From Candidatus Rokuibacteriota bacterium (GTDB taxonomy: Bacteria > Methylomirabilota > Methylomirabilia > Rokubacteriales > CSP1-6): DNA of 64,000 nt. The stretch spans positions 5,880 through 69,879 of the forward strand of contig JACQWB010000136.1 of NCBI GenBank assembly GCA_016209385.1, in the 5' to 3' direction. Under the pieces are notes generated by a model. That model was given only the letters and a program-made list of their open reading frames with translations. It was not told where the DNA came from and searched no databases. Below are positions 1 to 64,000 of the stretch, piece after piece (within the stretch, counting starts at the first letter, position 1; each line of letters opens with the position of its first letter). The position numbers were made by a program, and so were the translations under genes.

Positions 1-343
1 AGAGCGCGAAGGCGCAGAAGTAGCGGGTCTGCGCGTGCTCCCTGAGACCCCGCACGTAGCCGATCGAGTAGACGGTGGTAAGCACCCAGAGCCCGGAGGA
101 GAGCGCCGCGAAGACGCACCCGAGGGCGTCGGCCCGGAGCACGAGCGGGAGGCCCGGGGCCAGCTCCACGAGCATCGTCTCGCGCACGATCCCCCGGCCT
201 GCTGCCGGCATCAAGGCGATGGCCAGCGCCGCTTGGAGCCCTGCCGCCAAGACACTCCAGGCCTCTCGGAGGGCGGGGCGCCGGGCCGAGAGCGGGATGA
301 GGACGGCGGCCAGCAGCGACGGGAGCAGCGCGAGCGCGGGCAC
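1..343 (-). CDS. Partial (5' end only) NuoL/MrpA/MrpD-like proton-antiporter membrane subunit. It runs off the window start. Hand translation of the minus strand is open through position 1.
   Basis: Hand translation gives ...VPALALLPSLLAAVL...LWVLTTVYSIGYVRGLREHAQTRYF.... This is typical of the N-terminus of NuoL/N/MrpA/D-family subunits. A GTG start lies 2 nt after the mrpD stop. Confidence 0.45.
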   Translation of the reverse strand, partial: MPALALLPSLLAAVLIPLSARRPALREAWSVLAAGLQAALAIALMPAAGRGIVRETMLVELAPGLPLVLRADALGCVFAALSSGLWVLTTVYSIGYVRGLREHAQTRYFCAFAL

Positions 344-345
344 GG

Positions 346-1818
346 CTACCCGACGCTCGAGGCGGCCGGAAGCAGCACCCGCGCCACGAGGGGCGCGCTC
401 CAGATCCCAACGGCTAGGATGCCAGCCACGGCGGCGAGGAGCGCCACAAGCATCGCTGGAGGCGCCTCGGCGCGCGGGCCCGCGTGCGAGCGGCTGTCCC
501 CGTGGCGCGCGAGGCACGCGTGCTCGACGACGCGCCACATGTAGACGGCCGTGAGGAGCCCGCCCCCCGCGATCACCGCGGCGAGGAGGGGCTGGCCCGC
601 CTCGATCGCCCCGACCAGCAGGTACCACTTGCTGAAGAAGCCCGCCGTCGGCGGGATACCGATCATGGAGAGCGCGGCGACGACGAGGCACACGGTCGTC
701 CAGGGCATGCGCTCCCGCATGAGGCGGAGGTCGGCGAGGGCCGGACCGCCGAGCCGCACCACGACCGCCCCGGCGACAAAGAAGAGGCAGCCCTTCATCA
801 GGGCGTGGCTCAGAATGTGGAGGTACGCCCCCGCCAGTCCCGGCTGGTTCGCCAGCCCCAGGCCCAGGGCGATGAAACCGACCTGGCTCACGCTCGAGTA
901 AGCCAGGAGCCGCCGCAGGTCGGACTGGCGCAGGGCGAGGACACCGCCCGCGACGACCGCCACGGCTCCGGCCCACGCGAGGACGCCGAGCGGGATCCGA
1001 CCGAGCGTCTCAGGGCCCCCGAGCACCGAGAAGAGGACCCGGGCGAGCGCGTAGGCGGCCACCTTCGTCGTCACCGGCGCCAGGAGCGCCGTCACGGCCG
1101 GCGGAGCGTAGGTGTAGGCGTCGGGAAGCCAGCCGTGGAGCGGGAAGAGCGCCATCTTGATGCCGAGGCCAATGACGAGGAATCCCACGGCGACCGCGAA
1201 GACGCGGGAGCCGGCCAGCTCCGGGAGACGGGCCGCGAGGTCGGCCATGTTGAGCGTTCCGGTCAGGACGTAGAGGTGCCCGACGCCGAGGAGATAGAAG
1301 GAGGCGCCCACGGTGCCGAGGAGGAGGTAGCGGAAGGCCGCCAGCAGCGCGCGCCCGCCGCCCGAGGCCACGAGCGCGTAGCTCGACAGCGAGGCCACCT
1401 CGAGGAAGACGAAGAGGTTGAAGAGGTCGCCCGTCACGACGATGCCCATGAGGCTCGCCAGAAAGAGGAGGACCAGCCCGTAGAACGCTCCCGCGCTCTC
1501 GGGCGCCCGGCGGGGCGGGGCGGCGTAGACGATCGCGAGCGCCACCATTCCCGAGACCGCAACGGCGACGAAGGCGCTCAGGTGATCCACCACCAGCTCG
1601 ATCCCCCAGGGTGCCGGCCAGCCGCCCACCGCGTAGCGCAGTTCTCCCTCCGCGAGGACGCGCTGGAGGGCGAGGAGGGCCAGCAGGGTGGTGGCCACCC
1701 CGGTGGCGACGGCCGTGGGGTAGACGACGCCCCGGCGAACCAGCCCGGCCACGGGGAGTGCCAGGGCGACGGAGAGGGGGACGACCGGCAGGAGGGCCGG
1801 GAGGTGATCGAGGAGCAT
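346..1818 (-). CDS. mrpD: Na+/H+ antiporter subunit D (MrpD/MnhD; NuoN/ND2-like membrane subunit).
   Basis: 490 aa polytopic membrane protein with the proton-pumping-subunit fold (FLEVASLSSYALVA, GIKMALFPLHGWLPDAY, SQVGFIALG motifs). It sits in the Mrp gene context. Confidence 0.85.
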   Translation of the reverse strand: MLLDHLPALLPVVPLSVALALPVAGLVRRGVVYPTAVATGVATTLLALLALQRVLAEGELRYAVGGWPAPWGIELVVDHLSAFVAVAVSGMVALAIVYAAPPRRAPESAGAFYGLVLLFLASLMGIVVTGDLFNLFVFLEVASLSSYALVASGGGRALLAAFRYLLLGTVGASFYLLGVGHLYVLTGTLNMADLAARLPELAGSRVFAVAVGFLVIGLGIKMALFPLHGWLPDAYTYAPPAVTALLAPVTTKVAAYALARVLFSVLGGPETLGRIPLGVLAWAGAVAVVAGGVLALRQSDLRRLLAYSSVSQVGFIALGLGLANQPGLAGAYLHILSHALMKGCLFFVAGAVVVRLGGPALADLRLMRERMPWTTVCLVVAALSMIGIPPTAGFFSKWYLLVGAIEAGQPLLAAVIAGGGLLTAVYMWRVVEHACLARHGDSRSHAGPRAEAPPAMLVALLAAVAGILAVGIWSAPLVARVLLPAASSVG

Positions 1819-2195
1819 TACATCCGCGCCTGGATGACGTCCTCTTCGAATGACTCGTAGGTCCGGTAGATGCGGATCAGCACGGCCAGGCCCACCCCGA
1901 GCGTGGCGACCATCACGACGATGGCGGTCAGCATGAGGGCGTGGGGGAGCGGGTTCATGAAGGCAGCCGCCGCACCGGTCCCGGCCGCGTCCTTTGGGAC
2001 AATGGGGAGGGTGGCGCCCCGCTTGGTGCTGGTGGCGACGAAGAAGAGGATGACGGCGGTCTGGAAGATGTTCATCCCGATGAGCTTCTTCAGCAGGTTG
2101 CCGTGGGTGATCATCGCGTGGAACCCCACCAGCAGGAGGAACACGTACACCCAGTAGGCGTAGTGGTGAGCCGCATAGGTCAGCTGGTCGATCAC
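1818..2195 (-). CDS. mrpC: Na+/H+ antiporter subunit C (MrpC/MnhC; NuoK-like).
   Basis: 125 aa, three TM segments; MnhC-like sequence (GMNIFQTAVILFFVA). It overlaps mrpD by 1 nt. Confidence 0.85.
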   Translation of the reverse strand: MIDQLTYAAHHYAYWVYVFLLLVGFHAMITHGNLLKKLIGMNIFQTAVILFFVATSTKRGATLPIVPKDAAGTGAAAAFMNPLPHALMLTAIVVMVATLGVGLAVLIRIYRTYESFEEDVIQARM

Positions 2196-2638
2196 GGCGC
2201 CTCTTCTCCTTCCCCGGCCTTCGCCAGACGGCAGAAGATAAGCGTGAGCGTGCCTGCGACCCCGATGGCGACGCCGATCTCGATCACCAGGATGCCGAGC
2301 GAGCGCGCCGCGGTTCCGCCCCCCGGGAATGGCAGGGCCGTGTAGTCGAGGAGCGCGCCGCCCAGGGCGAGGGTCGCGACGCCGGTCAGGGCGAACACCA
2401 ACACGCCGAGGCAGGCGAGGGCGAGCAGGACCCCTTCACGGGCCCGGCGGCGGAGCTCCTGCCTGCCAAGCGTGAGCCCGATGAGGATGTAGCTTGCCGC
2501 GAGGATCAGGCCGCCCTGGAACCCACCCCCCGGGCTTCCGTGCCCGTGGATCACGACGTAGAGGGCGAAGATCTGGATCGGGGGGACGAGCATGCGGGCG
2601 CCGGTCCGGACGATGACGCTGTCGTGCTCCCGGATCAC
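2192..2638 (-). CDS. mrpB: Na+/H+ antiporter subunit B (MrpB/MnhB). The start is uncertain (GTG near 2638, or ATG at 2593).
   Basis: MnhB-like TM protein (IQIFALYVVIHGHGSPGGGFQGGLILAASYIL). The track ORF extends to 2833, but its 5' part overlaps the upstream gene in another frame and looks non-coding. Confidence 0.7.
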   Translation of the reverse strand: MIREHDSVIVRTGARMLVPPIQIFALYVVIHGHGSPGGGFQGGLILAASYILIGLTLGRQELRRRAREGVLLALACLGVLVFALTGVATLALGGALLDYTALPFPGGGTAARSLGILVIEIGVAIGVAGTLTLIFCRLAKAGEGEEAP

Positions 2639-3162
2639 GGCTCGCGCCTCTCCAGCAGCAGCCAGCAAGCCAGGCCCGCGGTGAAGATCACGACGGTCTC
2701 GATCAGGGTGTCGTAGCCCCGGTAGTCCGCCAGCACGGCCGTCACGATGTTCGGCGCTCCCGTCTCGCGGTACCCCTCGCTCAGGTAGCGGGGGGAGACA
2801 TGCAGGCTCGCCGGGGAGCCCGGATCGCCCCACGCGGGGAACTCGTGGATGGCGACGACGAGCAGGCCGCCGAGCGCCAGCGCGGTCGCCAGGCTCGCGA
2901 TCCGGCCGCGCGGGGGGCGAGCCCGTTCGGTCCGCACGGTCCGGAGAAGGGTCGCCAGGAAGAAGACCGTGGAAGCCCCAGCCCCCACCATCGCTTCCGT
3001 GAAGGCGACGTCCACCGCTCCCATCCCGGCCCAGACCATCGACATCACGAGCCCGTAGGCGCTGAGAAGGAAGACCGCTCCCACGAGGTCCCTGACGCGC
3101 ACGGCGGCGAGCGCCAGCACCATCAGGAGCGTGAGGAAGAGATCGGTCAGGAGGACGCTCAT
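2635..3162 (-). CDS. MnhB-domain membrane protein (MrpA C-terminal-like / DUF4040 + MnhB).
   Basis: 175 aa. Contains the MnhB signature NIVTAVLADYRGYDTLIETVVIFTAG. It is the second MnhB-type gene in the operon. Confidence 0.65.
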   Translation of the reverse strand: MSVLLTDLFLTLLMVLALAAVRVRDLVGAVFLLSAYGLVMSMVWAGMGAVDVAFTEAMVGAGASTVFFLATLLRTVRTERARPPRGRIASLATALALGGLLVVAIHEFPAWGDPGSPASLHVSPRYLSEGYRETGAPNIVTAVLADYRGYDTLIETVVIFTAGLACWLLLERREP

Positions 3163-3196
3163 CCTTCGGAGGGGGGCGCGTTCGACGCAGTGAGTC

Positions 3197-3502
3197 TCAT
3201 CGGTGGTCCAGGGTCTCGCCGAGCGGGCGCTGGCCGGTGCGGAGGGCGGCCCGCGCGATGGCGTGGCTCGCGATGGGGTTGGTCAGAAAGAAGAAGAGCG
3301 CCACCAGCAGGACCTTCACGGTAGTCGGCGAGAGACCCTGCGACACGGCCACGCCCGCGAGGGTGAACAGCACGCCCAGCGTCTCGGCCTTGCTGAGGGC
3401 GTGCAGCCGCGTGTAGAAGTCGGGCAGCCTGAGCACCCCGAAGCTCGCGATGGCGGAGAAGAGTAGGCCGACCGCCAGGAGCGCCGTGATCAGCACCCCC
3501 AT
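3197..3502 (-). CDS. mrpG: Na+/H+ antiporter subunit G (MrpG/MnhG).
   Basis: 101 aa, MnhG-like (RLPDFYTRLHALSKAETLG). Confidence 0.8.
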   Translation of the reverse strand: MGVLITALLAVGLLFSAIASFGVLRLPDFYTRLHALSKAETLGVLFTLAGVAVSQGLSPTTVKVLLVALFFFLTNPIASHAIARAALRTGQRPLGETLDHR

Positions 3503-3505
3503 CGC

Positions 3506-3778
3506 TCACCGCCCGTCCAGGCGCTCGAAGTAGCGGGCACCCGCGACCACGCCCACGAAATTGAGCAGCGCGTATCCGAGAGCGATGTCCACAAACATGT
3601 CCAGCCGGCCGTAGACGGAGCCCACGAGCACCAGGATGGTGGTCGTGCTGGTCCCGAATCCGCTGAGTCCGAGCAGCCGGTCGAACACCGTGGGCCCGGC
3701 CGCCAGCCTGTGGACGTAGGCCAGCGCCAAGGCGGTCGCGCAGGCGGCCACCGCCACGAAGGTCGAGGTCAGGTCCAC
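3506..3778 (-). CDS. mrpF: Na+/H+ antiporter subunit F (MrpF/MnhF).
   Basis: 90 aa, three TM segments, MnhF-like. Confidence 0.8.
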   Translation of the reverse strand: MDLTSTFVAVAACATALALAYVHRLAAGPTVFDRLLGLSGFGTSTTTILVLVGSVYGRLDMFVDIALGYALLNFVGVVAGARYFERLDGR

Positions 3779-3800
3779 CGGCTTCCGTTCATCGGCACGC

Positions 3801-4307
3801 TCACGCCGGGCCCACAGCCCGCGCGACGCGTTCCTCCATCGCGCGGCCGAGCACGCCCCGCGCGGCCTCGCGCGTCAGCGCATGGACGACGAACTCGTCC
3901 CCTTCGACGTCCACCGTGATGGTCCCCGGCGTCAGCGTGATGGAGTTGCCCAGCGTGGTCCGGGCCACATCCCCGACGAGCGTCGTGCGGAACCGCACCA
4001 GCGCGGGCGCGATGGGAAGCCGGGGGTGCATGATGACCCAGGCGATCTGGAGGTTCGCCAGGACGATCTGCCAGAGGAGCCACGGCAGGTACGCAAGAAA
4101 GTGCCCCCACCGGATCGAGAAGGTGTAGACGGGCACGGGCCGCCCGGTCCGGTCCAGGCGCGTGCCGATCCACGCGAGGTCCCGGGTCAGGAAGGTCACG
4201 AGCGCGGCGGAAACGACGCCGAAGCCCACGTGCAACGCGTCGAGCTCCCCCGAAAACACGAACCAGAAGCCGAGGGACATGAGAAAGATGACGGCGGTAG
4301 GTTTCAT
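3801..4307 (-). CDS. mrpE: Na+/H+ antiporter subunit E (MrpE/MnhE). Start taken at the internal ATG (MKPTAVIF...).
   Basis: MnhE-like sequence (FLMSLGFWFVFSG...LTPGTITVDVEGDEFVVHAL). The 37 upstream codons of the track ORF have poor coding character. Confidence 0.75.
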   Translation of the reverse strand: MKPTAVIFLMSLGFWFVFSGELDALHVGFGVVSAALVTFLTRDLAWIGTRLDRTGRPVPVYTFSIRWGHFLAYLPWLLWQIVLANLQIAWVIMHPRLPIAPALVRFRTTLVGDVARTTLGNSITLTPGTITVDVEGDEFVVHALTREAARGVLGRAMEERVARAVGPA

Positions 4308-4467
4308 CTCGACCGGGCTCGCGTTCTTTCCGTTTCCCGCGCTGACAGCTTCACTACTATGCCCTGTCCCGTGGTTGCCTGCAAGCCCGTCGGCTCGATC
4401 GAGGCTCCTGCGGGGCACCCGGACGCCTCACGGCCTCGCGTTGAGCCCGTCGGCCTGGGCGCGACGA

Positions 4468-5892
4468 CTACACGACCTGCAGGTCGCGCTCAACAAGGAG
4501 CAGCCCTCCTTCGCGTGCCACCTTCCGCGTCTCTGGCGTAAATCCTTTCCGGCTGAAGAGGGCGAACGCTTCCTGACGCCCCTTCCGTCCCCACTGGACG
4601 CGGGCGGCCTTGGCCTTCAATTCCTGAAGAATATTGGTGCCAAGGGGTTTCGGGCTCCACTTCACCTCTCCGAACAGAATCGCGTTCTCCGCCTCGTTGA
4701 CGCCCACGATATCGATCCCGCCCTGGTCATCCCACCAGCGGCCGACCCTTTGGAGCCGGAACGGAAGCGCGTCGCTGCGGCGGATCGTCTCCCGCGCGAT
4801 GCGCTCGTAGGCCCGGCCCAGGAGATGCGGGAGGATCTGGCGGAACCGCTGGAGCGCCGGTCCGGTCTCGCCCAGGGCTAGGTCGCTGACGAAGGGGTAC
4901 ACGCACTCGAACCAGAGGGCAATGAAGGGGTCCTGGATGCTGTAGAGCGACCGCTTGGATCGCTGGGGCGCCTTCTCGGTGACCGGCACTTCGCGCACGA
5001 TGAGCTGGAGGTTCTCGAGCACATGGAGGTACTTATGGAGGACGTTCTTGGCCAGCCCGGTGTCGTTGATTATTTCGCCGAACTTGCGCTTGCCCTGGCT
5101 GAGGGCCCGGAGAATGGCCGCGTAGTTGCGGGGCTCGCGGAGTTCTTCCTTCAAAAGGAAATCCACCTCGCGGAAAAGAAAGGCGCCGGGCGTGAGGATC
5201 TGCCCCCGCACGTTTTCGTCCAGGCCGGCCCTCAGGTCGAACTGGCGGAGGTAGCCGGGCATTCCCCCCAGCAGCGCGTAAACCTCGACGCACTTTTCGA
5301 ACGACCAGCGCTTTGGAAGAAACTCGCGGACGCCTGAGAAATCCAACGGCAGCACCAGGAGGTCGCCCGTGCGCCGTCCGTAGAGCGGGGCGCGCTGGAC
5401 CAGGGTCTCCGACTCCATCATCGCCATCGAGGATCCGCAGAGGATCAGGCAGAGGGGAAGACGGCTCAGGGTCTCGTCCCACCCCTTCTGGAACAGCGAG
5501 GAGGTGGCGGGGTTGTTCTCGACAAGGTAGGGATACTCGTCAATGGCGAGCACGAGCTCATGAGGTTTCCTGGTCTTCCCTCGAGGCAGCCTTGCATTCA
5601 GGTACTCGAAGGCCTCCAGCCAGCCAGCGAAGCCTTTACGCCCGATAAACGGATCGTCAAAGTGTGTCCCGAGGCGGGCGGCGACCTCCTTGAGCTGGTC
5701 CGGGTCCGGCCGGCGGTCGGCGAGCACGTAGACAGCCGGCTTGTCGCGGATGAATCGCTTGAGAAGCTCCGTTTTCCCGACCCGGCGCTTTCCGTAAACG
5801 ATGAGCAGCTGCGGATCGCGGGCGCTCCAGCGCTGCTCCAGCCACCTCAGATCGATCTCCCGGTCGATGAACTTCATTGGCCCCTGGCCCAC
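4468..5892 (-). CDS. ATP-binding protein of the Arch_ATPase (AAA) + DUF234 family.
   Basis: Walker A motif GKRRVGKTEL, followed by a DUF234-type C-terminal region. Start is GTG at 5892 or ATG at 5877. Confidence 0.8.
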   Translation of the reverse strand: MGQGPMKFIDREIDLRWLEQRWSARDPQLLIVYGKRRVGKTELLKRFIRDKPAVYVLADRRPDPDQLKEVAARLGTHFDDPFIGRKGFAGWLEAFEYLNARLPRGKTRKPHELVLAIDEYPYLVENNPATSSLFQKGWDETLSRLPLCLILCGSSMAMMESETLVQRAPLYGRRTGDLLVLPLDFSGVREFLPKRWSFEKCVEVYALLGGMPGYLRQFDLRAGLDENVRGQILTPGAFLFREVDFLLKEELREPRNYAAILRALSQGKRKFGEIINDTGLAKNVLHKYLHVLENLQLIVREVPVTEKAPQRSKRSLYSIQDPFIALWFECVYPFVSDLALGETGPALQRFRQILPHLLGRAYERIARETIRRSDALPFRLQRVGRWWDDQGGIDIVGVNEAENAILFGEVKWSPKPLGTNILQELKAKAARVQWGRKGRQEAFALFSRKGFTPETRKVAREGGLLLVERDLQVV

Positions 5893-5896
5893 AGGA

Positions 5897-5930
5897 GTCT
5901 ACTCTAAAGTAGTATACTCCAAAGTAGACT
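5897..5930. promoter_or_regulatory. Palindromic, directly repeated operator-like site in the divergent intergenic region.
   Basis: AGTCTACT-CTAAAG-TAGTATACT-CCAAAG-TAGACT. The outer 8-bp arms are perfect inverted repeats. The centre AGTATACT is self-complementary. Internal direct repeat ACTCYAAAGTAG. Confidence 0.5.
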
Positions 5931-6014
5931 GTTTACGCGATATTACAGGGCACTCCGCCTCGCCCGGCTAGCGCTTCGGGCGTTCCCCGCCTGGACGCCC
6001 GGACCCACCTCCAA

Positions 6015-6034
6015 GTCTACTCTGGAGTATACGA
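6015..6034. promoter_or_regulatory. Second copy of the AGTCTACTCT..GGAGTATAC motif, flanked by an imperfect inverted repeat (6001-6012 / 6039-6050).
   Basis: AGTCTACTCTGGAGTATAC repeats the left arm and central palindrome of the 5897-5930 site. It lies ~120 bp closer to the kinase gene. Confidence 0.45.
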
Positions 6035-6238
6035 CCCAGGAGTAGGGTCCGGTTCCTTCAGAGCAGGCTCCGATGCGATCCGGCGCTGGAGGCCCGGCGA
6101 GCGTGACGAAATAGTTTGTCTGGGCCCCTCCGCGCCTGGTGCCCTCCGGCCGATAACTCTTGGGAGGACTGCCATGCGCGACCCCAGGGCGGGCGAATCG
6201 ACGGCGGTGGGCCGGGAGCGGGGCCGGAGGCCGGGCCG

Positions 6239-9200
6239 GTGAGCCTCCACCATGTCCTTCCGCTGGTGGCCTTCGGGCTGAACCTGGCCCTGGCCGCCCT
6301 CGCCCTCTTCCACAACGCCGGCAGCCGGCTCCACCGGGTGTTCACCTACTTCGTGTCGGCCATGGCGGTATGGAACCTGGGCGTCTTCATGCTGCGCCGC
6401 GCGCCCGACCCCTCCGCCGCTTACTTCTGGGAGGTGGCGATCCACGTCGGCGTCATCGCGATGCCCGCCTTCTACTACCACTTCGTGCTGATCTTCCTGG
6501 ACAGCACCGTGCGGCGGCGCCCCTGGCTGGTGACGGCCTACTTGGTGTCGGTCGTCTTCTCCGCCATCAACCTCAGCGGCGCCTCGGCCTTCATGCAGGG
6601 CGTGCTGGCCACGCCCTGGGGCTGGGCGCCGGCGGCTGGCCCGCTTTACAACGTCTTCTTCGCCTATTTCTACTTCTTCCTGCTGGCCGGCCTGCTTCAC
6701 CTGGCCGCCGCCTACCGCCGGGCCGGCTCCGGCTTCCGCCGCAACCGCATCAAGCTCGTGCTGCTGGGCGCCACGCTCACGATCGCTGGCGGGTTCGTGG
6801 ACATCATCCGCTTCACGCTGGCCCCCGTGGTGCCCGGGCTCGAGCGCGTCTACCCGGTCGGGATCCCGGCCAACCTGATCTGCGCCGTCATGTTCGGGAC
6901 TGCCATCGTGCGCTACCGGATGTTCGATCTCAGCGTGGTGGTGAAGAAGGTCGCCGTCTACGGCGCGGTCGGCGCGGCGGTGACGGCGGTCCTCATCGCG
7001 CTGACCTGGGTGGTGGAGCAGGCGTTCGGGCTCCACGGCGTCAGCGCGGTGTGGATCGTCGCGCCCCTGGGGCTGATCCTCACGCTGGTGCGCACGCCCC
7101 TGGGGCGCCCCCTGGAGGACTGGATCGAGCGGCTGGCCTTCGACAAGCCTCGGGGCTGCCACGACACGCTGGTGGACCTCAGCAAGCGCATGAGCATGAT
7201 GCTGGAGGTCGGCAGGTTGGTGGACACCCTGGTTCGCGGCCTGCTCCGGGGCATCCCCGTCACCCACTGCGCGCTGCTGGTCTACGACGACAAGGCCGAC
7301 GGCTTCGTGGTCTGCCGGGAAGAGACCACCAGCGGGGAGACGGCGGGGGTGCGGACCATCCCACGGAGCGGGCGAATCGTCTGCTGGCTGGAGCGGACCG
7401 AGGGGGTGCTGGTCAAGGAGGAGGCCATCCTGGACCGGCGCATCGCCCAGCACTTCGAGCCGGCCCTGAGCGAGCTGGAGGAGGTCAACGCCTCCCTCAT
7501 CGTGCCCATGAAGCTGGAGACCCGGGTGACGGGCATCCTGCTCCTGGGCGAAAAGCTCTCGGGCGCCATCTTCGACGGCCAGGAGCTGGAGCTGCTGTCG
7601 GTGCTGGCCAACCAGGCGGCGATCGCCATGGGCAACGCCCGGCTCTACGAGGAGGCCGAGCGCGAGCGCCGGCGCATCAAGGTCCTTTACGAGCTGGCCC
7701 GGCGGCTGGCCACCGCGAACGAGGCCGACCGGATCCTCGACCTGATCGTGGAGGAGACCAGCCGGTTGTTGGGCGTGGAGGTGGCAGGCCTGCGCCTGGT
7801 CGAGGAGGGGGATCTGGTTCTCAAGGCCTGGACGGGATCGCCGGGGGGCTTCCCCGTACGCCCCCGGCTCCGGATCGGGGAGAGCCTCACCGGGCGGGTG
7901 GTGGCCACCAACGCCCCCCTGGTAGTGGACGACGTCCTGGCCGAGCCCCGCTACGACCCCGACCACCGTCGGGCGGCCGAGGCCGCGGGGCTGCACAGCT
8001 TCCTGGGCGTGCCCATCGCGGGCAGCGACGGCGCCGCGGCAGGCGTCCTGTACGTCTACGCGCGGCGGCGGCCGTTCAGCGCCGATGAGGTGTCGCTCCT
8101 GGGAGCCTTCGCAGACCAGACCTCGGTACTCCTGGAGAAAAGCCGCATGGCCGCCGAGCGCAAGCAGGCTGAGGAGGCGCTGCGGCAGGGGGAGAAGCTG
8201 GCCACCATGGGCCAGCTGCTGGCCGGCGTGGCTCACGAGCTGAACAACCCGCTGACGGCCATCGTGGGCTACGCCACGCTGCTGAGCTCGACGCTGCCCG
8301 ACGGCTCGGCCAAGAGCGCTGCCGGGCACATCGAGACCGCCGCCCACCGCTGCGGACGCATCGTCCGCAACTTCCTGGCCCTGGCCCGCAAGCGCCCACC
8401 CGAGCGCAAGCGTGTGGCCCTCAACGAGGTGGTGACCGAGTCGGTGGAGCTGCTGGCCTACCCGCTCAGGGTGGACGACGTCAAGATCACCCAGGACCTG
8501 GCCGGCGATCTGCCGGACCTGTGGGCGGACCCCCACCAGCTGCAGCAGGTCGTGGTCAACCTGCTCACCAACGCCCACCACGCCGTGCGGCAGGTCGCCA
8601 CCCGCCGCCTCAGCGTGATGACGCGCCTCGACGCCGGGCGCGGCCGGGCCGTGCTTCGGGTGGCCGACACCGGGCCCGGGGTGCCGCCGGAGATCGGCGC
8701 GCGCATCTTCGAGCCGTTCTTCACCACCAAGCCCGTGGGGCAGGGCACCGGTCTCGGCCTCTCCCTCTGCCAGGGCATCGTGGAGAGCCACGGCGGCTCC
8801 ATCGCACTGGAGAGCCTCCCAGGTTACGGTGCGGTGTTCCGTGTGGAGGTGCCCGTGGAGCGCCCGCTGGCTCTGGAGCCGGGGGGAGCGGAGACGGCGA
8901 CGCCCGCTGCGGTCCCGGCCAGGACCATCCTGGTGGTGGACGACGAGGCGCCGGTGCGCAGCCTCCTCTCGGACGTGCTGGCCCTGGACGGCCACCGGGT
9001 CGGTGCCGCGCCGGACGCGCGGACCGCCCTCCGCATGCTGGACGACGGCCTCTACGACCTGATCGTCAGCGACATCCGCATGCCGGGCCTCGACGGTCCC
9101 GCCCTCTACCGCGAGGTGGAGCGGCGCCGGTTGTCCAGCCCGCCGATCTTTGTGTTCATGACCGGGGACGTGCTCGGCGCCGAGACGCTCAAGTTCCTCG

Positions 9201-9298
9201 AGCAGACCAGGGCGCGCTGCCTGAGCAAGCCCTTCAGCATGGACGACATCCGCCGCGCGATCCGGCAGGCCCTCAGCGAGGCCGCGGTCCTATCCTGA
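6239..9298 (+). CDS. Hybrid sensor histidine kinase: N-terminal 7TM receptor domain (7TMR-DISM type), two GAF domains, HisKA, HATPase_c and a C-terminal receiver domain.
   Basis: Seven predicted TM helices at the N-terminus. H-box [12 protein letters not shown]-box GTGLGLSL. C-terminal REC with DD...D...K. The track ORF opens at 6116 but the first plausible in-frame start is GTG 6239, so the start is uncertain. Confidence 0.85.
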
Positions 9299-9312
9299 GC
9301 CGGCCGGACGGG

Positions 9313-10539
9313 TCAGCGTCCGAGCGCGAGAATCGTGACCTCGGCCACGACCGGCGTGTTGAGGCCGCAGTCGTAGGCGATCTTGGGGCTCCCCAGCAGC
9401 GCATCCTCGACCGTCCCCGAGCCGGCGATGACGGTGCCGGTGACGGTGCGGTTGGTCTTGATGGTCACCGCGCCCGCCGCTGCGATGAGCCCCTGGTAGC
9501 CTCCCAGGGGATTTCCGCTGATGGTCGCGTTCCCCCCGGCGACGGTGAGGGTATTCGGGAGGAGCGGTTGGATCTGCGGCTGTCCGGGGATGGAGACGTC
9601 GCCGGTGGCCAGGATCGTGGTCTGCCACGGGGTCGAAGTGGTGCCGGGGCTGCCCGAGACTGTCGCGTTATCTTCCAGGTAGTAGACGCCCGTGTACGTC
9701 GAGCTGGTGCCGTACTCCCAGGTCGCCGGGATGCCCCCCTTGTAGGTCCAGCCCTGGTAGCTCATTCCGGGAAGCAGGAGCGTGAGCGGCATCCCGCTGC
9801 CGTCGAGCACCTGGCCGGTGGCCTTCATCTGGAAGATCTGGTTGGCCGGCAGGGTCGCTTGGGCCGTGGCCAGGAAATCCCCGGGATTGATGGCCCCGAT
9901 CCTCCGGGGCCGCTTTCCTCCGCCGCTGCCGGGTCCCACGGAAGCACTCCCGCTGAGGGCATATGAGCCGCTCGCGGTCGCGCTTCCCGTCACGATCGCG
10001 CTCCCGCCCACACTGAGCGCGTTGTTCGCATGGACGTTGCCGCAGGCCCCGCTCACGTTCGCGCTGCCGGACAGGGAGAGGTTGCCGTTGACCAGCATCG
10101 CGTACCGGTTCTGGAAGCTCAGGAGCGCCCTGACGGCCCGGCTCGCTGCAGCGCTGGAGCCGCTGGTCGTCCCGACTGCCACGACCCGGGCGGAGTTGGG
10201 GCCGGCGCTCTGGTACTGGACGGTGTAGCTGCCGACGCGCTCCAGCGTGGCCCCGGGCCCCGCGAGACCGGGCACAGCCGTCGCGGTGCTCGGGGCCGAC
10301 CCGATAAGCGTAGGGTCGGTCCTGAACACGTTGAACGCGTCCTCGAAGCCGGCTTCGGCGAGGTACTGCGCCTGCGTGCTCCGGAGCAGGTTGGCCGCGA
10401 TCTGGACCTCGCTCCCCCCGATGCTGAGGAGGGCGCTGGACAGGGCAGCCAGGAGCAGGAAGACCATCAGCGTCAGGACGAAGGCGACTCCGCCTTCGTC
10501 GCGCCAGCACCGGGACCACGGGAGCCGCGCGCGCGTCAT
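9313..10539 (-). CDS. pilX: Type IV pilus assembly protein PilX-like (minor pilin-associated).
   Basis: N-terminal hydrophobic segment followed by a long Ser/Gly/Thr-rich region. It is the last gene of the pilV-pilW operon. Confidence 0.6.
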   Translation of the reverse strand: MTRARLPWSRCWRDEGGVAFVLTLMVFLLLAALSSALLSIGGSEVQIAANLLRSTQAQYLAEAGFEDAFNVFRTDPTLIGSAPSTATAVPGLAGPGATLERVGSYTVQYQSAGPNSARVVAVGTTSGSSAAASRAVRALLSFQNRYAMLVNGNLSLSGSANVSGACGNVHANNALSVGGSAIVTGSATASGSYALSGSASVGPGSGGGKRPRRIGAINPGDFLATAQATLPANQIFQMKATGQVLDGSGMPLTLLLPGMSYQGWTYKGGIPATWEYGTSSTYTGVYYLEDNATVSGSPGTTSTPWQTTILATGDVSIPGQPQIQPLLPNTLTVAGGNATISGNPLGGYQGLIAAAGAVTIKTNRTVTGTVIAGSGTVEDALLGSPKIAYDCGLNTPVVAEVTILALGR

Positions 10540-11339
10540 CAGGTCAACGCCAGGTTCGGGGGCTTCACCCGCGTGGTCATCCGGCGGGCGCTCCCGTCGG
10601 GGCCCCGGACGGTGAGCGTGACCTCGATCTGCCGGATCGCATCGAGGGTGGTCGTGACAGCGGGCGGACTCGATCCGTCGAAGTACGTCAGCGTCAGCCC
10701 GGTCACGTTGGCGGCCAGGACCTCGGCTGTCCCCCCATTCAGGCTCCGGGTGAGCGTGTTCGCCGGGGCGGGATTGAAGGTGTAGGTCACGGTTTCCACC
10801 GCCCGAACAAGACTGCCCGCGGGATAGGTCTTGGCGAGGGCAGTGCCCAGGGTGATCGCGGTCCCCAGGACGGCGGTGATGGATCGGACCTCCCGTGCCG
10901 CACCGCTGTCGAGGTACACGTAGGCGCCCGGGACGAAGGCGGCCGCGCCGTCGGCCCCTGTCGCCCGGCTCACCGTGATCACGGTGCTCCCGCTGGAGGC
11001 GTCCAGCGCCAGCGTGTCTTCGTTGCCGTCGCTGTCGAGGGTGTTGGCGTCGGTGTCGCCGTAAAACGTGATGCTGCCGGACGTGGCTGCGGTGATGGCC
11101 GAGCCTGCGCCGCTCGCGCCGGTCCAGAAGGACCCGATGAAGCGAAAGTCGGACGCCATGCGGTCGAGGACGGCCCGGGAGGCGCTCTGGGCGTCTTCCA
11201 GGGAGACCGCGCGGGTGTAGGTCTGCTGGGCAACCTGGTAGATCCCCAGACTCGAGCTCGCGATCAGCCCGACGAGCGCCATGGTCACGAGCAGCTCGAC
11301 CAGGGAATAGCCGTCGTTGCGAGTCAGCACGCGCACCAC
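10539..11339 (-). CDS. pilW: Type IV pilus minor pilin PilW-like (prepilin-type N-terminal cleavage/methylation domain).
   Basis: N-terminus GYSLVELLVTMALVGLI is the classic class-III signal / N-methylation motif. Confidence 0.7.
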   Translation of the reverse strand: MVRVLTRNDGYSLVELLVTMALVGLIASSSLGIYQVAQQTYTRAVSLEDAQSASRAVLDRMASDFRFIGSFWTGASGAGSAITAATSGSITFYGDTDANTLDSDGNEDTLALDASSGSTVITVSRATGADGAAAFVPGAYVYLDSGAAREVRSITAVLGTAITLGTALAKTYPAGSLVRAVETVTYTFNPAPANTLTRSLNGGTAEVLAANVTGLTLTYFDGSSPPAVTTTLDAIRQIEVTLTVRGPDGSARRMTTRVKPPNLALT

Positions 11340-11350
11340 GGCAGGTTCTC

Positions 11351-11812
11351 CTACGGCCGCGCGGCGATGAGCGTGCTCACCGCCACGCCGCCCTCCCGAT
11401 TGATGCCCATCTGGGTCGGCAGGTTGAAGCCGACCGTGACCGTCACGGTCTTCATGTTCGCGGCCGGGACTCCGGTCTGGACTCTCACCTGCCGGATGAA
11501 GTTCGGATACCCCGGGATCGTGCCCGCCGGCTCATCGGGGAACCCCGTCGGAGTCGGGTCGCTCCCGTACTCATCGCCCGCGGGTGGTCCGACCCAGTAC
11601 TGGAGTCGTTTGACCGCCTCGAGCCGCTGCTGGGCCAGCATCGTGGCGGTCGAGACGTAGTAGCCCCGCGTAATCCCGGCGTGGCCAGCGGAGACGGCGG
11701 CTGCCGCGCCGCCACCCTGAACGGCCAGTGTGCCGGCCAGCCCCAGCAGGCCGACCACGAGGATCACGATCGCGACCAGCACCTCGACAAGCGTCAGGCC
11801 ACGCTCATCCAC
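11351..11812 (-). CDS. pilV: Type IV pilus modification protein PilV-like minor pilin.
   Basis: GLTLVEVLVAIVILVVGLLG prepilin motif. GTG start preceded by a GGAGGAGGAGGA Shine-Dalgarno sequence. Confidence 0.7.
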   Translation of the reverse strand: MDERGLTLVEVLVAIVILVVGLLGLAGTLAVQGGGAAAAVSAGHAGITRGYYVSTATMLAQQRLEAVKRLQYWVGPPAGDEYGSDPTPTGFPDEPAGTIPGYPNFIRQVRVQTGVPAANMKTVTVTVGFNLPTQMGINREGGVAVSTLIAARP

Positions 11813-12032
11813 GCTTGGTCCTCCTCCTCCGCTTGGGGGCCCGGGTACGCGCGGCGGTCGAGAATGAAACGCCGCCGCCGATCCGGTGCCCTACTGAGAG
11901 GAAGGGTAGGAAAAACCCTGGGGAAGCGGAATCAGGTGAAGTCCCGAATCGAACGGGGGAAAAACCCCGAGCCGCCAGCGCGGCGGTGTCGGCCGGGGCT
12001 CGGGGAAATCGGATCCGGTGCGGGGCACGCCG

Positions 12033-12311
12033 TCACTCCGGGCGAAGCAGCCTCGCCGCATGCTCCTCGAGGAAGATCACGTCGTCCGTGATCACCCGGA
12101 GCCGCGGCGGGTTCCCGTTGTTTCCGTCGACCGGCTCCAGGACGACTTTTCCTTTGATGACGAGGGACCCACGCTTGGTCCGGTAGCGGCTGATGGCCTG
12201 TGCGGCGGCTTCATCCCAGGCGATCAGCTTGACGGCCGCAACCGGGTCGTCCCGCACTACGGATTTGCCCTCCGTCACACCGCTCCCCTGCTTGCCGGCG
12301 GGATCCGGCAC
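12033..12311 (-). CDS. Small OB-fold protein resembling the core of single-stranded DNA-binding protein (SSB). Possibly N-terminally truncated.
   Basis: GSLVIKGKVVLEPVDGNNGNPPRLRVITDDVIFLEE parallels the SSB pattern G..V.V.GRL..R.W.D..G..RY..EVV.D.V.FL. High GC3. Confidence 0.35.
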   Translation of the reverse strand: MPDPAGKQGSGVTEGKSVVRDDPVAAVKLIAWDEAAAQAISRYRTKRGSLVIKGKVVLEPVDGNNGNPPRLRVITDDVIFLEEHAARLLRPE

Positions 12312-12352
12312 CCCTCGTCTTCAGGGATTGCAGGCCTGAAGCTGGGCGATGG

Positions 12353-12994
12353 CTATCGCCCAGCCGATGGCTGCGAAGACGCCACGGGGGTCAGCTCGCT
12401 CGCTGGCGCTGGCCTGCGATCGCGTTCAAAGGGGCTCCGTCGCTGCATCCCGCGGATTTTCTGCATCATCTCGTTCATCGGCTGCAGCATCTCGCCCAGA
12501 AGCTTTCCGAACGCCCCGATGATATCGTCGCGCTCGCTCCGGATCGTAGTGCTCTCCAGGCGGAGCCTCTCGCATTCTTGCTCGGTGGCCTCCACCCTCG
12601 CCCGCAACTGCTCGTTCTGCTCGAGCAGTCCATGGATGAGGCTGACCAGACTCTGGCTCTCCTGGAGAAGTCCCTGGACCCGGCCGAGGATGTGCTGGCC
12701 GTCTTCGGACCACTTGGTCAGTCGCTGTCGCGTCTCCATCACATGCGTTCCTTCCATATCGACCCCCGCGTCCTTCTCGCCGTCGTGCGGCGACGCCGAA
12801 CCATCCTGGTTTCGAACGCCCGTCCTGTCCGCGGTCTCCCATCTCGCTCCACCGCTGTCCCGATCCGACGCGGGACGCTCGGGGGCGACCGCGGGGGCGT
12901 CCTGCCTGCGCGCCCCTTGCAGCAGGGCGCGATCCCGTTCAGCTTGCGCGAGCGCCTTGAAAAATCTGCTCAAGGCTGTCCAGTACGGGCGCAA
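12353..12994 (-). CDS. Hypothetical coiled-coil protein.
   Basis: Heptad-rich region (LQESQSLVSLIHGLLEQNEQLRARVEATEQECERLRLE). It sits between the PilZ gene and the SSB-like gene in the same operon. Start uncertain. Confidence 0.4.
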   Translation of the reverse strand: MRPYWTALSRFFKALAQAERDRALLQGARRQDAPAVAPERPASDRDSGGARWETADRTGVRNQDGSASPHDGEKDAGVDMEGTHVMETRQRLTKWSEDGQHILGRVQGLLQESQSLVSLIHGLLEQNEQLRARVEATEQECERLRLESTTIRSERDDIIGAFGKLLGEMLQPMNEMMQKIRGMQRRSPFERDRRPAPASELTPVASSQPSAGR

Positions 12995-13001
12995 GACCCG
13001 C

Positions 13002-13787
13002 TCATCTCCCCTGGCTCACTCCCGGATGTGCCGTACGGCTCACGCCCCGACGTGCTCGAGCGGCGAGGTCCTTTCCCGCCGGTTGCTTGCCTCCGTCGTC
13101 CGCCACGCGCTTGGCGGTTCGCGTCCCATGGGCCTCAGCCTCAAGCTGCCTCAGGAAGTTCCGCCATTGAAGGCTGAGCATGCGGCTGGGGGGGAGGCGG
13201 AGCTCGAGCCCGAATTTCCGGAGCAGGGCCTGCCATCTGCCCTGATCGAATTCTTCGTCGCTGGGCATGATGGACGACGTCTTCAACGCGGCGGGCTGCC
13301 CCCGCTGGCCGGCCGTGGAGCTCGCGGGCGCTGCCCCGTTGGATCCGCCGCCCCGCTCCACCGGTGGGTTGGCTGGCAGGAGGTCTGGCTGCACTCCGGC
13401 GCCCCTGGGACTGCTCGGGTGGCTGTCCGGCGATCGCGCGCCTCCGAGCTGGCGAAGCAACTCCTGCCATTCGTCGAGAACGAGGCACCCCACGAGATCT
13501 TGGAGGTACTGTTGGTCCTCGACATCGGTGAAGTGGACGATCAGGCTCTCGGGAGTCGTTCGACGCACACGCCCCACGAGGGCCACTGGACGGTCCTCGC
13601 CGGGGAGGCGAAAGCGCACCTGTACGCAGGTCGCGTGCGGCAGCTTCCCCGTGTCGATCGGCAAAGCCACTCTGATCCCATCCGGGCTCACGTCTATCGT
13701 CTTTCCTCGCCACTGATAGCCGGCGGCTTCCAGGGCGACGTCAAACGTCGCGCGCACTCGAGGGTGTCGTCGTCGATTCGGTCTCAT
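13002..13787 (-). CDS. PilZ-domain protein (putative c-di-GMP receptor). Start taken at internal ATG 13787.
   Basis: RRHPRVRATFDVALE...GKTIDVSPDGIRVA is a PilZ motif (RxxxR ... D/NxSxxG). The track ORF's first 74 codons are the reverse complement of a repeat element and are not coding. Confidence 0.6.
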   Translation of the reverse strand: MRPNRRRHPRVRATFDVALEAAGYQWRGKTIDVSPDGIRVALPIDTGKLPHATCVQVRFRLPGEDRPVALVGRVRRTTPESLIVHFTDVEDQQYLQDLVGCLVLDEWQELLRQLGGARSPDSHPSSPRGAGVQPDLLPANPPVERGGGSNGAAPASSTAGQRGQPAALKTSSIMPSDEEFDQGRWQALLRKFGLELRLPPSRMLSLQWRNFLRQLEAEAHGTRTAKRVADDGGKQPAGKDLAARARRGVSRTAHPGVSQGR

Positions 13788-13920
13788 AGGATCCCCGGGC
13801 TCCACGATGCGGGTTTTCTCCCCCTGTGCTACGAACCATAGCCCGCGGGCATGGGAAGTGCTATCCGGGAAATCCCGGAATCGGGTGGAGGAAAACCCCC
13901 GGGCCGAGGGGGCCGCCACC

Positions 13921-14005
13921 GGACAATCGGAGGGGGCCTCGACGGCCCCCTCCGAGGCCTCCCCCAGGAATGGGTTGCGCGGGCGAAGCCCGCGCTCGAA
14001 GGGCT
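13921..14005 (+). repeat. Copy A of a dispersed hairpin-rich intergenic repeat (short form).
   Basis: GACAATCG-GAGGGGGCC-TCGAC-GGCCCCCTCC-GAGGCCTCCCCCAGGAATGG-GTTGCGCGGGCGAAGCCCGCGCTCGAAGGGC. It contains two perfect stem-loops. Confidence 0.85.
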
Positions 14006-14021
14006 TCACTTCGAGGCGCTC

Positions 14022-14714
14022 CTATCGGGCCGTGAAGAAGAGTATGCCCCGGTCGTCGCCGCCGAGGGTCAAATCGGTGGGTGCGGTCTCGAGCACGCCG
14101 TTGGGGCCCGCCGAGAGGATCCACCCCTTGGCGTTGGGGACGATCGGGGACCCGCTCGCCTCCATCGCCCCCACGCTGATGATATAGTTGTTCCCCCAGG
14201 GATCGGCGTGGAGCCGCGCGACGTACGCGCCCCTCCAGATCACCGTGCCGGTCGATGAGTAGTCGGTGTTGATGCCGGCTATAATTCCATCGGCGTTGGG
14301 GTTGTTTACGACAAGGTGGTTGAACGTATTGTTCCTCGCGGGGGTCGGCTCCTGGTTGAGCGCGAAGTTCCATGCGCCGGTGGCGTCCGTCGGATCGGGA
14401 GACGTGACGCTCGCCGGCACGCCGGAGCTCTCGCCCACCCGCAGGAACTTGAGGTTGTTGTTGTCGCCGGGCCCGGTGCCATTGATCGGGTCACAGTCGG
14501 CGGTGTTGCACGTCGGGTAGTGCCGCATGTCCCTCAAGAACTGGCTCAAGGCGGTCGCCAGCTCCGCCACGTCCACGTCCGCCTGCGTGAGGCGCGCATC
14601 ATCGAGCAGGTCGATCGCGAGCGGCAAGAAGATGGACGCGAGGATCCCCACGACCGCCAGAACGAAGACCATCTCCATCAGCGTGAACCCACCCTGGTCC
14701 CTCATTCGGTTCAT
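14022..14714 (-). CDS. Prepilin-type N-terminal cleavage/methylation domain protein (large type IV pilin / pseudopilin-like).
   Basis: N-terminus RDQGGFTLMEMVFVLAVVGILA is the GFTLxE class-III signal motif. 230 aa. Confidence 0.75.
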   Translation of the reverse strand: MNRMRDQGGFTLMEMVFVLAVVGILASIFLPLAIDLLDDARLTQADVDVAELATALSQFLRDMRHYPTCNTADCDPINGTGPGDNNNLKFLRVGESSGVPASVTSPDPTDATGAWNFALNQEPTPARNNTFNHLVVNNPNADGIIAGINTDYSSTGTVIWRGAYVARLHADPWGNNYIISVGAMEASGSPIVPNAKGWILSAGPNGVLETAPTDLTLGGDDRGILFFTAR

Positions 14715-14747
14715 CTTCTGTCCCTCCGCGCTCGAGTGCCGCCCTGG

Positions 14748-16163
14748 CTAGCCGTGAGCGGTTCGGACCATGTCTCGGTCGTCCGACCGTTCCGATCGCG
14801 TTCGTTGCCCGTGCGATGGTGCCGTCGTCTGAGCCGCCGGGAGGCGGATGGTGACGGTGGTCCCCCGTCCCGTGGCGCTCTCCATGGCGAGCTCGCCCCT
14901 GTACTGCTGGAGGATCCCGTAGGCCAGGCTGAGCCCGAGCCCCGTGCGCTGGGGCCCCTTGGTGGTGAAGAACGGCTCCAGCGCTCGCCGCCGCACTTCC
15001 TCGGACATCCCGGCGCCGGTATCGCTGACCGCGAGGCAGACCATCCGGTTCGCGAGGACAGTCCGAAGCGTGATCCGGCCGCCCCCCGGTACGGCCTCCA
15101 GGGCGTTCAGGATCAGGTTCATGACCACTTCCCGCAGGGCGACGGCGCTCGCCATCACCGGTGGGACATCCCCCGCCTCCAGGGCCGCATCGATCGGGAT
15201 GCCCTGGCCCTGGATCGGCGCCAGCCAGCGGACTCGCGTCATTTCCAGCGCGTCGGCAGCCACCTGGTTCAGGTCCACGGCCTCCGCCTCATCCACCGGC
15301 TGCATCTGCACGAATCGCTGGAGACGCCGCACCACCTCCGCCGCATCCGTGGCCGCCTGCTCCATCATCTTCAGGGAGTCCCGGGTGGCGGGCGCGTGTA
15401 CCGTCGGGAGCAGCAGCTCGATTCGCAAGAGCAGGACCGTCAGCAGGTTGTTCAGGTGGTGGGCGGCCCCGGCCCCCAGCTCCCCCAGAGCTCGCAGCGT
15501 TTCATCGCGCAGGCACTCCTCATGGGTCGCCTTGAGACCGGCCAATGCCCGCTGAGCTTCCGCATGGAGACGCGCGTGTTCGAGAGCCAAGGCCGCCAGC
15601 TCGCACACGGTTTGCGCGAGGTGGATCTCCTTGTCCTTGAATACGCGCCCCGCCCGGTCCCCGACCTCAAGCGCGCCGATCACCACCCCCGCGGCGATCA
15701 GCGGCACGGCCAGCGCCGCGCGATGGCCAGCCAGCTCGAGGTGGGCGCGCACGTCGGGCGTGAGCCTGACGCGGGGATCGGTGAGCTGGTTCGGCGTGAC
15801 GACCGGACGGCGCTTGCGAACGGCGAGACCGGCCAGGCCGGTGCGCCGCGGAAAGACTACGTGCGGACCGACGGTCGGCCCCACCTCGCCGGCCCAGGCC
15901 AGCACCTCGAGGGCCCCTGACTCCCGGTCCACGCGGTAGAGGGTGGCGTTCAGGGCCCGGAGCAGCGCGTGGATGCTGGCTGCTGTCTTCTGCCAGACCT
16001 GCTTCGGATCGAGCGGCCCGGAGAAGGGCCGTTCCGCATCCGGCGGGGTCTTGAGGCTGAGGATGGTGGAGGTTGCCTGCTGTGGGCTTTCAGCGGGACG
16101 AGGCTCGCCCCAATCTTCTCGATTGGGGCCCTGAGCCGATGAAGCCCTACCGGTCGAGTTCAT
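14748..16163 (-). CDS. GAF-domain sensor histidine kinase (HisKA + HATPase_c).
   Basis: H-box AAHHLNNLLTVLL. G-box GLGLSLAYG. Start at ATG 16163, preceded by a GGGAGAGAG Shine-Dalgarno sequence. The track ORF begins at 16253. Confidence 0.8.
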   Translation of the reverse strand: MNSTGRASSAQGPNREDWGEPRPAESPQQATSTILSLKTPPDAERPFSGPLDPKQVWQKTAASIHALLRALNATLYRVDRESGALEVLAWAGEVGPTVGPHVVFPRRTGLAGLAVRKRRPVVTPNQLTDPRVRLTPDVRAHLELAGHRAALAVPLIAAGVVIGALEVGDRAGRVFKDKEIHLAQTVCELAALALEHARLHAEAQRALAGLKATHEECLRDETLRALGELGAGAAHHLNNLLTVLLLRIELLLPTVHAPATRDSLKMMEQAATDAAEVVRRLQRFVQMQPVDEAEAVDLNQVAADALEMTRVRWLAPIQGQGIPIDAALEAGDVPPVMASAVALREVVMNLILNALEAVPGGGRITLRTVLANRMVCLAVSDTGAGMSEEVRRRALEPFFTTKGPQRTGLGLSLAYGILQQYRGELAMESATGRGTTVTIRLPAAQTTAPSHGQRTRSERSDDRDMVRTAHG

Positions 16164-16450
16164 GGCACCGCTCTCTCCCAGCGTCGTCACACCTACTCCT
16201 AGCCTTGTCACCCCATGAATAAACTCTGAGCCCCGCGGCATGAATCCGGTCAATCCCTCAGCCGAGGACGAGAAAAACCCTGACGGGGGGAGCAGGTGTT
16301 CGCTGCTGCCGGCTCGGGGGTTTCGCGTATTCCCGGCCGTCGTCCAAGCGGCGAGCCTGAGCGTTCTGACTTGCCTTTAATTTCGGGGGCTTCGCCCCTC
16401 GCTGGCAGGCCTCGGCCGCGCCGCGGCTTCAGGGATTCTCCGGAGCATGG

Positions 16451-16470
16451 AATCAGGTATTTACCTGATT
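16451..16470. promoter_or_regulatory. Perfect 9-bp inverted repeat with a 2-bp spacer (AATCAGGTA-TT-TACCTGATT) in the divergent HK / rsbR intergenic region.
   Basis: AT-rich palindrome in an otherwise ~70% GC region. Its half-site matches the GGAATCRGGTG motif seen upstream of other operons. Confidence 0.5.
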
Positions 16471-16518
16471 TCGCACGTCGCGCAGCTCGCCTAGGTTCAC
16501 CTCATGCTGCACTGCTGC

Positions 16519-16644
16519 GAGGTTCGAGCCGAGGGGCGTCGGCCATGCCGGAGGCAGGCCCGTCACGAGGCGAGGCCCAATGAGGTTCGAGCCGAGGGGC
16601 GTCGGCCATGCCGCAGGCAGGCCCGTCACGAGGCGAGGCCCAAT
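16519..16644 (+). repeat. Tandem direct repeat, 2 x 63 bp, one mismatch. It is homologous to the insertion module found in the long variants of the dispersed repeat.
   Basis: GAGGTTCGAGCCGAGGGGCGTCGGCCATGCC[G/C]GAGGCAGGCCCGTCACGAGGCGAGGCCCAAT occurs twice head-to-tail. Confidence 0.9.
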
Positions 16645-17078
16645 ATCGAAGCGCCAGCCCGGGGAGAGACGCGATGAAGCCGGACCAGACGGATCCATCC
16701 CCGCGGCGTCGCCGAACCAGGTGCGACGGCCAGCAGCGTCTTCGGGCGCCGCCCGCGCGACCGCCGGGTTGGAGCGCGCCGAGCAGGTGGTGGGGATGCT
16801 CTCGGCGCCATGGCCGGCCTTGACAACGTTGGCGGGATCACAGCAGAGTAAAAGATGACATTCGGACTTCTCCCTTCGGTCCAGCTATGAGACGATTGGT
16901 TTCCTTATGCGCGGGCATCCCTCGTCCCTCGAAGGGAGAGCAACCCGGAGGCCTTTCCCGCGAATGGCGCCCGGTGGTCCCTGACGAGGTGGGTCTCCTT
17001 GCTGGCCTCGGAGGCTCCCATCGACTTGACCAAGATAGTCCAGGCCTCCCCTGAGGTCTGCTAAGGAGGAAGGTGTCT

Positions 17079-17990
17079 ATGGCTGACACTCGAATGAGCT
17101 CGACCCCGGTTATCAGTCCGCCCGCTCGAGACGAATCCACCACGGTGCTCCTCCGCGAGCTGGTGGCGCACCTTCGGCAGAGCCGCACCCAGCTCCGCGA
17201 GGAATGGGCGCGGCGCATCACCGAGGCCAAGTTGCTGACGGCGATGACCCCGGAGGAGATCTTCGCCGAGGCCACGGCCGTGTACGACAACTACCTCGAG
17301 GCCCTGGAGACTGGATCGATCGAGGCCCTGGAAACCTACGCCCGCAACCTGTCAGAGCGGATCATTCCGCGAGGGGTCGAGACGCACGAGGTCGTGGGTA
17401 TCGTGCTCCTGCTCCGCGACGTGCTCGCCCGGTCGCTGTTCGCCAAGTACCAGCAAGACTTCCATCAGCTCAACCGCATCCTGGACGCCTACGAGCCTGC
17501 GGCCAACCGGATCGCCAACACGGTGGCCGTGGGCTTCGTCCAGGAGCGGGAGCGGGTCATCCGCCAGCAGCAGGAGGCGATCCGTGAGCTGTCCACTCCG
17601 GTGCTGCCGGTTCGGGAGCGGCTGCTGGTCCTCCCGGTTATCGGTATCATCGACCCCCAGCGCGCCAGGCAGCTGACGGAGCAGCTCCTCCGCGGCATCC
17701 GGATCAACCGCGCGAAGGTGGTGGTCATGGACATCACGGGCGTGCCGGCCATGGACGCCACGGTGGCCAACCACCTGGTGCAGACGGTGGAGGCCTCGCG
17801 GCTCCTGGGGGCCACTGTCATCGTCACCGGCCTGTCGCCCGAAATCGCCCAGACGCTGGTCAACATCGGCGTGGACCTGGGCAAGATGAACACGGTGGGC
17901 GACCTGCAGGGCGGCATCGAGGAGGCCGAGCGGCTGTTGGGTTACAAGGTCATCCCGATCACGGTTGAGGCGCCGGTAGCGACCTCATAG
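17079..17990 (+). CDS. rsbR: RsbR-like stressosome sensor protein (N-terminal non-haem globin-like sensory domain + C-terminal STAS domain).
   Basis: STAS region VLPVIGIIDPQRARQLTEQLL...VVVMDITGVPAMDATVANHL. AAGGAGGA Shine-Dalgarno sequence 8 nt upstream of ATG 17079. Confidence 0.8.
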   Translation: MADTRMSSTPVISPPARDESTTVLLRELVAHLRQSRTQLREEWARRITEAKLLTAMTPEEIFAEATAVYDNYLEALETGSIEALETYARNLSERIIPRGVETHEVVGIVLLLRDVLARSLFAKYQQDFHQLNRILDAYEPAANRIANTVAVGFVQERERVIRQQQEAIRELSTPVLPVRERLLVLPVIGIIDPQRARQLTEQLLRGIRINRAKVVVMDITGVPAMDATVANHLVQTVEASRLLGATVIVTGLSPEIAQTLVNIGVDLGKMNTVGDLQGGIEEAERLLGYKVIPITVEAPVATS

Positions 17991-18002
17991 CGCGAGGGGC
18001 CC

Positions 18003-18374
18003 ATGGCAGTCCCCATCCTCAAGCAGCGTGACTATCTGATCGCGAACATTCAAGCGGCGCTCACAGACGACGACCTGAGGAAACTCCGCGACGCATTGGT
18101 CGCGCAGGTCGGCGAGTTCCGCTCCCGCGGCGTCATCGTGGACGTCACGGCGTTGGACGTGATGGACTCGTTCGCCGTCCGCACCCTGCGCGATCTCGCG
18201 CACATGAGCCGCTTGCGTGGCGCCGAGACGGTCATCGTCGGCATTCAGCCGGAGGTGGCATTTGCGATGACCCAGCTGGGTCTGACGCTCGAGGGTGTGG
18301 CCACCGCACTCGACCTTGAGGAAGGGCTCGCGTACCTCGACCGAAAGACGAAGCGGAAAACGACGGTAAGATAA
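18003..18374 (+). CDS. rsbS: RsbS-like STAS-domain stressosome scaffold / anti-sigma-factor antagonist.
   Basis: 123 aa single STAS domain (VIVDVTALDVMDSFAVRTL). Confidence 0.8.
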   Translation: MAVPILKQRDYLIANIQAALTDDDLRKLRDALVAQVGEFRSRGVIVDVTALDVMDSFAVRTLRDLAHMSRLRGAETVIVGIQPEVAFAMTQLGLTLEGVATALDLEEGLAYLDRKTKRKTTVR

Positions 18375-18389
18375 GCGGGTCAGCGCACC

Positions 18390-18809
18390 GTGGCCAGCGC
18401 GCGTACGCTCGTTGAGAAGACGATTGTGCCCATCCGGTCGGATCGGGACATCGTGACCGCCCGCGAGCAGGGGCGCGGCGTGGCGTTGCTGTTGGGATTT
18501 TCGCCGACCGAGGTGACGCTGATCGCCACGGCGATCTCGGAGCTGGCGCGGAACATCGTCCTCTATGCAGGCACCGGGGAAATGGTGCTGGGGCTCGTGG
18601 AGGAGAGCAAGAAGCGCGGGATGGTTATCGTGGCTCGCGACGAAGGGCCGGGCATCGCCGACGTCCGGCGGGCCGTCGTGGACGGCTACTCCACCTCCGG
18701 CGGCCTGGGGCTGGGTTTGCCGGGGGTGAGACGGCTGATGGACGAGTTCGACATCTCGTCGGAGCTCGGCAAGGGCACGACCGTCACCATCAGGAAATGG
18801 AAACGGTGA
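18390..18809 (+). CDS. rsbT: RsbT-like serine kinase / switch protein (HATPase_c, GHKL fold).
   Basis: IRSDRDIVTAREQGR...TAISELARNIVLYA...GPGIAD match RsbT/RsbW-type kinases. Confidence 0.8.
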   Translation: MASARTLVEKTIVPIRSDRDIVTAREQGRGVALLLGFSPTEVTLIATAISELARNIVLYAGTGEMVLGLVEESKKRGMVIVARDEGPGIADVRRAVVDGYSTSGGLGLGLPGVRRLMDEFDISSELGKGTTVTIRKWKR

Positions 18810-19402
18810 TCGAGTGGGCCGTTGGGGCGCTCCCGCTGCCCGGGCAAACCGCATCCGGTGATCGCCATGTCGTCAAGCCCTTCTCCCACGGCGTCCTGGT
18901 CGCGGCGATCGACGGCTTAGGACACGGCGGGGAGGCCGCCTTCGCGGCCCAAATCGCGGTCACCACGCTGGAAACCTTCTCCCACGAGTCCCTCATCCCG
19001 CTGCTGAAACGGTGCCACGAAATGCTCCGCGCGACCCGGGGCGTCGTGATGAGCCTGGCAGCGTTCAACCCGCGCGACGAGACGATGACGTGGCTGGGCG
19101 TTGGGAACGTCGAAGGGATCCTGGTTCGCGCCGACCCTGACGCCAACCCGCGGCGGGAGGCGCTCCTCCTCCGGGGCGGCGTTGTCGGGGGCCAATTACC
19201 GGACCTCCGCGGCAGCATTTTCACGGTGGCGCCTGGCGACACCCTGATGCTCGCCACCGACGGGATCCGCCCCGAGTTCGCCGACACGGCGAACACGATC
19301 GGTGAGCCCCAGCAGATCGCCGATCACATCCTGGCGGAGTACGGTAAGGGCACGGACGACGCGCTGGTGGTGGTCGCGCGGTACGTGGGCAAGGCGGGAT
19401 GA
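18797..19402 (+). CDS. rsbX: PP2C-family (SpoIIE-type) phosphatase, RsbX-like feedback phosphatase.
   Basis: ASGDRHVV...VAAIDGLGHG...LATDGI are PPM motifs. It overlaps rsbT and the downstream kinase, indicating translational coupling. Confidence 0.75.
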   Translation: METVIEWAVGALPLPGQTASGDRHVVKPFSHGVLVAAIDGLGHGGEAAFAAQIAVTTLETFSHESLIPLLKRCHEMLRATRGVVMSLAAFNPRDETMTWLGVGNVEGILVRADPDANPRREALLLRGGVVGGQLPDLRGSIFTVAPGDTLMLATDGIRPEFADTANTIGEPQQIADHILAEYGKGTDDALVVVARYVGKAG

Positions 19403-20700
19403 AGGACGCCGTGCAGGCGCTCGCGGAAGAGTATACGGCGGCGTTGAAGGAGTACCTGGCCGGCCGGGAGGAAGCGCTTCTGCAGCGCGCCTACGAACTC
19501 GGACGCAAAGCGCTCGCCGGCGGGTTGGGCGTGGTGGAAATGGTCACGCTCCACCGGGAGGCCATGGTGAACGTCTCGCCTGCCGCGCTCGATCAAGTCG
19601 CGGAGGCTGTGAGCGCGGCGGGGAACTTCCTGGCGGAGAGCCTGTCGCCCTTCGAGATGACGCACCGCGGGTTCCGCGAAGCGAATGCCGCGCTGCAGGT
19701 GAGCGAGGCGCGCTATCGCGAGCTGTTCGAGAACGCCAACGACATCATCTTCACCACGGATCTCGAGGGGAACTTCACCTCGATCAATCGGGCCGGCGAG
19801 CAACTCAGCGGCTACCAGCGCGACGAGACGGCTTCGATGAGCTTCGCGGCGGTCATCGCACCCGAGGACCTCGAGCGGGCGTGGACGATGCTCCAGCGGA
19901 AGCTCACGGGCCAGGCGGAACGCACCAGTTACGAGTTAGAGATCCTTACGAAGGACGGGCGCCGTGTCCCGCTCGAAGTCAGTACCCGGCTGATCTACCA
20001 CGAGGGGAAGCCCGCCGGGATCCAGGGCATTGCCCGCGATGTGACCGAGCGCAAGCGGGCCGAGCAGGCGGTGCGCCGGCTGAACGAGGTGCTGGAGGAG
20101 GAAACGAGACGGCTCGCCCATGCGCTCCACGACGAGGCGGGGCAGCTCCTGGTCTCCGTGTACCTCGCGCTGGAAGAGATCGGACGCGAGCTGCCCGCTC
20201 GGGCCCGCGGGCGTCTCCAGGAGGTGACGGCGTTGCTCGACCAGATCGAGGAGCAACTGCGGAGGCTCTCCCACGAGCTCCGTCCCACGATTCTGGACGA
20301 CCTGGGGCTCGTGCCTGCGGTCGAATTCCTGGCAGGAAGGGTCGCCAAGCGGAGTGGACTCCGGATCGGCGTCGAGGGCTCGACGGGGGGGCGGCTGCCA
20401 CCGTTGATGGAGACCGCCCTGTACCGGAGCGTGCAGGAGGCCCTGGCCAACGTGGCGAGACACGCTCAGGCCACCCGCGTGAGGGTCCACCTCCGGCGGG
20501 AGGCCCGCGCGATCCGGTGTTCCGTCCGGGATGACGGTGTCGGCTTCGACGTGGGGACCGTCCTGGCGCGACGGGGCGACCGCGGCCTGGGGTTGGTCGG
20601 GATTCGGGAGCGGGCCGGCGCGTTAGGGGGCACGCTCGAGGTCATTTCCGCCCCCGGCCGGGGAACCGAGCTGCTCATCACGATTCCCCTGGGGACCTGA
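19399..20700 (+). CDS. Sensor histidine kinase with an N-terminal RsbU_N (RsbT-binding) domain, a PAS domain, a HisKA_3 (NarL-type) dimerisation domain and HATPase_c.
   Basis: N-terminal ~90 aa resemble the RsbU N-terminal domain. PAS region FENANDIIFTTDLEGNFTSINRA. H-box LAHALHDEAGQLL. G-box DRGLGLVGIRERA. ATGA overlap with rsbX. Confidence 0.8.
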   Translation: MKDAVQALAEEYTAALKEYLAGREEALLQRAYELGRKALAGGLGVVEMVTLHREAMVNVSPAALDQVAEAVSAAGNFLAESLSPFEMTHRGFREANAALQVSEARYRELFENANDIIFTTDLEGNFTSINRAGEQLSGYQRDETASMSFAAVIAPEDLERAWTMLQRKLTGQAERTSYELEILTKDGRRVPLEVSTRLIYHEGKPAGIQGIARDVTERKRAEQAVRRLNEVLEEETRRLAHALHDEAGQLLVSVYLALEEIGRELPARARGRLQEVTALLDQIEEQLRRLSHELRPTILDDLGLVPAVEFLAGRVAKRSGLRIGVEGSTGGRLPPLMETALYRSVQEALANVARHAQATRVRVHLRREARAIRCSVRDDGVGFDVGTVLARRGDRGLGLVGIRERAGALGGTLEVISAPGRGTELLITIPLGT

Positions 20701-20702
20701 CG

Positions 20703-21335
20703 ATGCCACTTCGGATCCTCTTGGCCGACGATCATCAGATCGTCCGTCAGGGGTTGAAAGCCATCCTCGAGCGGGAGGGGTTCGGCATCGCCGGCGAGGC
20801 GGCGGACGGCCACGAGGCAGTCCGGCTGGCCCGGGAGGTGTCCCCCGATGTGGCCGTCCTCGATCTCGCGATGCCGCTGCTGAACGGGCTGGGCGCAGCG
20901 CGCGAAATCCACCCGGCTTCCCCCCGGACGCGAACGATCCTGCTGACCATGCATACCGAGGACCAGTACATCCTGGAGGCCCTCCGGGCCGGATTCAAGG
21001 GGATCGTCTTAAAGAGTCAGGCCGCCGCGGACCTGGTCCAGGCGATCCGGGAGGTTTCCCGGGGAGGGATCTACCTGAGCCCCGGCGTCTCCCGCGCGGT
21101 GGTCGAGGCGTATCGGGCCAAGACCGAGCTTGTCGCCGATCCCCTCACTCCCCGGGAGCAAGAAGTCCTCCAGCTGATCGCCGAAGGAAAGACGACGAAG
21201 GAGATCGCGACCCTGCTCGGGGTCAGCGTCAAGACCGCGGAGTCCCACCGGACCCGGCTCATGGACAAGCTCGACATCCACGAGACCGCCAGCCTGGTCC
21301 GCTACGCCATCCGTCGGGGCCTGGTCGAGCCCTGA
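20703..21335 (+). CDS. NarL/FixJ-family response regulator (REC + LuxR-type HTH).
   Basis: ILLADDHQIVRQG...VAVLDLAMP...LTPREQEVLQLIAEGKTTKEIA. Confidence 0.85.
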   Translation: MPLRILLADDHQIVRQGLKAILEREGFGIAGEAADGHEAVRLAREVSPDVAVLDLAMPLLNGLGAAREIHPASPRTRTILLTMHTEDQYILEALRAGFKGIVLKSQAAADLVQAIREVSRGGIYLSPGVSRAVVEAYRAKTELVADPLTPREQEVLQLIAEGKTTKEIATLLGVSVKTAESHRTRLMDKLDIHETASLVRYAIRRGLVEP

Positions 21336-21552
21336 CCCCGGCGGCCCCCGCGGGCCGCCCCCTTTCCCGTTCAGGGGTTCCCCTCCCTTGTAATCCAGAG
21401 TTCACCGGATTGCCCTGCCCTGCGTGGAAAGGCCACACTTTCTTCGTACTTTACTATGTTGAGCACGGTTGATCGTCAGGCACGGTGGAAGCCGTCGGAG
21501 GGCTGGGTGCCCCACAAGGACGGGGATCGTCGTCTGCAGGGGAGACTTCGAG

Positions 21553-22185
21553 TTGCCGCTACGCATCCTCTTAGCTGACGACCACCTGATTGTTCGCCAG
21601 GGCGTCAAGGCGGTCCTCGAGCGCGAGGGGTTCGAGGTGGTCGCCGAGGCGGGAGACGGCCACGAGGCGGTCCAGATGGCCCGGGAGCATCATCCCGACG
21701 TGGCAGTCCTGGATCTTGCCATGCCGCTGCTGAACGGCCTGGATGCGGCGCGCGAGATTCCCCCCGTCTCGCCGCGGACGCGAACGATCCTGCTGACGGT
21801 GTACGCCGACGATCCGTACGTCGTGAAGGCGCTGCAGGCGGGGATCAGCGGCTACGTGTTGAAGACCCAGGCTGCGGCGGACCTCGTGCGGGCGATCCAG
21901 GAGGTCTCCCGGGGAGCGATCTACCTGAGCCCCGGCGTCTCCCGCACGGTCGTCGAGGCCTATCTGGCTAAGAGCGACCTCCCCCCCGACCCGCTGACCC
22001 CGCGGGAACGCGAGGTCCTACAGCTGATCGCCCAGGGGAAGCGGACGAAGGAGATCGCCCAGCTCTTGGGAATAGGGGTGAAGACCGCCGAGTCTCACCG
22101 GGCGCGGGTCATGGAGAAGCTGAACATTCACGAGACCGCCAGCCTGGTCCGCTACGCCGTCCGCCACGGCCTGATTCAGCCGTGA
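21553..22185 (+). CDS. NarL/FixJ-family response regulator, tandem paralogue of 20703-21335 (~70% identical). TTG start inferred by alignment with the paralogue.
   Basis: LPLRILLADDHLIVRQGVKAVLEREGF aligns with the paralogue's N-terminus. GGGGAG Shine-Dalgarno sequence upstream of TTG 21553. Confidence 0.8.
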   Translation: MPLRILLADDHLIVRQGVKAVLEREGFEVVAEAGDGHEAVQMAREHHPDVAVLDLAMPLLNGLDAAREIPPVSPRTRTILLTVYADDPYVVKALQAGISGYVLKTQAAADLVRAIQEVSRGAIYLSPGVSRTVVEAYLAKSDLPPDPLTPREREVLQLIAQGKRTKEIAQLLGIGVKTAESHRARVMEKLNIHETASLVRYAVRHGLIQP

Positions 22186-22502
22186 GCCGCCCTGGCTCGC
22201 GCGGGCTGCCTCTGACGAGGCACGAATGGCCCGTCGTCGCGGCATGCCTCCTCGCCTCCGCGCTCCTGGGAGGGGGACCCGTCCGGAGCGCCGACGGCAT
22301 GGACGCCGAGGTGACTCGCGAGATGCGCTACAGCAGAAACTTCCTGGAGCAGGGGCAGGCCGCCTTCGTTGAGATGGTTCAGGCCCTTGTGAAGCGTGGC
22401 TGCAAGACCAACCTGGCCTACGCCTACGCCAAAGAAGAGGAACCCGGCGTCATCGTGCTCGGCGTGAGATGCCTTGACTGGGCCGAGCAGGCTGCGCAAT
22501 AG
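22182..22502 (+). CDS. Small hypothetical secreted protein (106 aa).
   Basis: Hydrophobic N-terminal segment WPVVAACLLASALLGG. 4-nt overlap with the upstream regulator gene. Confidence 0.4.
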   Translation: MSRPGSRGLPLTRHEWPVVAACLLASALLGGGPVRSADGMDAEVTREMRYSRNFLEQGQAAFVEMVQALVKRGCKTNLAYAYAKEEEPGVIVLGVRCLDWAEQAAQ

Positions 22503-22570
22503 GTCCCCTCACCCGGGCGCAGCGCCCTCCTGAAGCGGAGCCGCGTTTCTAGATAGGCCGTGATGATTAG

Positions 22571-22737
22571 GAGCGTGTCGGAGTAATGCCCTTCGAGCGC
22601 GGGCTTCGCCCGTGCAATTGACTCGGGCCTCGCGCGGCGGGTGGCCTGCCTCGCGGCATGGCCGAACCCGCCACGCTCGAACCACCATTCCTGGGGGAGG
22701 CCTCGGAGGGGGCCGTCGAGGCCCCCTTCGATTGTTC
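22571..22737 (-). repeat. Copy B of the dispersed repeat. Long form with a ~70-bp internal module. Reverse orientation.
   Basis: The reverse complement matches copy A end-to-end. It has an insertion homologous to the 63-bp tandem unit at 16519-16644. Confidence 0.85.
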
Positions 22738-23040
22738 TAGCTGCAGCCCGGCCTTCAGCCGCCCTCTCCCGGCCCGCCATCCTCAGAGATCTTTCAGCGC
22801 AATTCCCGATCGAACTGCGTTAGGTTCGGGGATTTTCCGCCCCCCGATTGGAGCGTTCGACGGATTGTAAGCCTGCTGGCTCGCCGCCTAGCCTTTACGG
22901 AGGGCGGAATTTCGAGGCTGCCGACAACTCGGGAAGCACAAACAGGAGGGGCGGAAGATGTAAAGAACGGAGCGGACGAACCATTCAAGTCCACAGCTAG
23001 CAGGGAAAAATAGCCGGTAAACGGCCAGAGGAGAAACGCT

Positions 23041-24141
23041 ATGGCAGGAAGCGTTACTCGTAAGTTTTGCTTGCTCCTTCTCACGATCCTCCCGATCGCC
23101 TTGCTCGCACTTCCCACGCCCGCGCTGAGCCATGTCCTGGTCGAGAAGTTCTTCACCGCGCCGGACGGCGCCCCACTGCCGACCGACGCCGCCACGGGGC
23201 TTCCGCTCGTGCGAGCGGTGGTGGACGGAAGCGGGACGGTCGTCGCGACGGTTCCGCCGCGCGTCATTGCCGTCGTGGCCGCCCTGAACGAGACGGGGTT
23301 CCAGGCCAACTCGGCGCGGATGTTTGACACGCTGCCCGAGGAGTTCCGGCTGACCTCGCCCGACGTGAGTGCCGTCGGGGCCGTTCACGTCAGTGACACC
23401 GGGGAGGTCCTGGCCGAGGTCCCGTCGGCCCAGCTCGACGTGGTCGTGATGGGCAACGTGGTGGTCGTGACGATCTTGAACATGCCCGCGGCCATCGGGC
23501 GGGCGCTCGACCTTGGGGAGTCGATCCTCTTCCGGCTCGATCTGACCTCGACCCTGATCGGCACCTCCGGCGTGAGCTTCCCGCGCGTCGCCCGCAACGT
23601 CGCCGAGGTCTTCTTCTTCCCTCAGGTCAACCTGGAGGGCGGCCCGATCGGGCAAGGCGCGGCGGCCGAGCTGATCATCAGGGCCGAGGAGGAGGTGCCG
23701 CCTCCGCCGCAGGTCGAGGGGCGCATGACGGGTGGCGGGAGCGTGTTCACGGACACCGGCATGCGGGTGACCCATGGCTTCGAGCTGCATTGTGATGTGA
23801 ATCGGAAACCTAACCGCCTGCAGGTCAACTGGCATCCGGGCGGCGAGGCAAGCCATCGGTTCCACCTGCAGACGCTCACCTTTGCCCAGTGCACCGACGA
23901 CCCGACCATCTCGCCTAATCCCCCGGCGGCGCCGTTCGACACCTACGAAGGCAGGGGGACCGGGCTCGTTGACGGACAGCCCGGGGCCACGGCGGAGTGG
24001 GTGTTCACCGATGCCGGGGAACCCGGCACGAGCGACAGGATCCGCAGGCTGATCATCAGGGACGCCAGCGGAGCCGTCGTCCTCTTGATTCCCGAGCCGG
24101 GTAAGACGCTGACTTTTGGCAACCATCAGGCCCACAAGTAG
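23041..24141 (+). CDS. Hypothetical secreted protein (366 aa). No recognisable domain.
   Basis: Clear signal peptide MAGSVTRKFCLLLLTILPIALLALPTPALS. GAGGAG Shine-Dalgarno sequence. Good coding statistics. Confidence 0.55.
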   Translation: MAGSVTRKFCLLLLTILPIALLALPTPALSHVLVEKFFTAPDGAPLPTDAATGLPLVRAVVDGSGTVVATVPPRVIAVVAALNETGFQANSARMFDTLPEEFRLTSPDVSAVGAVHVSDTGEVLAEVPSAQLDVVVMGNVVVVTILNMPAAIGRALDLGESILFRLDLTSTLIGTSGVSFPRVARNVAEVFFFPQVNLEGGPIGQGAAAELIIRAEEEVPPPPQVEGRMTGGGSVFTDTGMRVTHGFELHCDVNRKPNRLQVNWHPGGEASHRFHLQTLTFAQCTDDPTISPNPPAAPFDTYEGRGTGLVDGQPGATAEWVFTDAGEPGTSDRIRRLIIRDASGAVVLLIPEPGKTLTFGNHQAHK

Positions 24142-24160
24142 CGGCCGCTGACCGGACCCA

Positions 24161-24190
24161 GGGGGAGAGCTCCGTGCGGGGCTCTCCCCC
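24161..24190 (+). terminator. Rho-independent terminator hairpin downstream of 23041-24141.
   Basis: GGGGGAGAGC-(10 nt loop)-GCTCTCCCCC is a perfect 10-bp stem. It is followed by a T-rich tract (CCTTTAGGGCATTTTCC). Confidence 0.6.
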
Positions 24191-24632
24191 GCTTCGCCTT
24201 TAGGGCATTTTCCTCGTTTCCTTTCCGGGATTCACCCGATTCCGGGTCTTCGGTACCGTGCGCTACGGTGAGAAAGAATCGACGCGAGCGCGGCTGCCTT
24301 TGAGGGGAGCGAAACGCTGAACCGGAACGCTCTGAGCGACTTTAAATCGGCGCTGACCTCCAGGCTGAACGTGAGAGTCGCCGTGAAGTGCCCTCGGACC
24401 AGCCATCGCTCGCGTTCGCTGAGTATCCTGGCGGCATAGACCGGTAACGAGGCGCCCGGCCTCGGCGCTCGGGTCGCAGGGGCAGGGGCGACGAGACCTC
24501 TTGCCTTCTCAGGCAGGGACTTGGTCGCCGGAGCAAAGAAGGTCCAAGACGCGTGCGGGGTTCGGCCTTCGAGACGGGGCGCGAACCAAAGGGGGCGAAG
24601 CCTTGCCAGGGGACGTCGAGTTCGAGGGAGAG

Positions 24633-25181
24633 ATGCGCGGCTGGCCGGTGAACAGTCGAGCGGAGAGCGCCCGGTCGGCCGAGGCAAAGTGGTACGCGCT
24701 CTGGACCCAGAGCAACTGCGAGCAGCTCGTACACGATCAGCTGGCGGCGAAGGGGTATCATCCGTTTCTTCCGAAGCTGGGCGCCTGGTCCAGGCGCGGG
24801 GGCGTGCGGCGTCTCATCGACGTTCCGATGTTCCGCGGGTACCTCTTCCTGAACCACACGATGGACAAGTCCAGTTACATCGAGGTGCTCAAGACGCGGG
24901 GCGTGGTCCGCGTTCTGGGGGAGCGGTGGGATCGCCTGGAGGTGGTCCCGGACAGCGAGATCGAAGCGATCCAGCGGGTTCTGCGCGTGCGCATCCCGGT
25001 TCTGCCGTATGCGTACTTGCGGGAAGGCCAGCGGGTGCGCATCACCGGCGGGCCGCTGGCAGATATCGAGGGCATCCTGGTGCAGCGCAGACCGAACAAA
25101 GGGCTGCTGGTTCTCTCCGTGGACCTGCTCAAGCGGAGCATCGCGGTGGAGGTCGATTGTACGCGCGTGGCCGCCGCGTAG
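24633..25181 (+). CDS. NusG-paralog transcription antiterminator (NGN + KOW domains; RfaH/UpxY/LoaP-like). First gene of the EPS operon.
   Basis: NGN region WYALWTQSNCEQLVHDQLAAKGYHPFLPKL...VPMFRGYLFL. KOW region GQRVRITGGPLADIEGIL. Confidence 0.75.
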   Translation: MRGWPVNSRAESARSAEAKWYALWTQSNCEQLVHDQLAAKGYHPFLPKLGAWSRRGGVRRLIDVPMFRGYLFLNHTMDKSSYIEVLKTRGVVRVLGERWDRLEVVPDSEIEAIQRVLRVRIPVLPYAYLREGQRVRITGGPLADIEGILVQRRPNKGLLVLSVDLLKRSIAVEVDCTRVAAA

Positions 25182-25267
25182 GCGCCTGGACCGGCGGTCC
25201 GCGGCACCGGCAGGGCGTGTGCTTTAGGAGTTGAAGAAGCGCGCAGTGGGATGCTATAAGCGACAGC

Positions 25268-26398
25268 ATGGCGATGCGGGCGGGAGGGGCCGCGCTGGCG
25301 GTCGTGCTCCTGGGAGCGGTGCTCGTCCCGGGCCTCGCCGGCGCTCAGCCTGGCGTCTTCGTGACTCCCTCCTTCTCCATCGCCGAGGTGTACGACGACA
25401 ACCTGTTCTTCACTCCCTCCCGACGCGAGAAGGACCTGATCTCGCGCTTCAGCCCGGGGATTCAGGCCGGCTACCAGTCCGTCCCGCTCACGCTCCTGGG
25501 TCGCTACACGTTCGACGCGGAGATCTATCCCGACCACCCGGAGCTGGACGACGCCCAGGTGCGCCAGGAAGCCGGGATCGAGTTCCGGTCCCGGCCAAAC
25601 CGGACGCTGACGCTGTCGTTCGACGGGGCATTCCTGGAAACGCAAACGCCCGGCCAGCTCAACGTGGCGACCGGCATTCTGGTGGGGCGGGTGCGCGCCC
25701 AGCGCCTCTCCGCCAAGCCCGGCGTCGCCTACGAGTTCGACCCCCTCACGGCCGGGGCTGCGGAGTACACGTTGACGGAGGACGAGCTGTCGGGGGGTGT
25801 CACGATCCTGACCCATGTCGGCGACCTTCGCCTCGACCGGCGGATCACGCCGCTGGACACGGGGAGCGTGGGCTATACCCTCCGCGAGTTCGACTTCGAC
25901 CCGGGCGGCACCACCACCTCCCATGCGGTCACGCTCGGCTGGACGCGCCAGCTCACGCCGCTGACGAGCCTCACGCTTCGCGGCGGACCCCGCTTCAGCG
26001 AGGGGTCGGTGGACCCGGAAGTCTCGGCCTCGATCCGCCATCGGCTCAGGCTCGGGGAGGTCTCGTTCACGTACTCGCGCAGCCAGACCACGGTCATCGG
26101 GCGGGCGGGCAGCGTGGACAACGAGGCCTTCATCGCCACCGCGGTGCTCGAGCCCCTGCCGTCGCTGGAGGTACGCGCCGCGCCGAGCCTCCTTCGGACC
26201 TTCGACGCCGACCGGGAAGCCAGGGTGTACGCGCTGGATCTGACGGCCGAATACAAGATCACGGCGTGGCTTTCCCTCGAAGGCGCCTACGAGTTCAGTT
26301 TCCAGGAGGGCGGCGTCAACGCGATACGCGACGAGGAGATCTCCCACAATATCATCCTGCTGCGGCTGACCGTCAAGCAGCCCTACCGCATTTACTAA
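25268..26398 (+). CDS. Outer-membrane beta-barrel protein of the EPS locus (EpsL-like).
   Basis: Signal peptide. Alternating amphipathic beta-strands throughout. C-terminus ends with the aromatic residue RIY. Confidence 0.65.
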   Translation: MAMRAGGAALAVVLLGAVLVPGLAGAQPGVFVTPSFSIAEVYDDNLFFTPSRREKDLISRFSPGIQAGYQSVPLTLLGRYTFDAEIYPDHPELDDAQVRQEAGIEFRSRPNRTLTLSFDGAFLETQTPGQLNVATGILVGRVRAQRLSAKPGVAYEFDPLTAGAAEYTLTEDELSGGVTILTHVGDLRLDRRITPLDTGSVGYTLREFDFDPGGTTTSHAVTLGWTRQLTPLTSLTLRGGPRFSEGSVDPEVSASIRHRLRLGEVSFTYSRSQTTVIGRAGSVDNEAFIATAVLEPLPSLEVRAAPSLLRTFDADREARVYALDLTAEYKITAWLSLEGAYEFSFQEGGVNAIRDEEISHNIILLRLTVKQPYRIY

Positions 26399-26400
26399 GA

Positions 26401-26498
26401 CAGTCGGAGGGGGCCTCGACGGCCCCCTCCGAAGCCTCCCCCACGAATCGGTTGCGCGGGCGAAGCCCGCGCTCGAAGGGCATTGACTCCGACACGCT
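26401..26498 (+). repeat. Copy C of the dispersed repeat (short form).
   Basis: CAGTCGGAGGGGGCCTCGACGGCCCCCTCCGAAGCCTCCCCCACGAATCGGTTGCGCGGGCGAAGCCCGCGCTCGAAGGGCATTGACTCCGACACGCT. Confidence 0.85.
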
Positions 26499-26618
26499 AC
26501 TAGGCGGTCGGTTTCCGCCCCCGTTCCTCGAGGGCCGCGCCTGTCGGCTTGAGCGGCAGGCGGCCTTCGCCCCACCCCGATTCTTCAAGCGACACGCCTC
26601 CCGATCCGGAGGAACGCC

Positions 26619-27224
26619 ATGGTGATTGCGCGGCTCGTTTGGCGACTCGTGATCCCGGCGCTCATCGTCGGCGCGACCGCGCTGGCCGTGGGACACGGCC
26701 GCGCGTGCGGTGAGGAAGGGGCCGCCGCCGTCGAGCCCGGCGATTACCGGATCGGGCCGGAGGACGTGCTCGACATCGCGGTCTGGAACAACACGGCGGT
26801 CAGCCGAACGGTCCCCGTGCGGCCGGACGGCAAGATCTCGCTCCCGCTCGTGAACGACATCCGGGCGGCGGGCCTGACGCCGATGCAGCTCCGGGATGTC
26901 CTGATGAAGAAGCTCGTGGAGTACATGCCTCAGCCCGAAGTGTCGGTCATCGTGCGGGAGGTGCGCAGCTTCAAGGTATCGGTTCTCGGCGAGGTGAAGA
27001 CGCCGGGTCGGTACGAGCTGCGGAGCCGGAGCACCGTGCTGGATGTCCTTGCCATGGCCGGCCCGTTCAGCGAGTTCGCCGCCCGCTCGCGGATCATCAT
27101 CCTCCGCCACGACGGCAGCAGCAGCATCAAGCGGATCCCGTTCAACTACAACACGGCCATCTCGGGGCACGTGAACGGGGAGAGCTTCTTCCTCCAGCCC
27201 GGGGACATCATCCTGGTGCCGTAG
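26619..27224 (+). CDS. Periplasmic polysaccharide export protein (Wza-like Poly_export + SLBB; EpsE-like).
   Basis: DYRIGPEDVLDIAVWNN...VRPDGKISLPLVNDIRAAGLTPMQL matches the polysaccharide-export family. Confidence 0.8.
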   Translation: MVIARLVWRLVIPALIVGATALAVGHGRACGEEGAAAVEPGDYRIGPEDVLDIAVWNNTAVSRTVPVRPDGKISLPLVNDIRAAGLTPMQLRDVLMKKLVEYMPQPEVSVIVREVRSFKVSVLGEVKTPGRYELRSRSTVLDVLAMAGPFSEFAARSRIIILRHDGSSSIKRIPFNYNTAISGHVNGESFFLQPGDIILVP

Positions 27225-27248
27225 CCGGCACCCTCGGGGGGGAACGAC

Positions 27249-27830
27249 ATGACGACTCGCGCGCGACTCGGTGCATTGCTGGTGATCCTGGCGGTGGGCG
27301 GGCCGGGTCTGGTCTCGGCCCAGCAACCCGGCAAGGCTCAGGAGCCGGGTGAATTCCGGATCGGGCCCGGGGACGTCCTGGAGATCTCCGTGTGGAACAA
27401 CGCGGCGCTCAGCCGAACGGTCCCCGTGCGGCCGGACGGCAAGATCTCCCTCCCGGTCCTGAACGACGTGCAGGCGGCGGGCCTCACCACGGTGGAGCTG
27501 CGGAACATCCTGAAGAAAAGCCTGGCCGCCTACGTCGCCGCTCCGGAGGTCTCCGTGATTGTCCGGGAGGTGCACAGCTTCGCGGTCTCGGTCGTTGGCG
27601 AGGTGAAGACACCCGGCCGCTACGAGCTCACGACTCGGAGCACGGTGCTGGATGCCCTTGCCATCGCCGGCCCGTTCAGCGACTTTGCCGCCCGCTCGCG
27701 GATCGTGATCCTGCGCAACGAGGGCGGGAAGACCAAGCGGATCCCGTTCAACTACAACAAGGCCGTCTTGGCGGACGGGCAGCAGGAGAACTTCTTCCTC
27801 CGGCCCGGCGACGTCATCGTGGTGCCGTAG
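27249..27830 (+). CDS. Second polysaccharide export protein, tandem paralogue of 26619-27224.
   Basis: Same motifs (EFRIGPGDVLEISVWNN...VRPDGKISLPVLNDVQAAGL), ~70-75% identity to its neighbour. Confidence 0.8.
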   Translation: MTTRARLGALLVILAVGGPGLVSAQQPGKAQEPGEFRIGPGDVLEISVWNNAALSRTVPVRPDGKISLPVLNDVQAAGLTTVELRNILKKSLAAYVAAPEVSVIVREVHSFAVSVVGEVKTPGRYELTTRSTVLDALAIAGPFSDFAARSRIVILRNEGGKTKRIPFNYNKAVLADGQQENFFLRPGDVIVVP

Positions 27831-27849
27831 GCGGTCCGGGGGGGGACGC

Positions 27850-29412
27850 GTGGCGCACGGCATGGCCGATCAGGCGCAACAGGGGTCCGGGGTCCACCTG
27901 GCGCAGGAAGTGTGGTCGCGCCGGAAGTGGTCGGCCATCCTGGTCTTCATGGCGACGTTCAGCCTGGTGGTCAGCGTCGTGAACTTCCTCCCGAGCATTT
28001 ACCGCGCCACGGCCACGGTGCTCATCGAGCGCGAGCAGGTCCCTGCGACGTTTGTCAGGCCCGCGGTCACCGTGGAGCTCGACACGAGGCTTCAGACCAT
28101 CAGCGAGCAGACCCTGAGCCGCGCGCGGCTGCTGGAGCTGGTCAACCTCTTCGACCTCTACCCGGAGGTGAAAGGCCGAGCTCCGCTTGAGCACATCGTC
28201 GAGCGGATGCGGCGCGATATCAAGCTCGAGCTCAAGCAGGTCGAGCACACGGTCGGGCGCGGCGCGACCGTCGCCTTCGCGCTCAGCTACCGCGGGCGCG
28301 ATCCGCAGAAAGTCGCCAACGTGGCCAACACGCTGGCGTCGTTCTACATCGAGGAGAACTGGAAGATCCGCGGGCGGCAGGCGACGGAGACGACCGAGTT
28401 CTTCAAAGTCCAGCTCGACGAGATGCGGAAGCGGCTGGAGGAGCAGGAACGCCGGGTCGGCGAGGCGAAGCGACGGTATCCCGGCGAGTCTCCTCCTCAG
28501 ATGCAGGCGAACCTGCTCACGCTGGAGCGGCTCAGCGCTCAGCTTCGGCTGAACATCGAACGGCTGACCCGGCTCATGGAGCGGAGGGAAATCCTGGCGC
28601 GGCAGCTCGCCGAGGCGGCTCCGCGCGGCGCGGGGGGCGGGCCCAGCGCCAGAGCGGATCGGCTCGGCAAGCTGAAGGAAGAGCTGATCGAGCTTCGCCG
28701 GAGTTACACCGAGAAGTACCCGGATGTGATCCGGTTGAAAGCGGAGATCGCCGCCCGGGAGCGCGAGGCCGAGGCGAAGCCGGACGCGGAGGCGGACCCC
28801 GCTGTCCAGCGGCTGCGGCGGTCACTCCGCGAGGCGGAGACCGATATCGACGCCCTCAAGGACGAGGAGAAGCGGCTGAAAGAGGCGATCGCCGCGTACC
28901 AGCGGCGGATCGAGAACACGGCGGTCCGGGAGCAGGAGTTCACCCAGCTCCTGCGGGATTACGAGACGATGAAAGACCTCTACAGCTCGCTGCTGAGGCG
29001 GTACACGGACGCCCAGCAGGCGGAACATTTGGAGCAGGACCAGAAGGGGGAGAAGTTCAGCATGCTGGATCGCGCCGTGGTGCCGAACCATGCGGTCGCG
29101 CCGAACCACTTCCGGCTGATCGCCATGGGCCTGATGCTTTCCCTGGCGCTGGCCGTCGGCGTGGTGGTGGCGGCCGAGCAGGTCGACACGTCGTTCCACA
29201 CGGTGGACAGCCTGCGGGGCTTCACGAGCGTCCCGGTGCTGGTGAGCATTCCGCCGATCGTCACCGACGACGATATCGTCCGGCAGCGCCGGCGCGCCTG
29301 GCTCATCGCGGCCGCTTCGGCTGTGGGTCTGCTCCTCATCGTCGGGATGTCCTATTTCATCGCGCACGGCAACGAGCAGCTCGTGTCGATGCTGGCGCGC
29401 GGCGGGTCGTAG
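27850..29412 (+). CDS. Polysaccharide chain-length determinant protein (Wzz / PCP family, EpsF-like).
   Basis: N-terminal TM segment, long coiled-coil periplasmic region, C-terminal TM segment. Confidence 0.8.
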   Translation: MAHGMADQAQQGSGVHLAQEVWSRRKWSAILVFMATFSLVVSVVNFLPSIYRATATVLIEREQVPATFVRPAVTVELDTRLQTISEQTLSRARLLELVNLFDLYPEVKGRAPLEHIVERMRRDIKLELKQVEHTVGRGATVAFALSYRGRDPQKVANVANTLASFYIEENWKIRGRQATETTEFFKVQLDEMRKRLEEQERRVGEAKRRYPGESPPQMQANLLTLERLSAQLRLNIERLTRLMERREILARQLAEAAPRGAGGGPSARADRLGKLKEELIELRRSYTEKYPDVIRLKAEIAAREREAEAKPDAEADPAVQRLRRSLREAETDIDALKDEEKRLKEAIAAYQRRIENTAVREQEFTQLLRDYETMKDLYSSLLRRYTDAQQAEHLEQDQKGEKFSMLDRAVVPNHAVAPNHFRLIAMGLMLSLALAVGVVVAAEQVDTSFHTVDSLRGFTSVPVLVSIPPIVTDDDIVRQRRRAWLIAAASAVGLLLIVGMSYFIAHGNEQLVSMLARGGS

Positions 29413-29423
29413 GGCCGAGCTCC

Positions 29424-30428
29424 ATGTACCTGGAATTCTTCGGCCTGAAGGCGAAGCCGTTCAACAACACGCCTGACCCGAAGTTTCTCTACCTCACGCC
29501 GGGTCATCGCGAGGCGCTGGCGCACCTCGTGTACGGGGTCCAGGAGCAGAAAGGGTTCATCGTGCTCACGGGTGAGGTGGGGACCGGCAAGACGACGCTG
29601 CTCCGCGCCCTGCTTGAGCGGCTCGACGGCAGCAACACGGCGGTTGCCTTCGTCTTCCACTCGGCCCTCTCGTTCGACGACGTCCTCGAGTACATGCTCG
29701 AGGACTTCGGCCTGGGGAAGGTCGGGAAGAGCCGGGTCGAATGCCTGGTCGCGCTGAACGACTTCCTGATCGAGCGGCGGCGCGTCGGCCAGAACACCGC
29801 CGTGATCCTCGACGAGGCCCAGAACCTGCATCCGTCGACGCTCGAGCAGATCCGGCTCCTCTCGAATGCCGAGACGGCCACGGACAAGCTGCTGCAGATC
29901 GTGCTGGTGGGCCAGCCGGAGCTCGGGGCCAAGCTGGAGCTTGCGGAGCTGCGCCAGCTCAGGCAGCGGATCGGGCTCCGCTGCGCCATCTCGCCGTTGA
30001 CGGCGGCGGAGACCGGGGACTACATCCGGAGCCGCCTCCGGATCGCGGGGGCGCGGGATCTCAGCCTCTTTACCGAGCGCGCGGTGCGCCGGATCGCGCA
30101 GTACGCGGGCGGGATTCCGCGTGTCGTGAACCTGGTCTGCGACCACTGTCTCCTCATCGGGTACGCCGACCAGACGCGGCGGATCGATCGCGACATCGTG
30201 GAGCGGGCGATCGAGTACTTCGAGGAGGGCGCGCTGGCGCTCCCGCGGCGACAGGGGTTCGCCGCGCTCGCGCCGCTGCGGGGATTCCGGTGGCTCGTCG
30301 GAGCGCTCATCGCCTCCGTGATCGGCATCCTCGCGGGGTTGGCGTTGCAGCCCGATGCGGTGGCGTACGTGTCCGATTTGGTGTCCGGATCGCTCTCGAG
30401 CCTCGCGGACGCGCTGGGCGCCCAATGA
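29424..30428 (+). CDS. AAA ATPase of the ExeA/GspA-like family (secretion ATPase subfamily associated with PEP-CTERM-type EPS loci).
   Basis: Walker A motif GEVGTGKTTLLRAL, Walker B motif AVILDEAQNL. Confidence 0.8.
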   Translation: MYLEFFGLKAKPFNNTPDPKFLYLTPGHREALAHLVYGVQEQKGFIVLTGEVGTGKTTLLRALLERLDGSNTAVAFVFHSALSFDDVLEYMLEDFGLGKVGKSRVECLVALNDFLIERRRVGQNTAVILDEAQNLHPSTLEQIRLLSNAETATDKLLQIVLVGQPELGAKLELAELRQLRQRIGLRCAISPLTAAETGDYIRSRLRIAGARDLSLFTERAVRRIAQYAGGIPRVVNLVCDHCLLIGYADQTRRIDRDIVERAIEYFEEGALALPRRQGFAALAPLRGFRWLVGALIASVIGILAGLALQPDAVAYVSDLVSGSLSSLADALGAQ

Positions 30429-31459
30429 GCGAATTTTTCAGGGCGCTCGAGCGAGCCGAACAGGAGCGCATCCTGCGGGAGCAGGCGCGCCAACGGGAAG
30501 CCGGTGCGGTCGCGGTCGAGCCTCCCGGTGACGTCGCACCAGAAGAGACCCCGCCGGCAGCGGCCCCGCCGACGGTCCAGGAGCCGGTGTCAACGGGCGT
30601 CGAGCGGCCGGTCGAGGTGGAGGTCAGCCAGCCGGAGGCGCGGTCCGAAGACGGAGCGGTTCCCGCTGGCGTCGATGGCCACATGGTGAGCCTCATCACC
30701 CCGAGGGCGTTCGCGGCGGAGCAGTATCGGCGGCTTCGCTATGTAGTCGAGCAGCTCCATGCGAATGCCAACCTTTCGGTCGTCGCGGTCACGAGTCCCT
30801 CGGTCGGTGATGGCAAGTCCGTCACCGCCATCAATCTCGCCGGCGCCCTCGCGCAGGCGGTCGACGGGAAGGTGCTCCTCGTCGAAGCGGACCTGCGCCG
30901 GCCGTCCGTCGCCCATAAGCTGGCGCTCGGCGAATCCGCGGGGCCCGGGCTCGTGCGGGCGATCCTGGACCCGAACCTGACCCTGGAGAGCGTGGTGTGC
31001 CGCCATCCGGTGTTCAATCTGTCGATCCTCCACGCCGGCCGGAGCGAGGCCGCTCCGTACGAGTTGCTGAAATCGCCGCGGCTCGGAGAGCTGATCGCGG
31101 ACGCGCGCCGTCGTTACGAGTACCTGGTGCTCGATATGCCTCCCTTGCTGGCGGTGCCCGATTGCCAGGAGCTCGCGCAGTGGGTGGACGGCTTCCTCAT
31201 CGTCGTGGCCGCCAACAGGACGCCGCGCAAGCTCGTCGAGGAATCCCTGAACCTCATCGAGCCGAACAAGGTTGTCGGGTTCGTATTCAACCGAGACGAT
31301 CGACCGCTCTCCGGGTACTACGCGTACTACTACGGCTACGGGCCCGCCGAGGGCGACCTGCTGGGATGGTGGGGCCGCGCCGCGAAAAAGCTCGAGGGGT
31401 CGATCCGGGGGCGGCGGTTCCTCCGGGGAGCGCGGCCCGCCCGGGCGCCGCGACGCTGA
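30425..31459 (+). CDS. Bacterial tyrosine (BY) autokinase, EpsG/Wzc cytoplasmic-domain type.
   Basis: Walker A motif TSPSVGDGKS. C-terminal tyrosine cluster SGYYAYYYGYG. ATGA start/stop overlap with the upstream ATPase gene. Confidence 0.8.
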   Translation: MSEFFRALERAEQERILREQARQREAGAVAVEPPGDVAPEETPPAAAPPTVQEPVSTGVERPVEVEVSQPEARSEDGAVPAGVDGHMVSLITPRAFAAEQYRRLRYVVEQLHANANLSVVAVTSPSVGDGKSVTAINLAGALAQAVDGKVLLVEADLRRPSVAHKLALGESAGPGLVRAILDPNLTLESVVCRHPVFNLSILHAGRSEAAPYELLKSPRLGELIADARRRYEYLVLDMPPLLAVPDCQELAQWVDGFLIVVAANRTPRKLVEESLNLIEPNKVVGFVFNRDDRPLSGYYAYYYGYGPAEGDLLGWWGRAAKKLEGSIRGRRFLRGARPARAPRR

Positions 31460-31466
31460 TCACGCT

Positions 31467-33299
31467 ATGTGCGGCATCGTCGGATACATCGGCCAGCGCG
31501 AGGCGATCTCGTTCCTGATCGGGGGCCTTCACCGCCTGGAGTACCGGGGGTACGACTCCGCCGGGATCGCCACGCTCGACGGGAGCCGTCTCGACGTGCG
31601 GAAGACGGTGGGGAAGATCGCCGCGCTGGAGGCCTTGATCGCCGCGGGCCGGCCCCAGGGAACCCTCGGGATCGCCCACACGCGCTGGGCGACCCACGGA
31701 CGCCCGTCGGATGCCAACGCGCACCCGCACGTGGATTGTGGCTCGCGACTCGCCATCGTCCACAACGGAATCATCGAGAACTACCGGGAGCTCCGCCAGT
31801 CCCTGGGCGCCCAGGGGCATCGCTTTCGCTCCCAGACGGATACGGAGGTCATCGCGCATCTCATCGAGCGCTACCGGGCGAACGGGCTGCCCGAGGCCGT
31901 ATGCCGGGCTGCCCGGGACCTGCGGGGCACGTATGCCGTGGCCTGCATCGGGGACGATGCCCCCGATCTGCTGGTCGCTCTCCGTCGGGGCAGCAGCCCC
32001 CTGGTCATCGGCTTCGGGAATCGGGAGATGTTCCTCGCCTCGGATATCCCGGCACTGCTGGGGGAGACGCGGGAAATCCTGGTCCTCGAGGAGGGTGAGG
32101 TCGCCCTCCTGACCCGTGGCGAGATCAGCATCCGCAGGCTCGACGGGATTCCCGTGCGGCGGACCCCGTCCGTCGTGCCCTGGGACGCAGAAGCGGCCGA
32201 GAAAGGGGGGTATCCGCACTTCATGCTCAAGGAGATCTTCGAGCAACCCGAGGCTGTCCGGAACACGATGCGGGATCGCGTGGACGCCGAGGCGGGGGAG
32301 ATCCACATCCCCGAGCTGGGACTCAGGGACTGGGAGCTGGCCGGGCTGAACCGTCTCTGCTTCGTCGCCTGTGGCACGTCCTGGCACGCGGCGCTGGTCG
32401 GAAAGTATCTGGTCGAAGAGTTCGCCCGGCTTCCCGTGGAGGTGGATATCGCGTCGGAGTTCCGCTATCGTCGGCCCGTCCTCGACGGCCGCGTGCTCAC
32501 GGTCCCGATCTCGCAGTCGGGAGAGACCGCCGATACGCTGGCGGCGCTACGCGAGGCCAGGGAGCAGGGATCCTGGGTGGTGGCCGTCTGTAACGTGGTC
32601 GGCAGCTCGCTGGCCCGCGAGGCCCACGGCGTCCTCTACACCCGTGCCGGGGTCGAGATCGGTGTGGCGTCCACCAAGGCGTTCACGGCGCAGATCACCG
32701 CGCTCATCCTCCTCGCCCTGAAGCTGGGCCTCGCGAGGGGCTTCACCGAGCCCGCGCTGGTTCGCCAGGCGGTCAAGGCGCTGGCGGAGACGCCCGACCT
32801 CATGACCGCGGTGCTCCAGCAGAGCGACGAGATCGGCAGGATCGCGGCCGGCTTCGCCGGGAGCCGGAACTTCCTCTACCTCGGGCGCGGCATCCACTAC
32901 CCTCTGGCCCTGGAGGGGGCCCTCAAGCTCAAAGAGATCTCCTACATCCATGCCGAAGGGTACCCGGCGGGCGAGATGAAGCACGGCCCGATCGCCCTCA
33001 TCGACCGGCATATGCCCGTCGTCGCTGTCGCCCCGCTGGGGCCCACCTACGAGAAGATGGCGAGCAACATCGAAGAGGTGAAAGCCCGGGACGGGACTGT
33101 GGTCGCGGTCGCGACGGAAGGGGACGAGGAGATCAGAGCCAAGGCCGACATCGTCATCCCCATCCCGCCAGCTCTGCACTGGATCCAGCCGCTGCTGGTT
33201 GCGCTGCCGCTCCAGCTCCTCGCCTATCACGCGGGGGTCTTGCGGGGTTGCGACGTGGATCAGCCGCGGAACCTCGCCAAGAGCGTGACGGTGGAGTGA
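31467..33299 (+). CDS. glmS: Glutamine--fructose-6-phosphate aminotransferase (isomerising).
   Basis: N-terminus MCGIVGY (catalytic Cys2). Two SIS domains. 610 aa. Confidence 0.9.
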   Translation: MCGIVGYIGQREAISFLIGGLHRLEYRGYDSAGIATLDGSRLDVRKTVGKIAALEALIAAGRPQGTLGIAHTRWATHGRPSDANAHPHVDCGSRLAIVHNGIIENYRELRQSLGAQGHRFRSQTDTEVIAHLIERYRANGLPEAVCRAARDLRGTYAVACIGDDAPDLLVALRRGSSPLVIGFGNREMFLASDIPALLGETREILVLEEGEVALLTRGEISIRRLDGIPVRRTPSVVPWDAEAAEKGGYPHFMLKEIFEQPEAVRNTMRDRVDAEAGEIHIPELGLRDWELAGLNRLCFVACGTSWHAALVGKYLVEEFARLPVEVDIASEFRYRRPVLDGRVLTVPISQSGETADTLAALREAREQGSWVVAVCNVVGSSLAREAHGVLYTRAGVEIGVASTKAFTAQITALILLALKLGLARGFTEPALVRQAVKALAETPDLMTAVLQQSDEIGRIAAGFAGSRNFLYLGRGIHYPLALEGALKLKEISYIHAEGYPAGEMKHGPIALIDRHMPVVAVAPLGPTYEKMASNIEEVKARDGTVVAVATEGDEEIRAKADIVIPIPPALHWIQPLLVALPLQLLAYHAGVLRGCDVDQPRNLAKSVTVE

Positions 33300-33414
33300 C
33301 GCGCAGCTCTCACGTTAGAGCCGATCCGTCGAACCTGATCGCGCTCGCGCCGCCCGTTCGCTCCAGCCCACAGGCAGCCAAGACCCTCTAACAGCGTGCT
33401 GAAAAACTCCACGC

Positions 33415-33525
33415 GAATGCTCGAAGGGTCCACTTGGGGACAGCCGAAGCGCTTCGGGCGCGGGCTTGGCCCGCGCAATCTCGGGGGGAGGTTCGGAAGG
33501 GGGGCGGAGCCCCCCTCCGAGGATC
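33415..33525 (-). repeat. Copy D of the dispersed repeat (degenerate).
   Basis: Retains both hairpins: GCGCGGGCTTGGCCCGCGC and GGAAGGGGGGCGGAGCCCCCCTCC. Confidence 0.55.
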
Positions 33526-33526
33526 G

Positions 33527-33784
33527 ATGATGGTTCGCAAGGAGAAACTCCGCGGCACGGGTCCGGCGTACCGGCAGGGGTATCCCAAGATGGCTCCCTG
33601 TCTCGGGTGGTGCAACCGGCTCCACATGTCCCAGGGGCCCGGTGACCGCTTCTGCGAGCTGTGCCGGAGGCGAAAGGAGAAGATCGCCGGGACATGCGGG
33701 GACCTCTCCACCGCAGGGGAACCGGAGGTGCGTGATGCTTCTCGTGCTGAGGCGAAGACGACGGGAGCTGCTCCGCGAGATTAG
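33527..33784 (+). CDS. Hypothetical small zinc-ribbon protein (85 aa).
   Basis: ATGATG start preceded by a GAGGA Shine-Dalgarno sequence. CxxxC-(13)-CxxC motif (CLGWC...FCELC). High GC3 over the first 65 codons. Confidence 0.3.
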   Translation: MMVRKEKLRGTGPAYRQGYPKMAPCLGWCNRLHMSQGPGDRFCELCRRRKEKIAGTCGDLSTAGEPEVRDASRAEAKTTGAAPRD

Positions 33785-33983
33785 GGAGGGCATCAGCGAG
33801 TTCTATCGGGAACGATCGGCGACCGGTGAAGCGTCGGAGTCGGCGGACGAGGTCATGCCGAGTACCCACGGGATCGGAACGCTAAAGATCGAGCAGGCAC
33901 AGCGTGAGACCGCGGGACACACCGTGGAGGCACGCAGACAGAAGGAGGAGGAGAACGATGGCGGAACCAGCGATGGTTCATAG
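33735..33983 (+). CDS. Hypothetical small charged protein (82 aa), overlapping the two flanking small ORFs.
   Basis: GGAGG Shine-Dalgarno sequence 7 nt upstream of the ATG. Moderate GC3. Confidence 0.25.
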   Translation: MLLVLRRRRRELLREIREGISEFYRERSATGEASESADEVMPSTHGIGTLKIEQAQRETAGHTVEARRQKEEENDGGTSDGS

Positions 33984-34188
33984 CGACGGAACGGTTCGTC
34001 ACCACGTATTGTTCGCCGACTGGTGGGTCGGCTACCAGGCACTCTACCCCCCGCAGCCGCCGTCGGCCTCTCGCGAGCGCGAGGCGCGGCGGAAGGCGCA
34101 CAGGCGGTTGACCCTGGCGCTGCGGAGAGTGGACGAAGACGGGAGGCCCCTGCGATCGAGCCGCGAGGCGCGTTCGGGTCAGCGCTGA
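33958..34188 (+). CDS. Hypothetical small protein (76 aa).
   Basis: Strong AAGGAGGAGGAG Shine-Dalgarno sequence immediately upstream of the ATG. Confidence 0.3.
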   Translation: MAEPAMVHSDGTVRHHVLFADWWVGYQALYPPQPPSASREREARRKAHRRLTLALRRVDEDGRPLRSSREARSGQR

Positions 34189-34229
34189 GTCGCGTGTGCG
34201 GCCGAGGGCAATGATCCGCATCTGGTCCC

Positions 34230-35642
34230 ATGTTCGCTGACCACACCGACGATTTCCATAGCTTCCGGGTCACCCGGAGCCTTGCCGGGCTTACCTCCAG
34301 GTTGGCGCCCGCGCTGGGCGTCGCCTTCACCCTGCTAGGGACCTTGTACGCGCTCTCTCCGAACGCCCGGGTCGCGGTCGCGGGCCTCCTGATCGGTGCC
34401 GGGCTCCTCCTGTTGCTCCGCGCGGTCTCCGATCGAGTCCCGCGAGCCCGTCCGCGCCGCGAGCGCGTGCTGATCGTGGGGACCGGCCCCGTTGCCCGGA
34501 AGTTGATCGAGGAGATCGAGGCCCGGCCATGCTGCCGCTACACTATCGTCGGCGTGGTGGATGAGGCCACGGCCTCCGCCGAAGCGTTCCGCCACCTGCT
34601 CCTGGGGCGGCTCGAGCGTCTCGGCAAGATCATCGGCGAAGTCCACCCCGACCGGATCATCGTCGCGCTGGCCGAGCAACGGGGGCGGTTGCCGGTCCGC
34701 GAGCTGCTGGCGGCCCGCGTGCGCGCCGGGATCGTCGTCGAGGACGCGGTGGAGGTCTACGAGCGCCTCACGGGGAAGCTCGCCATCGAATCGCTCACGC
34801 CGAGCAGCCTGATCTTCTCCAGGGATTTCCGGAAGTCCCGGGTCGCCCTGGTGGTCGGCCGCGGGCTGAGCATCCTCGCCGCGCTGATCGGCCTCGTCGG
34901 CCTCGCCCCGCTCCTCGGCCTGATCGTCCTGGCCATCAAGCTGGATTCACGCGGCCCGGTGTTCTTCGTCCAGGAGCGGGTGGGTCTCCGCGGCCGGCGC
35001 TTCAAACTCATCAAGTTCCGCACCATGCACCCGGCGGACCGCGCGACATCCGAGTGGGTGCAGGACAACGTCGATCGCATCACGCGGGCCGGGAGGTGGC
35101 TGCGAAAGTTTCGCCTCGACGAGCTTCCCCAGTTCGCGAATATCCTCCACGGCGACATGAACCTGGTCGGTCCGCGACCGCACCCGGTCTCGAACTACGA
35201 GCTGTTCGTGCTGGTGCATCGGAATCTCAACGACATCTCCGGCCAGGAGATTCCGTACTACTCCCTCCGGTCCGCGGTTCGGCCCGGGGTGACGGGCTGG
35301 GCGCAGATCCGCTACGGCTACGCCAACAACCTCGCGGAAGAGACGGAGAAGATGCGCTACGACCTGTACTACATCAAGCACATGTCGCTGTGGCTGGATC
35401 TCCGCATCGTGTTCGAAACCGTCAGGGTCATCCTCCTGGGTCATGGGGCCGAGGCGGCCGCTGCCTCGAGGCGCGAGGTCCCCGCCGGAACGGGCCGGCA
35501 ACGGGGGCTCGCAGCGCTCTCGAGCGCCGGTGGAAGCGGCTCCGACGGCGCGGGTGACGGAGGAGATCCGAAGCGCATCGGAGCGAGGGTGGCGGGTGTC
35601 TTTGGCGCGCGCAGAACGCGCCACATATCACGCTCCGCATGA
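34230..35642 (+). CDS. Priming polyprenyl-phosphate sugar phosphotransferase (WbaP/EpsB 'bacterial sugar transferase' family).
   Basis: TM-rich N-terminus, then the conserved C-terminal catalytic domain DELPQFANILHGDMNLVGPRP...GVTGWAQI. Confidence 0.85.
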   Translation: MFADHTDDFHSFRVTRSLAGLTSRLAPALGVAFTLLGTLYALSPNARVAVAGLLIGAGLLLLLRAVSDRVPRARPRRERVLIVGTGPVARKLIEEIEARPCCRYTIVGVVDEATASAEAFRHLLLGRLERLGKIIGEVHPDRIIVALAEQRGRLPVRELLAARVRAGIVVEDAVEVYERLTGKLAIESLTPSSLIFSRDFRKSRVALVVGRGLSILAALIGLVGLAPLLGLIVLAIKLDSRGPVFFVQERVGLRGRRFKLIKFRTMHPADRATSEWVQDNVDRITRAGRWLRKFRLDELPQFANILHGDMNLVGPRPHPVSNYELFVLVHRNLNDISGQEIPYYSLRSAVRPGVTGWAQIRYGYANNLAEETEKMRYDLYYIKHMSLWLDLRIVFETVRVILLGHGAEAAAASRREVPAGTGRQRGLAALSSAGGSGSDGAGDGGDPKRIGARVAGVFGARRTRHISRSA

Positions 35643-36577
35643 AGCCTGCCGCGACGAAGTTCCTCGTCTGCCCTGAATGCAAGTCGGAGCTGGGTCTCCG
35701 CGCGCAGATCCATGAAGGCCGCGAGGTCGTCGAGGGCGCTCTGGAGTGCCGGGGATGTGGTGTCGGGTACCCGATCGTCGGCGGTGTTCCCAGGTTCGTG
35801 AGGTCCGGCGCGTACGCGTCCAGCTTCGGGTACCAGTGGCATCGGTTTCGGACGGTGCAGCTGGACTCCGTCAGCGGAACGAGCCGGTCGGAGCGGGCCC
35901 TGGAGTCCACAACGGGGTGGACGGACGCGGATTACGGGGGTCGCCTCGTGCTCGACGCGGGGGTCGGCGCCGGCCGGTTCGCGGAGATCGTCGCGAAGAA
36001 GGGCGGAGAGGTGGTCGGGATCGACCTGACGACGGCGGTGGACGCGGCATACCTCAACATCGGCCGACACGAGAGAGTCCACCTGATTCAGGCCGACATC
36101 TTCGCGATGCCGTTTCGCGAGAGCACATTCGACCTGGCCTACTCGATCGGCGTGCTGCATCACACCCCGGATCCGCGGGCCGCCTTCGAGCGCGTTGCCG
36201 CCACGGTCAAGAAGGGCGGCGGGCTCGCCATCTACGTGTATCACGGCTACGGCTTCGCGCAGCGTTCTTCCGACCTGATTCGGAGGCTGACCACGCGCCT
36301 GCCCGCCCCGCTCATGATCGCGCTCGCCGCGGCAGCGATCCCTCTCTACTACCTCTATGGGGTGCCCGGACTCGGCAAGGTGCTGCAGCTTGTCTGCCCG
36401 ATCTCGTTGCACCCGAGCTGGCGCTGGCGCTGGCTGGACACGTTCGACTGGTACACGCCGACGTACCAGTGGAAGTTTCGCTATCCCGAAGTGATCCGCT
36501 GGTTTCGGGCGAACGGGTTCCTCGATATCGAAGCCTTCGATGACGCGATTCGGATCCGCGGGATCAAGACCGGGTGA
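35639..36577 (+). CDS. Class I SAM-dependent methyltransferase with an N-terminal Trm112-like zinc-ribbon.
   Basis: CPECKSEL...CRGCG zinc-ribbon, then LDAGVGAGRFAEIVAKKGGEVVGIDL (motif I). Confidence 0.7.
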   Translation: MKPAATKFLVCPECKSELGLRAQIHEGREVVEGALECRGCGVGYPIVGGVPRFVRSGAYASSFGYQWHRFRTVQLDSVSGTSRSERALESTTGWTDADYGGRLVLDAGVGAGRFAEIVAKKGGEVVGIDLTTAVDAAYLNIGRHERVHLIQADIFAMPFRESTFDLAYSIGVLHHTPDPRAAFERVAATVKKGGGLAIYVYHGYGFAQRSSDLIRRLTTRLPAPLMIALAAAAIPLYYLYGVPGLGKVLQLVCPISLHPSWRWRWLDTFDWYTPTYQWKFRYPEVIRWFRANGFLDIEAFDDAIRIRGIKTG

Positions 36578-37695
36578 AGGGTGAGGCCTTGAGCGCGCCG
36601 CACTACGTGGTCGAGTACCACGAGCACACCGGCCTCTACCGGTGGCGGGTCGCCCCCGGGGAGCGGCTTTTGCTCCCGACGGGGCGACCTGCCCGCCGAG
36701 CTCCCAACGTCGTCGCGCTGGGAGGCGGAACCGGGCTCCCCGTCGTCCTGCAAGGCCTGAAGCAAGCCCTCCTTCCCCGCCGATGGCCGGGGGAATCGCC
36801 GCGGGATCAGGACCGGGACCGTCTCACCGCCATCGTGACGGTTGCGGACGACGGGGGAAGCTCGGGCCGCCTCCGACAGGCGTACCGGGTGCTCGCCCCC
36901 GGCGATATCCGCAACTGCCTCCTCGCCCTCGCGGAAGGCGATTCCACGGTGGGGGCGATCTTCGGCTTCCGCTTCAATGGCGGGAACGAGCTGGCGGGCC
37001 ACACGCTCGGCAATCTCATCCTGACGGCCCTGAGCCAGCTCGAGAGCGACTTTCTCAAGGCGGTCGAGCGGGCGAGCGACATCCTCGCGATCCGGGGGCG
37101 GGTCCTGCCGTCCACACTGGACGACGTCACCCTCCTGGCCGAGTTCGCCGACGGGAGCCGAGTGGAAGGCGAATCACGGATCGCGGCGGTCCGTCGCCCC
37201 ATCCGGCGAGTCCGTCTTCAGCCGGAAACCGCCCGGGCGCTGCCCCAGGCCCTGGACGCCATCGCTGCGGCGGACCTGATCGTGATCGGGCCGGGGAGCC
37301 TCTACACGAGCCTTTTGCCAACCCTGCTGGTGAAAGAGCTGGCGGAGGCCATCGCTCGCTCTCGGGCCCGGGTGGTGCTGGTGATGAACCTCATGACCGA
37401 GCCGGGAGACACCGACGGCTACACCGCCGCGGACTTCCTCCAGGCGCTACGCCGTCATACCCCCCAGGTGCCCATTCACGCGGTGCTCGTCAACAGCGCC
37501 AGGATCCCCGGGGAGCTGAGCGAGCGGTACGCGGCGGAGGGCGCCGCCCCGATGCCCGTGGAGGTGGAAGTCCTCAAGGCGGTCGGGTGCCGGCCGGTGG
37601 AGCGGGATCTCCTTGGCGGGGGTCCGCTGGTTCGGCACGATCCGCAGAAGCTCGCGCGGGCGGTGCTGGAGCTGGCGGCTGGGGTGCCGGAATGA
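36574..37695 (+). CDS. YvcK/CofD-family protein (UPF0052; gluconeogenesis factor-like).
   Basis: VVALGGGTGL...TVADDGGSSGRLR core motifs. Confidence 0.75.
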   Translation: MKGEALSAPHYVVEYHEHTGLYRWRVAPGERLLLPTGRPARRAPNVVALGGGTGLPVVLQGLKQALLPRRWPGESPRDQDRDRLTAIVTVADDGGSSGRLRQAYRVLAPGDIRNCLLALAEGDSTVGAIFGFRFNGGNELAGHTLGNLILTALSQLESDFLKAVERASDILAIRGRVLPSTLDDVTLLAEFADGSRVEGESRIAAVRRPIRRVRLQPETARALPQALDAIAAADLIVIGPGSLYTSLLPTLLVKELAEAIARSRARVVLVMNLMTEPGDTDGYTAADFLQALRRHTPQVPIHAVLVNSARIPGELSERYAAEGAAPMPVEVEVLKAVGCRPVERDLLGGGPLVRHDPQKLARAVLELAAGVPE

Positions 37696-39002
37696 ATCAG
37701 GCGGAGCTTGCGGAGCTGATCCGAAATCACACCGCACGCCTGACCGTCGTCGGCCAGGGGTACGTGGGTCTCCCGCTGGCGGTCGAGTTCGCCCGTGCGG
37801 GATTTCCCGTGAGCGGCCTCGACACGGATGCGCACCGGGTCACCGCTCTCAACGCGGGCGGGCTGCACAGCCCGGACGTGGACGTGAAAGACCTGGTGGC
37901 GCTGCTCCGCGACGGTCGGTACGCGGCGACGTCGGACGTCTCCGTCCTCGACCGGAGCGACGTCGTGGTGATCTGCGTGCCGACGCCGCTCCGGAAGTCG
38001 AAGGACCCGGACATCTCCTTCGTCGTCGCGGCGGCAGAGCAGGTCGCCGCCAGGTCCAGGCCTGGCCAGCTCGTTGTTCTGGAATCCACGACCTACCCGG
38101 GGACCACCGAGGAGCTGCTCCGCCCCATGTTCGAGGCCCGGGGAGCCAAGGTCGGGGTGGACGTGTTCCTGGCCTTCTCGCCCGAGCGAATCGACCCGGG
38201 GAACCGGACCTTCAGGCTCCGCGACATTCCGAAGGTGGTGGGGGGCGTCACCCCGGCCTGCGGCCGCATGGCGGCCTTGCTCTACCGGCAGATCAGCGTC
38301 ACGGTCATCGAGGTCTCGAGCCCCAAGGTGGCCGAGCTTGCCAAGCTCTACGAGAACGTCTTCAGGAACGTCAACATCGCGCTGGCGAACGAGTTCGCCC
38401 TCATGTGCCGCCGCCTGGGCGTGAGTACGCGCGAGGTGATTGACGCGGCCGCCACGAAGCCCTTCGGCTTTCTCGCCTTCTATCCGGGCCCGGGCATCGG
38501 GGGCCATTGCATCGGCGTGGACCCGTTCTACCTTGCGTGGAAGATCCGCCTGAACGGGTACGAGGCCCGCTTCATCCACCTCGCCGACGAAATCAACCGC
38601 GCCATGCCCGCCTACGTGGTGGAGCTGGTGGCCGACGCCTTGAACCGGCGGCGGCGCTGCCTGAACGGCGCCAGGATCCTCGTGCTCGGGGTCGCGTACA
38701 AGCGCGGGGTCGGGGACATCCGCGAGTCTCCGGCTCTGGAGATCCTCGCGCGGCTCCGCGAAAAAGGGGCGCAGGCTTCGTACGCGGACCCCTACGTCCC
38801 CGCGGTCACGCTCGGCGGGGTCGTCCTCAAGGCCGTGGAGCCCACGGATCAGGTCCTCGCGTCGGCCGACTGTGTGCTGATCCTCACCGACCACCGCGAG
38901 TTCGATTACCGACGGGTCGTGGAGATGGCGTCCCTTGTCGTGGACACGCGGAGTGCCACCCGGGGGATCCCCGCGCCGGACGGGCGGGTCGTCACGTTGT
39001 AG
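37692..39002 (+). CDS. UDP-N-acetyl-D-hexosamine (ManNAc/GlcNAc) 6-dehydrogenase (WecC/WbpA/TviB family).
   Basis: Rossmann motif LTVVGQGYVGLPLA. Catalytic Cys motif GPGIGGHCIGVDP. ATGA overlap with the upstream gene. Confidence 0.85.
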   Translation: MNQAELAELIRNHTARLTVVGQGYVGLPLAVEFARAGFPVSGLDTDAHRVTALNAGGLHSPDVDVKDLVALLRDGRYAATSDVSVLDRSDVVVICVPTPLRKSKDPDISFVVAAAEQVAARSRPGQLVVLESTTYPGTTEELLRPMFEARGAKVGVDVFLAFSPERIDPGNRTFRLRDIPKVVGGVTPACGRMAALLYRQISVTVIEVSSPKVAELAKLYENVFRNVNIALANEFALMCRRLGVSTREVIDAAATKPFGFLAFYPGPGIGGHCIGVDPFYLAWKIRLNGYEARFIHLADEINRAMPAYVVELVADALNRRRRCLNGARILVLGVAYKRGVGDIRESPALEILARLREKGAQASYADPYVPAVTLGGVVLKAVEPTDQVLASADCVLILTDHREFDYRRVVEMASLVVDTRSATRGIPAPDGRVVTL

Positions 39003-39020
39003 ATGAACCGCGAATCCCAG

Positions 39021-39230
39021 GAGCGTGTCCGAGTAATGCCGCCGGGGAAATTCCATCGCGTCCGAGCGCGGGCTCTGCCCGCGCAATTGACTCCGGGCTC
39101 GTGCGGCGGGTGGCCTGCCTCGCGGCATGGCCGAACCCGCCACGCTCGAACCACCATTCCTGGGGGAGGCCTCGGAGGGGGCCCGGGTACCCACGCCGGA
39201 GGCGTGGGTGTCCCCCTCCGATGGGGCTAG
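39021..39230 (-). repeat. Copy E of the dispersed repeat. Long form with extra inserted segments and an enlarged terminal hairpin.
   Basis: GAGCGTGTCCGAGTAATGCC...GGCATGGCCGAACCCGCCACGCTCGAACCACCATTCCTGGGGGAGGCCTCGGAGGGGGCC...CCCCCTCC. Confidence 0.8.
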
Positions 39231-39231
39231 G

Positions 39232-40566
39232 ATGAACCCGAATTCCCCTCCGGCAGGGTGGCGGTCCGGTTTGGTGCAGGAACGCCGTGATCGGTCGGTG
39301 GCTCCTGCCGTGGCCGCTCCCAACGTCCCTGATGGCTCCGTGCCGTTCTGGGGCCTCATGACGTTCACCTTCATTTTGTTGCTCGCGCCCCAGAGCCTCG
39401 TTCCGGCCCTCGCCCCCTTACGCATCGCGCTGGTCACGGCCGGCCTGGCCATCGCGGCGCATCTGGGTGGTCGCTTCGTCCGCGGGCGGCCGTTCATGAG
39501 CCTCACCCGGGAGGTGTGGATCACCGCGTGCCTGGTCGGATGGGCGATCGTCACACTCCCGCTCTCCTACTGGCCGGGAGGGAGCGTGTCGCTTCTTCTC
39601 GGCCAGTACTTCAAAGCGCTCGCGGTCTTCTGGCTGATCGGCAACGTCGTGACCAGCCTTCCGAGGGTCCGGCTGCTGACGCAGGGGCTGAGCCTGATGG
39701 CGGTGCCCCTGGCCGTCTCGGGGGTCAGCAACTATCTCTCGGGTGAGTTCATCGCCGGGGGAGTGCACAGGCGCATCCACGGCTTCGACGCGCCGCTGAC
39801 CGGCAATCCAAACGATCTGGCGCTGATGCTCAGCCTGATCCTCCCGTTGAGCGTGGCGCTCGTGCTGGCAACCCGGAGGCCCCTGCTTCGTGTCCTGCTG
39901 CTCGGCAGCGTGGTGCTGAGCGTGGTCGGGGTGATCGTGACGTTCTCCCGGGGAGGGTTTCTGGCCCTGTCGACGATCGTCGCCATGTATCTGTGGAAGC
40001 TCCGGGGGCGGCGGGAATGGGGCTGGGCCCTGGCGGTGCCCCTCGTCGTGCTGGCGGGTCTGCCGTTCCTCCCGGAGGGGTACGTCGGACGCCTGGAGAC
40101 GATTACCGATATTCAGTCTGACCCGACCGGATCCGCACAGGCGCGGTGGACCGACTTGAACGCCGCGACGAGCTTCGTGCTCGCAAATCCGATCGTCGGA
40201 GCCGGGGTAGGCATGAACGCGCTGGCCCTGAACGAGCTGAGAGGGGCGACGTGGAGGGAAGTCCATAACGTGTATCTCGAGTACGCGGTGGACCTGGGCC
40301 TTCCCGGGCTCGTGCTGTTCCTGGTCCTCGTGTTCGGCTGCCTCAGGTGCGCGACGTTCGTTCAGCGGCGCTCCGCCGGAGTGCCGGCGCTCCGGGAACT
40401 GTTCTACCTCGCGGAAGGAATCCAGATCAGTCTCGCCGCGTTTGCCGTTGCCGCTCTCTTCTATCCGGCCGCCTACCACTTCTACTTCTATTACCTCGGC
40501 GGCCTGGCGGTGGCGGTCAAGGCGGTGTACGAGGCGGGCGCCCACCGGACCGGCCTGGACCGGTAA
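39232..40566 (+). CDS. O-antigen ligase / Wzy-like polymerase-family membrane protein.
   Basis: ~11 TM segments with a large periplasmic loop (Wzy_C-like). The track ORF starts inside repeat copy E; start taken at ATG 39232. Confidence 0.7.
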   Translation: MNPNSPPAGWRSGLVQERRDRSVAPAVAAPNVPDGSVPFWGLMTFTFILLLAPQSLVPALAPLRIALVTAGLAIAAHLGGRFVRGRPFMSLTREVWITACLVGWAIVTLPLSYWPGGSVSLLLGQYFKALAVFWLIGNVVTSLPRVRLLTQGLSLMAVPLAVSGVSNYLSGEFIAGGVHRRIHGFDAPLTGNPNDLALMLSLILPLSVALVLATRRPLLRVLLLGSVVLSVVGVIVTFSRGGFLALSTIVAMYLWKLRGRREWGWALAVPLVVLAGLPFLPEGYVGRLETITDIQSDPTGSAQARWTDLNAATSFVLANPIVGAGVGMNALALNELRGATWREVHNVYLEYAVDLGLPGLVLFLVLVFGCLRCATFVQRRSAGVPALRELFYLAEGIQISLAAFAVAALFYPAAYHFYFYYLGGLAVAVKAVYEAGAHRTGLDR

Positions 40567-40623
40567 TCGCTCCAGCGACCGGGAGTGGGATCGGTATCCG
40601 TGGAGCATCCAGGGAGGCGGGCC

Positions 40624-41871
40624 ATGGACGGGGAACGGATCAGGCTCCTCGAGTTCGTCGCGCTGTTTGCCGTCGGCGGGACGGAACGGCATGTGGTCAA
40701 CCTGGCGCGGGGACTCGACCCCGCACGGTTCGAGCTGCAGCTGGCGTGCTTGAAGCGGTCTGGACACTTCCTCGGCGAGCTCGAGGCATGCCGGGTCCCG
40801 ATCCTGGAATACGGGATCAACAGCCTCTACAAGCTCAATACCTTCAAAGCGCAGCTGAGATTTGCCAGGTTCCTGAGAGATAACCGGATCGGGATCATGC
40901 ATTCGTACGGCTTCTACTGCAACGTCTTCGCGATACCGGCCGCCCGCCTGGCCGGCGTGCCCGTCATCGTGGCTTCGATCCGGGACATGGGGGATGTGTG
41001 GACTCCCATCCAGCGGCGCCTCCAGCGGGCCGTCTGCCGTCTGGCCCACTGTGTCCTGGTGAACGCGGAGGCGGTGAAGCAGCGGCTGATCGCGGAGGGG
41101 TACAGCCCGAAGAAGATCGCGGTCATCAGAAACGGGATCGCGCTGTCCAGGTTCCAGCGGCAGCGCGAAGGGGCGGCGGTGCGTCGGGAGATCGGACTTC
41201 CGCCGGCCGCGCCCGTGGTGGTCGTGCTGTCACGGTTAATCCGCATGAAAGGAATCGAGTACTTCCTGGAAGCGGCCGCCATCGTGTCGCGGCGGATTCC
41301 CGAGGCGCGGTTTCTGATCGTCGGAGACAGCGTGTGTTACCGGGATCGGACGCAGGTGGTGGGGGACCGCGCGTATCGGAGTGAGCTGGAGGAGTACGCG
41401 CGCCGCCTGGGCGTGGGCCAGCGCGTGGTGTTCACCGGGTTCAGGCTGGATGTGCCCGACCTGCTTTCGGAGGCCGCGATCTCCGTGCTTCCGTCGCTGA
41501 GCGAAGGGCTCTCCAACGTGCTGCTCGAATCGATGGCGGCCGGGGTGCCCGTCGTCGCCACGAACGTGGGGGGCAACCGGGAGGCCGTGGAGGACGGGGT
41601 CACGGGATGGCTGGTGCCGCCGCGTGACGCGCGGGCGCTGGCGCATGCGGTTGGCGTGCTGCTCGGGAACCCGGCTCTGGCGGCGCGCTTCGGCCGAGCC
41701 GGACGGCAGCGGGTCGCCGAGCACTTCTCGCTCCAAGGCATGGTACGGGAGACGGAGCGCCTGTACCTCAAGCTGGTGGGAGACGGCCGGTCGACGCCCG
41801 CTGCCGAAGCCGGCGCGGCAGGTGACGCTGGGCCAGGCGAGACGGACCCGGTCATGAGGGAGGCACGGTGA
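40624..41871 (+). CDS. Glycosyltransferase family 4 (GT-B fold).
   Basis: E-x7-E region SLSEGLSNVLLESMAAGVPVVAT. GGGAGG Shine-Dalgarno sequence upstream of ATG 40624. Confidence 0.8.
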   Translation: MDGERIRLLEFVALFAVGGTERHVVNLARGLDPARFELQLACLKRSGHFLGELEACRVPILEYGINSLYKLNTFKAQLRFARFLRDNRIGIMHSYGFYCNVFAIPAARLAGVPVIVASIRDMGDVWTPIQRRLQRAVCRLAHCVLVNAEAVKQRLIAEGYSPKKIAVIRNGIALSRFQRQREGAAVRREIGLPPAAPVVVVLSRLIRMKGIEYFLEAAAIVSRRIPEARFLIVGDSVCYRDRTQVVGDRAYRSELEEYARRLGVGQRVVFTGFRLDVPDLLSEAAISVLPSLSEGLSNVLLESMAAGVPVVATNVGGNREAVEDGVTGWLVPPRDARALAHAVGVLLGNPALAARFGRAGRQRVAEHFSLQGMVRETERLYLKLVGDGRSTPAAEAGAAGDAGPGETDPVMREAR

Positions 41872-43154
41872 AGGCGGCGGCAGCGGTCGTCGTGCCCGGG
41901 GATAGATCGCCCGCGACTCCCGCGTGGCGTGTGGAAACCATCTCCGATTTCAACTCCTTCCTGGATGCGGAGGCGGCCTGGAATGACGTTGTCGAAGCCG
42001 CCGGGATCGATCACCCGTTTCTGAGCCACGAGTGGGTGCGCACGTGGTGGGAGTCCTTCGGCGCCGGCAAGGAGCTTCACATTCTCGTCGTGAAGGCCGG
42101 CGGGGAGCCGGTCGCGATCGCTCCGTTGATGCGGAGCGTCGGGTGGATGTATGGCGTGCGGGTGCGCCGGCTCCAGTTCATCTCGAACGACCACACCCCC
42201 CGCTGCGACTTCATCATCGCGCGTCGAGCAGGCGACGCGTACCGGGCGATCTGGCGCGCGCTGTCGAGGGAGCAGGGCCTCTGGGACGTGCTCGAGCTGA
42301 ATCAGCTACAGGCCGGCTCGCGCAGTCTGGACGAGCTTTCGAGGCTGGCGGCCCGGGACGGATTCCGCATCGGTCTCTGGCGCTCGGCCGAGTCTCCTTA
42401 CGTGCCCCTGGTCGGAACGTGGGAGAGCTACCTGAAGGGGCTCCGCAGCCATCACCGGGCCAATCTGCGCAACCGGCTCAAACGGCTGAGCCGGCTCGGA
42501 CAGGTGGAGCTCGAGGTCGTTGCGCCGGATGAGCGACTGGGAAGCGCCCTGGAAGCGGGGCTGCGACTCGAGGCCGCCGCGTGGAAGGGAGAAGCCGGGA
42601 CCGCCATTCGCTGCCACCCCGCGGTCCACGCGTTTTACACAAGGCTTGCGGAGCGAGCGGCGCGGCGCGGCTGGCTGCGCCTGTCCTTCATGGCCATTGG
42701 TGACCGGCGGATCGCATTCAGTTACTCCCTGTGCTACAGGAACAGACTCTATCTGCTCAAGATCGGCTACGACCCGGAGTATGCCCAGTATTCGCCGTTC
42801 AATCTGCTTTGCGACGGGGTCCTGCGCAAGGCGTTCGCGGAGGGGTTGGCCGAATGTGATTTCATGGGGACGAAGGACAAGTGGAAACTGGAATGGACAA
42901 GGGAAACGCGGCCGCACTACTGGCTGTTTCTGTTCCCCAACGCCATGGGCCCGCGGCTCATCCACTGGGCGAAGTTCCAGCTGGTCCCGAGACTTCAGCG
43001 GCACCGGCTTTACCTGTCGCTTCGCGATACCGTGTTGCGCGCAAGAGGCAGGACCAACGGACTGACGCCTCCAGACCGAAGAACCTCCGGCGACGGCGCC
43101 GGTAGCCAGGTCGCGACCGCGCGGCCGCTGATCGGCGGGGGGGAAGCCCCATAA
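41868..43154 (+). CDS. FemAB-like GNAT-fold protein (Acetyltransf_6 / BioF2-like; PEP-CTERM-locus-associated subfamily).
   Basis: LSHEWVRTWWESFG...LLKIGYDPEYAQYSPFNLL is typical of the FemAB / CelD-like family. Confidence 0.75.
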   Translation: MKAAAAVVVPGDRSPATPAWRVETISDFNSFLDAEAAWNDVVEAAGIDHPFLSHEWVRTWWESFGAGKELHILVVKAGGEPVAIAPLMRSVGWMYGVRVRRLQFISNDHTPRCDFIIARRAGDAYRAIWRALSREQGLWDVLELNQLQAGSRSLDELSRLAARDGFRIGLWRSAESPYVPLVGTWESYLKGLRSHHRANLRNRLKRLSRLGQVELEVVAPDERLGSALEAGLRLEAAAWKGEAGTAIRCHPAVHAFYTRLAERAARRGWLRLSFMAIGDRRIAFSYSLCYRNRLYLLKIGYDPEYAQYSPFNLLCDGVLRKAFAEGLAECDFMGTKDKWKLEWTRETRPHYWLFLFPNAMGPRLIHWAKFQLVPRLQRHRLYLSLRDTVLRARGRTNGLTPPDRRTSGDGAGSQVATARPLIGGGEAP

Positions 43155-43156
43155 AG

Positions 43157-44296
43157 ATGTACGTGCCGGCATGGCCGGGCCTCGACCCAGCCTACCTCGT
43201 TCGGTGGCGCACCGCAGAACACGCTCCGTTCCCGCTGAACGCGCCGAAGCGCGCGTATTTCTATCGGGCGCGGAATGCGATTTACCACCTGTTCCGTGCC
43301 CTGGGCGGCCAGAACGGGAAGACCGTTCTCGTGCCCGACTACCACAGTGGCAACGAAGTCTGGGCGATCCGCGCCGCCGGGGCCGCCATACGCTATTACC
43401 GCGTGGGTCGGAACCTGGAACCGGATCTCGAGTACTTGAGACGCGTGTGCAGATCCGCCGACCCGGGCGCGTTGTTCATCATTCACTATCTGGGCTGGCC
43501 TCAACCGGTGAAGGAACTCCTGGCCTTGTGTCAGGAGCGGGGAATGCTCCTGATCGAGGATTGTGCGCTTTCGCTCCTCAGCGAGACCCGTGGGCGACCC
43601 CTCGGGACGTTCGGCCAGTACGCGGTGTTCTGCCTGTACAAGAGCTTGCCGCTGCCGCACGGCGGGCTGCTCGTCCAGAACGATCACGTGCTGGAGGAGC
43701 TGACCAGGCTCGAGCTGAAGCCATGCGGTGTGGCGTCGGTCGCGGGCAGAACCGCGGAGTTGATGCTGGAGTGGCTCCGGGCGCGGTCGGATTCTCCCGC
43801 GCGGATGCTGTTTTCCCTCAAGCGAGGGACCGGGCGGGTGCTGACTGCGCTCGGCGTCGACCGATTGCCGGTCGGTGAGATCGGGTTCGATCTGTCGAGC
43901 GTGAACGTCGGGATCTCGCCCCTGAATCTCGGCCTGTTGCGGCGGTTTGACTATGAGGCCATACGCCGGAGACGTCGGGAGAATTTCCGGCGGCTGCGCG
44001 AGAAGCTGGTTGGCAAAGCCACGCTGTTGGACAAAGAGCTTGAGGAGGGCGTGTGTCCCCTGTTCTTTCCGATTCTGGTCCCGGACAAACGGTTCGCCGC
44101 CCGGGCGTTACGCGAGCGCGGAATCGCCGCGGTCGAGTTCTGGAACTACGGTGATCCCGGGGCGGAGGGGAAGGAGTTCGCGGATGCCCGGTTCCTTCGC
44201 GCCCATGTTCTCGAGCTGCCGATCCATCAGGACATCACGCCGGCTCAGGTCAGTTACATGGCGGATCAGGTGGTGCGCCTGAAGCTGTATTTCTAG
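43157..44296 (+). CDS. DegT/DnrJ/EryC1/StrS-family aminotransferase-like protein (PLP fold).
   Basis: LLIEDCALSL...GQYAVFCLYKSLPLPHGGLL parallels the DegT motif around the PLP lysine. Confidence 0.55.
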   Translation: MYVPAWPGLDPAYLVRWRTAEHAPFPLNAPKRAYFYRARNAIYHLFRALGGQNGKTVLVPDYHSGNEVWAIRAAGAAIRYYRVGRNLEPDLEYLRRVCRSADPGALFIIHYLGWPQPVKELLALCQERGMLLIEDCALSLLSETRGRPLGTFGQYAVFCLYKSLPLPHGGLLVQNDHVLEELTRLELKPCGVASVAGRTAELMLEWLRARSDSPARMLFSLKRGTGRVLTALGVDRLPVGEIGFDLSSVNVGISPLNLGLLRRFDYEAIRRRRRENFRRLREKLVGKATLLDKELEEGVCPLFFPILVPDKRFAARALRERGIAAVEFWNYGDPGAEGKEFADARFLRAHVLELPIHQDITPAQVSYMADQVVRLKLYF

Positions 44297-44394
44297 GACA
44301 ATCGGAGGGGGCCTGGACGGCCCCCTCCGAGGCCTCCCCCAGGAATCTGTTGCGCGGGCTAAGCCCGCGCTCGAAGGGCATACTCCGACAGGCT
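44297..44394 (+). repeat. Copy F of the dispersed repeat (short form).
   Basis: GACAATCGGAGGGGGCCTGGACGGCCCCCTCCGAGGCCTCCCCCAGGAATCTGTTGCGCGGGCTAAGCCCGCGCTCGAAGGGCATACTCCGACAGGCT. Confidence 0.85.
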
Positions 44395-44408
44395 TTTAGC
44401 CAGGCCTG

Positions 44409-45590
44409 ATGCGGTTTGCGAGCATGGTCGAGAGGATAGAGGATCCGGCGGGCTTTGAGAAGCTCAGGGACGAGTGGGACGAGCTGCTCGAGGAGAGCGC
44501 GTCCAACTGTCTGTTCCTGACCTGGGAATGGCTGCACACGTGGTGGAGACATCTGGGGGAAGGCCGGCAGCTATCGCTGATTGCGGTTCGGTGCGAGGGC
44601 CGGCTGATCGCGGTGGCGCCGCTAACCGTGAGGCCGCGTCGAGTCACCGGCCTGGTTCCGTTTCGGGTACTCGAATTCCTTGGAACCGGCAGCGTCGGGT
44701 CCGATTACCTGGACCTCATCATCAGGCGAGGGCGGGAGCGGGAAGCGATACGCGCCCTCGTGGAGCATCTGGCCGACGGAAAGCTCATGCTGGAGCTGGC
44801 CCAGGTGAACAGGCATTCGTGTCTGGCCGCGGGCCTGGCCACGCAGCTGATGCTGCGAGGCTGGCGGCGCAGCCGGGCGACGACGGACATCTGCCCGTTC
44901 ATACGATTATCCGGCCACTCCTGGCAATCCTATCTCGCGACCCTGGGCGCGGAACACCGCTACAACTTCGGCCGGAGGCTGAGGAACCTGACGAAGCGGT
45001 TTGACGTACGTTTCGAACGAGTGGCATGGGAAGAGCAGCGCAGGACGACGCTGTCGGCCCTCTTCGCGCTGCACGACGTGCGCTGGCGGGAACGAGGGGG
45101 GTCCACGGCCTTTTGCACTCCTGGCCTTCGCTCGTTCCATGAGGAGGTCAGCCGTTTAGCGCTTCAGCGCGGCTGGCTGCGCCTCTTTGTCCTGCGGGTT
45201 GACGGGAAACCTGCGGCAGCGCTCTACGGATTCGCCTACGGACGGACCTTTTACTTCTATCAGGCGGGCTTCGACCCCTGCTACACCAAGCAGAGCGTGG
45301 GTCTCGTCACCCTGGGCCTCGCCATACAGAACGCGATCGAAGAGGGCGTGGACGAATTTGATCTGCTGCACGGGGACGAGCAGTACAAGTTGCATTGGGC
45401 GCGTGAGGCGCGCGAACTCGAACGGGTCGAGCTGTACCCCCCTCGCGTGCGAGGACTGCTCTACGAGGGCGCCGTGGAGCTGGGTCGAGCCGCGCGAAGA
45501 CTGGCGCGGCGCGTGCTCCCGAACGCGATCGTGAAGAAGATCGAGACTGGAGGACCGATTGATCTGTGGAAATGGCGTACGGCTGCGTAG
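44409..45590 (+). CDS. Second FemAB-like GNAT-fold protein (paralogue of 41868-43154).
   Basis: LTWEWLHTWWRHLG...FYQAGFDPCYTKQSVGLV. Confidence 0.75.
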   Translation: MRFASMVERIEDPAGFEKLRDEWDELLEESASNCLFLTWEWLHTWWRHLGEGRQLSLIAVRCEGRLIAVAPLTVRPRRVTGLVPFRVLEFLGTGSVGSDYLDLIIRRGREREAIRALVEHLADGKLMLELAQVNRHSCLAAGLATQLMLRGWRRSRATTDICPFIRLSGHSWQSYLATLGAEHRYNFGRRLRNLTKRFDVRFERVAWEEQRRTTLSALFALHDVRWRERGGSTAFCTPGLRSFHEEVSRLALQRGWLRLFVLRVDGKPAAALYGFAYGRTFYFYQAGFDPCYTKQSVGLVTLGLAIQNAIEEGVDEFDLLHGDEQYKLHWAREARELERVELYPPRVRGLLYEGAVELGRAARRLARRVLPNAIVKKIETGGPIDLWKWRTAA

Positions 45591-46725
45591 CCTGATCAAA
45601 AGCGGCGTCGCGCGCGCGGCGACCTGGACGAGAGCTGAGCGGTTGGCGCGCGTCCTGGGCGATGGGGAACGGATGCCTCTGGTGGTCTGTTACCACCGGG
45701 TGGTCGAGCATTTTGATCCGGACGAGAGGACTGTGATGCCCGCGATGCTGATCAGTCGCGGAGTGCTCGAGCGACACCTGGACTGGATCGGGCTGCGGTT
45801 CCGCTTCATCTCGCTCGACGAGCTAGGATCGCGGCTGGAGTCCGGGGAGCCGTTCGACGGGCCGGTGGCCGCCGTCACGTTCGACGATGGCTACAGCGAT
45901 GTGTACGAGAACGCGTTCCCGATCCTGAAGCGAAAAGGCATCCCCGCGGCGTTTTTCGTCATTACGGACCTGATCGGCACCTCGCGCCTGCCGGTGTACG
46001 ACAGGCTCTACCTGTTGCTCGCAGAGAGGTTTGCGAAATGGGGTTCGGTCATGTCCCGCACGCCTGGTCCACGAGCGAGCGGCAAACGGGCGAGCCCGCG
46101 CGGCACGGTGCCCACCTGTCTGGGCGAGAGCCCTGTCGGCGTGCTGGGCGCGCTGCTCGATGCGTTGTCCCAGAGCGAAATCGAGCGCGTGATCGAGGCG
46201 CTCGAAGCCGGGTGCGAGGTGGACCAGCGCGGGCTGGACGGAGCTCGCCCTGCGAGCTGGGAGATGGTCGCCGAGATGTGCCGCGCCGGGATGACGATCG
46301 GGTCGCACACGCGGAGCCATGTCCTGCTGCCGAACGAACACGAAGAAAAGGTGCTGGAGGAGATCGCGGGCTCGCGGCGAGAACTGGAGAGCCGACTCGG
46401 AGTACCGGTCAACCATTTCGCGTATCCGAGCGGGCGCTTCAATGCGGCGGTGGTTCGGGCGGTCGCGGCTCGCGGGTACCGCTTCGGCTATACCGTGTGT
46501 CGGCACCGTGACGATCGCTATCCGTTGCTGACGATCCCGCGGCGGGTCCTGTGGGAGAATTCGTGCCTCGACGGGCGCGGGCTCTTTTCCCCGGCCATCA
46601 TGCACTGCCAGGCTCACGGGCTCTTCGACCATTTCGCGCCCGCGTGCGAGCAGGATCACGGCTGGCCGAACGGCCAGACCGGCGCGTCTCGCGTCGTGTT
46701 GGACCTCGGGCCAGCGGGCGGCTAG
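45559..46725 (+). CDS. Polysaccharide deacetylase (NodB homology domain). Start uncertain, alternative at 45673.
   Basis: AVTFDDGYSDVYENAFPILKRKGIPAAFFV...GSHTRSH are NodB motifs. Confidence 0.75.
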   Translation: MICGNGVRLRSLIKSGVARAATWTRAERLARVLGDGERMPLVVCYHRVVEHFDPDERTVMPAMLISRGVLERHLDWIGLRFRFISLDELGSRLESGEPFDGPVAAVTFDDGYSDVYENAFPILKRKGIPAAFFVITDLIGTSRLPVYDRLYLLLAERFAKWGSVMSRTPGPRASGKRASPRGTVPTCLGESPVGVLGALLDALSQSEIERVIEALEAGCEVDQRGLDGARPASWEMVAEMCRAGMTIGSHTRSHVLLPNEHEEKVLEEIAGSRRELESRLGVPVNHFAYPSGRFNAAVVRAVAARGYRFGYTVCRHRDDRYPLLTIPRRVLWENSCLDGRGLFSPAIMHCQAHGLFDHFAPACEQDHGWPNGQTGASRVVLDLGPAGG

Positions 46726-46730
46726 ACCTC

Positions 46731-48224
46731 ATGGATTCAGCCTTCAGGCCGGCGTTGCTGTTGATGTCAGGACGGGCATTGGCCTTCGCCGCGACGTTCT
46801 TCATCCCCGTCGTGCTCGTCAGGATCTTCGCCCCGGCGGAATTCGGCACGTATAAGCAGCTGTTTTTGATTTGCGCGACGTTGTACGGCATCGCTCAGGT
46901 GGGGATGGCGGAGAGCCTGTTTTACTTCCTCCCCTCGGGTCAGCGGGACGCGGCGAGATACGTCGTCAATTCGATGCTCGTGCTGGCAGCGGCCGGGCTG
47001 GCTTGCCTCGGGCTTCTGGAGCTCGGCGGGTCGGCGATTTCGCACTGGCTGAGCAACAGCGAGCTGGCACCGCATCTCCCGTTCATCGGGATATACCTGC
47101 TCCTGCTGCTGGTCTCGGCCGTGCTCGAGATCGTCATGATATCGCGGCAGCGCTACTTCCTGGCGTCCAGCTCGTACGCGCTTTTCGACGTGCTGCGAGC
47201 GGTCCTGTTCCTGATTCCCGCACTCCTGCTGCGCCGGCTGGAGTGGCTGATCCTGGGTGGGGTGGTCTCCGCGGCGCTGCGCTTTTGCGCGGTCCTTCTG
47301 TATCTGAGGCGCGAGTTTCACGGTGAACTCAAGCCGGATGCGGCGCTGCTGAAGGAGCAAGTGGCCTATGCCTTGCCGTTCCAGCTGTGGGTCCTCGTCG
47401 AGATCGTGCAAGCGAACTTCCATCAGTACGCGGTGTCCTATGGCTTCGACGCGGCGACCTTCGCGATCTACGCCGTGGGCTGCTTTCAGATACCGGCGGT
47501 CGACTGGGTCACGACATCCGCGGGCAACGTGATGATGGTCCGGATGAGCGAGAAGATCGGGGACGGCCAACGGGAGTCTGTGCCGGGGATATGGCGGGAT
47601 GTGACGCGGAACCTCGCGCTGATCTTTTTCCCGCTCGTGGGTTTGCTACTGGTCGCGGCGCCCGAGCTTATTGTCTTCCTCTTCACGGAGACCTACCGCG
47701 CCAGCGTCCCGCTGTTCATGATCTGGTCGGCGGCGCTCGTGCTGGCTGCGTTTCAGACCGATGCGGCCCTGCGCGTGTACGCGGAAACCCGATTTCTGTT
47801 CGGGGTCAGTACCCTGCGGCTCGTGCTGATTACGGGGTTGATCGGCGGGTTCCTGTCCGCCTTTCACATGCTGGGCGCGGTGCTGGTGACCGTCCTCGCG
47901 ATGGTGGTCGGCAAGGTGCTGGCATTGGCGCGGATCAAGCGGCTCCTGGGGGTCGGCGTGGCCGAGTTTCTGCCGTGGAGGAGCCTCGCGGCGATTGTCG
48001 CGGTTGCGGCCGCGGCCGGAGCGGTGGCGCTCGGCGTGAAATCGCAGATGGAGCTATCGACGCTCCCGGTGTTGGTGACGACCAGCCTCGTGTACGCGGC
48101 CTCGTATGCCGGTCTGTCCTGGTGGTTGGGCCTGTTCGGCGAGACGGGAACAATGGTGGTCACGCGGTGGCTGCAGCGACCGTCCGTGGGCCCGGCCCAG
48201 GCCACCGGGGCGGATCGAGGGTAG
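46731..48224 (+). CDS. Wzx-type oligosaccharide flippase / polysaccharide biosynthesis membrane protein.
   Basis: ~12-14 TM helices. The start ATG 46731 lies 6 nt after the upstream stop. Confidence 0.7.
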   Translation: MDSAFRPALLLMSGRALAFAATFFIPVVLVRIFAPAEFGTYKQLFLICATLYGIAQVGMAESLFYFLPSGQRDAARYVVNSMLVLAAAGLACLGLLELGGSAISHWLSNSELAPHLPFIGIYLLLLLVSAVLEIVMISRQRYFLASSSYALFDVLRAVLFLIPALLLRRLEWLILGGVVSAALRFCAVLLYLRREFHGELKPDAALLKEQVAYALPFQLWVLVEIVQANFHQYAVSYGFDAATFAIYAVGCFQIPAVDWVTTSAGNVMMVRMSEKIGDGQRESVPGIWRDVTRNLALIFFPLVGLLLVAAPELIVFLFTETYRASVPLFMIWSAALVLAAFQTDAALRVYAETRFLFGVSTLRLVLITGLIGGFLSAFHMLGAVLVTVLAMVVGKVLALARIKRLLGVGVAEFLPWRSLAAIVAVAAAAGAVALGVKSQMELSTLPVLVTTSLVYAASYAGLSWWLGLFGETGTMVVTRWLQRPSVGPAQATGADRG

Positions 48225-48232
48225 GGCGGAGT

Positions 48233-50155
48233 ATGTGCGGCATTGCGGGGATAGCGAGCTTCGGCGGGCGGCCCGTTTCGGTGGATGAGGTGCGGGCGAT
48301 GTGCGACGCGCTGGTCCATCGCGGGCCCGATGACAACGGGTTCTACGCGGGTCCGGGGGTCGCGCTCGGGATGCGCCGCCTGAGCATCATAGACCTCGAG
48401 ACCGGGCGCCAGCCGATCCGGAACGAGGACGGGTCGGTATGGGTGGTGTTCAACGGGGAAATTTATAACTTCAGGGAGCTGCGCCGGGAATTGGAGCAGC
48501 GTGGGCACCGCTTTTACACGGCGACGGATAGCGAGACGATCGTGCACCTGTACGAGGAAGACGGGGCGCGCTGCGTGGAGAAAATGCGCGGCATGTTCGC
48601 GTTTGCCGTGTGGGACGCGCGGCGCCGGCAACTGCTGCTCGCTCGCGACCGCCTGGGGATCAAGCCGCTGTATTACGCGGAGCTTGGCGGGAGGCTGGTC
48701 TTCGGCTCCGAGCTGAAGGCGATTCTCCAGCTGCCCGAGGCCGGCCGCAGCCTGAACTGGAACGCGGTCAACCACCTCTTCGTGTCTCTGTCCACGTCCC
48801 GGTCCGAGAGCATCATCGCGGGCATCCGGAAGCTCGAGCCGGGGCACGTGTTGACGGTATCAGCGGAGCGCGGGTCCGTCATCGAGAGCTATTGGGATGT
48901 GAGGTTCGAGCCCGACTACGGGCGCAGCGAGGGGTATTTCGTGGAGCGGCTCCGCGAGCTGCTCGACGAGTCCGTGACCCTGCACCTGGTCAGCGATGTG
49001 CCGCTGGGAGCCTTTCTGAGCGGTGGGATCGATTCGAGCTCGGTGGTGGCGACAATGGCCCGGGTGGCCTCAGGCCCGGTGAAGACCTTCTCCATCGGCT
49101 TCTCAGATGACGATTACAACGAGCTGGGCTATGCCCGCCGCGTGGCGGAGGACTTCGGCACCGAGCACCACGAGCTGCTCCTCCAGCCAGATGTGGTCGA
49201 GATCCTTGACGAGCTCGCCTGGTACCTGGACGAGCCGTTCGGCGACTCCTCGGCAATCCCGACCTACATGGTGTCGAAGGTGGCGTCGGAGCACGTGACC
49301 GTGGTGCTGTCCGGGGACGGGGGGGACGAGCTGTTCGCCGGCTACGACAAGTACGTGGTGGAAAAGAAGGAACGGAAATATCGGTTCGTGCCCGCCCCCA
49401 TGCGCAGAGGGCTCGGCATCATCGCCGGCATGATGCCGGAGGGGATGAGAGGACGGAACTTCTTGCGGCACATCTCGCTGGCGGATGTCGAACGGTACCT
49501 GGACGCGGGGACGCTCTTCAGGCTGGGCGAACAGAAGAAGCTGTTCCGGCCCGAGGTGGTCGAGATGTTCTCGGGGTATGACCCCTGGCGGCGGGAGAAG
49601 GAATACCTGGTGGGGACGAACGGCAACTGGCTGTCGACGCTCCAGTATCTGGACTTCAAGACGTATCTCCCGCTCGATATCCTCACCAAAGTGGATCGGA
49701 TGAGCATGGCCCATTCCATCGAAGCGCGTCCGCCGCTGCTCGATCACAAGCTGGTCGAGTTCGCGGCGACGATTCCGCCGGAGCTGAAGCTGCGCAACGG
49801 CACGACGAAGGACATCTTCAAGCGCGCCATGCGCGGAATCTTGCCCGACGCGATCATCGACAGGCCGAAGCGCGGCTTCGCCATCCCCCTGGGGCGCTGG
49901 TTCAGAGGGCAGCTCGGCGGGTTCGTCCGCGAACTGCTGCTGTCCGAGCGGAGCCGGCGCCGCGGGATCTTCAACGGAGCTTACATCGAGGAGCTTCTGC
50001 GCCGGCCCGAACGCGGCCGTGAGCTGGACCTGCAGCTCTGGACGCTGATCTCGTTCGAGCTGTGGTGCCGGACGTTCCTCGATACCGGGCCGAGGAGAGC
50101 CGCTGTTGGAGCGAGCGCCGCGTTCCGAAGGCAACCTGAAGGGAGGGCAACATGA
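48233..50155 (+). CDS. asnB: Asparagine synthetase (glutamine-hydrolysing) family amidotransferase (EPS-associated AsnB / WbpS-like).
   Basis: MCGIAG (catalytic Cys2), SGGIDSS PP-loop, 640 aa. Confidence 0.9.
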   Translation: MCGIAGIASFGGRPVSVDEVRAMCDALVHRGPDDNGFYAGPGVALGMRRLSIIDLETGRQPIRNEDGSVWVVFNGEIYNFRELRRELEQRGHRFYTATDSETIVHLYEEDGARCVEKMRGMFAFAVWDARRRQLLLARDRLGIKPLYYAELGGRLVFGSELKAILQLPEAGRSLNWNAVNHLFVSLSTSRSESIIAGIRKLEPGHVLTVSAERGSVIESYWDVRFEPDYGRSEGYFVERLRELLDESVTLHLVSDVPLGAFLSGGIDSSSVVATMARVASGPVKTFSIGFSDDDYNELGYARRVAEDFGTEHHELLLQPDVVEILDELAWYLDEPFGDSSAIPTYMVSKVASEHVTVVLSGDGGDELFAGYDKYVVEKKERKYRFVPAPMRRGLGIIAGMMPEGMRGRNFLRHISLADVERYLDAGTLFRLGEQKKLFRPEVVEMFSGYDPWRREKEYLVGTNGNWLSTLQYLDFKTYLPLDILTKVDRMSMAHSIEARPPLLDHKLVEFAATIPPELKLRNGTTKDIFKRAMRGILPDAIIDRPKRGFAIPLGRWFRGQLGGFVRELLLSERSRRRGIFNGAYIEELLRRPERGRELDLQLWTLISFELWCRTFLDTGPRRAAVGASAAFRRQPEGRAT

Positions 50156-50309
50156 AAGTGGCCCACCTGATCGCTGCTGCCCTGATCGTGTTCGGGGTGG
50201 GAGCCGCGGTTGCCGGATCCCGGTTGGTGTGTTTGATCCGTTGACAGGGGAGGAGGCGCGCGCGGGAAGCCGGCGTGGAGCGGAAATCTCGACCGCGCCG
50301 CCCCGCGTC

Positions 50310-51374
50310 ATGCGTCCGAGAATGGGACTGGTGGCGGCCTGCCTGGACATTCTCGGGGGCCAGGGGATCCAGGCGCGCGCGCTGCTCGAGAATCTTCGAA
50401 ACGATCGCTACAAGGTAACCTTTGTTCCGATCAACCCCCCCTTTCCGCGGGGGCTCCGGTGGATTCGCCGCTGCCCGTATGTCCGGACGCTCCTGAACCA
50501 GGCGCTCTACCTCCCGCGCCTCGTTCGCCTTCGCCGGGCTGACGTCGTGCACATTCTTTCCGCCTCCTACTGGTCCTTTCTGCTCGCGCCGGCGCCGGCG
50601 ATCCTGGCGGGGCGAATGCTCGGGAAACGGGTCGTCTTGAACTACCACAGCGGCGAGGCGGAGGACCACCTCGCGCGCTGGGGCGTGCTGGTCCACCCCT
50701 GGTTGGCTCTGGTCGACGAGCTTGTCGTGCCGTCGGAGTACCTGCGGGGGGTGTTCGCGCGCCACGGCTATCGGGCCCGCGTGATCCCGAATGTCGTGGA
50801 CACGTCCCACTTTGGCTATCGGGAGCGGATGCCGCTGCGGCCGCGGCTTCTGTCCACCCGGAACCTGGAGCCCTACTACCGGGTGGACGTCACCATCGAG
50901 GCCTTCGCGCTCCTCAAGGCCCGGTATCCGGACGCGACCCTGACCGTCGCGGGCTACGGCAGCGCGGAGGGGAGGCTGCGGCGGCTTGCGGCCTCCATCG
51001 GAACCCCGGGGATCCGGTTTGTCGGACGGATCGAGCCCCCCGCGATGCCCGGACTCTACGGGGGAGCCGACATTTTCGTCAACTCTTCCATCCTCGACAA
51101 CCAGCCGGTGTCGGTGCTGGAGGCGTTCGCGGCCGGGCTCCCCGTGGTGTCCACAGCCGCCGGTGATCTCGCGAACCTGGTTCGCGACGGCGAGACCGGC
51201 CTCACTGTCCCCCCGGAAGACCCGGCGGCGATGGCCTTGGCCATCGCCGCCCTCCTCGAGGAGCCCGACCGCGCACGATCCCTGGCCCGGCGCGCCCGGC
51301 AGGAAGTCGAAAAGCACACCTGGCCTCACACGCGCGAGGCGTGGGCGGCCGTCTATTCGGGCGAAGCGACATGA
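50310..51374 (+). CDS. Glycosyltransferase family 4.
   Basis: NSSILDNQPVSVLEAFAAGLPVVSTAAG (E-x7-E-like). Start ATG 50310; the track ORF begins at 50106. Confidence 0.8.
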   Translation: MRPRMGLVAACLDILGGQGIQARALLENLRNDRYKVTFVPINPPFPRGLRWIRRCPYVRTLLNQALYLPRLVRLRRADVVHILSASYWSFLLAPAPAILAGRMLGKRVVLNYHSGEAEDHLARWGVLVHPWLALVDELVVPSEYLRGVFARHGYRARVIPNVVDTSHFGYRERMPLRPRLLSTRNLEPYYRVDVTIEAFALLKARYPDATLTVAGYGSAEGRLRRLAASIGTPGIRFVGRIEPPAMPGLYGGADIFVNSSILDNQPVSVLEAFAAGLPVVSTAAGDLANLVRDGETGLTVPPEDPAAMALAIAALLEEPDRARSLARRARQEVEKHTWPHTREAWAAVYSGEAT

Positions 51375-51407
51375 AGCCGGGCAGGCTGGCCTGGGGTCTC
51401 AGGACCC

Positions 51408-53609
51408 ATGGGCTCCCCCCATACTGAGCGGAGCCCGCGGCGGGGCATGAGGCGGGGCCGGCTTCGGGCGATGGGCATCACCGAGCTGGCGGTTCGAGGT
51501 CGGCAGGAGGCCTCGAAGTGGTGGGAGCGGATCCATGCCCGTGCCGGGACGGGACATCTCGATGGGGTCTCGAGGCTGCTTGATGATCGCGTTCTGGAGG
51601 CCGGTCCCGACCGCTTCTTCGAGGGCGCCGTGAGCGCCGACACGCCGGGGCTCCTCTGCGACAGGATGGCCGAGGCCTGCGCGCGGGCGATCGCCCGTGC
51701 CGACGCGGCCTGCCGCGGTCAGTTTGATTTGCTGGGCTACTGCGGGCTCTTCTTTGGCGACCCCGTGGACTGGCACCTGGACCCTGTCTCCGGGCGCCGG
51801 GCGCCGCGCGTGCACTGGAGCCGGCTCGATCCCCTTGACCCCGCCGCCGTGGGCGACAGCAAGGTGGTCTGGGAGCTGAACCGGCACCAGTGGCTGGTCC
51901 ACCTCGGCCAGGCGTACCGGTTGACGGGCGACGAGCGCTACGCGGCAGCGTTCGCCAGGTTCATCCGCGAATGGATGCGCGCCAATCCCAGGGGCATCGG
52001 CCTCAACTGGGCGAGCAGCCTCGAAGTCGCGCTGCGCCTCATTTCCTGGTGCTGGGCGCTGTTTCTCTTCCGTGGCTCGGCCGCGCTGTCCCGCGACCTG
52101 TTCGCGGCCATGGTCGGGGGGATCCGGGCTCACGCCTCGCACGTGGAGCGCTATCTCTCCTACTACTTCTCGCCGAACACCCATCTCACCGGGGAGGCGC
52201 TCGGCCTCTTCTACGCCGGGGTCCTCTTCCCGGAGCTCCGCTCGGCTGGACGTTGGAGTGAGTTGGGCGCTCGGATCCTGGTGGAGCAGAGCGAGCGACA
52301 GGTGCTCCCGGACGGCGTCTACTTCGAGGAGTCCACCTGCTACCAGCGTTACGCCGTGGAAATTTATCTCCACTTCCTCATCCTGGCCGCGCGGAACGGG
52401 GTCCCCGTCTCGACGGCCGTGAGCGCGCGCGTCCAGCGGATGCTCGACTTCCTCCTGGCTGTCCGTTGGCCCGACGGCTCGATCCCGCAGATCGGAGACG
52501 CCGACGGCGGATGGCTCGTGCCCCTCGCCCCGAGGGCGCCCGACGATTTCCGGGGCGTCTTTTCCACCGCTGCGGCCTTCTTCGGTCGGCCCGATTACGC
52601 CTGGGCGGCCGGTGTGCTGGCGCCCGAGACGGTATGGCTTCTTGACCCGGCGGCGCTGAAGGCCTTCGAGGCCCTCCAGCCCGCTCCCCCGGCGACGGCC
52701 CATTCGCGCCTCTTCCCCGACGGGGGATACGCCGTGATGCGGAGCGGCTGGGAGGCCCGCGCCCACCAGCTCATCTTCGACGTGGGCCCTCTCGGTGATC
52801 CGGTGAGTGGGGGGCACGGGCACGCCGACCTCCTGAGTATCCAGTGTGCCGTCTTCGGCGAGCCGTGCCTCGTGGACGCCGGAACCTTCTCCTATACCGC
52901 TGACCGGCGCTGGCGAGACTTCTTCAGGAGCACGGCGGCCCACAGCACGGTCACGGTGGACGGCCAGGAGCAGGCCGTGCCTGCCGGGCCCTTCGCCTGG
53001 GAGGAGCGGCCGCGGGCCCGATTGCTCCAGTGGCTCTCCACCGAGGCCTTCGACTTTGCCGATGCCGAGCACGACGCCTACAGCCGCCTCCAGGATCCGG
53101 TGCGCCACCGGCGCAGGGTGCTCTTCGTCAAGCCCCGGTACTGGGTCCTGGTCGATGACCTCGAGGGCGCGGCCGAGCACCTGGTGGAGCTGCGGTTTCA
53201 GTTCGTGCAGGTCGACGTCGGCGTCGACCCCTCCCTCTGGGCGCGTGCCCAAGGGGCGAGGGGATGGGGGCTCTTCATCCGGCCATTCGCCCCGGTGGCC
53301 CTCAAGGCGGATGTCCGCGAGGGAGAACTTGCGCCGATTCAGGGCTGGGTGTCGCTCGATTACGGCCAGCGCCTGCCGGCGCCCGTGTTGATTTACTCGA
53401 CCGTGACTCGCCTCCCCCTGCGGATCGCCACGCTGCTCTTCCCTGTCGAGCATCCTCTGGCCGCCCCTCCTGCCGTTTCTCCGCTGGTCAGTGAAGGGCG
53501 ATGGCCCGTAGGTCTCGCCTTTGGGGACAGGCAAGAGAGCATCCGTTTTGATGACCGAGGCTTCGCCGTTACGAATTGGTCGGAACCGGGTCACGAGGGA
53601 GGGACATGA
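51408..53609 (+). CDS. Heparinase II/III-like family protein.
   Basis: Alpha/alpha toroid-like N-terminal half (NRHQWLVHLGQAY...NWASSLEVALRLISW). Central region GGHGHADLLS is typical of the Hepar_II_III domain. Confidence 0.7.
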   Translation: MGSPHTERSPRRGMRRGRLRAMGITELAVRGRQEASKWWERIHARAGTGHLDGVSRLLDDRVLEAGPDRFFEGAVSADTPGLLCDRMAEACARAIARADAACRGQFDLLGYCGLFFGDPVDWHLDPVSGRRAPRVHWSRLDPLDPAAVGDSKVVWELNRHQWLVHLGQAYRLTGDERYAAAFARFIREWMRANPRGIGLNWASSLEVALRLISWCWALFLFRGSAALSRDLFAAMVGGIRAHASHVERYLSYYFSPNTHLTGEALGLFYAGVLFPELRSAGRWSELGARILVEQSERQVLPDGVYFEESTCYQRYAVEIYLHFLILAARNGVPVSTAVSARVQRMLDFLLAVRWPDGSIPQIGDADGGWLVPLAPRAPDDFRGVFSTAAAFFGRPDYAWAAGVLAPETVWLLDPAALKAFEALQPAPPATAHSRLFPDGGYAVMRSGWEARAHQLIFDVGPLGDPVSGGHGHADLLSIQCAVFGEPCLVDAGTFSYTADRRWRDFFRSTAAHSTVTVDGQEQAVPAGPFAWEERPRARLLQWLSTEAFDFADAEHDAYSRLQDPVRHRRRVLFVKPRYWVLVDDLEGAAEHLVELRFQFVQVDVGVDPSLWARAQGARGWGLFIRPFAPVALKADVREGELAPIQGWVSLDYGQRLPAPVLIYSTVTRLPLRIATLLFPVEHPLAAPPAVSPLVSEGRWPVGLAFGDRQESIRFDDRGFAVTNWSEPGHEGGT

Positions 53610-54502
53610 TGCGCAGGCTGAAGGCGGAGGCTAGACCCTCCGGGAGCGCGTCTCGAACATGCGCAACGTATTCGGACTGGGACGTATACTCCTTCGGACT
53701 GGAGTTAGGACTCCGCAGCCTGCCGGTCGCGCCCCGCGAAGGGATTAAGAGACTGATCTTACCGGTCGAGTACGTGCGCTGCGCTGAGTTCCGGTATGTG
53801 CTCAGACACCTCGATGTGAGATCGGGGCACCTCGTGCTCGATATCGGGAGTCCCAAGCTCCTCTCACTGTTCTTGGCGGCTCGGCTCCGCCCGCGAGTAT
53901 ACGCCACCGACCTCCTCGACTACTTCTTTGGCACGTATGGCGCATACGCCGACAGTGTGCTTGGCCTGAACCGAGACCACTACCGGATGGAGACTCAGGA
54001 TGCCCGCGCCTTGACATATCCCGACGAGTCGTTTGATCGGGTGTTTTCCGTCTCGACGATTGAGCACATCCCCCGCGATGGAGACCGTGCGGCCATGCAG
54101 GAAATTGCCCGAGTACTAAGGCCCGGAGGGATCTGCTGCCTGACGGTCCCGTGGAGCGACAGAGGCTACCTTGAAGAATTTAAGCGACGCGGCGATGCCG
54201 ACGCGTATTGGAGCGCTTCTGGCGACGAGATGATTTTCTACCAGAGAGCCTACGACCGGGTGACGCTCGAGCGCCGTCTCCTCAGGCACGGCGGCTTAGA
54301 AACTGTAGACGTGAGCTTTTGGGGAGAGCGGCGGGTTGCGGTAGAGCATGTGCTTTCGAATCGGAGACTGCCCCGAGCACTTCGCTGGGCGATGCTCCCC
54401 CTGCACTTCCCGTTGAGTCGGTGGTTCTTACGGGAGCTGACGGAGGCGGAACCGTCACGGAAGAAAGTCGCTTGCATTACGCTCCGCAAGCCTGCCGATT
54501 AA
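53606..54502 (+). CDS. Class I SAM-dependent methyltransferase.
   Basis: VLDIGSPKLL (motif I-like) ... DRVFSVSTIEHI ... LRPGGICCLTVP. ATGA overlap with the heparinase-like gene. Confidence 0.6.
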   Translation: MMRRLKAEARPSGSASRTCATYSDWDVYSFGLELGLRSLPVAPREGIKRLILPVEYVRCAEFRYVLRHLDVRSGHLVLDIGSPKLLSLFLAARLRPRVYATDLLDYFFGTYGAYADSVLGLNRDHYRMETQDARALTYPDESFDRVFSVSTIEHIPRDGDRAAMQEIARVLRPGGICCLTVPWSDRGYLEEFKRRGDADAYWSASGDEMIFYQRAYDRVTLERRLLRHGGLETVDVSFWGERRVAVEHVLSNRRLPRALRWAMLPLHFPLSRWFLRELTEAEPSRKKVACITLRKPAD

Positions 54503-54655
54503 CAATCAGTCTCCACGATGTGTGGGATTGTCGGCATCTGCTCAGGGTAACGGCATGTACAAGGTTCCAGTTACGTTTCCGCCTGAGCAGTCGCGAGGGT
54601 ACAGGCTCATGACCGTTCTGACGCATTTTCGTTCGGAAGCGAGATAAGCGGAGCC

Positions 54656-56581
54656 ATGTGCGGGATTGTCGGCATCGTCAAGCTGAATCCACGCGAGAGC
54701 GCTGAGGAAGCGCGGCTCAAGGGGATGCGGGATGTCCTGCGACATCGGGGGCCCGATGGCGAGGGGCTGTGGATCGACGGCCCGGTCGGGCTCGGGATGC
54801 GCCGGCTGGCCATCGTGGACGTGGCGGGAGGCCACCAGCCCATGGCCAACGAGGATGAGACGGCCTGGATCGTCTACAACGGAGAGATCTACAACCACCG
54901 GGTGCTCCGTCCCGAGCTCGAGGCACGGGGCCACCGCTACCGGACACGGAGCGACACGGAGACGATCCTCCATCTCTACGAGGAGGACGGGGAGCGCTGT
55001 GTCGAGCGGCTCCAGGGGATGTTCGCGTTCGCGCTCTGGGACCGCGCCCGCGGGCGGCTTCTCCTGGCGCGGGACCGGCTCGGGATCAAGCCGCTCTACT
55101 ACGCCTGCACTGACGAGGAGCTGCTCTTCGCCTCGGAGATCAAGGCGATCCTGGCCGCGGGTCCCATCCGGCCCGCGCTGAACGCGGCGATCCTTCCTGA
55201 GTTCCTGGCCACGCGCTTCGTCGCCGGAGAGGAGACCTTCTTCCGCGGCGTGCGGAAGCTCTTGCCCGGGCGGACGCTCGCGTGGTCGCCTGCCGAGGGG
55301 TTCTCCGAGCGCCGGTACTGGCGGCCGCCGCCGGGCACGCGCGACGCCGGGATGACGCTCGAGGAGCACGCCCGCGAGGTGCGCGCGCGGCTCGAGGCCG
55401 CCGTCAGGAGCCACCTGATGAGCGACGTGCCGCTCGGCCTGTTCCTTTCCGGGGGGATCGATTCGAGCGGGCTGGCCGCCCTGATGGCGCCCATGGTGAG
55501 GGAGCCCATCCGCACCTTTGCCGTCGGCTTCTCCGATCCCGAGGCGAACGAGCTGGCCTACGCCCGTCTCGCCGCGCGCGCGGTGGGAGCGGAGCACCAC
55601 GAGGTGATCGTTTCCCCCGGGGAGTTCTTCGAGGCTCTCCCGCGGCTGGTCTGGCAGGAGGACGAGCCCATCGCGTTCCCCTCCAGCGTGCCGCTCTACT
55701 TCGTGTCCCAGCTCGCCCGCGACCACGTCAAGGTGGTGCTGACCGGGGAGGGAGCCGATGAGCTGTTCCTCGGCTACAACCGCTACCGGGTGACGGCCTG
55801 GAACGAGCGGCTCGGGCAGGCGTACTGGGCACTCGCTCCCCGAACGGTCCGGAGCACGGTGCGCCGACTCACACAGGATCTGCCGCGGGCGCTGGGCCGG
55901 TACGCCGAGCGGACATTCCTCGCCCTCGAGCCCGGGCCCCGGAAGCTCTTCTTCGAGAACTTCGCCGTCTTCCCTGAACTCCTCCAGCACCGCCTCCTTG
56001 CCGACCCGCGGCTTCTGGCTGCCCGGGATCCCTACGCGGAAGAGCTTCGCTGCTACGCGGAGGCCGGCGGCGGAACCCTCGACCAGATGAGCCGCGCGGA
56101 CCTCCAGACCTACCTGGTCGAGCTGCTCATGAAGCAGGACCAGATGAGCATGGCGGCCTCGATCGAGAGTCGGGTGCCGTATCTGGATCATGAGTTCGTC
56201 GAGCATGTGGTGGGGATCCCGGGACGTTTCAAGCTCCGCGGCTGGCGGACCAAGGCTGTGCTCAGGGAAGCGCTGCGTGGCCTCGTGCCGGGGACGATCC
56301 TCACACGGCGGAAGATGGGGTTCCCGGTGCCCGTGGGGCGATGGTTCCGGGGCCCGTTCTGGCCGATCATCGAGGAGTTCGTCCTGGGGCCGCGCGCCCT
56401 CGACAGGAGGCTCTTCGAAACGTCCGCGGTCGAGCGGCTTGCCGACGAGCACCGGGCCGGCCCCGGCGCGCACGGCGATCGCCTCTGGCTCCTCGTGAAC
56501 CTGGAGATCTGGCAGCGGATCTTCCTCGACGGCGAAGACCCGACGGCGGTCACGTGGCCGGGAGCGCGCCAGCGGGCGTGA
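54656..56581 (+). CDS. asnB: Second asparagine synthetase-family amidotransferase (paralogue of 48233-50155).
   Basis: MCGIVGIV, SGGIDSS, 641 aa. Confidence 0.9.
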   Translation: MCGIVGIVKLNPRESAEEARLKGMRDVLRHRGPDGEGLWIDGPVGLGMRRLAIVDVAGGHQPMANEDETAWIVYNGEIYNHRVLRPELEARGHRYRTRSDTETILHLYEEDGERCVERLQGMFAFALWDRARGRLLLARDRLGIKPLYYACTDEELLFASEIKAILAAGPIRPALNAAILPEFLATRFVAGEETFFRGVRKLLPGRTLAWSPAEGFSERRYWRPPPGTRDAGMTLEEHAREVRARLEAAVRSHLMSDVPLGLFLSGGIDSSGLAALMAPMVREPIRTFAVGFSDPEANELAYARLAARAVGAEHHEVIVSPGEFFEALPRLVWQEDEPIAFPSSVPLYFVSQLARDHVKVVLTGEGADELFLGYNRYRVTAWNERLGQAYWALAPRTVRSTVRRLTQDLPRALGRYAERTFLALEPGPRKLFFENFAVFPELLQHRLLADPRLLAARDPYAEELRCYAEAGGGTLDQMSRADLQTYLVELLMKQDQMSMAASIESRVPYLDHEFVEHVVGIPGRFKLRGWRTKAVLREALRGLVPGTILTRRKMGFPVPVGRWFRGPFWPIIEEFVLGPRALDRRLFETSAVERLADEHRAGPGAHGDRLWLLVNLEIWQRIFLDGEDPTAVTWPGARQRA

Positions 56582-56639
56582 GCCATCGGCGGGCTGGTGA
56601 ACCTGGGCGCATGATACGAGCGCTGGGAGGGGGGCAACG

Positions 56640-57497
56640 ATGGTGATAGGGACGAGCAAGGCGACCGGCAAATCTCGCGAGAAACGTTGGGACGAAGAAG
56701 CCGGCTTCTTCGACGATGCGGCTCGAAGGATCGATCCTGGGACTCTGCGCACGGATCCCCTGACGTTCCGGCGTTATTCCAGCGCGGTCTTACGCAAGCG
56801 CTTCAGCATAGAGTTCCGCATCAGGATCTTGGGTGCCATGAAGGACAAGACCATCCTCGATGTAGGCTGCGGAGACGGCCGCAACGCGGTGTTATTCGCG
56901 AAGCTCGGAGCGAAGGTCACCGGCATTGATCTCTCGGCTGAGGCCCTCCAGGTCGCCCGACTCCGTGCCGAGGTCAACGGCGTGTCGGACCGCCTCACCT
57001 TCGTCTGTACTCCCGTTGAGACAGCGGACCTACCGGATAACTCGTTCGATATTGCCTGGGGGGACGGCATCCTGCACCACGTGATTGACGAGCTGGAGCT
57101 CGTCATGGGTCGCTTGGTCCTCTGGGTCAAGCCGGAGGGTTTTCTTCTGTTCTCGGAGCCCGTCAACCTGTTCCCACCGCTGCGGCGACTCCGACAGATG
57201 ATCCCTGTGCACACCGAAGCTACGCCGGGCGAGCGTCCCCTTCTGAGAGCGGAGGTCGACATGCTCCGGCAATACTTCCTCGACCTTCGGATGAGGCACT
57301 ATCATCTTCTCGGCCGCCTTGACCAGTTCATCCTCGTCAACTGTAACTACGAGAAATCCCCGGCCTTCCGGAGGGCGATCGTGAGCTGGACCGACCTCAT
57401 CGACTACGCCCTCCTGTCCCTGCCCCTCTTCAAGAACTTGGGCGGCAGCTGCGTGATGTACGGCCATCCGAACCAGAGGAGAAACTCACGCGGATGA
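56640..57497 (+). CDS. Class I SAM-dependent methyltransferase.
   Basis: [28 protein letters not shown] (motif I). Confidence 0.75.
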
Positions 57498-57770
57498 GCG
57501 GGCGAATCGACGGGCAAGTCCGAGAGCGGAAATGGTAGCGTGATGAGCCCGCAGTTGTCGGGGGCATGGCTCGCGTGTATGTCGACGGCCGCTTCCATGC
57601 TGAGGTAGACACCTACGCGGCCGTGGATCAGCCGCAGTCTGTCCTGTACACGACGAGTGGCCTGCCGGCAGGGACCCACACCCTCACGATCGAGGTGACC
57701 GGGACCAAGAACGCGGCGTCGGGCGGTGCCTGGGTGTGGGTGGATGCGTTTGAAATTTCGCCCTGACCCG

Positions 57771-58739
57771 ATGAGGTGGCGGGAGCGTCTCGAGCGCGGG
57801 TTCTTCCTGGTGGAGCGCGTGGTCACGGCGCTCCTCTACTCGTGGTGCGTCGCGCGGGAGCGCTTCGGGAGAGGGGCGAGAGTGCCGATCTTGATGTACC
57901 ACCAGGTCGGCGATCCCCTGAGGGGAGTCAGGGCGTGTCAGGATTGCGTCTCTCCCGGCTGCTTCACCCGGCAGCTGCGCGCCATCCTCAGAGCGGGGTA
58001 TCGGGTGATCTCGCTCGGGCAGCTCGTCCGCTGGCTCGACGCTTCACCCGATGCGCTGAAACGCTGCGTCGTCCTCACCTTCGATGACGGCTTCCGCGGC
58101 CAGTTCAGGAACGCCTATCCCGTCCTTCGGCGGTACGGGGTCCCCGCCACGTTCTTCCTCATCGCCGGGTATATCGGGACAGACACGTTCTTCCCCCACC
58201 TCGGCCTCGCGGGCAGGCCGGATGGCGGGAGGGATGGGGCGCTCTCGGACTGGCGTCCGCTCTCCTGGGACGAGGCGAAGGGGCTGGCTCGAAACGGCAT
58301 GGAGATCGGCTCCCACAGCGTGTCCCACCGATCGCTGGGGCGCATGGGGAGGGACGAGGCGGCGGCCGAGGTCCGGCGGTCGAAGGAGATCCTGGAGGAG
58401 CGCCTGGGCATCCGCGTCGAGGGCTTCGCGTATCCGTTCGGATCGCGCGCCTACCGTGACTTCGATCGGGGCGTCCAGGAGCTGCTCCGTGAAGCCGGCT
58501 ATCGCGTTGCCTGTACGACGGTGGTGGGCCGAAACAGCGGGGGCGCGGACCGCCTGGCGCTCCGCCGCATTCCGGTGGAGGAAGCGGACGGGCCCTTCCG
58601 CATCCGCTGCAAGCTCGTGGGCGCGTACGACTGGGTGGGCGCGGTCAAGGCGCTCTGGCAGCGCCTGGTGCCGCGCGAGGAGAGCGTTGACCTCGAACTG
58701 GCCGCGCCTCAGGCGTCGGCTCGTGGGAGCGCGTCGTGA
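57771..58739 (+). CDS. Second polysaccharide deacetylase (NodB domain). Start uncertain (the track ORF begins at 57726).
   Basis: VVLTFDDGFRGQFRNAYPVLRRYGVPATFF...GSHSVSH. Confidence 0.75.
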   Translation: MRWRERLERGFFLVERVVTALLYSWCVARERFGRGARVPILMYHQVGDPLRGVRACQDCVSPGCFTRQLRAILRAGYRVISLGQLVRWLDASPDALKRCVVLTFDDGFRGQFRNAYPVLRRYGVPATFFLIAGYIGTDTFFPHLGLAGRPDGGRDGALSDWRPLSWDEAKGLARNGMEIGSHSVSHRSLGRMGRDEAAAEVRRSKEILEERLGIRVEGFAYPFGSRAYRDFDRGVQELLREAGYRVACTTVVGRNSGGADRLALRRIPVEEADGPFRIRCKLVGAYDWVGAVKALWQRLVPREESVDLELAAPQASARGSAS

Positions 58740-60025
58740 GTGTCCTGGTTACGGACGCGAGCGGCAACCACGCGCTGGCGGTGGTCAGGTCGCTCGGCCG
58801 GCGGGGGATCCGCGTGGCCGCGGCCGACAGCGCGTGGTGGGCGAAGAGCTTCTTCAGCCGCTACTGCGCGCGCCGAGCCCTCCATCCGTCGCCGGCGGGG
58901 GGAGTGGACGCGTTCGTGAGCGGACTCTGCCGGATCCTCGACGAGGTCAGGCCGATGATGCTGATGCCGATGACCGAGCGGACCATCCTTGCGCTCATGG
59001 TCAGGCGAGAGGAGATCGAATCCCGGGTCGCCCTGGCCCCGCTCCCCGCTCCGGAAGCGCTCTCCGTCGTCTTCGACAAGCACGCGACGATCGAGCTGGC
59101 CACGTCTCTCGGCGTTCCGGTGCCGAAGACGCTTCGCCTCTCCGGCCTGGAGGATCTGGACCGGCTTCGCTCCGAGATCTCGTTCCCCGCGGTGATCAAG
59201 CCGAGGCGGTCCGAGATCTGGACGGCCGACGACCGGATCGTGCCGGGCGGGCCCGTCGAGTACTGCTTCAGCGCCGAGGAGCTGGAGGCGAAGTATCTGG
59301 CCGTTCACCGCAGGGCGCCGCTGCCGCTCATCCAGGAGTTCATCCCGGGCGAGGGGTACGGGGTCTCGGTCCTGTACCGCCGCGGGCGGCTCAAGGCGCT
59401 GTTCGCGCACCGGCGGCTCCGGATGATTCGCCCCACCGGCTCGGGAAGCTCGCTGCGCGAGAGCATCGCCCCTCCGCCGGCCATGGTGGATGCCGCGCGG
59501 GCGCTCCTGGACGCGCTCGCATGGCACGGCGTCGCCATGGTGGAGTTCAAGCTGGACGCGCGGGATGGCACACCGAAGCTGATGGAGGTCAACGGCCGCT
59601 TCTGGAACTCGGTCCCCCTCGCGGTGGCCGCCGGCGTGGATTTTCCCTTTCTCCTGTACCGCCTCGCGGTGGACGGTGATGTGCGTGAGCACCTGGAGTA
59701 CCGGGTGGGAGTGCAAAGCCGGTGGCTCGTCGGGGATGTCCGGCACCTGGTGGAGGTGCTCGGCGGGAAGCCGCGGGGATGGGCCGACGGATTTCCCTCG
59801 CGCTGGAGAACGCTGCGGGACTTCATGAAATTTTTCGGACGGGACATGCACTACGACGAATTCTGGCTGTCGGACCCGCTTCCGCTGTTTGCGGATTTCG
59901 CCGACTTCTTCTTTCGCCAGGTCCCCCAGCGCCTCGTCCCGCGCCGCCCCACAGCCGTCGAGGAGAAGCCGGCGTGCGAATTCGCCCCGAGTCGGATGGG
60001 AGGGCCATGCGGATTCTCTGGGTGA
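58736..60025 (+). CDS. ATP-grasp fold enzyme.
   Basis: FPAVIKPRRS ... LIQEFIPGEGYGVSVLY ... MVEFKLDARDGTPKLMEVNGRF is typical of the ATP-grasp family. Confidence 0.65.
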   Translation: MSVLVTDASGNHALAVVRSLGRRGIRVAAADSAWWAKSFFSRYCARRALHPSPAGGVDAFVSGLCRILDEVRPMMLMPMTERTILALMVRREEIESRVALAPLPAPEALSVVFDKHATIELATSLGVPVPKTLRLSGLEDLDRLRSEISFPAVIKPRRSEIWTADDRIVPGGPVEYCFSAEELEAKYLAVHRRAPLPLIQEFIPGEGYGVSVLYRRGRLKALFAHRRLRMIRPTGSGSSLRESIAPPPAMVDAARALLDALAWHGVAMVEFKLDARDGTPKLMEVNGRFWNSVPLAVAAGVDFPFLLYRLAVDGDVREHLEYRVGVQSRWLVGDVRHLVEVLGGKPRGWADGFPSRWRTLRDFMKFFGRDMHYDEFWLSDPLPLFADFADFFFRQVPQRLVPRRPTAVEEKPACEFAPSRMGGPCGFSG

Positions 60026-61902
60026 AGGTGGGCGGCCTCTGGCCCCTCACGAGCGGGGGGCGCCTCCGCAGCTTTCACATCGTCTCCGAGCTGTCGCGTC
60101 GTCACCGGCTGATCCTGCTCACGACCCATGGTCCGGCTGACGATCCTGGCGCGCTCGCCGCGCGTCTGCCGCGCTGCGAGCGGATCGTGTCGCTGCCGTA
60201 CGCGATCCCGAAGTACCGGAGCGCCGGCTTCGCGCTCGCCGTGCTGCGGTCGTGGCTCTCGCCCCTCCCGGTGGACATCCTGAGGTTTCGTGTCCCGTCG
60301 CTTTCCGGCGAGGTTCGCCGGATCCAGGGGAGCGAGAAAGTGGACGTATGCGTGGCGGATTTTCTGAGCGCCACGCCCAACGTCCCGCTGGACGGCCCGG
60401 TCCCGGTGGTGCTTTTCGCCCACAACGTTGAGCACATGATCTGGAAGCGCCTGAGCGAGAACGAGCCGCGGCTGTGGAGGCGGCTGCTCCTCGAGATCGA
60501 ATGGCGGAAGATGCGGCGGTACGAGGCCGACGTCTGTCGCCGGGCCGCATCCACGATCACGGTCTCGGATCTCGATCGCGCCCTGCTGCTCGCGTTGGCC
60601 CCGACCGCCCGCATGTGGGTGACCCCGACCGGCGTCGATACGTCCTATTTCGTGCCGGATGGAAGGCGGGAGGCTCGCGCGGCGGTCGTCTTCACCGGGT
60701 CCATGGACTGGTACCCGAACGAGGACGCCGTTCTCTGGTTCGTGGACGCGGTCCTGCCCCGGATCCGTCGTGAAGTGCCGGAGGCGTCGTTTACCGTGGT
60801 CGGCCGGAACCCGACTCGGCGCCTGCTGGCCGCGGTCGCGGAAGCAGGCGTTCGGGTGACGGGAACCGTGGATGATGTCCGGCCGTACATCGCGGAGGCC
60901 GCGGTGTACGCCGTGCCGCTCAGGATCGGCGGGGGAACGCGGCTCAAGATCTTCGAGGCGCTCGCGATGGGAAAGGCGGTGGTCTCGACCGCGGTCGGCG
61001 CCGAGGGTCTTCCGCTCGCTCCCGGCGAAAACTTCCTCCAGGCGGACGAACCGGAGGAGTTCGCCCGCGCGGTCGTCTCTCTCCTGAGGGATCCGGCGCG
61101 GCGGCGGCAGCTCGGCATGGCGGGACGGCGGCTGGTCGAGGAGCGCTACGCCTGGCCGGAGGTGACACGCCGGTTCGCTGGGCAGTGCGGGGAAGCGGCC
61201 GCGATCACGCTCCCGGGGAAGAGCAACGCTCGAGACTTCGCCGGACTCCGAGAACCCTTCGGCAAGGCGCTCGCCAGACGGATCCTTCCGCGCGTGCTCG
61301 TCGGCCACCTCCGCGCGTTCCGGACGCTTCGCCCCCGTGACTGGCCGCGCTACTGGACGCTGAGGCTCCGGCGGGCGCTCCCCGCACGGCGAAACGGCCT
61401 GCCCGGGCCGGGTGCAGCGATCCGTTCCGTCCTGTTCGTCTGCCGGGGGAACGTGATTCGGAGTCCAATGGCCGCCGCGCTGCTCAGGCGGCAGCTCGCC
61501 GGTTCTCGGGGCGGTGCGATCTCGGTCGCGTCCGCGGGGCTTCGCGCGGTTGCCGGAGAGCCGGCGGACCCCCGGGCGCGGCGGGTTGCCGGACGGTTCG
61601 GCGTCTCGCTGGAGGACCATCGGGCCCAGCCGTTGACGCCCGAGCTGGTGGCGCAGGCGGACATGATCGTCGCCATGGATTCCCTCATTGCAGCCGAGCT
61701 GCGGGGACGGTACGCGGCTGCGCGGCGCAAGACCGTCCTGCTCGGGGAAATCGCGGACCCCTACGACGGCGACGAGAGCGGGCTCGGCCGCTGCTACGAG
61801 CGTGTCGAGTCTGTCGTTCAGCAGCTCGCGTCCGGGCTCGCCCCGGCGGAGGAACACGGAACCGGCCCGGATGGACCGGGTCAGGGAGGTGATCGGAGTT
61901 GA
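60007..61902 (+). CDS. Fusion protein: N-terminal GT4 glycosyltransferase + C-terminal low-molecular-weight protein-tyrosine phosphatase (Wzb-like).
   Basis: GT4 region GGGTRLKIFEALAMGKAVVST. PTP P-loop VLFVCRGNVIRSP (CX5R-S) and the D-P-Y loop ADPYDGD. Single uninterrupted 631-codon frame. GGGAGGG Shine-Dalgarno sequence upstream of ATG 60007. Confidence 0.8.
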   Translation: MRILWVKVGGLWPLTSGGRLRSFHIVSELSRRHRLILLTTHGPADDPGALAARLPRCERIVSLPYAIPKYRSAGFALAVLRSWLSPLPVDILRFRVPSLSGEVRRIQGSEKVDVCVADFLSATPNVPLDGPVPVVLFAHNVEHMIWKRLSENEPRLWRRLLLEIEWRKMRRYEADVCRRAASTITVSDLDRALLLALAPTARMWVTPTGVDTSYFVPDGRREARAAVVFTGSMDWYPNEDAVLWFVDAVLPRIRREVPEASFTVVGRNPTRRLLAAVAEAGVRVTGTVDDVRPYIAEAAVYAVPLRIGGGTRLKIFEALAMGKAVVSTAVGAEGLPLAPGENFLQADEPEEFARAVVSLLRDPARRRQLGMAGRRLVEERYAWPEVTRRFAGQCGEAAAITLPGKSNARDFAGLREPFGKALARRILPRVLVGHLRAFRTLRPRDWPRYWTLRLRRALPARRNGLPGPGAAIRSVLFVCRGNVIRSPMAAALLRRQLAGSRGGAISVASAGLRAVAGEPADPRARRVAGRFGVSLEDHRAQPLTPELVAQADMIVAMDSLIAAELRGRYAAARRKTVLLGEIADPYDGDESGLGRCYERVESVVQQLASGLAPAEEHGTGPDGPGQGGDRS

Positions 61903-63224
61903 TGCGCGTGAGCGTCTTCGGGCTGGGATACGTCGGATGCGTGAGCGGGGCCTGCCTGGCGAGGGCAGGACACGAGGTGGTCGGGGTCGATGTGAACTCG
62001 GAGAAGGTGGCGATGGTCAACGCCGGCTCGTCGCCGATCGTGGAGCCCGGGCTGGGCGACCTGCTGGCCGAGGTCGTCGGGGCCGGCCGGCTGAGGGCCA
62101 CGGTCTCGAGCGAGGAGGCTGTTGAGGGCTCGGACCTCGCGCTGGTCTGTGTCGGCACGCCGGGGCGCCCCAACGGGCAGCTGAACGTGGAGGCCGTGGC
62201 GCGCGTCGGGAGCGAAATCGGTCGGGCCCTCGCCGGGCGGCCGGACCCGTACACGGTCGTGCTCCGGAGCACCGTCCTTCCCGGAACCACGGAGCGGGTC
62301 CTCGTCCCCGCCCTCCTCGCGGGCGTCGGGGCGGAGTCGGGATCCCGCCTGCGAGTGGCTGTCAATCCGGAGTTCATGCGCGAGGGTTCCGCCCTGCGGG
62401 ACTTCGCGCATCCTCCGCTCACGCTGGTGGGGTGCGAGGATCCGGAAACCGCCTCCCAGCTCCGGTCGCTCTACGCGGCTGTCGATGCGCCATTCATCGC
62501 CACAGCGACGAAGACGGCGGAGATGGTCAAGTACGTGTCGAACGCCTTCCACGCGCTCAAGATCTGCTTTGCCAACGAGATCGGTGACGTGTGCGCGGCG
62601 CTGGGCGTCGACGCCCACGAGGTGATGCGCATCTTCCTCCTGGACAGGAAACTCAACGTGTCCGAGGCGTACCTGCGCCCGGGGTTCGCCTTCGGCGGCT
62701 CGTGCCTGCCGAAGGACCTCCGGGCGTTGCTCTACCGCGCGCGCGCCGCCGACATCGGCGTCCCGCTGCTGTCCGCAGTCCTGCCCTCGAATGAGGGGCA
62801 GATCCGACGGGCGGTGGAGGCGGTCCTGGAAACGCGAATGCGACGGGTGGGAGTGGTGGGCCTCGCCTTCAAGCCCGGGACCGACGACCTCAGGGAAAGC
62901 CCAATGGTTGCGCTCGTGGAAGCGCTCATCGGCAAGGGGTGTGACGTGCGCGTTCTCGACGCGGATGTCTCGATCGCCCGGCTGGTCGGAGCGAATCGCC
63001 GCTACATCGAGGAGGAGATCCCGCATATCGCGTCGCTGATGTGCCAGGACGTGGCGACGCTGCTCGCCCACGCCGAGGTGCTGGTGATCGGCAACCCCAG
63101 CCCGGAGGTGGCGCGGGCCCTGGCGGCGGTCGGCCCTCACCAGGTCGTCGTCGATCTCACGCGGGGCGCAGTCGACCGGCGGGCAGGGCCGGGTGAGGGG
63201 GGTCCCCTGCGATGCGTCGAATAG
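61899..63224 (+). CDS. Nucleotide-sugar 6-dehydrogenase (UDP-glucose / GDP-mannose dehydrogenase family).
   Basis: MRVSVFGLGYVGCVSG Rossmann motif. Catalytic motif GFAFGGSCLPKD. Confidence 0.85.
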   Translation: MMRVSVFGLGYVGCVSGACLARAGHEVVGVDVNSEKVAMVNAGSSPIVEPGLGDLLAEVVGAGRLRATVSSEEAVEGSDLALVCVGTPGRPNGQLNVEAVARVGSEIGRALAGRPDPYTVVLRSTVLPGTTERVLVPALLAGVGAESGSRLRVAVNPEFMREGSALRDFAHPPLTLVGCEDPETASQLRSLYAAVDAPFIATATKTAEMVKYVSNAFHALKICFANEIGDVCAALGVDAHEVMRIFLLDRKLNVSEAYLRPGFAFGGSCLPKDLRALLYRARAADIGVPLLSAVLPSNEGQIRRAVEAVLETRMRRVGVVGLAFKPGTDDLRESPMVALVEALIGKGCDVRVLDADVSIARLVGANRRYIEEEIPHIASLMCQDVATLLAHAEVLVIGNPSPEVARALAAVGPHQVVVDLTRGAVDRRAGPGEGGPLRCVE

Positions 63225-64000
63225 CCGTCGTTCTCGGCGTCGTGACGACCTGGTGCCTGTCCGCCGCGCTGGCCTTCGGGGAGGCTGGCGGCGAGGTGGA
63301 CATCGTCGTGCCCCCGCCCGAGGAGGTCCTGCCAGTGACGGAGCTGATCCCGCCCCCCGTCGACGTGCCGCCTCCCGGAGTCGCGCTCCCACCGCTCGTC
63401 CTCCCCGAACTCCCGCGCCCCGGAGTCGAAACCGCGCTGGCGCCACCGTCAGGCAGGGTCATTCTGGTGCCGCCGGGGGGCGATTTCCAGGAAGCCCTCA
63501 ACGTCGCCCAACCCGGTGATATTATCGGGCTTCCCGCCGGGTCCACGTTCGTCGGAAACTTCACGCTTCCCAACAAAGGAGGAGCGGACTGGATCTATAT
63601 CGTCACCGCTTCGTACGTGGACCTCCCCCCTCCCGGTTCCCGCGTGTCGCCCGCGCACGCGAGCCTCATGCCCAAGATCGTGAGTCCGAACACTGAACCG
63701 GCGATTCGCACGGACATGGGGGCGCACCACTACCGCCTTGTTGGCATCGAGGTCACAACCACGAGCCCGAGGAATTTCAATCTCATCCACCTCGGGTCCA
63801 CGGGGCAGACCTCGCTCGACCAGGTGCCCACCGATATCATCATCGACCGTTGCTACATCCACGGCGCGCCGAGCGCGGACGTACGCCGGGGCATCGCGTT
63901 GAACGGCGCCCGCATGGCGGTCATCGATTCGCATCTGTCCGACTTCCACGAGCTCGGGGTGGATTCCCAGGCGGTTGGCGGGTGGAACGGTACCGGCCCG
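63212..64000 (+). CDS. Partial secreted protein with a Pro-rich linker and a right-handed parallel beta-helix (pectin-lyase-like) region. It runs off the window end.
   Basis: Hand translation: signal peptide MRRIAVVLGVVTTWCLSAALAFGEA, PPPEEVLPVTELIPPPVDVPPPGV, then DIIIDRCYIHGAPSADVRRGIALNGARMAVIDSHLSD. This ORF is not in the supplied track because it has no stop in the window. Confidence 0.5.
   Translation, partial: MRRIAVVLGVVTTWCLSAALAFGEAGGEVDIVVPPPEEVLPVTELIPPPVDVPPPGVALPPLVLPELPRPGVETALAPPSGRVILVPPGGDFQEALNVAQPGDIIGLPAGSTFVGNFTLPNKGGADWIYIVTASYVDLPPPGSRVSPAHASLMPKIVSPNTEPAIRTDMGAHHYRLVGIEVTTTSPRNFNLIHLGSTGQTSLDQVPTDIIIDRCYIHGAPSADVRRGIALNGARMAVIDSHLSDFHELGVDSQAVGGWNGTGP

Follow-up and report, generated by a model that had tools for sequence, protein, structure and literature searches.

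A conserved two-box 41-nt element as the putative operator of a stressosome-linked pair of NarL-type regulators

Seven intergenic copies of a single 41-nt element are found between 11.9 and 24.3 kb of the window (the whole 64,000-nucleotide stretch of DNA analyzed), each aimed at a transcription unit, and none was found in the other ~51 kb. With a probability of about 0.6, as judged from sequence, the element is the activating operator of RR1 and RR2, two response regulators that would be controlled by a stressosome and a histidine kinase and would act on the weak sigma-70 promoters of a small regulon. These two regulators are most likely its binders, going by the company that the element keeps in this and other genomes.

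Anatomy and copies of the element

In the orientation of the downstream gene, the element has the consensus TCnGGnnTTTyCC-N10-aTTCnGGnaTTyACCnGATTGt, with each copy made up of two TCnGGnnTTnnCC boxes at a spacing of 23 bp. The proximal box is an inverted repeat, TCnGG..CCnGA, of the 7-2-7 type expected for a GerE-type dimer. The preliminary description of this DNA had reported a bipartite motif; its two parts are real, and both are the ends of this one unit with its fixed internal spacing, which corrects how they were paired in elements B and C1. The in-register core of B is GCTATCCGGGA and not the copy at 13877, while C1 pairs with the second-motif copy at 16270 and not with the core at 16449. 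Of the four cores, GGAATCRGGTG, that were listed there, three are exact once their positions are shifted by 1-5 nt (11928-11938 and 13877-13887 on the plus strand, 24233-24243 on the minus strand; 0.08 expected, with 0 of 100 shuffles attaining three), and the one at 16449-16459, GGAATCAGGTA, carries a mismatch. At up to one mismatch the core occurs seven times against 3.3 expected, which is not significant, the three extra matches being coding sequence. The second part, GGAAAAACCC, is likewise exact at 11909 and 11958 and has one mismatch at 13890 and 16271 (six in the window in total, against 1.8 expected). The palindrome described as perfect, with the core at 16449-16459 as one half, is AATCAGGTA-TT-TACCTGATT at 16452-16469, and is not strictly so because a 2-nt centre lies between its 9-nt arms; this site is part of element C2 and serves the divergent RsbR operon rather than the GAF-kinase gene to which it had been assigned. 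The copy formerly placed inside the leader of the NusG-like gene, element D, is upstream of the predicted promoter, with the leader starting after it. The constant orientation relative to the downstream gene holds for all seven copies, which are as follows (scores from a position weight matrix, PWM):

Element A, 11928-11968, minus strand: before the minor-pilin operon (pilV-like gene 11351-11812, encoding a prepilin N-terminus, then 10539-11339 and 9313-10539); PWM 44.6 bits; gene-orientation sequence GGGGTTTTTCCCCCGTTCGATTCGGGACTTCACCTGATTCC; predicted -10 TACCCT at 11903-11908, minus strand, element positions 61-66
Element B, 13860-13900, minus strand: before the PilZ operon (13002-13787, 12353-12994, 12033-12311; PilZ Pfam match 1e-15); PWM 38.4; predicted -10 TATGGT at 13835-13840, minus strand
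Element C1, 16241-16281, minus strand: before the GAF histidine kinase gene 14748-16190 and the pseudopilin gene 14022-14714; PWM 31.5; -10-like sequence TTTATTCA at 16216-16223
Element C2, 16430-16472, plus strand: before the RsbR operon; nhmmer E = 3e-5; PWM 25.5; -10 TAGGTT at 16491-16496
Element E, 21373-21413, plus strand: between the RR1 and RR2 genes; PWM 41.0; TAnnnT missing at the usual distance; TACTAT 21 nt further at 21454-21459
Element F, 22826-22868, plus strand: before a 366-aa gene of no known function, 23041-24141; PWM 31.0; -35 TTGTAA, -10 TAGCCT at 22889-22894
Element D, 24203-24243, plus strand: before the NusG-like (UpxY/RfaH/LoaP-like) gene 24501-25181, with NusG and UpxY matches, which heads the EPS operon; PWM 37.9; predicted -10 TACGGT at 24264-24269, plus strand, giving a leader of ~225 nt

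C2, which contains the 16449 site, is oriented opposite to C1; its distal box is TCAGGGATTCTCC and its proximal box a near-perfect palindrome, ATCAGGTA-TT-TACCTGAT. The proximal box of F has a degenerate left arm. The 41-nt units of C2 and F themselves span 16432-16472 and 22828-22868. A weaker extra match to the element, at 11878-11918, extends over the spacer and the -10 of promoter A.

A pattern of 24 positions taken from A, B and D matches only these three at up to three mismatches (0 expected); C1 was located via its ATCCGGTCAATCCC core, and an 18-position pattern invariant across A, B, C1 and D was used for scanning genomes. The PWM was built solely from metagenome instances, independently of the window, and scores the seven window copies at 25-45 bits. 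Of 67 matches, 10 are located in sequence that looks coding, as compared with 81% of random positions (p = 6e-31).

Promoter geometry and conservation

Directly next to the proximal box lies a weak -35, conserved only as TTG (element positions 38-40), which is followed after a spacer of 17-18 nt by a TAnnnT -10, so that the two boxes are centred around -43.5 and -66.5. Of 59 independent instances, 27 have a TAnnnT beginning at element positions 60-61, with about one per position elsewhere, and the same peak is seen in 11 of 48 genome-scan matches outside Rokubacteria/Methylomirabilota; over both sets it spans positions 60-62. The search pattern of the genome scan did not include the -10. In the window, TAnnnT is present at five of the seven sites, with a near-match at C1 and none at E. 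No consensus sigma-70 promoter was found in 11.5-24.6 kb, which fits dependence on an activator, and the layout as read from the sequence resembles that of an activator-dependent sigma-70 promoter.

Other Rokubacteria and soil metagenome loci keep the element at orthologous positions, in intergenic DNA that cannot otherwise be aligned between distant genomes. The genome-wide DNA scan yielded 52 matches, among them ones at or beside orthologous stressosome, kinase, regulator or REC genes in loci L010, L023, L030, L041, L048 and L029. Sites equivalent to C2 precede RsbR in L010, L023, L030, L041 and many metagenome loci; the RR1-RR2 intergenic position of E is filled in L023, L030 and L082; and a site orthologous to C1 precedes a DUF4118-GAF gene in L010. 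The element recurs ahead of RsbR, in 16 loci, and ahead of RR2, as expected for autoregulation. In relatives, GGDEF cyclases and GerE regulators are among the targets too; a pilin gene was seen directly behind an element in this window only.

The presence of the element is tied to that of the regulator genes: 43 elements were counted in 354 kb of RsbR loci that encode an RsbU_N kinase and NarL regulators, and none in 148 kb of RsbR loci without them (p = 3e-7). The two classes could differ by lineage instead of by regulator content; the identities of their RsbR proteins to that of the window overlap. Strict-pattern matches in other phyla (Rhodoferax, Limnocylindria, Binatia and others) could not be linked to regulator orthologues within loci of 8 kb. 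The RsbR/kinase/NarL module itself appears to be common among soil bacteria from several phyla, with more than 580 metagenome stretches encoding an RsbR 82-94% identical to that of the window.

The earlier proposal of a shared cis-regulatory site for one factor, with the two NarL-type regulators as candidates, is supported by these features: intergenic location, orientation towards genes, fixed distance to the -10, conservation, and the statistical tie to the kinase and regulator genes. The pilus and EPS genes that it had put forward as the regulon are both targeted, but the predicted regulon is wider, and its conserved core is the stressosome/two-component cluster itself together with c-di-GMP genes.

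The regulator cluster and competing readings

The genes that would supply the regulators and their upstream signal lie together on the plus strand:

17073-19402, plus strand: stressosome module (Pfam STAS, STAS, HATPase_c_2, SpoIIE), comprising RsbR-like 17073-17990, RsbS-like 18003-18374, RsbT-like kinase 18390-18809 and RsbX-like PP2C phosphatase 18797-19402
19399-20700, plus strand: histidine kinase RsbU_N-PAS-HisKA_3 (Pfam RsbU_N, PF08673, 8e-12; PAS; HisKA_3; HATPase_c)
20703-21335 and 21469-22185, plus strand: paralogous NarL/FixJ-type regulators RR1 and RR2 (Pfam REC + GerE)

The order of two STAS proteins, an RsbT-type kinase and a PP2C phosphatase is that of an RsbRSTX module. RsbU_N is accepted as the domain on which RsbT docks (PMC9237108), and the RsbU_N-PAS-HisKA_3 kinase is presumed to be the target of RsbT. 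RR1 and RR2 have an identical recognition helix, VKTAESHR, common to their orthologues. In the mechanism that we propose, the RsbR/RsbS stressosome would release RsbT, which would switch on the adjacent kinase; this would phosphorylate RR1 and RR2, which would bind the two-box element as homo- or heterodimers and recruit RNA polymerase to the weak sigma-70 promoters (-35 TTGnnn, -10 TAnnnT). The promoters so served would be those of the regulators' own operon and RR2, the minor-pilin, PilZ and GAF-kinase/pseudopilin operons, the gene at 23041-24141 and the NusG-like/EPS operon.

The link between regulators and sites is correlative, and another factor co-inherited with the module would yield equal statistics. 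One such possibility is a real operator bound by a different DNA-binding protein, for example a stand-alone GerE-type regulator, with the NarL regulators as targets only. GerE-only genes do follow elements in L062, L072 and L023, and the comparison of locus classes cannot separate genes that always travel together; but the cluster in the window yielded no stand-alone GerE gene, and RR1 and RR2 are the sole DNA-binding proteins that the window shares with every examined locus having the kinase and NarL regulators, making this an unlikely reading. Quite unlikely, too, is that RR1 and RR2 bind the element as repressors or anti-activators, which, sitting on -37 to -77 and on the -35 edge, would obstruct polymerase or a UP-like contact. 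The overlap of the proximal box with the first base of the -35, and the position of the weaker match at 11878-11918 over the spacer and -10 of promoter A, are compatible with repression, but the -35 and -10 hexamers are weak, a consensus promoter is absent, and a site near -43.5 with a second one upstream is the usual layout for activation, typical of class II and LuxR-type promoters.

Readings that dispense with a dedicated regulator fare worse. The upstream T-tract, the -35-like TTnACC and the fixed distance to TAnnnT might suggest an extended promoter read by RNA polymerase itself, through an alternative sigma factor or a UP-like T-tract with an odd -35. This is very improbable: TTnACC, at 26-27 nt from the -10, is too far away for a -35, the T-tract would fall at about -65, consensus sequences of sigma-54, sigma-28 and ECF factors do not fit by eye, and the element is missing both from the window's other promoters and from RsbR loci without the regulators. 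The least probable reading, a REP/MITE-type repeat, RNA element or terminator remnant devoid of a regulatory role, is largely refuted. A separate REP-like family in the window does adjoin sites B and F, and the distal box of B overlaps the tail of a terminator-like hairpin. However, a repeat was rejected in view of the orientation that always follows the downstream gene, the fixed distances to gene and -10, and the orthologous positions kept in distant genomes. A structured RNA or riboswitch was rejected in the light of the lack of an Rfam match and of covariation in the palindrome arms, whose complementarity equals the expectation from column frequencies. Terminators are no more numerous than in shuffles. 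A GC-rich stem before the T-run of GGAAAAACCC is present at B and, by eye, at A and absent at C1, C2, D and F, and relatives without the stem keep the box.

Relation to known systems and biological meaning

Like the lux and tra boxes of LuxR and TraR, the proposed operator of RR1 and RR2 is matched with a GerE-type helix-turn-helix, in its candidate binder, and its inverted repeat, 16-18 bp long, is centred roughly 43 bp before the start, right next to a weak -35; the centre of the lux box is at -42.5. It differs in its unrelated sequence, in the second box 23 bp upstream, an unusual spacing, and in having as candidate binder a phosphorylated response regulator rather than an autoinducer receptor. 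NarL and NarP, members of the same regulator family as RR1 and RR2, bind 7-2-7 heptamers, TACYYMT-nn-AKRRGTA; NarL is among the nearest solved structures (E = 8e-29), and the 7-2-7 layout is clearest at C2 (TCAGGTA-TT-TACCTGA). Nevertheless, a NarL regulon proper was rejected: compared by eye with the consensus, TACCTGA fits TACYYMT at five of seven positions, and instead of the head-to-head NarL arrangement the arms are everted, their TAC lying at the centre and not at the outer ends; the recognition helix differs from that of NarL; and RR1 and RR2 score below the NarL equivalog cut-off.

Among the operators compared, those of NarL, DosR and BldM (the last from PMC4125116), none matches the element. 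The Streptomyces BldM and BldM-WhiI operators, TCACcCgnncGgGTGA and TGnnCCGnnCGGGTGA (PMC4125116), are also bound by NarL/FixJ-family proteins, and their half-site TCACCCG is the commonest form of the proximal box here; as with BldM-WhiI, two paralogous regulators make a heterodimer possible. However, the half-sites are arranged in reverse and spaced otherwise, and BldM and WhiI are orphan atypical regulators without a stressosome link. The gene order RsbR-RsbS-RsbT-RsbX followed by an RsbU_N signalling protein is shared with the RsbT-RsbU-sigma B system of B. subtilis and with RsbRSTX-D1/D2 of V. vulnificus (PMC9237108). In contrast to both, the output here would consist of two NarL-type DNA-binding regulators together with a HisKA_3 kinase, and both a DNA target motif and a local regulon can be recognized in the sequence. 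The V. vulnificus study describes no such motif, and terms the two-component proteins beside its stressosome only a "presumed output module" (PMC9237108).

The chances are about even that this is the first readable DNA target code of a non-sigma B stressosome, in which an RsbT-activated kinase and a NarL pair binding a two-box operator would switch on c-di-GMP enzymes, PilZ, pili and exopolysaccharide. This bears on stressosome output outside the Firmicutes: the output regulators would come with a recognizable operator, and hence the regulon would be predictable from sequence alone even in uncultured soil phyla. The predicted targets—the self-loop, GGDEF cyclases, PilZ, minor pilins and the antiterminator-led EPS operon—point to a stress-to-biofilm switch, which, if true, would connect the sensing of stress directly with attachment to surfaces and the formation of biofilms.

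Anatomy and copies of the element

The preliminary description had proposed four copies of GGAATCRGGTG accompanied by a second, separate motif. Exact copies of the former occur at 11928, 13877 and 24233 (minus strand), three against 0.08 expected, but the one at 16449 carries a mismatch, and at up to one mismatch the count in the window is not significant, with the additional matches falling in coding sequence. GGAAAAACCC is over-represented in the window too. Both motifs are present, but alignment of the sites makes them the ends of a single 41-nt unit of fixed spacing, here termed the element. A 24-position pattern built from copies A, B and D matched these alone in the window at up to three mismatches (0 expected), and C2, E and F were detected by a position weight matrix (PWM) of the seed copies. 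Under a second PWM, built from 59 metagenome instances only, the seven copies listed below score 25-45 bits, and no other position in the window reaches 12 bits.

Copies of the element in the window
11928-11968, element A
13860-13900, element B
16241-16281, element C1, the fourth copy, found after A, B and D
16432-16472, plus strand, element C2, holding the palindrome described earlier and facing the RsbR operon
21373-21413, element E, between the genes of the paralogous NarL-type regulators RR1 and RR2
22828-22868, element F, before the gene at 23041-24141
24203-24243, element D

With these seven sites and no others in the window, each transcription unit within 9.3-24.5 kb has an element in front of it, and the remaining promoter regions have none. 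The observation holds up, and reading it as a shared regulatory site is largely right; its anatomy needed correcting, since the core assigned at site B differs in register from the in-register element and the pairing in the C region joined the wrong halves. A Pfam check bore out most of the gene calls.

Genes around the elements
9313-10539, weak PilX_N match, under the Pfam cut-off
10539-11339 and 11351-11812, prepilin-type genes (Pfam)
13002-13787, PilZ gene (Pfam)
14022-14714, pseudopilin (Pfam)
14748-16190, minus strand, GAF histidine kinase (Pfam)
plus strand, RsbR-like and RsbS-like STAS proteins (Pfam)
plus strand, RsbT-like kinase (Pfam)
plus strand, SpoIIE/PP2C (RsbX-like) phosphatase (Pfam)
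plus strand, RsbU_N-PAS-HisKA_3 kinase (Pfam)
20703-21335 and 21469-22185, plus strand, NarL-type regulators RR1 and RR2 (Pfam)
23041-24141, unknown gene
NusG paralogue (UpxY/RfaH/LoaP-like) heading the EPS locus

NCBIfam gave no specific family for RR1/RR2 or for the unknown target genes. A protein from a Candidatus Rokubacteria bacterium MAG matches the GAF kinase at 100% identity, and the next relative is just 49% identical. RR1 and RR2 are a tandem duplication (20691-20990 versus 21541-21840), as is the Poly_export/SLBB gene pair (26733-27032 versus 27342-27641), each at 76-77% DNA identity.

Several further features accompany these genes. A weaker PWM match (16.5 bits; 11878-11918, minus strand) begins at the first GGAAAAACCC copy of the preliminary description and overlaps both the -10 and the spacer of promoter A; it is a possible additional operator. 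From promoter C2 to the start of RsbR runs an unusually long leader (~570 nt; 100-300 nt in relatives), which holds a 63-nt unit present twice in tandem at 16519-16644 (98% identical). GGCGGCATAG, at 24430-24439 within the leader that precedes the NusG-like gene, has a loose similarity to the RfaH ops core, GGCGGTAG. Ahead of the gene for a 1060-aa protein at 6116, the divergent region holds an imperfect inverted repeat of 40 nt (5891-5930/6014-6053, 78% complementary), which may be a different operator. A distinct intergenic repeat family of ~90-190 nt, much stronger than the element, comprises two GC-rich hairpins, GGAGGGGGCC..GGCCCCCTCC and GCGCGGGC..GCCCGCGC; its presence in both orientations gives it a REP/MITE-like look, and two copies adjoin elements B and F.

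Copies of the intergenic repeat
13915-14024, plus strand
22547-22740, minus strand
26392-26488, plus strand
33442-33515, minus strand
38997-39183, minus strand
44290-44381, plus strand

Predicted promoter layout and comparison with known sites

The re-estimated consensus, TCnGGnnTTTyCC-N10-aTTCnGGnaTTyACCnGATTGt, consists of a pair of TCnGGnnTTnnCC boxes at a distance of 23 bp, of which the proximal (downstream) one widens to the inverted repeat TCnGG..CCnGA; in some relatives (L072, L113, L014) the boxes number three or four and recur every 22-23 nt. A TAnnnT hexamer, absent from the search pattern of the genome scan, starts at element positions 60-62 in 6/7 copies from the window and Rokubacteria/Methylomirabilota, read in the gene direction, and in 11/48 other scan matches (background ~0.6 per position); it lies at positions 60-61 in 27/59 metagenome instances. 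From the TTG at 38-40 to TAnnnT at 60-61 is a normal 17-nt spacer, and the boxes would then lie near -43.5 and -66.5. Activator-dependent promoters typically have such a predicted layout; a consensus scan of 11.5-24.6 kb found no strong sigma-70 promoter.

The complementarity of the palindrome arms equals the value predicted by column frequencies. Conservation is thus of their sequence and not of their pairing, as would fit recognition by a protein better than an RNA hairpin; an Rfam scan of the whole window gave no matches. Several readings were rejected by eye: ECF (GGAAC...CGT), sigma-54 (GG-N10-GC), sigma-28 (TAAA-N15-GCCGATAA) and IHF (WATCARNNNNTTR) have wrong spacing or key bases or fit at just one site; TTnACC as a -35 lies 26-27 nt from the -10; and the DosR box (TTCGGGACTT in site A) is matched by a half-site alone, with a GG-to-CC spacing of 6, not 8. 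GGGGTTTTTCC as a terminator tail is at best partly supported, holding at site B alone.

The NarL heptamer consensus is TACYYMT, with which the element heptamer agrees at 5/7 positions, but with the arms everted. In position the element is similar to LuxR-type lux boxes, and it has the same TCACCCG half-site as BldM, with the arms in reverse arrangement (PMC4125116). By these comparisons, it belongs to none of the specific regulons concerned.

Occurrence in other genomes and metagenomes

The 18 positions invariant in A, B, C1 and D were used to scan one genome per species, the source MAG not being among them, and the resulting loci were placed by comparison with the window's proteins. Among the 52 matches, three are from Rokubacteria or Methylomirabilota and are similar to the window copies well past the enforced positions (16/23 free positions agree between L010 and D). 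Matches in L010, L023, L030 and L041 lie within or beside orthologues of the stressosome cluster; others are flanked by a kinase homologue and a REC gene (L048), or upstream of a REC gene (L029) or of the orthologue of the EPS locus asparagine synthase (L032). The genes downstream of likely genuine matches are mostly signalling genes (GAF, REC, REC-PAS-GGDEF-EAL, PAS, STAS, GerE).

Strict-pattern matches also occur in Betaproteobacteria, Limnocylindria, Binatia and Lentisphaerae (L024, L002, L018, L031, L043, L016, L021); in five of them TAnnnT stands at the expected distance (L018 and L043 are without it), and three are followed by signalling genes (REC-PAS-GGDEF-EAL, GAF, PAS). The three L014 boxes (4038-4125, minus strand; Firmicutes MAG UBA2598) directly follow a HisKA_3 kinase/NarL regulator pair (41% identical to RR1) and precede a molybdopterin oxidoreductase gene.

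Eighty metagenome loci were retrieved via the RsbR-like protein (82-94% identity). The 260 nt preceding RsbR in 69 loci proved too diverged for a MAFFT alignment to be informative, and the strict regular expression TT.ACC.GAT found just 13/75 upstream regions; a PWM was therefore used. The seed-copy PWM gave 86 matches of at least 12 bits, versus 2 in reversed sequence. Just 10/67 matches fall in coding-like sequence, whereas 81% of random positions do so (p = 6e-31).

Of the RsbR loci that extend 5 kb or more downstream, 25 have the kinase and NarL regulators and contain 43 matches of at least 14 bits in 354 kb, while nine lack these genes and contain 0 in 148 kb (p = 3e-7). The two classes cover overlapping ranges of RsbR identity to the window, and divergence by itself therefore does not account for the contrast. 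Most of these nine have a sigma-54-type TGGCAC-N5-TTGC before RsbR. The same motif is directly upstream of RsbR, with no kinase/NarL genes detected downstream, in L071, L073, L074, L076, L080, L081, L085, L090, L093, L100, L112, L115, L121 and L131, which suggests that the same stressosome may there have another control and output.

In relatives, elements lie upstream of RsbR (16 loci), a GGDEF cyclase (8 loci), RR2 (L023, L030, L082) and Poly_export (L030); further targets are GerE regulators, PAS and GAF sensors, an OmpR-type regulator and a polysaccharide lyase. A prepilin gene directly behind the element is found in the window alone. The conserved regulon core is predicted to be the cluster's own control plus c-di-GMP genes, the pili, PilZ and EPS being local additions in this genome.

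The candidate binders and the stressosome

RR1 and RR2 are ordinary NarL/FixJ-family proteins, below all specific NCBIfam cut-offs, whose nearest solved relatives are VraR, NarL, DevR and DesR. They and their orthologues have in common the recognition helix VKTAESHR, and with identical helices the two paralogues would be expected to recognise one and the same site. The RsbU_N domain of the adjacent kinase is the accepted docking point for RsbT (PMC9237108). Two-component proteins downstream of a stressosome module are already known from a paper that describes no target motif (PMC9237108). Domain content, gene order and co-occurrence statistics lead us to infer a chain in which the stressosome would release its signal through RsbT to the kinase, and from there to RR1/RR2 and the operator.

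The RsbR-like protein is 82-94% identical over more than 580 soil metagenome stretches (L053-L132 among them), an unusual constraint on a sensor, with the RsbX-like and kinase genes beside it just ~45-65% identical. The element itself would be a response-regulator operator with its own regulon, which is a familiar kind of system; its interest is raised by the connection to the stressosome and by how widely the module occurs among soil bacteria.

Follow-up and report, generated by a model that had tools for sequence, protein, structure and literature searches.

A family of small, hairpin-forming repeats, dispersed at about one copy per 10-20 kb in many species, was identified in the Rokubacteria, uncultured bacteria that are abundant in soil and groundwater, have large genomes, and about whose repeat content, to our knowledge, nothing has been reported. 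The family is specific to this lineage (GTDB Methylomirabilota, Rokubacteriales-type MAGs), is previously undescribed, and is related to the small palindromes of the REP/MITE type in other bacteria. The element is probably a small, non-coding, non-autonomous composite palindromic repeat of the REP/BIME/PATE-MITE class, mobilised in trans through its hairpins; a dedicated small RNA or an intrinsic terminator is unlikely.

The unit consists, in order, of (C)TAG, a subfamily-specific spacer of 4-5 nt, a first hairpin (HP1), a C-rich linker, optional hairpin modules, a second hairpin (HP2), TCGAA and an optional right end. HP1 is a 12-bp hairpin of 29 nt, TCGGAGGGGGCC-N5-GGCCCCCTCCGA, or a compensated variant of it (HP1b); HP2 is an 8-bp hairpin of 19 nt, GCGNNGGC-RAA-GCCNNCGC, unrelated to HP1 in sequence, and the two stand in direct order in over 90% of the copies. 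HP1 contains a conserved SD-like GGAGG, which pairs with an anti-SD-like CCUCC, and a second, free CCUCCCCC tract is carried by the element. The linker, GARGCCTCCCCC, is conserved and unpaired, even among copies not ascertained by it. The right end, (T)TACTCCGACACGCTCCTAG (ending ...TCCGACACGCTCCTAG), is conserved, also in a divergent relative from another lineage (L134), yet it is present in a minority of the copies, about 15-30%. Full-length copies (16 listed) show CTAG at both borders, the tetranucleotide of the right end being CTAG in most, GTAG in only 2 of 16 and CGTC in none. A weak inverted repeat is shared by the two ends (left CTAGGA-ca-TCGGA, right, reverse-complemented, CTAGGA-gccag-TCGGA); it amounts to about 11 conserved bases, and its arms are unequal in length. 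The ends are constant and the internal modules variable, and mosaic, inverted, tandem, truncated and nested arrangements are seen among the copies along with modular variants; inverted pairs of whole units, found in L022 and L034, are a minority. The loops of HP1 can host a 28-nt mini-palindrome, forming a nested mini-hairpin, and flipped loops also occur.

The stretch of 64,000 nt that was analysed, here called the window, contains six copies, three forward and three reverse, of about 80 to 210 nt. A repeat search retrieves both families, forward and reverse, and the HP1 pattern GGAGGGGGCC-N5-GGCCCCCTCC is matched four times, versus 0.02 expected from shuffles. A covariance model built from 80 copies, searched with filters off, recovers exactly these six, apart from a weak match at 51178-51260, a false positive inside a coding region. 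The scores are 95-97 bits (E about 1e-18) for the forward copies (13917-14003, 26394-26480 and 44292-44378), and 60, 57 and 37 bits for the reverse ones (33450-33530, 22658-22741 and 39142-39231, respectively). The positions and the consensus given for six copies in the original prediction are confirmed, and both of its stem-loops fold as described.

The three forward copies are of the short form. In copy 1 (13921-14026), HP1 (13927-13955), the C-rich linker (13956-13975) and HP2 (13977-13995) are followed by a degenerate right end (about 14007-14024), whose last three bases, CTA (14022-14024), form the TAG stop of the minus-strand gene 14022-14714; relative to the minus-strand genes on its flanks, this copy is antisense. 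Copy 2 (26396-26503) is full-length, with HP1 at 26404-26432, HP2 at 26454-26472 and the right end TCCGACACGCTACTAG at 26488-26503; it starts with the TAA stop (26396-26398) of gene 25268-26398 and is in sense orientation, flanked by two plus-strand genes. Copy 3 (44294-44399), also full-length, starts with the TAG stop (44294-44296) of a DegT-type aminotransferase gene (43157-44296) and includes HP1 at 44302-44330, HP2 at 44352-44370 and the right end TCCGACAGGCTTTTAG at 44384-44399, the downstream gene beginning at 44409. Its HP1 is the breakpoint, on both sides, of short-read contigs from the window's own strain.

Two of the reverse copies, at 22.6 kb and 39 kb, owe their length to an extra hairpin module of about 70 nt (module X). 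In copy 4 (22567-22741), the left-end CTAG lies at 22737-22740, HP1 at 22703-22731, the linker at 22685-22702, module X at about 22618-22684, HP2 at 22597-22615 and the right end at 22567-22584; its HP2 has a single A-C mismatch, which is G-U on the plus strand. Copy 5 (39017-39232), the longest, carries the left-end CTAG at 39227-39230, HP1 at 39172-39221 with a nested mini-hairpin in its loop (39184-39211), the linker, module X at 39084-39159, HP2 at 39066-39084, an extra insertion and the right end at 39017-39034, 14 nt past the TAG stop of gene 37692-39002. Copy 6 (33415-33530), previously described as degenerate, is instead a regular member of the second subfamily: HP1b (33493-33520), which reads TCGGAAGGGGGGC-GGA-GCCCCCCTCCGA on the plus strand with a single bulge, is followed by the linker, HP2 (33458-33476) and an additional small hairpin (33430-33455). 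The count of at least six copies stands, and a seventh, related site had been missed: at 16519-16644 (plus strand), within a 950-nt divergent intergenic region, two 63-nt tandem units akin to module X of copies 4 and 5 are found, with neither HP1 nor HP2.

Genes were called by codon log-odds, in place of a GC3 threshold, which was too strict. By this codon-usage model all six window copies are intergenic, and their neighbours are polysaccharide-biosynthesis genes, in line with the strictly intergenic location and the EPS locus originally proposed. Reading frames that cross the repeat had been dismissed as artefacts; this is correct for the window, in which the model leaves them uncalled, but not for one related genome (L020), where a genuine map gene reads through an element.

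Both stems are maintained by compensatory changes, which bears out the conserved secondary structure. Their pair cells are paired in 97.8% of cases, compared with less than 55% in all slid controls, and double-sided changes affect 80 cells versus 19 in shuffles. Two positions of HP2 swap CG and GC 16 and 42 times, with about one case unpaired, and compensated HP2 differences also occur at orthologous sites (L010/L022 and L050/L057). A test for selection at the RNA level, based on wobble pairs on the transcribed strand, gave 15 G-U versus 9 A-C, a weak trend that is not significant.

At least 120 stretches, from 44 species-level assemblies that nearly all bear the label Rokubacteria/Methylomirabilota, contain the exact 22-nt core of the element, a result that rules out a local duplication and upholds the view of a dispersed REP/MITE-like repeat. 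Beyond the 120 ascertained copies, 39 more were counted in 829 kb of loci, about one per 21 kb, a density that implies hundreds of copies per genome, as had been anticipated. Homologous EPS loci of another lineage (80 loci, 530 kb) contained no copy, while the positive control worked; a trait of this type of EPS locus is thereby ruled out. No copies were found in plasmids or viral contigs. Comparison of the window with Rfam 15 gave no match at gathering thresholds and only chance-level ones (E 0.37 or worse) at relaxed thresholds, ruling out a known RNA family, and in the literature no prior description was found for Rokubacteria/Methylomirabilota; the repeat was thus rightly called undescribed. 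Contigs that carry the label Verrucomicrobiia or Acidimicrobiia show synteny with those of Rokubacteria.

Copies hardly ever fall inside genes and occur in both orientations at gene 3' ends: 42 are sense, 36 antisense, 20 convergent and only 4 divergent, divergent promoter regions being avoided. The left end is typically fused with a TAG or TAA stop, its (C/T)TAG doubling as the stop codon of the host gene. The median gap between stop codon and left end is 4 nt, and HP1 begins 6-7 nt past the stop in more than half of the copies. Stops of the TAG/TAA type terminate 52 of the 63 genes adjacent to a left end (83%), versus 260 of 651 in the background (40%; p = 5e-11). Copies are also found inside essential co-transcribed pairs (rpsK-rpsD, map-infA, tuf-rpsJ) and ABC-transporter operons, next to tRNA genes and in unrelated operons. 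Direct reading of the sequence revealed no U-tract after HP1 or HP2, whichever strand is read (GAGGCC comes after HP1 and TCGAA after HP2; on the reverse strands the hairpins are followed by GAUUG or AAUCC), and neither a conserved promoter-like sequence nor an orientation preference was detected.

Gain or loss between related species is evident from orthologous sites that are filled in some and empty in others, at map-infA, rpsK-rpsD, tuf-rpsJ and livG/F-type junctions. Elsewhere, up to five species have a copy at one site, with the same orientation in 20 of 21 pairs, and the element's conservation is close to that of its coding flanks; this pattern agrees equally with a host function and with an old selfish element. 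The filled and empty junctions compared come from species only 75-85% identical, and their boundaries are not clean. The check for target-site duplications, suggested at the outset, gave no TA or CTAG duplication at the inter-species junctions examined (rpsK-rpsD and map-infA), the insertion at rpsK-rpsD following TA; one site (L010) shows an 18-nt duplication. An exact-protein look-up for near-identical strains with empty sites returned only short contigs breaking inside the repeat, or nothing.

In 1.42 Mb of sequence, made up of 8-kb blocks from each genome, no RAYT, TnpA, TnpB or DDE transposase was found: E. coli RayT, compared by phmmer with the 12,404 ORFs of this set, gave a single noise match, and a six-frame regex search for HUH...Y motifs gave none. 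Closely spaced inverted pairs (L095, L081, L031, L070, L022) enclose ABC transporters and other ordinary genes but no transposase, a Pfam scan of the neighbours of HP1-only copies likewise detected no transposase, and neither orphan right ends nor a transposase between ends were seen in 893 kb. The missing transposase is weak evidence against a mobilised repeat, since such genes are usually single-copy and only 8-kb blocks were scanned per genome; a non-coding element with no transposase beside it fits mobilisation in trans.

On the reading that we prefer, copies would spread by a DNA-level mechanism that recognises hairpins, inserting next to a TA(G/A) target without regular target duplication, in the manner of HUH/Y1 enzymes (RAYT or the IS200/IS605 TnpA), with the mobilising enzyme presumably encoded elsewhere in the genome. 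Once inserted, a copy would be co-transcribed with the neighbouring genes, and by analogy with E. coli REPs its very stable hairpins may act as barriers to 3'-exonucleases and as modulators of read-through and translation termination. Such a role would explain the tolerance of copies at gene ends and their exclusion from promoter regions. Several features count against this reading: the GTAG/CGTC tag is missing, HP1 and HP2 are dissimilar and in a fixed order unlike that of REPINs, the right end is absent from most copies, which leaves the transposition unit ill-defined, and the 3:3 strand split in the window, a small sample, does not show the replication-strand bias typical of IS200/IS605.

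The TA-containing stop codons enriched at the left end, the CTAG borders, the weak inverted repeat, the fixed ends around varying modules and the retention of the right end even in L134 would also suit a MITE of the classical kind: an IS of the DDE-transposase type (IS630/Tc1-like, with a TA target, or IS5-like, with CTAG/YTAR) that has lost internal sequence, is defined by its two ends and is mobilised in trans, HP1 and HP2 being internal passengers. This origin is doubtful, given so short and unequal an inverted repeat, a right end confined to a minority of the copies, an 18-nt duplication at one site in place of the TA or CTAG duplication lacking at rpsK-rpsD and map-infA, and no orphan ends or enclosed transposase; moreover, CTAG at both ends may simply be element sequence. 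We hold it improbable that the repeat is not selfish but primarily a cis-acting RNA module under host selection (a stabiliser in the 3'-UTR or between cistrons, a processing site or a modulator of translation termination), repeatedly recruited, with the GGAGG/CCUCC pairing and the free tract as functional RNA features. The compensated stems, the conserved linker, the regular distance of HP1 from the stop, the long-term shared occupancy of sites and the weak G-U trend agree with such a module. However, sense and antisense copies are about equally frequent and the linker differs between strands, copies adjoin tRNA genes and sit in unrelated operons, the wobble test falls short of significance, and truncated, mosaic and nested forms with filled/empty polymorphism are typical of selfish repeats. 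The equal orientations, the mosaics and truncations and the orthologous gain and loss are also why the structured non-coding RNA family, offered as an alternative in the original prediction, is not favoured.

Strong GC-rich hairpins at gene 3' ends, with 20 copies in convergent contexts, might suggest intrinsic (Rho-independent) terminators or a family of small RNA genes with transcription of their own. This is very unlikely: the U-tract, the promoter, the preferred orientation and an Rfam match are all missing, and a terminator within essential gene pairs or transporter operons would be polar. A quite speculative proposal, to which we give little credence, is a new class of mobile element: a stop-codon-coupled device, made of the SD/anti-SD-mimicking hairpin and the free tract, that would spread by a hairpin-directed mechanism on single-stranded DNA targeted to TAG/TAA. 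It would install an extremely stable hairpin 6-7 nt past the stop while supplying its own stop codon, could duplicate overlapping stop/start junctions (as in the 18-nt duplication of L010), and would offer its loops as landing sites to the second, 28-nt mini-palindrome. If true, translation termination and coupling would be systematically rewired across the whole phylum.

The family is of wider interest. The repeat explains short-read assembly breaks at gene ends in Rokubacteria genomes, and its 22-nt core is a lineage marker able to flag mis-binned contigs. Hundreds of times per genome, a stop codon has a very stable hairpin within the ribosome footprint; should the precedents from REPs apply, this would tune the expression of upstream genes genome-wide. 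Loop-nested mini-hairpins and flipped loops represent a natural system for hairpin-directed DNA transactions.

Among known systems, PATEs are non-autonomous IS200/IS605 derivatives with hairpin ends, and their layout fits: in the Rokubacteria repeat, subterminal hairpins take the place of true terminal inverted repeats, a short specific left flank is matched by a similar right end (YTAG ... CTAG), TAG/TAA is enriched at the left flank, and no regular target duplication was seen at the inter-species junctions compared, the insertion at rpsK-rpsD following TA without one. It differs in that no TnpA, TnpB or TIRYT partner was found, most copies lack the right end, and the window's six copies, a small set on a MAG contig, are split evenly between the strands, with no visible replication-strand bias. 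Correia, RUP, ERIC and other MITEs are similarly 100-200 nt long, intergenic and co-transcribed, with TA-associated ends, whereas Correia and RUP elements are marked by clear terminal inverted repeats and by TA duplications. The copy read through within map recalls the Rickettsia palindromic elements, which lie mainly in-frame inside genes, unlike the copies described here. A REPIN (Bertels and Rainey) is made of two copies of the same REP, inverted, with a short spacer; the Rokubacteria repeat shares with REPINs a non-autonomous palindromic nature, vertical persistence and long-term occupancy of orthologous sites, but its hairpins are unrelated and directly ordered, so that it is not one of them. 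REPs have been catalogued in Enterobacteria, Pseudomonas, Stenotrophomonas and other hosts, and this uncultured phylum is outside the taxa with catalogued tagged REPs.

TIRYT-associated "double palindromic" repeats are of moderate abundance and adjoin tyrosine transposase genes (PMC3733652). REPs lie mainly downstream of genes and are transcribed, and their two super-families are each defined by an unpaired tag, GTAG or CGTC, on one side of the palindrome (PMC3733652); REP325 acts as a stabiliser as well as a terminator (bioRxiv 10.64898/2026.03.23.713779). The Rokubacteria repeat lacks such a tag beside the stem and has (C/T)TAG 4-5 nt upstream; its unit joins two distinct hairpins in fixed order by a conserved single-stranded C-rich linker, which may point to a different mobilising enzyme, and no repeat-flanked RAYT gene (REPtron) was found in the 1.42 Mb of 8-kb blocks. 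The likeness to REPs and BIMEs lies in short GC-rich extragenic palindromes, in hundreds of copies and both orientations, mostly downstream of genes, in subfamilies distinguished by complementary stem residues, in dimers and clusters, in occasional copies within genes and in presence or absence differing among relatives (PMC3733652). REP palindromes are imperfect and 20-40 nt long; hairpins of 29 and 19 nt, six window copies that are all intergenic, one extra copy per about 21 kb and scarcity between divergent genes conform to this pattern, and in their modular variants and their mosaic, inverted or tandem arrangements the copies are like BIMEs. The family extends the REP/BIME phenomenon to a new phylum, in a form without the canonical tag.

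The repeat is a dispersed, structured, non-coding unit, gained and lost at gene ends beside TAG or TAA. Three forward and three reverse copies had been reported in the original prediction, and direct reading of the sequence placed them at the same coordinates: 13921-14005, 26401-26498 and 44297-44394 on the plus strand (copies 1-3), ~22567-22741, ~39017-39232 and ~33415-33530 on the minus strand (copies 4, 5 and 6). A repeat search of the window recovers both the direct and the inverted families, and the pattern of the first hairpin (HP1), GGAGGGGGCC-N5-GGCCCCCTCC, is matched 4 times with up to 3 mismatches, versus 0.02 expected from dinucleotide shuffles. The window was also searched, with filters off, by R1, a covariance model of the 12-bp HP1 and the 8-bp second hairpin (HP2) trained on 80 copies. 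Exactly these six copies were recovered: copies 1-3 score 95-97 bits (E about 1e-18), copy 6 scores 60, copy 4 scores 57 and copy 5 scores 37 bits; a match at 51178-51260 (18.7 bits), within a glycosyltransferase-type ORF, was rejected as a false positive.

RNA folding formed both predicted stem-loops in every window copy, at z-scores between -3.2 and -4.6 versus shuffles. The copies had been called strictly intergenic, and all six fall outside genes in a codon-usage gene model; their neighbours belong to a polysaccharide locus (Poly_export, GlmS-type, Bac_transf, UDP-glucose dehydrogenase, Wzy_C and DegT genes). The 33.4-kb copy, labelled degenerate in the original prediction, is actually a member of a second subfamily, HP1b, which recurs in many genomes. 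Missing from the earlier list was a tandem of an optional hairpin module, module X (2 x 63 nt, units 98% identical), at 16519-16644, which stands by itself between divergent genes, in a 950-nt intergenic region that precedes the gene at 17145-17990. Two tandem gene duplications, with 76-77% DNA identity between members, adjoin repeat copies: LuxR/response-regulator-like ORFs at 20703-21335 and 21553-22185 (duplicated stretch 20691-21840), and Poly_export-type genes at 26619-27224 and 27276-27830 (26733-27834).

The anatomy of the unit was established on 126 copies that contain an exact 22-nt core, drawn from the window and other genomes and all brought to the same orientation. They describe one composite unit of constant order. 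The left terminus, (C)TAG, is followed by an A/T-rich spacer of 4-5 nt, uniform in any one genome (window GGACAA; ATTG and GACA in two MAGs), and by HP1, made of TCGGAGGGGGCC, a 5-nt loop (mostly TCGAC) and GGCCCCCTCCGA. A C-rich linker that stays unpaired, GARGCCTCCCCC and a further 5-13 variable bases, leads to HP2 (GCGNNGGC, RAA, GCCNNCGC) and then TCGAA; the right end, (T)TACTCCGACACGCTCCTAG, is found in only ~15-30% of the copies. Optional hairpin modules lie either between linker and HP2 or between HP2 and right end; module X (~70 nt) occupies the former interval and is carried by window copies 4 and 5 and, in another MAG, by several loci. In the HP1b subfamily, represented by the 33.4-kb copy, the first hairpin reads TCGGAGGGGGGC-TYC-GCCCCCCTTCCGA, then ACCTCCCCCC, and is coupled to the same HP2. 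Among the stretches of other genomes and metagenomes compared (L-numbers, with coordinates internal to each), whole units form inverted pairs (L022, L034) and direct tandems (L019, L039), and HP1b clusters with the common HP1a form (L050, L100, L054, L057).

Two kinds of variation are centred on the hairpins. In three loci (L017 ~4062-4090, L049 ~978-1006, L084 ~3132-3160) the HP1 loop is reverse-complemented, reading GCCGA, GTCGA or GGTGA versus the usual TCGAC/TCGGC, with the orientation of the rest of the unit unchanged; as read from their sequences, these variants are flips of the HP1 hairpin alone. A 28-nt mini-palindrome, CACCCACGCC-N4-GGCGTGGGTACCCGG, is confined to HP1 and HP2 loops, in both orientations, at window 39184-39211 and at L021 (two sites), L024, L052, L056 and L106, all cases outside the window belonging to one MAG, JACQWA01. 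None was found outside hairpin loops in 893 kb, and none at all in a 530-kb control; it looks like a second-order element targeting hairpin loops.

Conservation of the structure was evaluated on 121 non-redundant copies, some of which were not ascertained by the core. Standard pairs make up 97.8% of the pair cells; shuffles reach 92.9%, and sets with slid partners 55% or less. Double-sided changes, looked for as compensatory evidence of the structure first predicted, do support it, occupying 80 cells at nine pairs versus 19 in shuffles, with counts inflated by the shared descent of the subfamilies. A perfect 8-bp HP2 stem is present in 95 of 106 copies, as GCGCCGGC (53), GCGCGGGC (28), GCGGCGGC (12), GCGAGGGC (1) or GCGCTGGC (1), all fully compensated; several of these variants coexist within one genome, joined to either HP1 type, and at two orthologous sites (L010/L022 and L050/L057) a compensated swap separates the species. 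Such pairing counts could reflect a constraint acting on RNA or on DNA hairpins alike. Mismatches on the transcribed strand (G-U 15 versus A-C 9) do not differ significantly.

The core, GGCCCCCTCCGARGCCTCCCCC, was scanned for exact matches in a collection with one genome for each prokaryotic species. At least 120 stretches from at least 44 assemblies contain it, which rules out a local duplication, the outcome named beforehand as a refutation; the matches listed (44 assemblies) are labelled Rokubacteria/Methylomirabilota in 36 cases, 'uncultured bacterium' in 4 and otherwise in 4, and include 20 blocks of a single MAG, MNEF01. The odd-labelled carriers are L030 (Verrucomicrobiia), L105 (Acidimicrobiia), L043 and L074. 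Since L030 matches two Methylomirabilota contigs at 89% identity across 5.7 kb, and four Rokubacteria loci are syntenic with L105 (~80% identity), these two labels are probably binning errors, and the repeat could help to flag mis-binned contigs. A profile search over 829 kb of loci identified 159 elements; the 39 not previously ascertained correspond to about 1 per 21 kb. Together with the window density, one copy per 10.7 kb, this supports the hundreds of copies genome-wide originally proposed, a few hundred per several-Mb genome. Short-read contigs of the window's own strain, with its DegT gene and the gene beside it (L121, L122 and L203; runs SRR12113390 and SRR12113401), break inside HP1, the first two ending and the third beginning there, on both sides of copy 3 (window 44318-44330), as assemblers do at high-copy repeats; the repeat fragments assemblies of the window's lineage.

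No copy was found in 80 control metagenome loci homologous to the window Poly_export gene (63-75% amino-acid identity, 63.7% GC, 530 kb in total); a positive control on the window succeeded. One of these loci, L134, contains at 1722-1832 a divergent relative: its hairpin sequences are different, but its layout (stop codon, G/C hairpin, C-rich linker, GAA-loop hairpin) is shared and its right end, TACTCCGACAGGCTCTTAG, near-identical. The architecture of the unit is therefore older than the HP1 sequence, and the find suggests a wider and older super-family. The repeat had no match in plasmids, viral contigs or Rfam, and literature searches turned up no account of a similar repeat for Rokubacteria/Methylomirabilota; it is limited to an uncultured phylum and, as first surmised, undescribed in Rfam and the searchable literature.

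Relative to co-directional genes, 42 of the classified copies are sense and 36 antisense; convergent gene pairs enclose 20, divergent pairs only 4. Where a gene 3' end faces the left end, the median gap is 4 nt, and the stop codon in most cases starts 9 nt ahead of GGAGG. These genes end in TAG (38), TAA (14) or TGA (11), a TAG/TAA share of 83%, versus 40% of 651 other genes in the same loci (Fisher p = 5e-11); TA(G/A) hence belongs either to the left terminus of the element or to its insertion target. Full-length copies have CTAG at both boundaries, and the right-end CTA of antisense copies can act as the stop of the facing gene, e.g. at window 14022-14024. Copies also adjoin tRNA genes: at an orthologous site of two species (L015 272-356, HP1+HP2 in one copy; L119 2380-2430, HP1 only in the other) they directly follow a tRNA CCA end, before a second tRNA gene, and in three further species (L032, L085, L105) a copy abuts the 5' end of another tRNA gene.

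Filled and empty sites were drawn from syntenic pairs among the loci. The map-infA junction is filled in L020; in L077 it is empty, with an ATGA overlap of the two genes. In L020 (7460-7680, minus strand) the map (methionine aminopeptidase) ORF spans the whole element, gaining ~30 codons and a TAATG junction with infA. Conversely, rpsK-rpsD is filled in L077, in sense orientation directly after the TA of the stop, and empty in L020. The tuf-rpsJ interval measures 377 nt, with two units, in L101 versus 4 nt in L068, and a junction between ABC-ATPase genes holds an inverted pair in L022 and one unit plus a remnant in L010. As to the target-site duplications initially envisaged, none of TA or CTAG was detected at these four junctions, while a perfect 18-nt direct repeat, GCGCTCACGACAGCCACC, does flank the L010 insertion (2480-2497 and 2629-2646). 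The GTGA stop/start overlap is present in each 18-nt repeat, so both genes are intact; the insertion is best described as having split an overlapping gene junction. The orthologous L022 site has a repeat of 3-4 nt only. Elsewhere, two to five species have a copy at the same site, with coding flanks 69-90% identical, the same orientation in 20 of 21 pairs and a median identity of 82% for the element versus 81% for the flanks; many insertions are therefore older than speciation.

The YTAG-hairpin...hairpin-CTAG layout, the lack of duplication and the hairpin-centred variation, both as flipped HP1 loops and as the loop-confined mini-palindrome, fit the mechanism inferred here, mobilisation in trans by an enzyme that would read DNA hairpins and short flanking sequence. 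RAYTs act in this way on GTAG-tagged REPs, and IS200/IS605 TnpA on its own subterminal hairpins, inserting 3' of a tetranucleotide without duplication. Neither a HUH/Y1 signature nor a homologue of E. coli RayT was found in 1.42 Mb (8-kb blocks per genome), nor, in the same blocks, a transposase beside inverted pairs or HP1-only copies. Descent from a DDE transposon, as a MITE, would account for the CTAG at each end and for a weak inverted repeat, but it is made less probable by the inter-species filled/empty junctions, which carry no TA or CTAG duplication, and by the rarity of the right end.

For the host, a REP-like effect may be envisaged from published REP work. No U-tract follows the hairpins, which, with copies lying inside the rpsK-rpsD, map-infA, tuf-rpsJ and transporter operons, argues against efficient termination. 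REPs with a tag are located downstream of genes and undergo transcription (PMC3733652), and REP325 has two effects, stabilisation of the mRNA upstream of it and attenuation of read-through (bioRxiv 10.64898/2026.03.23.713779). HP1, a 12-bp GC hairpin, begins 6-7 nt past the stop in over half of the copies. Since a gene is reportedly translated less when a REP lies within ~15 nt of its stop codon (Liang, Rudd and Deutscher, 2015), reduced upstream translation could be widespread.

Some small repeat family would be expected by specialists in large GC-rich genomes. Unusual, and testable, are the coupling to stop codons, the loop-nested mini-palindrome, the fixed two-hairpin architecture and its conserved, single-stranded tract rich in C, and a core that is identical in at least 44 species. 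The repeat lacks the GTAG or CGTC tag defining the two catalogued REP super-families; REPINs are not matched, the two hairpins being different and in direct order; and no RAYT was found linked to it in 1.42 Mb (8-kb blocks). Hairpin-ended IS200/IS605 derivatives are similar to it, as are the 'double palindromic' repeats beside some tyrosine transposases, although no partner enzyme was found for it in the same blocks. In its behaviour the repeat is like REPs and BIMEs, its inverted pairs, tandems and HP1b+HP1a clusters forming mosaics in the BIME manner.

Follow-up and report, generated by a model that had tools for sequence, protein, structure and literature searches.

A tandem of two 63-bp palindromic modules upstream of an rsbR operon in Candidatus Rokuibacteriota and its place in a mosaic repeat family

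The BOX elements of Streptococcus pneumoniae and S. suis are assembled from modules in the order boxA-(boxB)n-boxC, in which boxB folds independently and the gain or loss of modules changes the size of the element (PMC3049150). The set of modules differs between lineages, and the elements have terminal inverted repeats and target-site duplications (PMC3049150). The repeats considered here were studied in a 64-kb stretch of DNA from Candidatus Rokuibacteriota (in the following, the window), which contains a tandem of two 63-bp units together with six longer composite copies. By analogy of architecture, our best reading is that pneumococcal BOX (A-Bn-C) may be the closest counterpart to the family to which the tandem belongs: short copies made of the stem-loops SL1 and SL2 would correspond to A-C, long copies with an internal E-type module (SL1-E-SL2) to A-B-C, and a metagenomic locus (L094) with two internal modules completes a series of composites holding none, one or two of them, with the module of copy B folding as a branch of its own, as boxB does. 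The likeness concerns architecture only; sequence kinship is implausible between a family at 68% GC and one whose hosts have about 40% GC and belong to another phylum. BOX is moreover accompanied by target-site duplications, whereas inspection by eye of the flanks of the stand-alone units revealed no consistent pattern of such duplications. A further difference is that in Rokubacteria a sister lineage of the internal module (S-type) is free-living and builds arrays that lack the outer modules, which is not known to be typical of boxB.

REP/BIME sequences are abundant GC-rich imperfect palindromes that lie outside genes, often between cistrons or at gene 3' ends, that conserve the stem while leaving the loop free, that form mosaics with other motifs, and for which roles in mRNA stabilisation, termination and protein binding have been proposed (PMC2817692, PMC3116915, PMC3733652). 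REPs measure 20-40 bp and bear an unpaired GTAG or CGTC tag, their clusters alternate in orientation with head-to-tail dimers rare or absent, CGTC REPs have a stem of 8-9 bp that opens with A-T pairs, followed by a loop of 4-5 nt and a tail resembling CCA, and dRS3, which is counted among the CGTC-1 REPs, is described to occur in clusters (PMC3733652). The Rokubacteria family shares with them the GC-rich intercistronic hairpins with conserved stem and free loop, but its units are about 63 nt long, and every doublet and array found runs head-to-tail rather than in the alternating orientation in which REPs cluster. Membership among the tagged REPs was rejected as well: the 8-bp stem is bulged and opens with G-C, an unpaired GTAG or CGTC tag is lacking, the CGTC beside the upper stem being paired within the covarying lower stem, and a CCA tail is absent.

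NIMEs, which consist of RS units bounded by dRS3, lie between genes as head-to-tail arrays whose units measure 50-150 bp, keep their boundaries and differ in their interiors. Five mixed arrays of the present family (L130, L132, L141, L147 and L150) resemble them in this respect, but the boundary of their units is GGGCCTCGCCTCG ... CCTCGGCTCGAAC instead of the inverted repeat dRS3, their hosts belong to another phylum, and no link to a phage integrase is known for them. MIRU-VNTRs have tandem units of 40-100 bp in variable number, lie in the intercistronic spacers of operons and are mostly found in one orientation to transcription; MIRUs are described as having no dyad symmetry and as bearing short ORFs that overlap the neighbouring genes. 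Tandem and intercistronic S-type units are sense-oriented in L139, L137, L134 and L130 and probably in L132, L141 and L147, in contrast to the opposite orientation in L149 and L133 and to the position of the window tandem in a divergent intergenic region. Membership among the MIRUs was rejected, as each unit forms a hairpin and no reading frame survives the 1-nt indels in the loop. Integron attC sites are imperfect palindromes between complementary R'' (RYYYAAC) and R' (GTTRRRY) sites, one behind every cassette ORF; such a site was likewise rejected, since by eye the ends ATTGGGCC... / ...GCTCGAAC fit neither consensus and since the units abut without an intervening ORF, and a CRISPR-like reading was dropped because there are no spacers between the units and what could pass for variable cores are a few conserved types.

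Rokubacteria have large genomes, are abundant in soil and remain uncultured; a full-text literature search for repetitive intergenic elements in Rokubacteria returned no paper. The family is new, but its kind is well known, with BOX, REP/BIME and NIME as comparable cases, and it is not a new type of system. Taken as a whole, the evidence is in our judgement best explained, with reasonably good though not full confidence, if the tandem consists of two adjacent non-coding palindromic S-type modules of about 63 nt that belong to lineage-specific mosaic repeats of Rokubacteria.

The tandem and the composite copies in the window

Tandem Repeats Finder describes 16519-16644 as a repeat of period 63 with 2.0 copies, 98% matches, 0 indels and a score of 245, and direct comparison places the only mismatch at unit position 33, which is G in unit 1 and C in unit 2 (mutual identity 98.4%). 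The layout put forward in an earlier note on this DNA, two 63-bp units arranged head-to-tail with one mismatch, is confirmed by both, and the phase chosen there coincides with the natural boundaries of stand-alone copies elsewhere. A third copy of the unit is absent from either flank, leaving exactly two. Unit 1 (16519-16581) and unit 2 (16582-16644) both read on the minus strand in module orientation and match a module HMM with 60.6 bits (nhmmer) and 61.5 bits, respectively; unit 1 was in addition placed through the module alignment (A1). Unit 1 is the bearer of the derived loop base, at 16551, as most other S-type units have the unit-2 base in column 33, while unit 2 is the nearer to the S-type consensus and is 96.8% identical to unlinked copies in L139 and L135. 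Since further matches to the unit-end motifs (13 nt, 2 mismatches) occur in the 64-kb window only at chance frequency, the tandem is its sole S-type site. Adjoining unit 2, the segment 16645-16655 (minus strand, GGCGCTTCGAT) is a putative, weakly evidenced remnant of a decayed SL1-type flank: the family-HMM match of the unit runs on to 16655, and the segment is similar in sequence to GGCGCTCGAAC, which adjoins an S-type unit in L125.

The reverse complement of the unit had been described as about 75% identical to the segment that sets the long copies B and E apart from the short ones. The 72-nt insert quoted for this purpose, for which chance predicts 0 matches, occurs without mismatch at 22615-22686 and with 3 mismatches at 39084-39155, and blastn aligns the unit with the insert of B and E at 76.3% identity over 59 nt, in good agreement with the earlier figure. 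Against the insert of copy B, the reverse complement of the unit reached a local alignment score of 50 and the forward orientation 15, compared with a mean of 16.8 (sd 3.1, max 36) for 2000 dinucleotide shuffles and of 14.5 (sd 2.9, max 35) for 3000 random 63-mers from the window. The pairwise alignment that the earlier note had proposed, with the expectation for random GC-rich sequence as its yardstick, thus gives a score above every shuffle, and homology stands. A family HMM built from the long copies also matches the tandem by nhmmer, at 16655-16580 (E = 0.001) and 16580-16519 (E = 0.008), over HMM positions 44-120.

Besides the tandem, the window holds six composite copies (A-F). The short copies consist of a 5' arm, SL1 (GCGCGGGCTTCGCCCGCGC) and SL2 (TCGGAGGGGGCC-GTCGA-GGCCCCCTCCGA), and the long copies have a module of about 66 nt placed between SL1 and SL2. 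A repeat search together with the family HMM delimits three short copies on the minus strand, namely copy A (13922-14024), which has SL1 and SL2 without a module and begins at the TAG stop of a pilin-like gene (14022-14714), copy C (26394-26502) and copy D (44292-44400). Copy B (22568-22740, plus strand; repeat search and a family-HMM score of 159.5 bits) is a long copy in which 5' arm, SL1, an E-type module (22622-22685) and SL2 follow one another, and its predicted fold is multi-branched with the E-type module as a separate branch (z = -4.3). The other long copy, E (39019-39230, plus strand), was recognised by the insert match and the family HMM and contains an E-type module at 39091-39154 and an additional hairpin nested in SL2 at about 39184-39215. 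Copy F (33447-33523, plus strand), which emerged from weak HMM matches and then from reading the sequence, is a short copy of a subfamily with a GGAAGGGGGGC...GCCCCCCTCC variant of SL2. The ends of the composites share GTCGGAG / CTCCGAC and often abut TAG / CTA; relative to the flanking genes, as called by a crude GC3-based gene caller, the composite elements occur in both orientations without bias, and their ends typically abut stop codons.

Two module lineages with a common hairpin

In an alignment of 45 modules (A1), unlinked copies are on average 89.8% identical among S-type modules, 90.0% among E-type modules and 71.9% between the two. E-type modules are embedded between SL1 and SL2 with one exception (L130), and the S-type is the stand-alone form, the window tandem included. 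Both types have in common near-invariant unit ends and a near-invariant centre, GGCCTGCC-loop-GGCATGGCC. The differences between S and E fall mostly in the two arms beside the centre and are compensatory, with T-A replaced by G-C and G-C by C-G, and one pair varies even among the S-type units, where it is found as G-C, A-T, C-G and G-T. On these sequences, S-type and E-type are to be regarded as two discrete sister lineages of one module. Because they are distinct and each is internally conserved, the long copies were not made by the insertion of an S-type unit. The claim that the tandem unit and the insert of copies B and E are one and the same module therefore needs to be qualified: the two are homologous, but the unit represents a sister lineage of its own, at 72% identity between S and E and with compensatory changes in the lower stem.

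Covariation counts and RNAalifold place an imperfect hairpin at 16535-16564 in unit 1 and the same hairpin at 16598-16627 in unit 2. In unit 1 the lower stem is predicted to have 4 bp and to be separated by a 2-nt bulge from an upper stem of 8 bp (GGCC-A-TGCC / GGCA-GGCC), which has a single bulged base and is capped by a loop of 3 nt. Across 44 distinct family members, 92.9% of the cells are paired in the proposed structure, compared with 30-43% when the partners are slid by 1-3 columns, seven pairs are altered on both sides, and none of 500 shuffles matches the observed covariation score. A blind run of RNAalifold on the module alignment arrives at these same pairs and, in addition, closes the unit with a helix between its ends, which in S-type units pair over 5 bp. 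Six of the eight pairs in the upper stem never vary while the lower stem covaries, and the loop varies both in sequence and in length (3-5 nt) and contains the sole mismatch between the window units. Of the family hairpin, S-type units keep the pairs 13-56, 18-51, 20-49 and 21-48 as well as the whole upper stem.

Taken singly, an S-type unit has a predicted fold whose stability does not clearly exceed that of GC-rich shuffles (z = -1.4 sense, -0.2 antisense), and the plus strand of the tandem folds better than its shuffles (z = -3.5). Comparison of wobble pairs with mismatches gives no strand preference, with 10 G-T against 12 A-C. Support for the structure comes from covariation, and much of this lies between the two lineages and thus reflects few independent events. 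Within this model, each 63-nt unit is shown to be one long imperfect palindrome in which the top and the ends are constrained in sequence, the middle is constrained in pairing and the loop is free.

Family members in other genomes and metagenomes

One genome per species was scanned with a shared core pattern, which gave matches on at least 22 contigs of one uncultured MAG (CAYJUC01) and in one Candidatus Rokuibacteriota MAG, all of them with long composite copies, and otherwise scattered single matches. Core-pattern matches in Gemmatimonadota, Latescibacterota and other MAGs were set aside as unrelated: they fall in an alignable stretch with conserved flanks that was read as protein-coding and that resembles what we take to be a family-2 glycosyltransferase motif. 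In metagenomes, the exact unit pattern GACGGGCCTGCCTN{1,3}GGCATGGCCGACGCC had 0 matches, and a looser pattern common to both module types recovered 32 loci. Many of the metagenome contigs terminate inside the element, as is expected for an interspersed repeat.

Among these loci, S-type units stand alone as single copies (L135, L137, L139, L132, L133/L148) and as doublets (L134 and L149, the latter cut by the contig end), and they take part in mixed head-to-tail arrays (L130, L132, L141, L147, L150) that combine this unit with at least two further types of about 65 nt, which have the same ends and different interiors. Most composite copies embed one module, and L094 has two in tandem between SL1 and SL2. 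The survey of stand-alone and embedded occurrences that had been suggested for the genome, carried out here on genomes and metagenomes, thus found both forms, and the view of the family as modular, with sub-elements existing alone in tandem or embedded, is upheld by modules embedded once, embedded twice, standing alone, in doublets and in mixed arrays. The modules are shown to combine like building blocks in a lineage-specific mosaic repeat family of Rokubacteria.

The stand-alone S-type units lie mostly in short intergenic spacers, and the genes flanking them are ordinary housekeeping genes, unrelated to one another, for an enoyl-CoA hydratase, a short-chain dehydrogenase, a globin and an Fe-S assembly protein. 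In L139, L137, L134 and L130 the unit or array extends from the stop codon of the upstream gene to the ribosome-binding site of the next, and the GAGG-rich strand, which is the plus strand in the window, is the sense strand. The orientation probably agrees in L132, L141 and L147 and is opposite in L149 and L133; in all, 7-8 of the 10 stand-alone arrays share their orientation to the neighbouring genes, which is not significant. In L147 and L141 the units lie directly upstream of a start codon, and the GAGG-rich 3' end of L147 is 6 nt away from the ATG. The orientation bias hints at a constraint at the RNA level that a purely selfish-DNA model does not foresee, in a sample that is too small to decide the matter. 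The junction between abutting units, GCTCGAAC / GTTCGAGC, is near-palindromic.

Mobility of the family we infer only from the dispersed near-identical copies, because the analysis turned up no transposase, no target-site duplication and no clear terminal inverted repeat. A sequence-specific protein would recognise the DNA (or RNA) hairpin and copy or recombine whole units, as has been proposed for REP/RAYT and BOX; recognition of the hairpin by a protein is suggested by the near-invariant upper stem and unit ends beside a covarying lower stem.

Origin of the pair and its setting upstream of rsbR

The tandem sits in a non-coding gap of about 890 bp between two divergent genes. The left neighbour, on the minus strand, encodes a GAF-domain sensor histidine kinase (14748-16190; Pfam GAF, HisKA and HATPase_c) whose best match, at 100% identity, is a 480-aa NCBI protein of a Candidatus Rokubacteria MAG, the next match being at 49%. 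To the right, on the plus strand, a gene for an RsbR-like STAS protein (17079-17990; Pfam STAS and RsbRD_N) opens a stressosome-type operon; its homologues, which are named RsbR or come from Rokubacteria, are 85-93% identical, and no exact database match to the window protein is on record. The tandem lies 435 nt upstream of the rsbR start, with its GAGG-rich strand as the sense strand of rsbR. The loci of RsbR homologues (up to 93% identity where reported) have upstream neighbours that differ from those in the window, and because no module unit was found at three such loci in other Rokubacteria, the tandem is seen as an accessory insertion and not as part of a conserved leader.

The tandem region is non-coding. 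GC content by codon position is flat over about 16050-17080 and strongly periodic in both flanking genes, and no Pfam domain was found in the ORFs that overlap the tandem. A search of the whole window against Rfam gave no match at the gathering score, just two matches, both at chance level (E = 2 and E = 7.3), came up in 16100-17100, and a scan of 16100-17120 for promoter and terminator consensus sequences found nothing.

With regard to the origin of the pair, a single S-type unit would have come into the region upstream of the rsbR operon and would then have undergone local duplication, after which a single point change would have altered the loop of unit 1. Local duplication appears on sequence grounds to be the most economical reading and is favoured, since the two units are mutually closest, since both end in CCTC, a combination absent from every other sampled S-type unit, and since the L134 doublet provides a precedent: its units share private variants (CGCGACGG together with the loop TCAC), so that local duplication does occur in the family. 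The units of the embedded doublet in L094 are only 80% identical, and this doublet is therefore either old or arose independently. The earlier note had taken the near-identity of the window units as a sign of recent duplication or slippage. Local duplication survives from this proposal, but the near-identity is weak evidence of recency, because the identity of the window units to unlinked S-type copies from other metagenomes is as high as 96.8% and no alignment column is private to the pair, and random slippage is disfavoured, as the natural boundaries of the duplicated segment and the existence of mixed arrays suggest a process that handles whole units.

Several other explanations were weighed against this account. 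Mere chance likeness between GC-rich sequences, with the tandem an isolated slippage product outside the repeat family, is almost certainly wrong: short GC-rich matches are indeed common in a window of 68% GC, as the 13-nt unit-end motifs exemplify, but the alignment score lies more than 10 sd above the shuffles, the same columns pair in both module types by way of compensatory changes, and the invariant ends and invariant upper stem are common to both types over 45 copies, so that shuffle scores, module alignment and compensatory pairing all refute it. It is also very improbable that the repeat encodes protein, be it as an in-frame repeat of 21 codons in a small gene or as a MIRU-like translationally coupled ORF. 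The period is divisible by three, the tandem lies within an ORF of 57 aa (16504-16677) whose TGA overlaps an ATG (ATGA, 16674-16677), and the unit in L133/L148 lies inside an open frame with a weak match to the CMD domain; open frames are expected on every strand at 68% GC, however, the region is without codon-position GC periodicity and without a Pfam match, and other S-type units are 63-65 nt long with loop indels of 1 nt, by which a conserved frame is broken. Each window unit does hold a ribosome-binding site, an ATG and 12 codons, but an upstream mini-ORF in each unit was rejected too, since the loop lengths vary by 1 nt and the internal ATG-led frame reads ATG-CCG-TGA in L134. More serious, though still unlikely, is an origin by two separate insertions, in which a second S-type unit landed beside the first through a machinery that prefers unit ends and in which the near-identity reflects conservation of a master copy. 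In its favour, the duplicated segment matches the natural unit boundaries, the arrays in L130, L132, L141, L147 and L150 join different unit types at these same boundaries, which slippage cannot do, and unlinked copies come close to the pair, which has no private column; against it, the window units match each other (98.4%) better than they match any further copy that was found, their shared CCTC end is unseen in other sampled S-type units, and the private variants of the L134 doublet demonstrate local duplication within the family.

As to function, the S-type unit might be a cis-acting RNA element of mRNA leaders and intercistronic spacers to which a dedicated protein binds, for instance to stabilise or process the transcript or to modulate translation, with the tandem as a dosage variant at rsbR, which we consider rather improbable. 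Such a role would be in keeping with the units in one orientation that exactly fill the stop-to-ribosome-binding-site gaps in L139, L137, L134 and L130, with those placed just upstream of a start codon in L147 and L141 (in L147 with the GAGG-rich end near the ATG), with a sequence conserved more than pairing alone demands and with the plus-strand fold of the tandem (z = -3.5 against shuffles). Yet the orientation bias is not significant and is contradicted by L149 and L133, the tandem and the start of rsbR are 435 nt apart, the unit is missing from three loci of rsbR homologues elsewhere, wobble and mismatch counts give no strand preference, no Rfam family matches, and in short operon spacers any tolerated insertion must adjoin the stop codon and the ribosome-binding site. 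A further and quite speculative proposal, to which we give a low probability, is that a putative hairpin-specific enzyme of Rokubacteria adds units head-to-tail at the GCTCGAAC / GTTCGAGC junction and that arrays in transcribed spacers set the expression of their neighbours. Arrays built by such an enzyme would lie preferentially in transcribed intercistronic spacers, with the units acting as RNA stem-loops. If true, both the mode of amplification and the niche would differ from those of REP/RAYT, with its inverted doublets, and of classical MITEs, with their terminal inverted repeats and target-site duplications.

To return to the reading of the tandem as two S-type modules of a mosaic repeat, this pair, which lies ahead of a stress-signalling operon, is most likely an insertion that is neutral or has a mild modulating effect. 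If transcribed, the pair would add stable stem-loops to the rsbR leader and could change mRNA stability or read-through, and in this way it may affect rsbR expression, although a gene-specific regulatory role is not to be expected for it.

For these abundant soil bacteria, a defined repeat family helps to account for breaks in their assemblies and guards against spurious ORF calls across GC-rich repeats, and the variable number of modules offers a marker for strain typing. The covarying lower stem beside an invariant upper stem and invariant ends bears the signature of recognition by a protein, and that protein would reveal how the mosaics are assembled head-to-tail.

A probable operator or promoter site and other features around the tandem

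About 50 nt before the tandem of two head-to-tail 63-bp S-type units (the stand-alone hairpin lineage; 16519-16644), the window carries an AT-rich perfect palindrome, ATCAGGTA-TT-TACCTGAT (16452-16472). The 20-nt sequence TCAGGTATTTACCTGATTTC is identical in the window and upstream of an rsbR homologue in another Rokubacteria MAG (L122, 4688-4707), where it is followed by a TATTAT box. In the window the order is the palindrome/TCAGGTATTTACCTGATTTC site, then the tandem, then rsbR. The site probably controls the stressosome operon, as a conserved operator or promoter element.

Two pairs of adjacent 300-nt direct repeats, 76-77% identical within a pair, lie at 20691-20990 / 21541-21840 (spacing 850 nt) and at 26733-27032 / 27342-27641 (spacing 609 nt), the latter accompanied by an additional pair at 27096-27228 / 27702-27834. 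Both 300-nt pairs look like paralogous genes duplicated in tandem, and the first, downstream of the rsbR operon, probably represents response regulators. ARAGORN predicts a 91-nt tRNA-Gln (CTG) at 62058-62148, an unusual length, too long for a typical bacterial tRNA; since an Rfam scan at the gathering score found no tRNA there, this prediction may be spurious.

Nested hairpins and further unit types

In the long composite copy E (39019-39230), SL2 is interrupted by an extra GC-rich hairpin nested within it, CGGGTACCCACGCCGGAGGCGTGGGTGT (39184-39215). A comparable nested insertion occurs at L141 (593-513), a locus from outside the window, within an E-type module (the lineage embedded in long composites), and together these insertions show that the mosaicism reaches the level of a hairpin within a hairpin. 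Moreover, at least two more unit types of ~65 nt are present in L130, L132, L141, L147 and L150, with ends as in S- and E-type units and different interiors, one being GCTNTCCTCGCCTSCGRCTTGTCSGMAGCC and another CGCTGGCGCCGGCGA...GCTGCCG. They were found only within mixed arrays, and none was seen in the 64-kb window.

Contig ends, open frames and gene ends

Many metagenome and MAG contig ends fall within modules (L126, L128, L129, L145, L149, L150, L153, L154 and several contigs of the uncultured MAG CAYJUC01). Short-read assemblies of the genomes that carry this repeat family evidently break at its copies. In L133 and L148, an open frame of 132 codons with high GC3 contains an S-type unit (at 885-948 and 725-787, respectively). 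The frame matches CMD (carboxymuconolactone decarboxylase) weakly, from a point within the unit onwards, and the unit may be an in-frame intragenic insertion, as with the Rickettsia palindromic elements.

Composite elements very often start at, or a few bases from, a stop codon (TAG|GAGCG...), as in window copies A (13922-14024), B (22568-22740), C (26394-26502) and D (44292-44400) and at many other loci; they end in ...CTAG, the stop of a convergent gene read from the opposite strand. This abutment of stop codons suggests either a TA/TAG target preference or a terminator-like function at gene ends.
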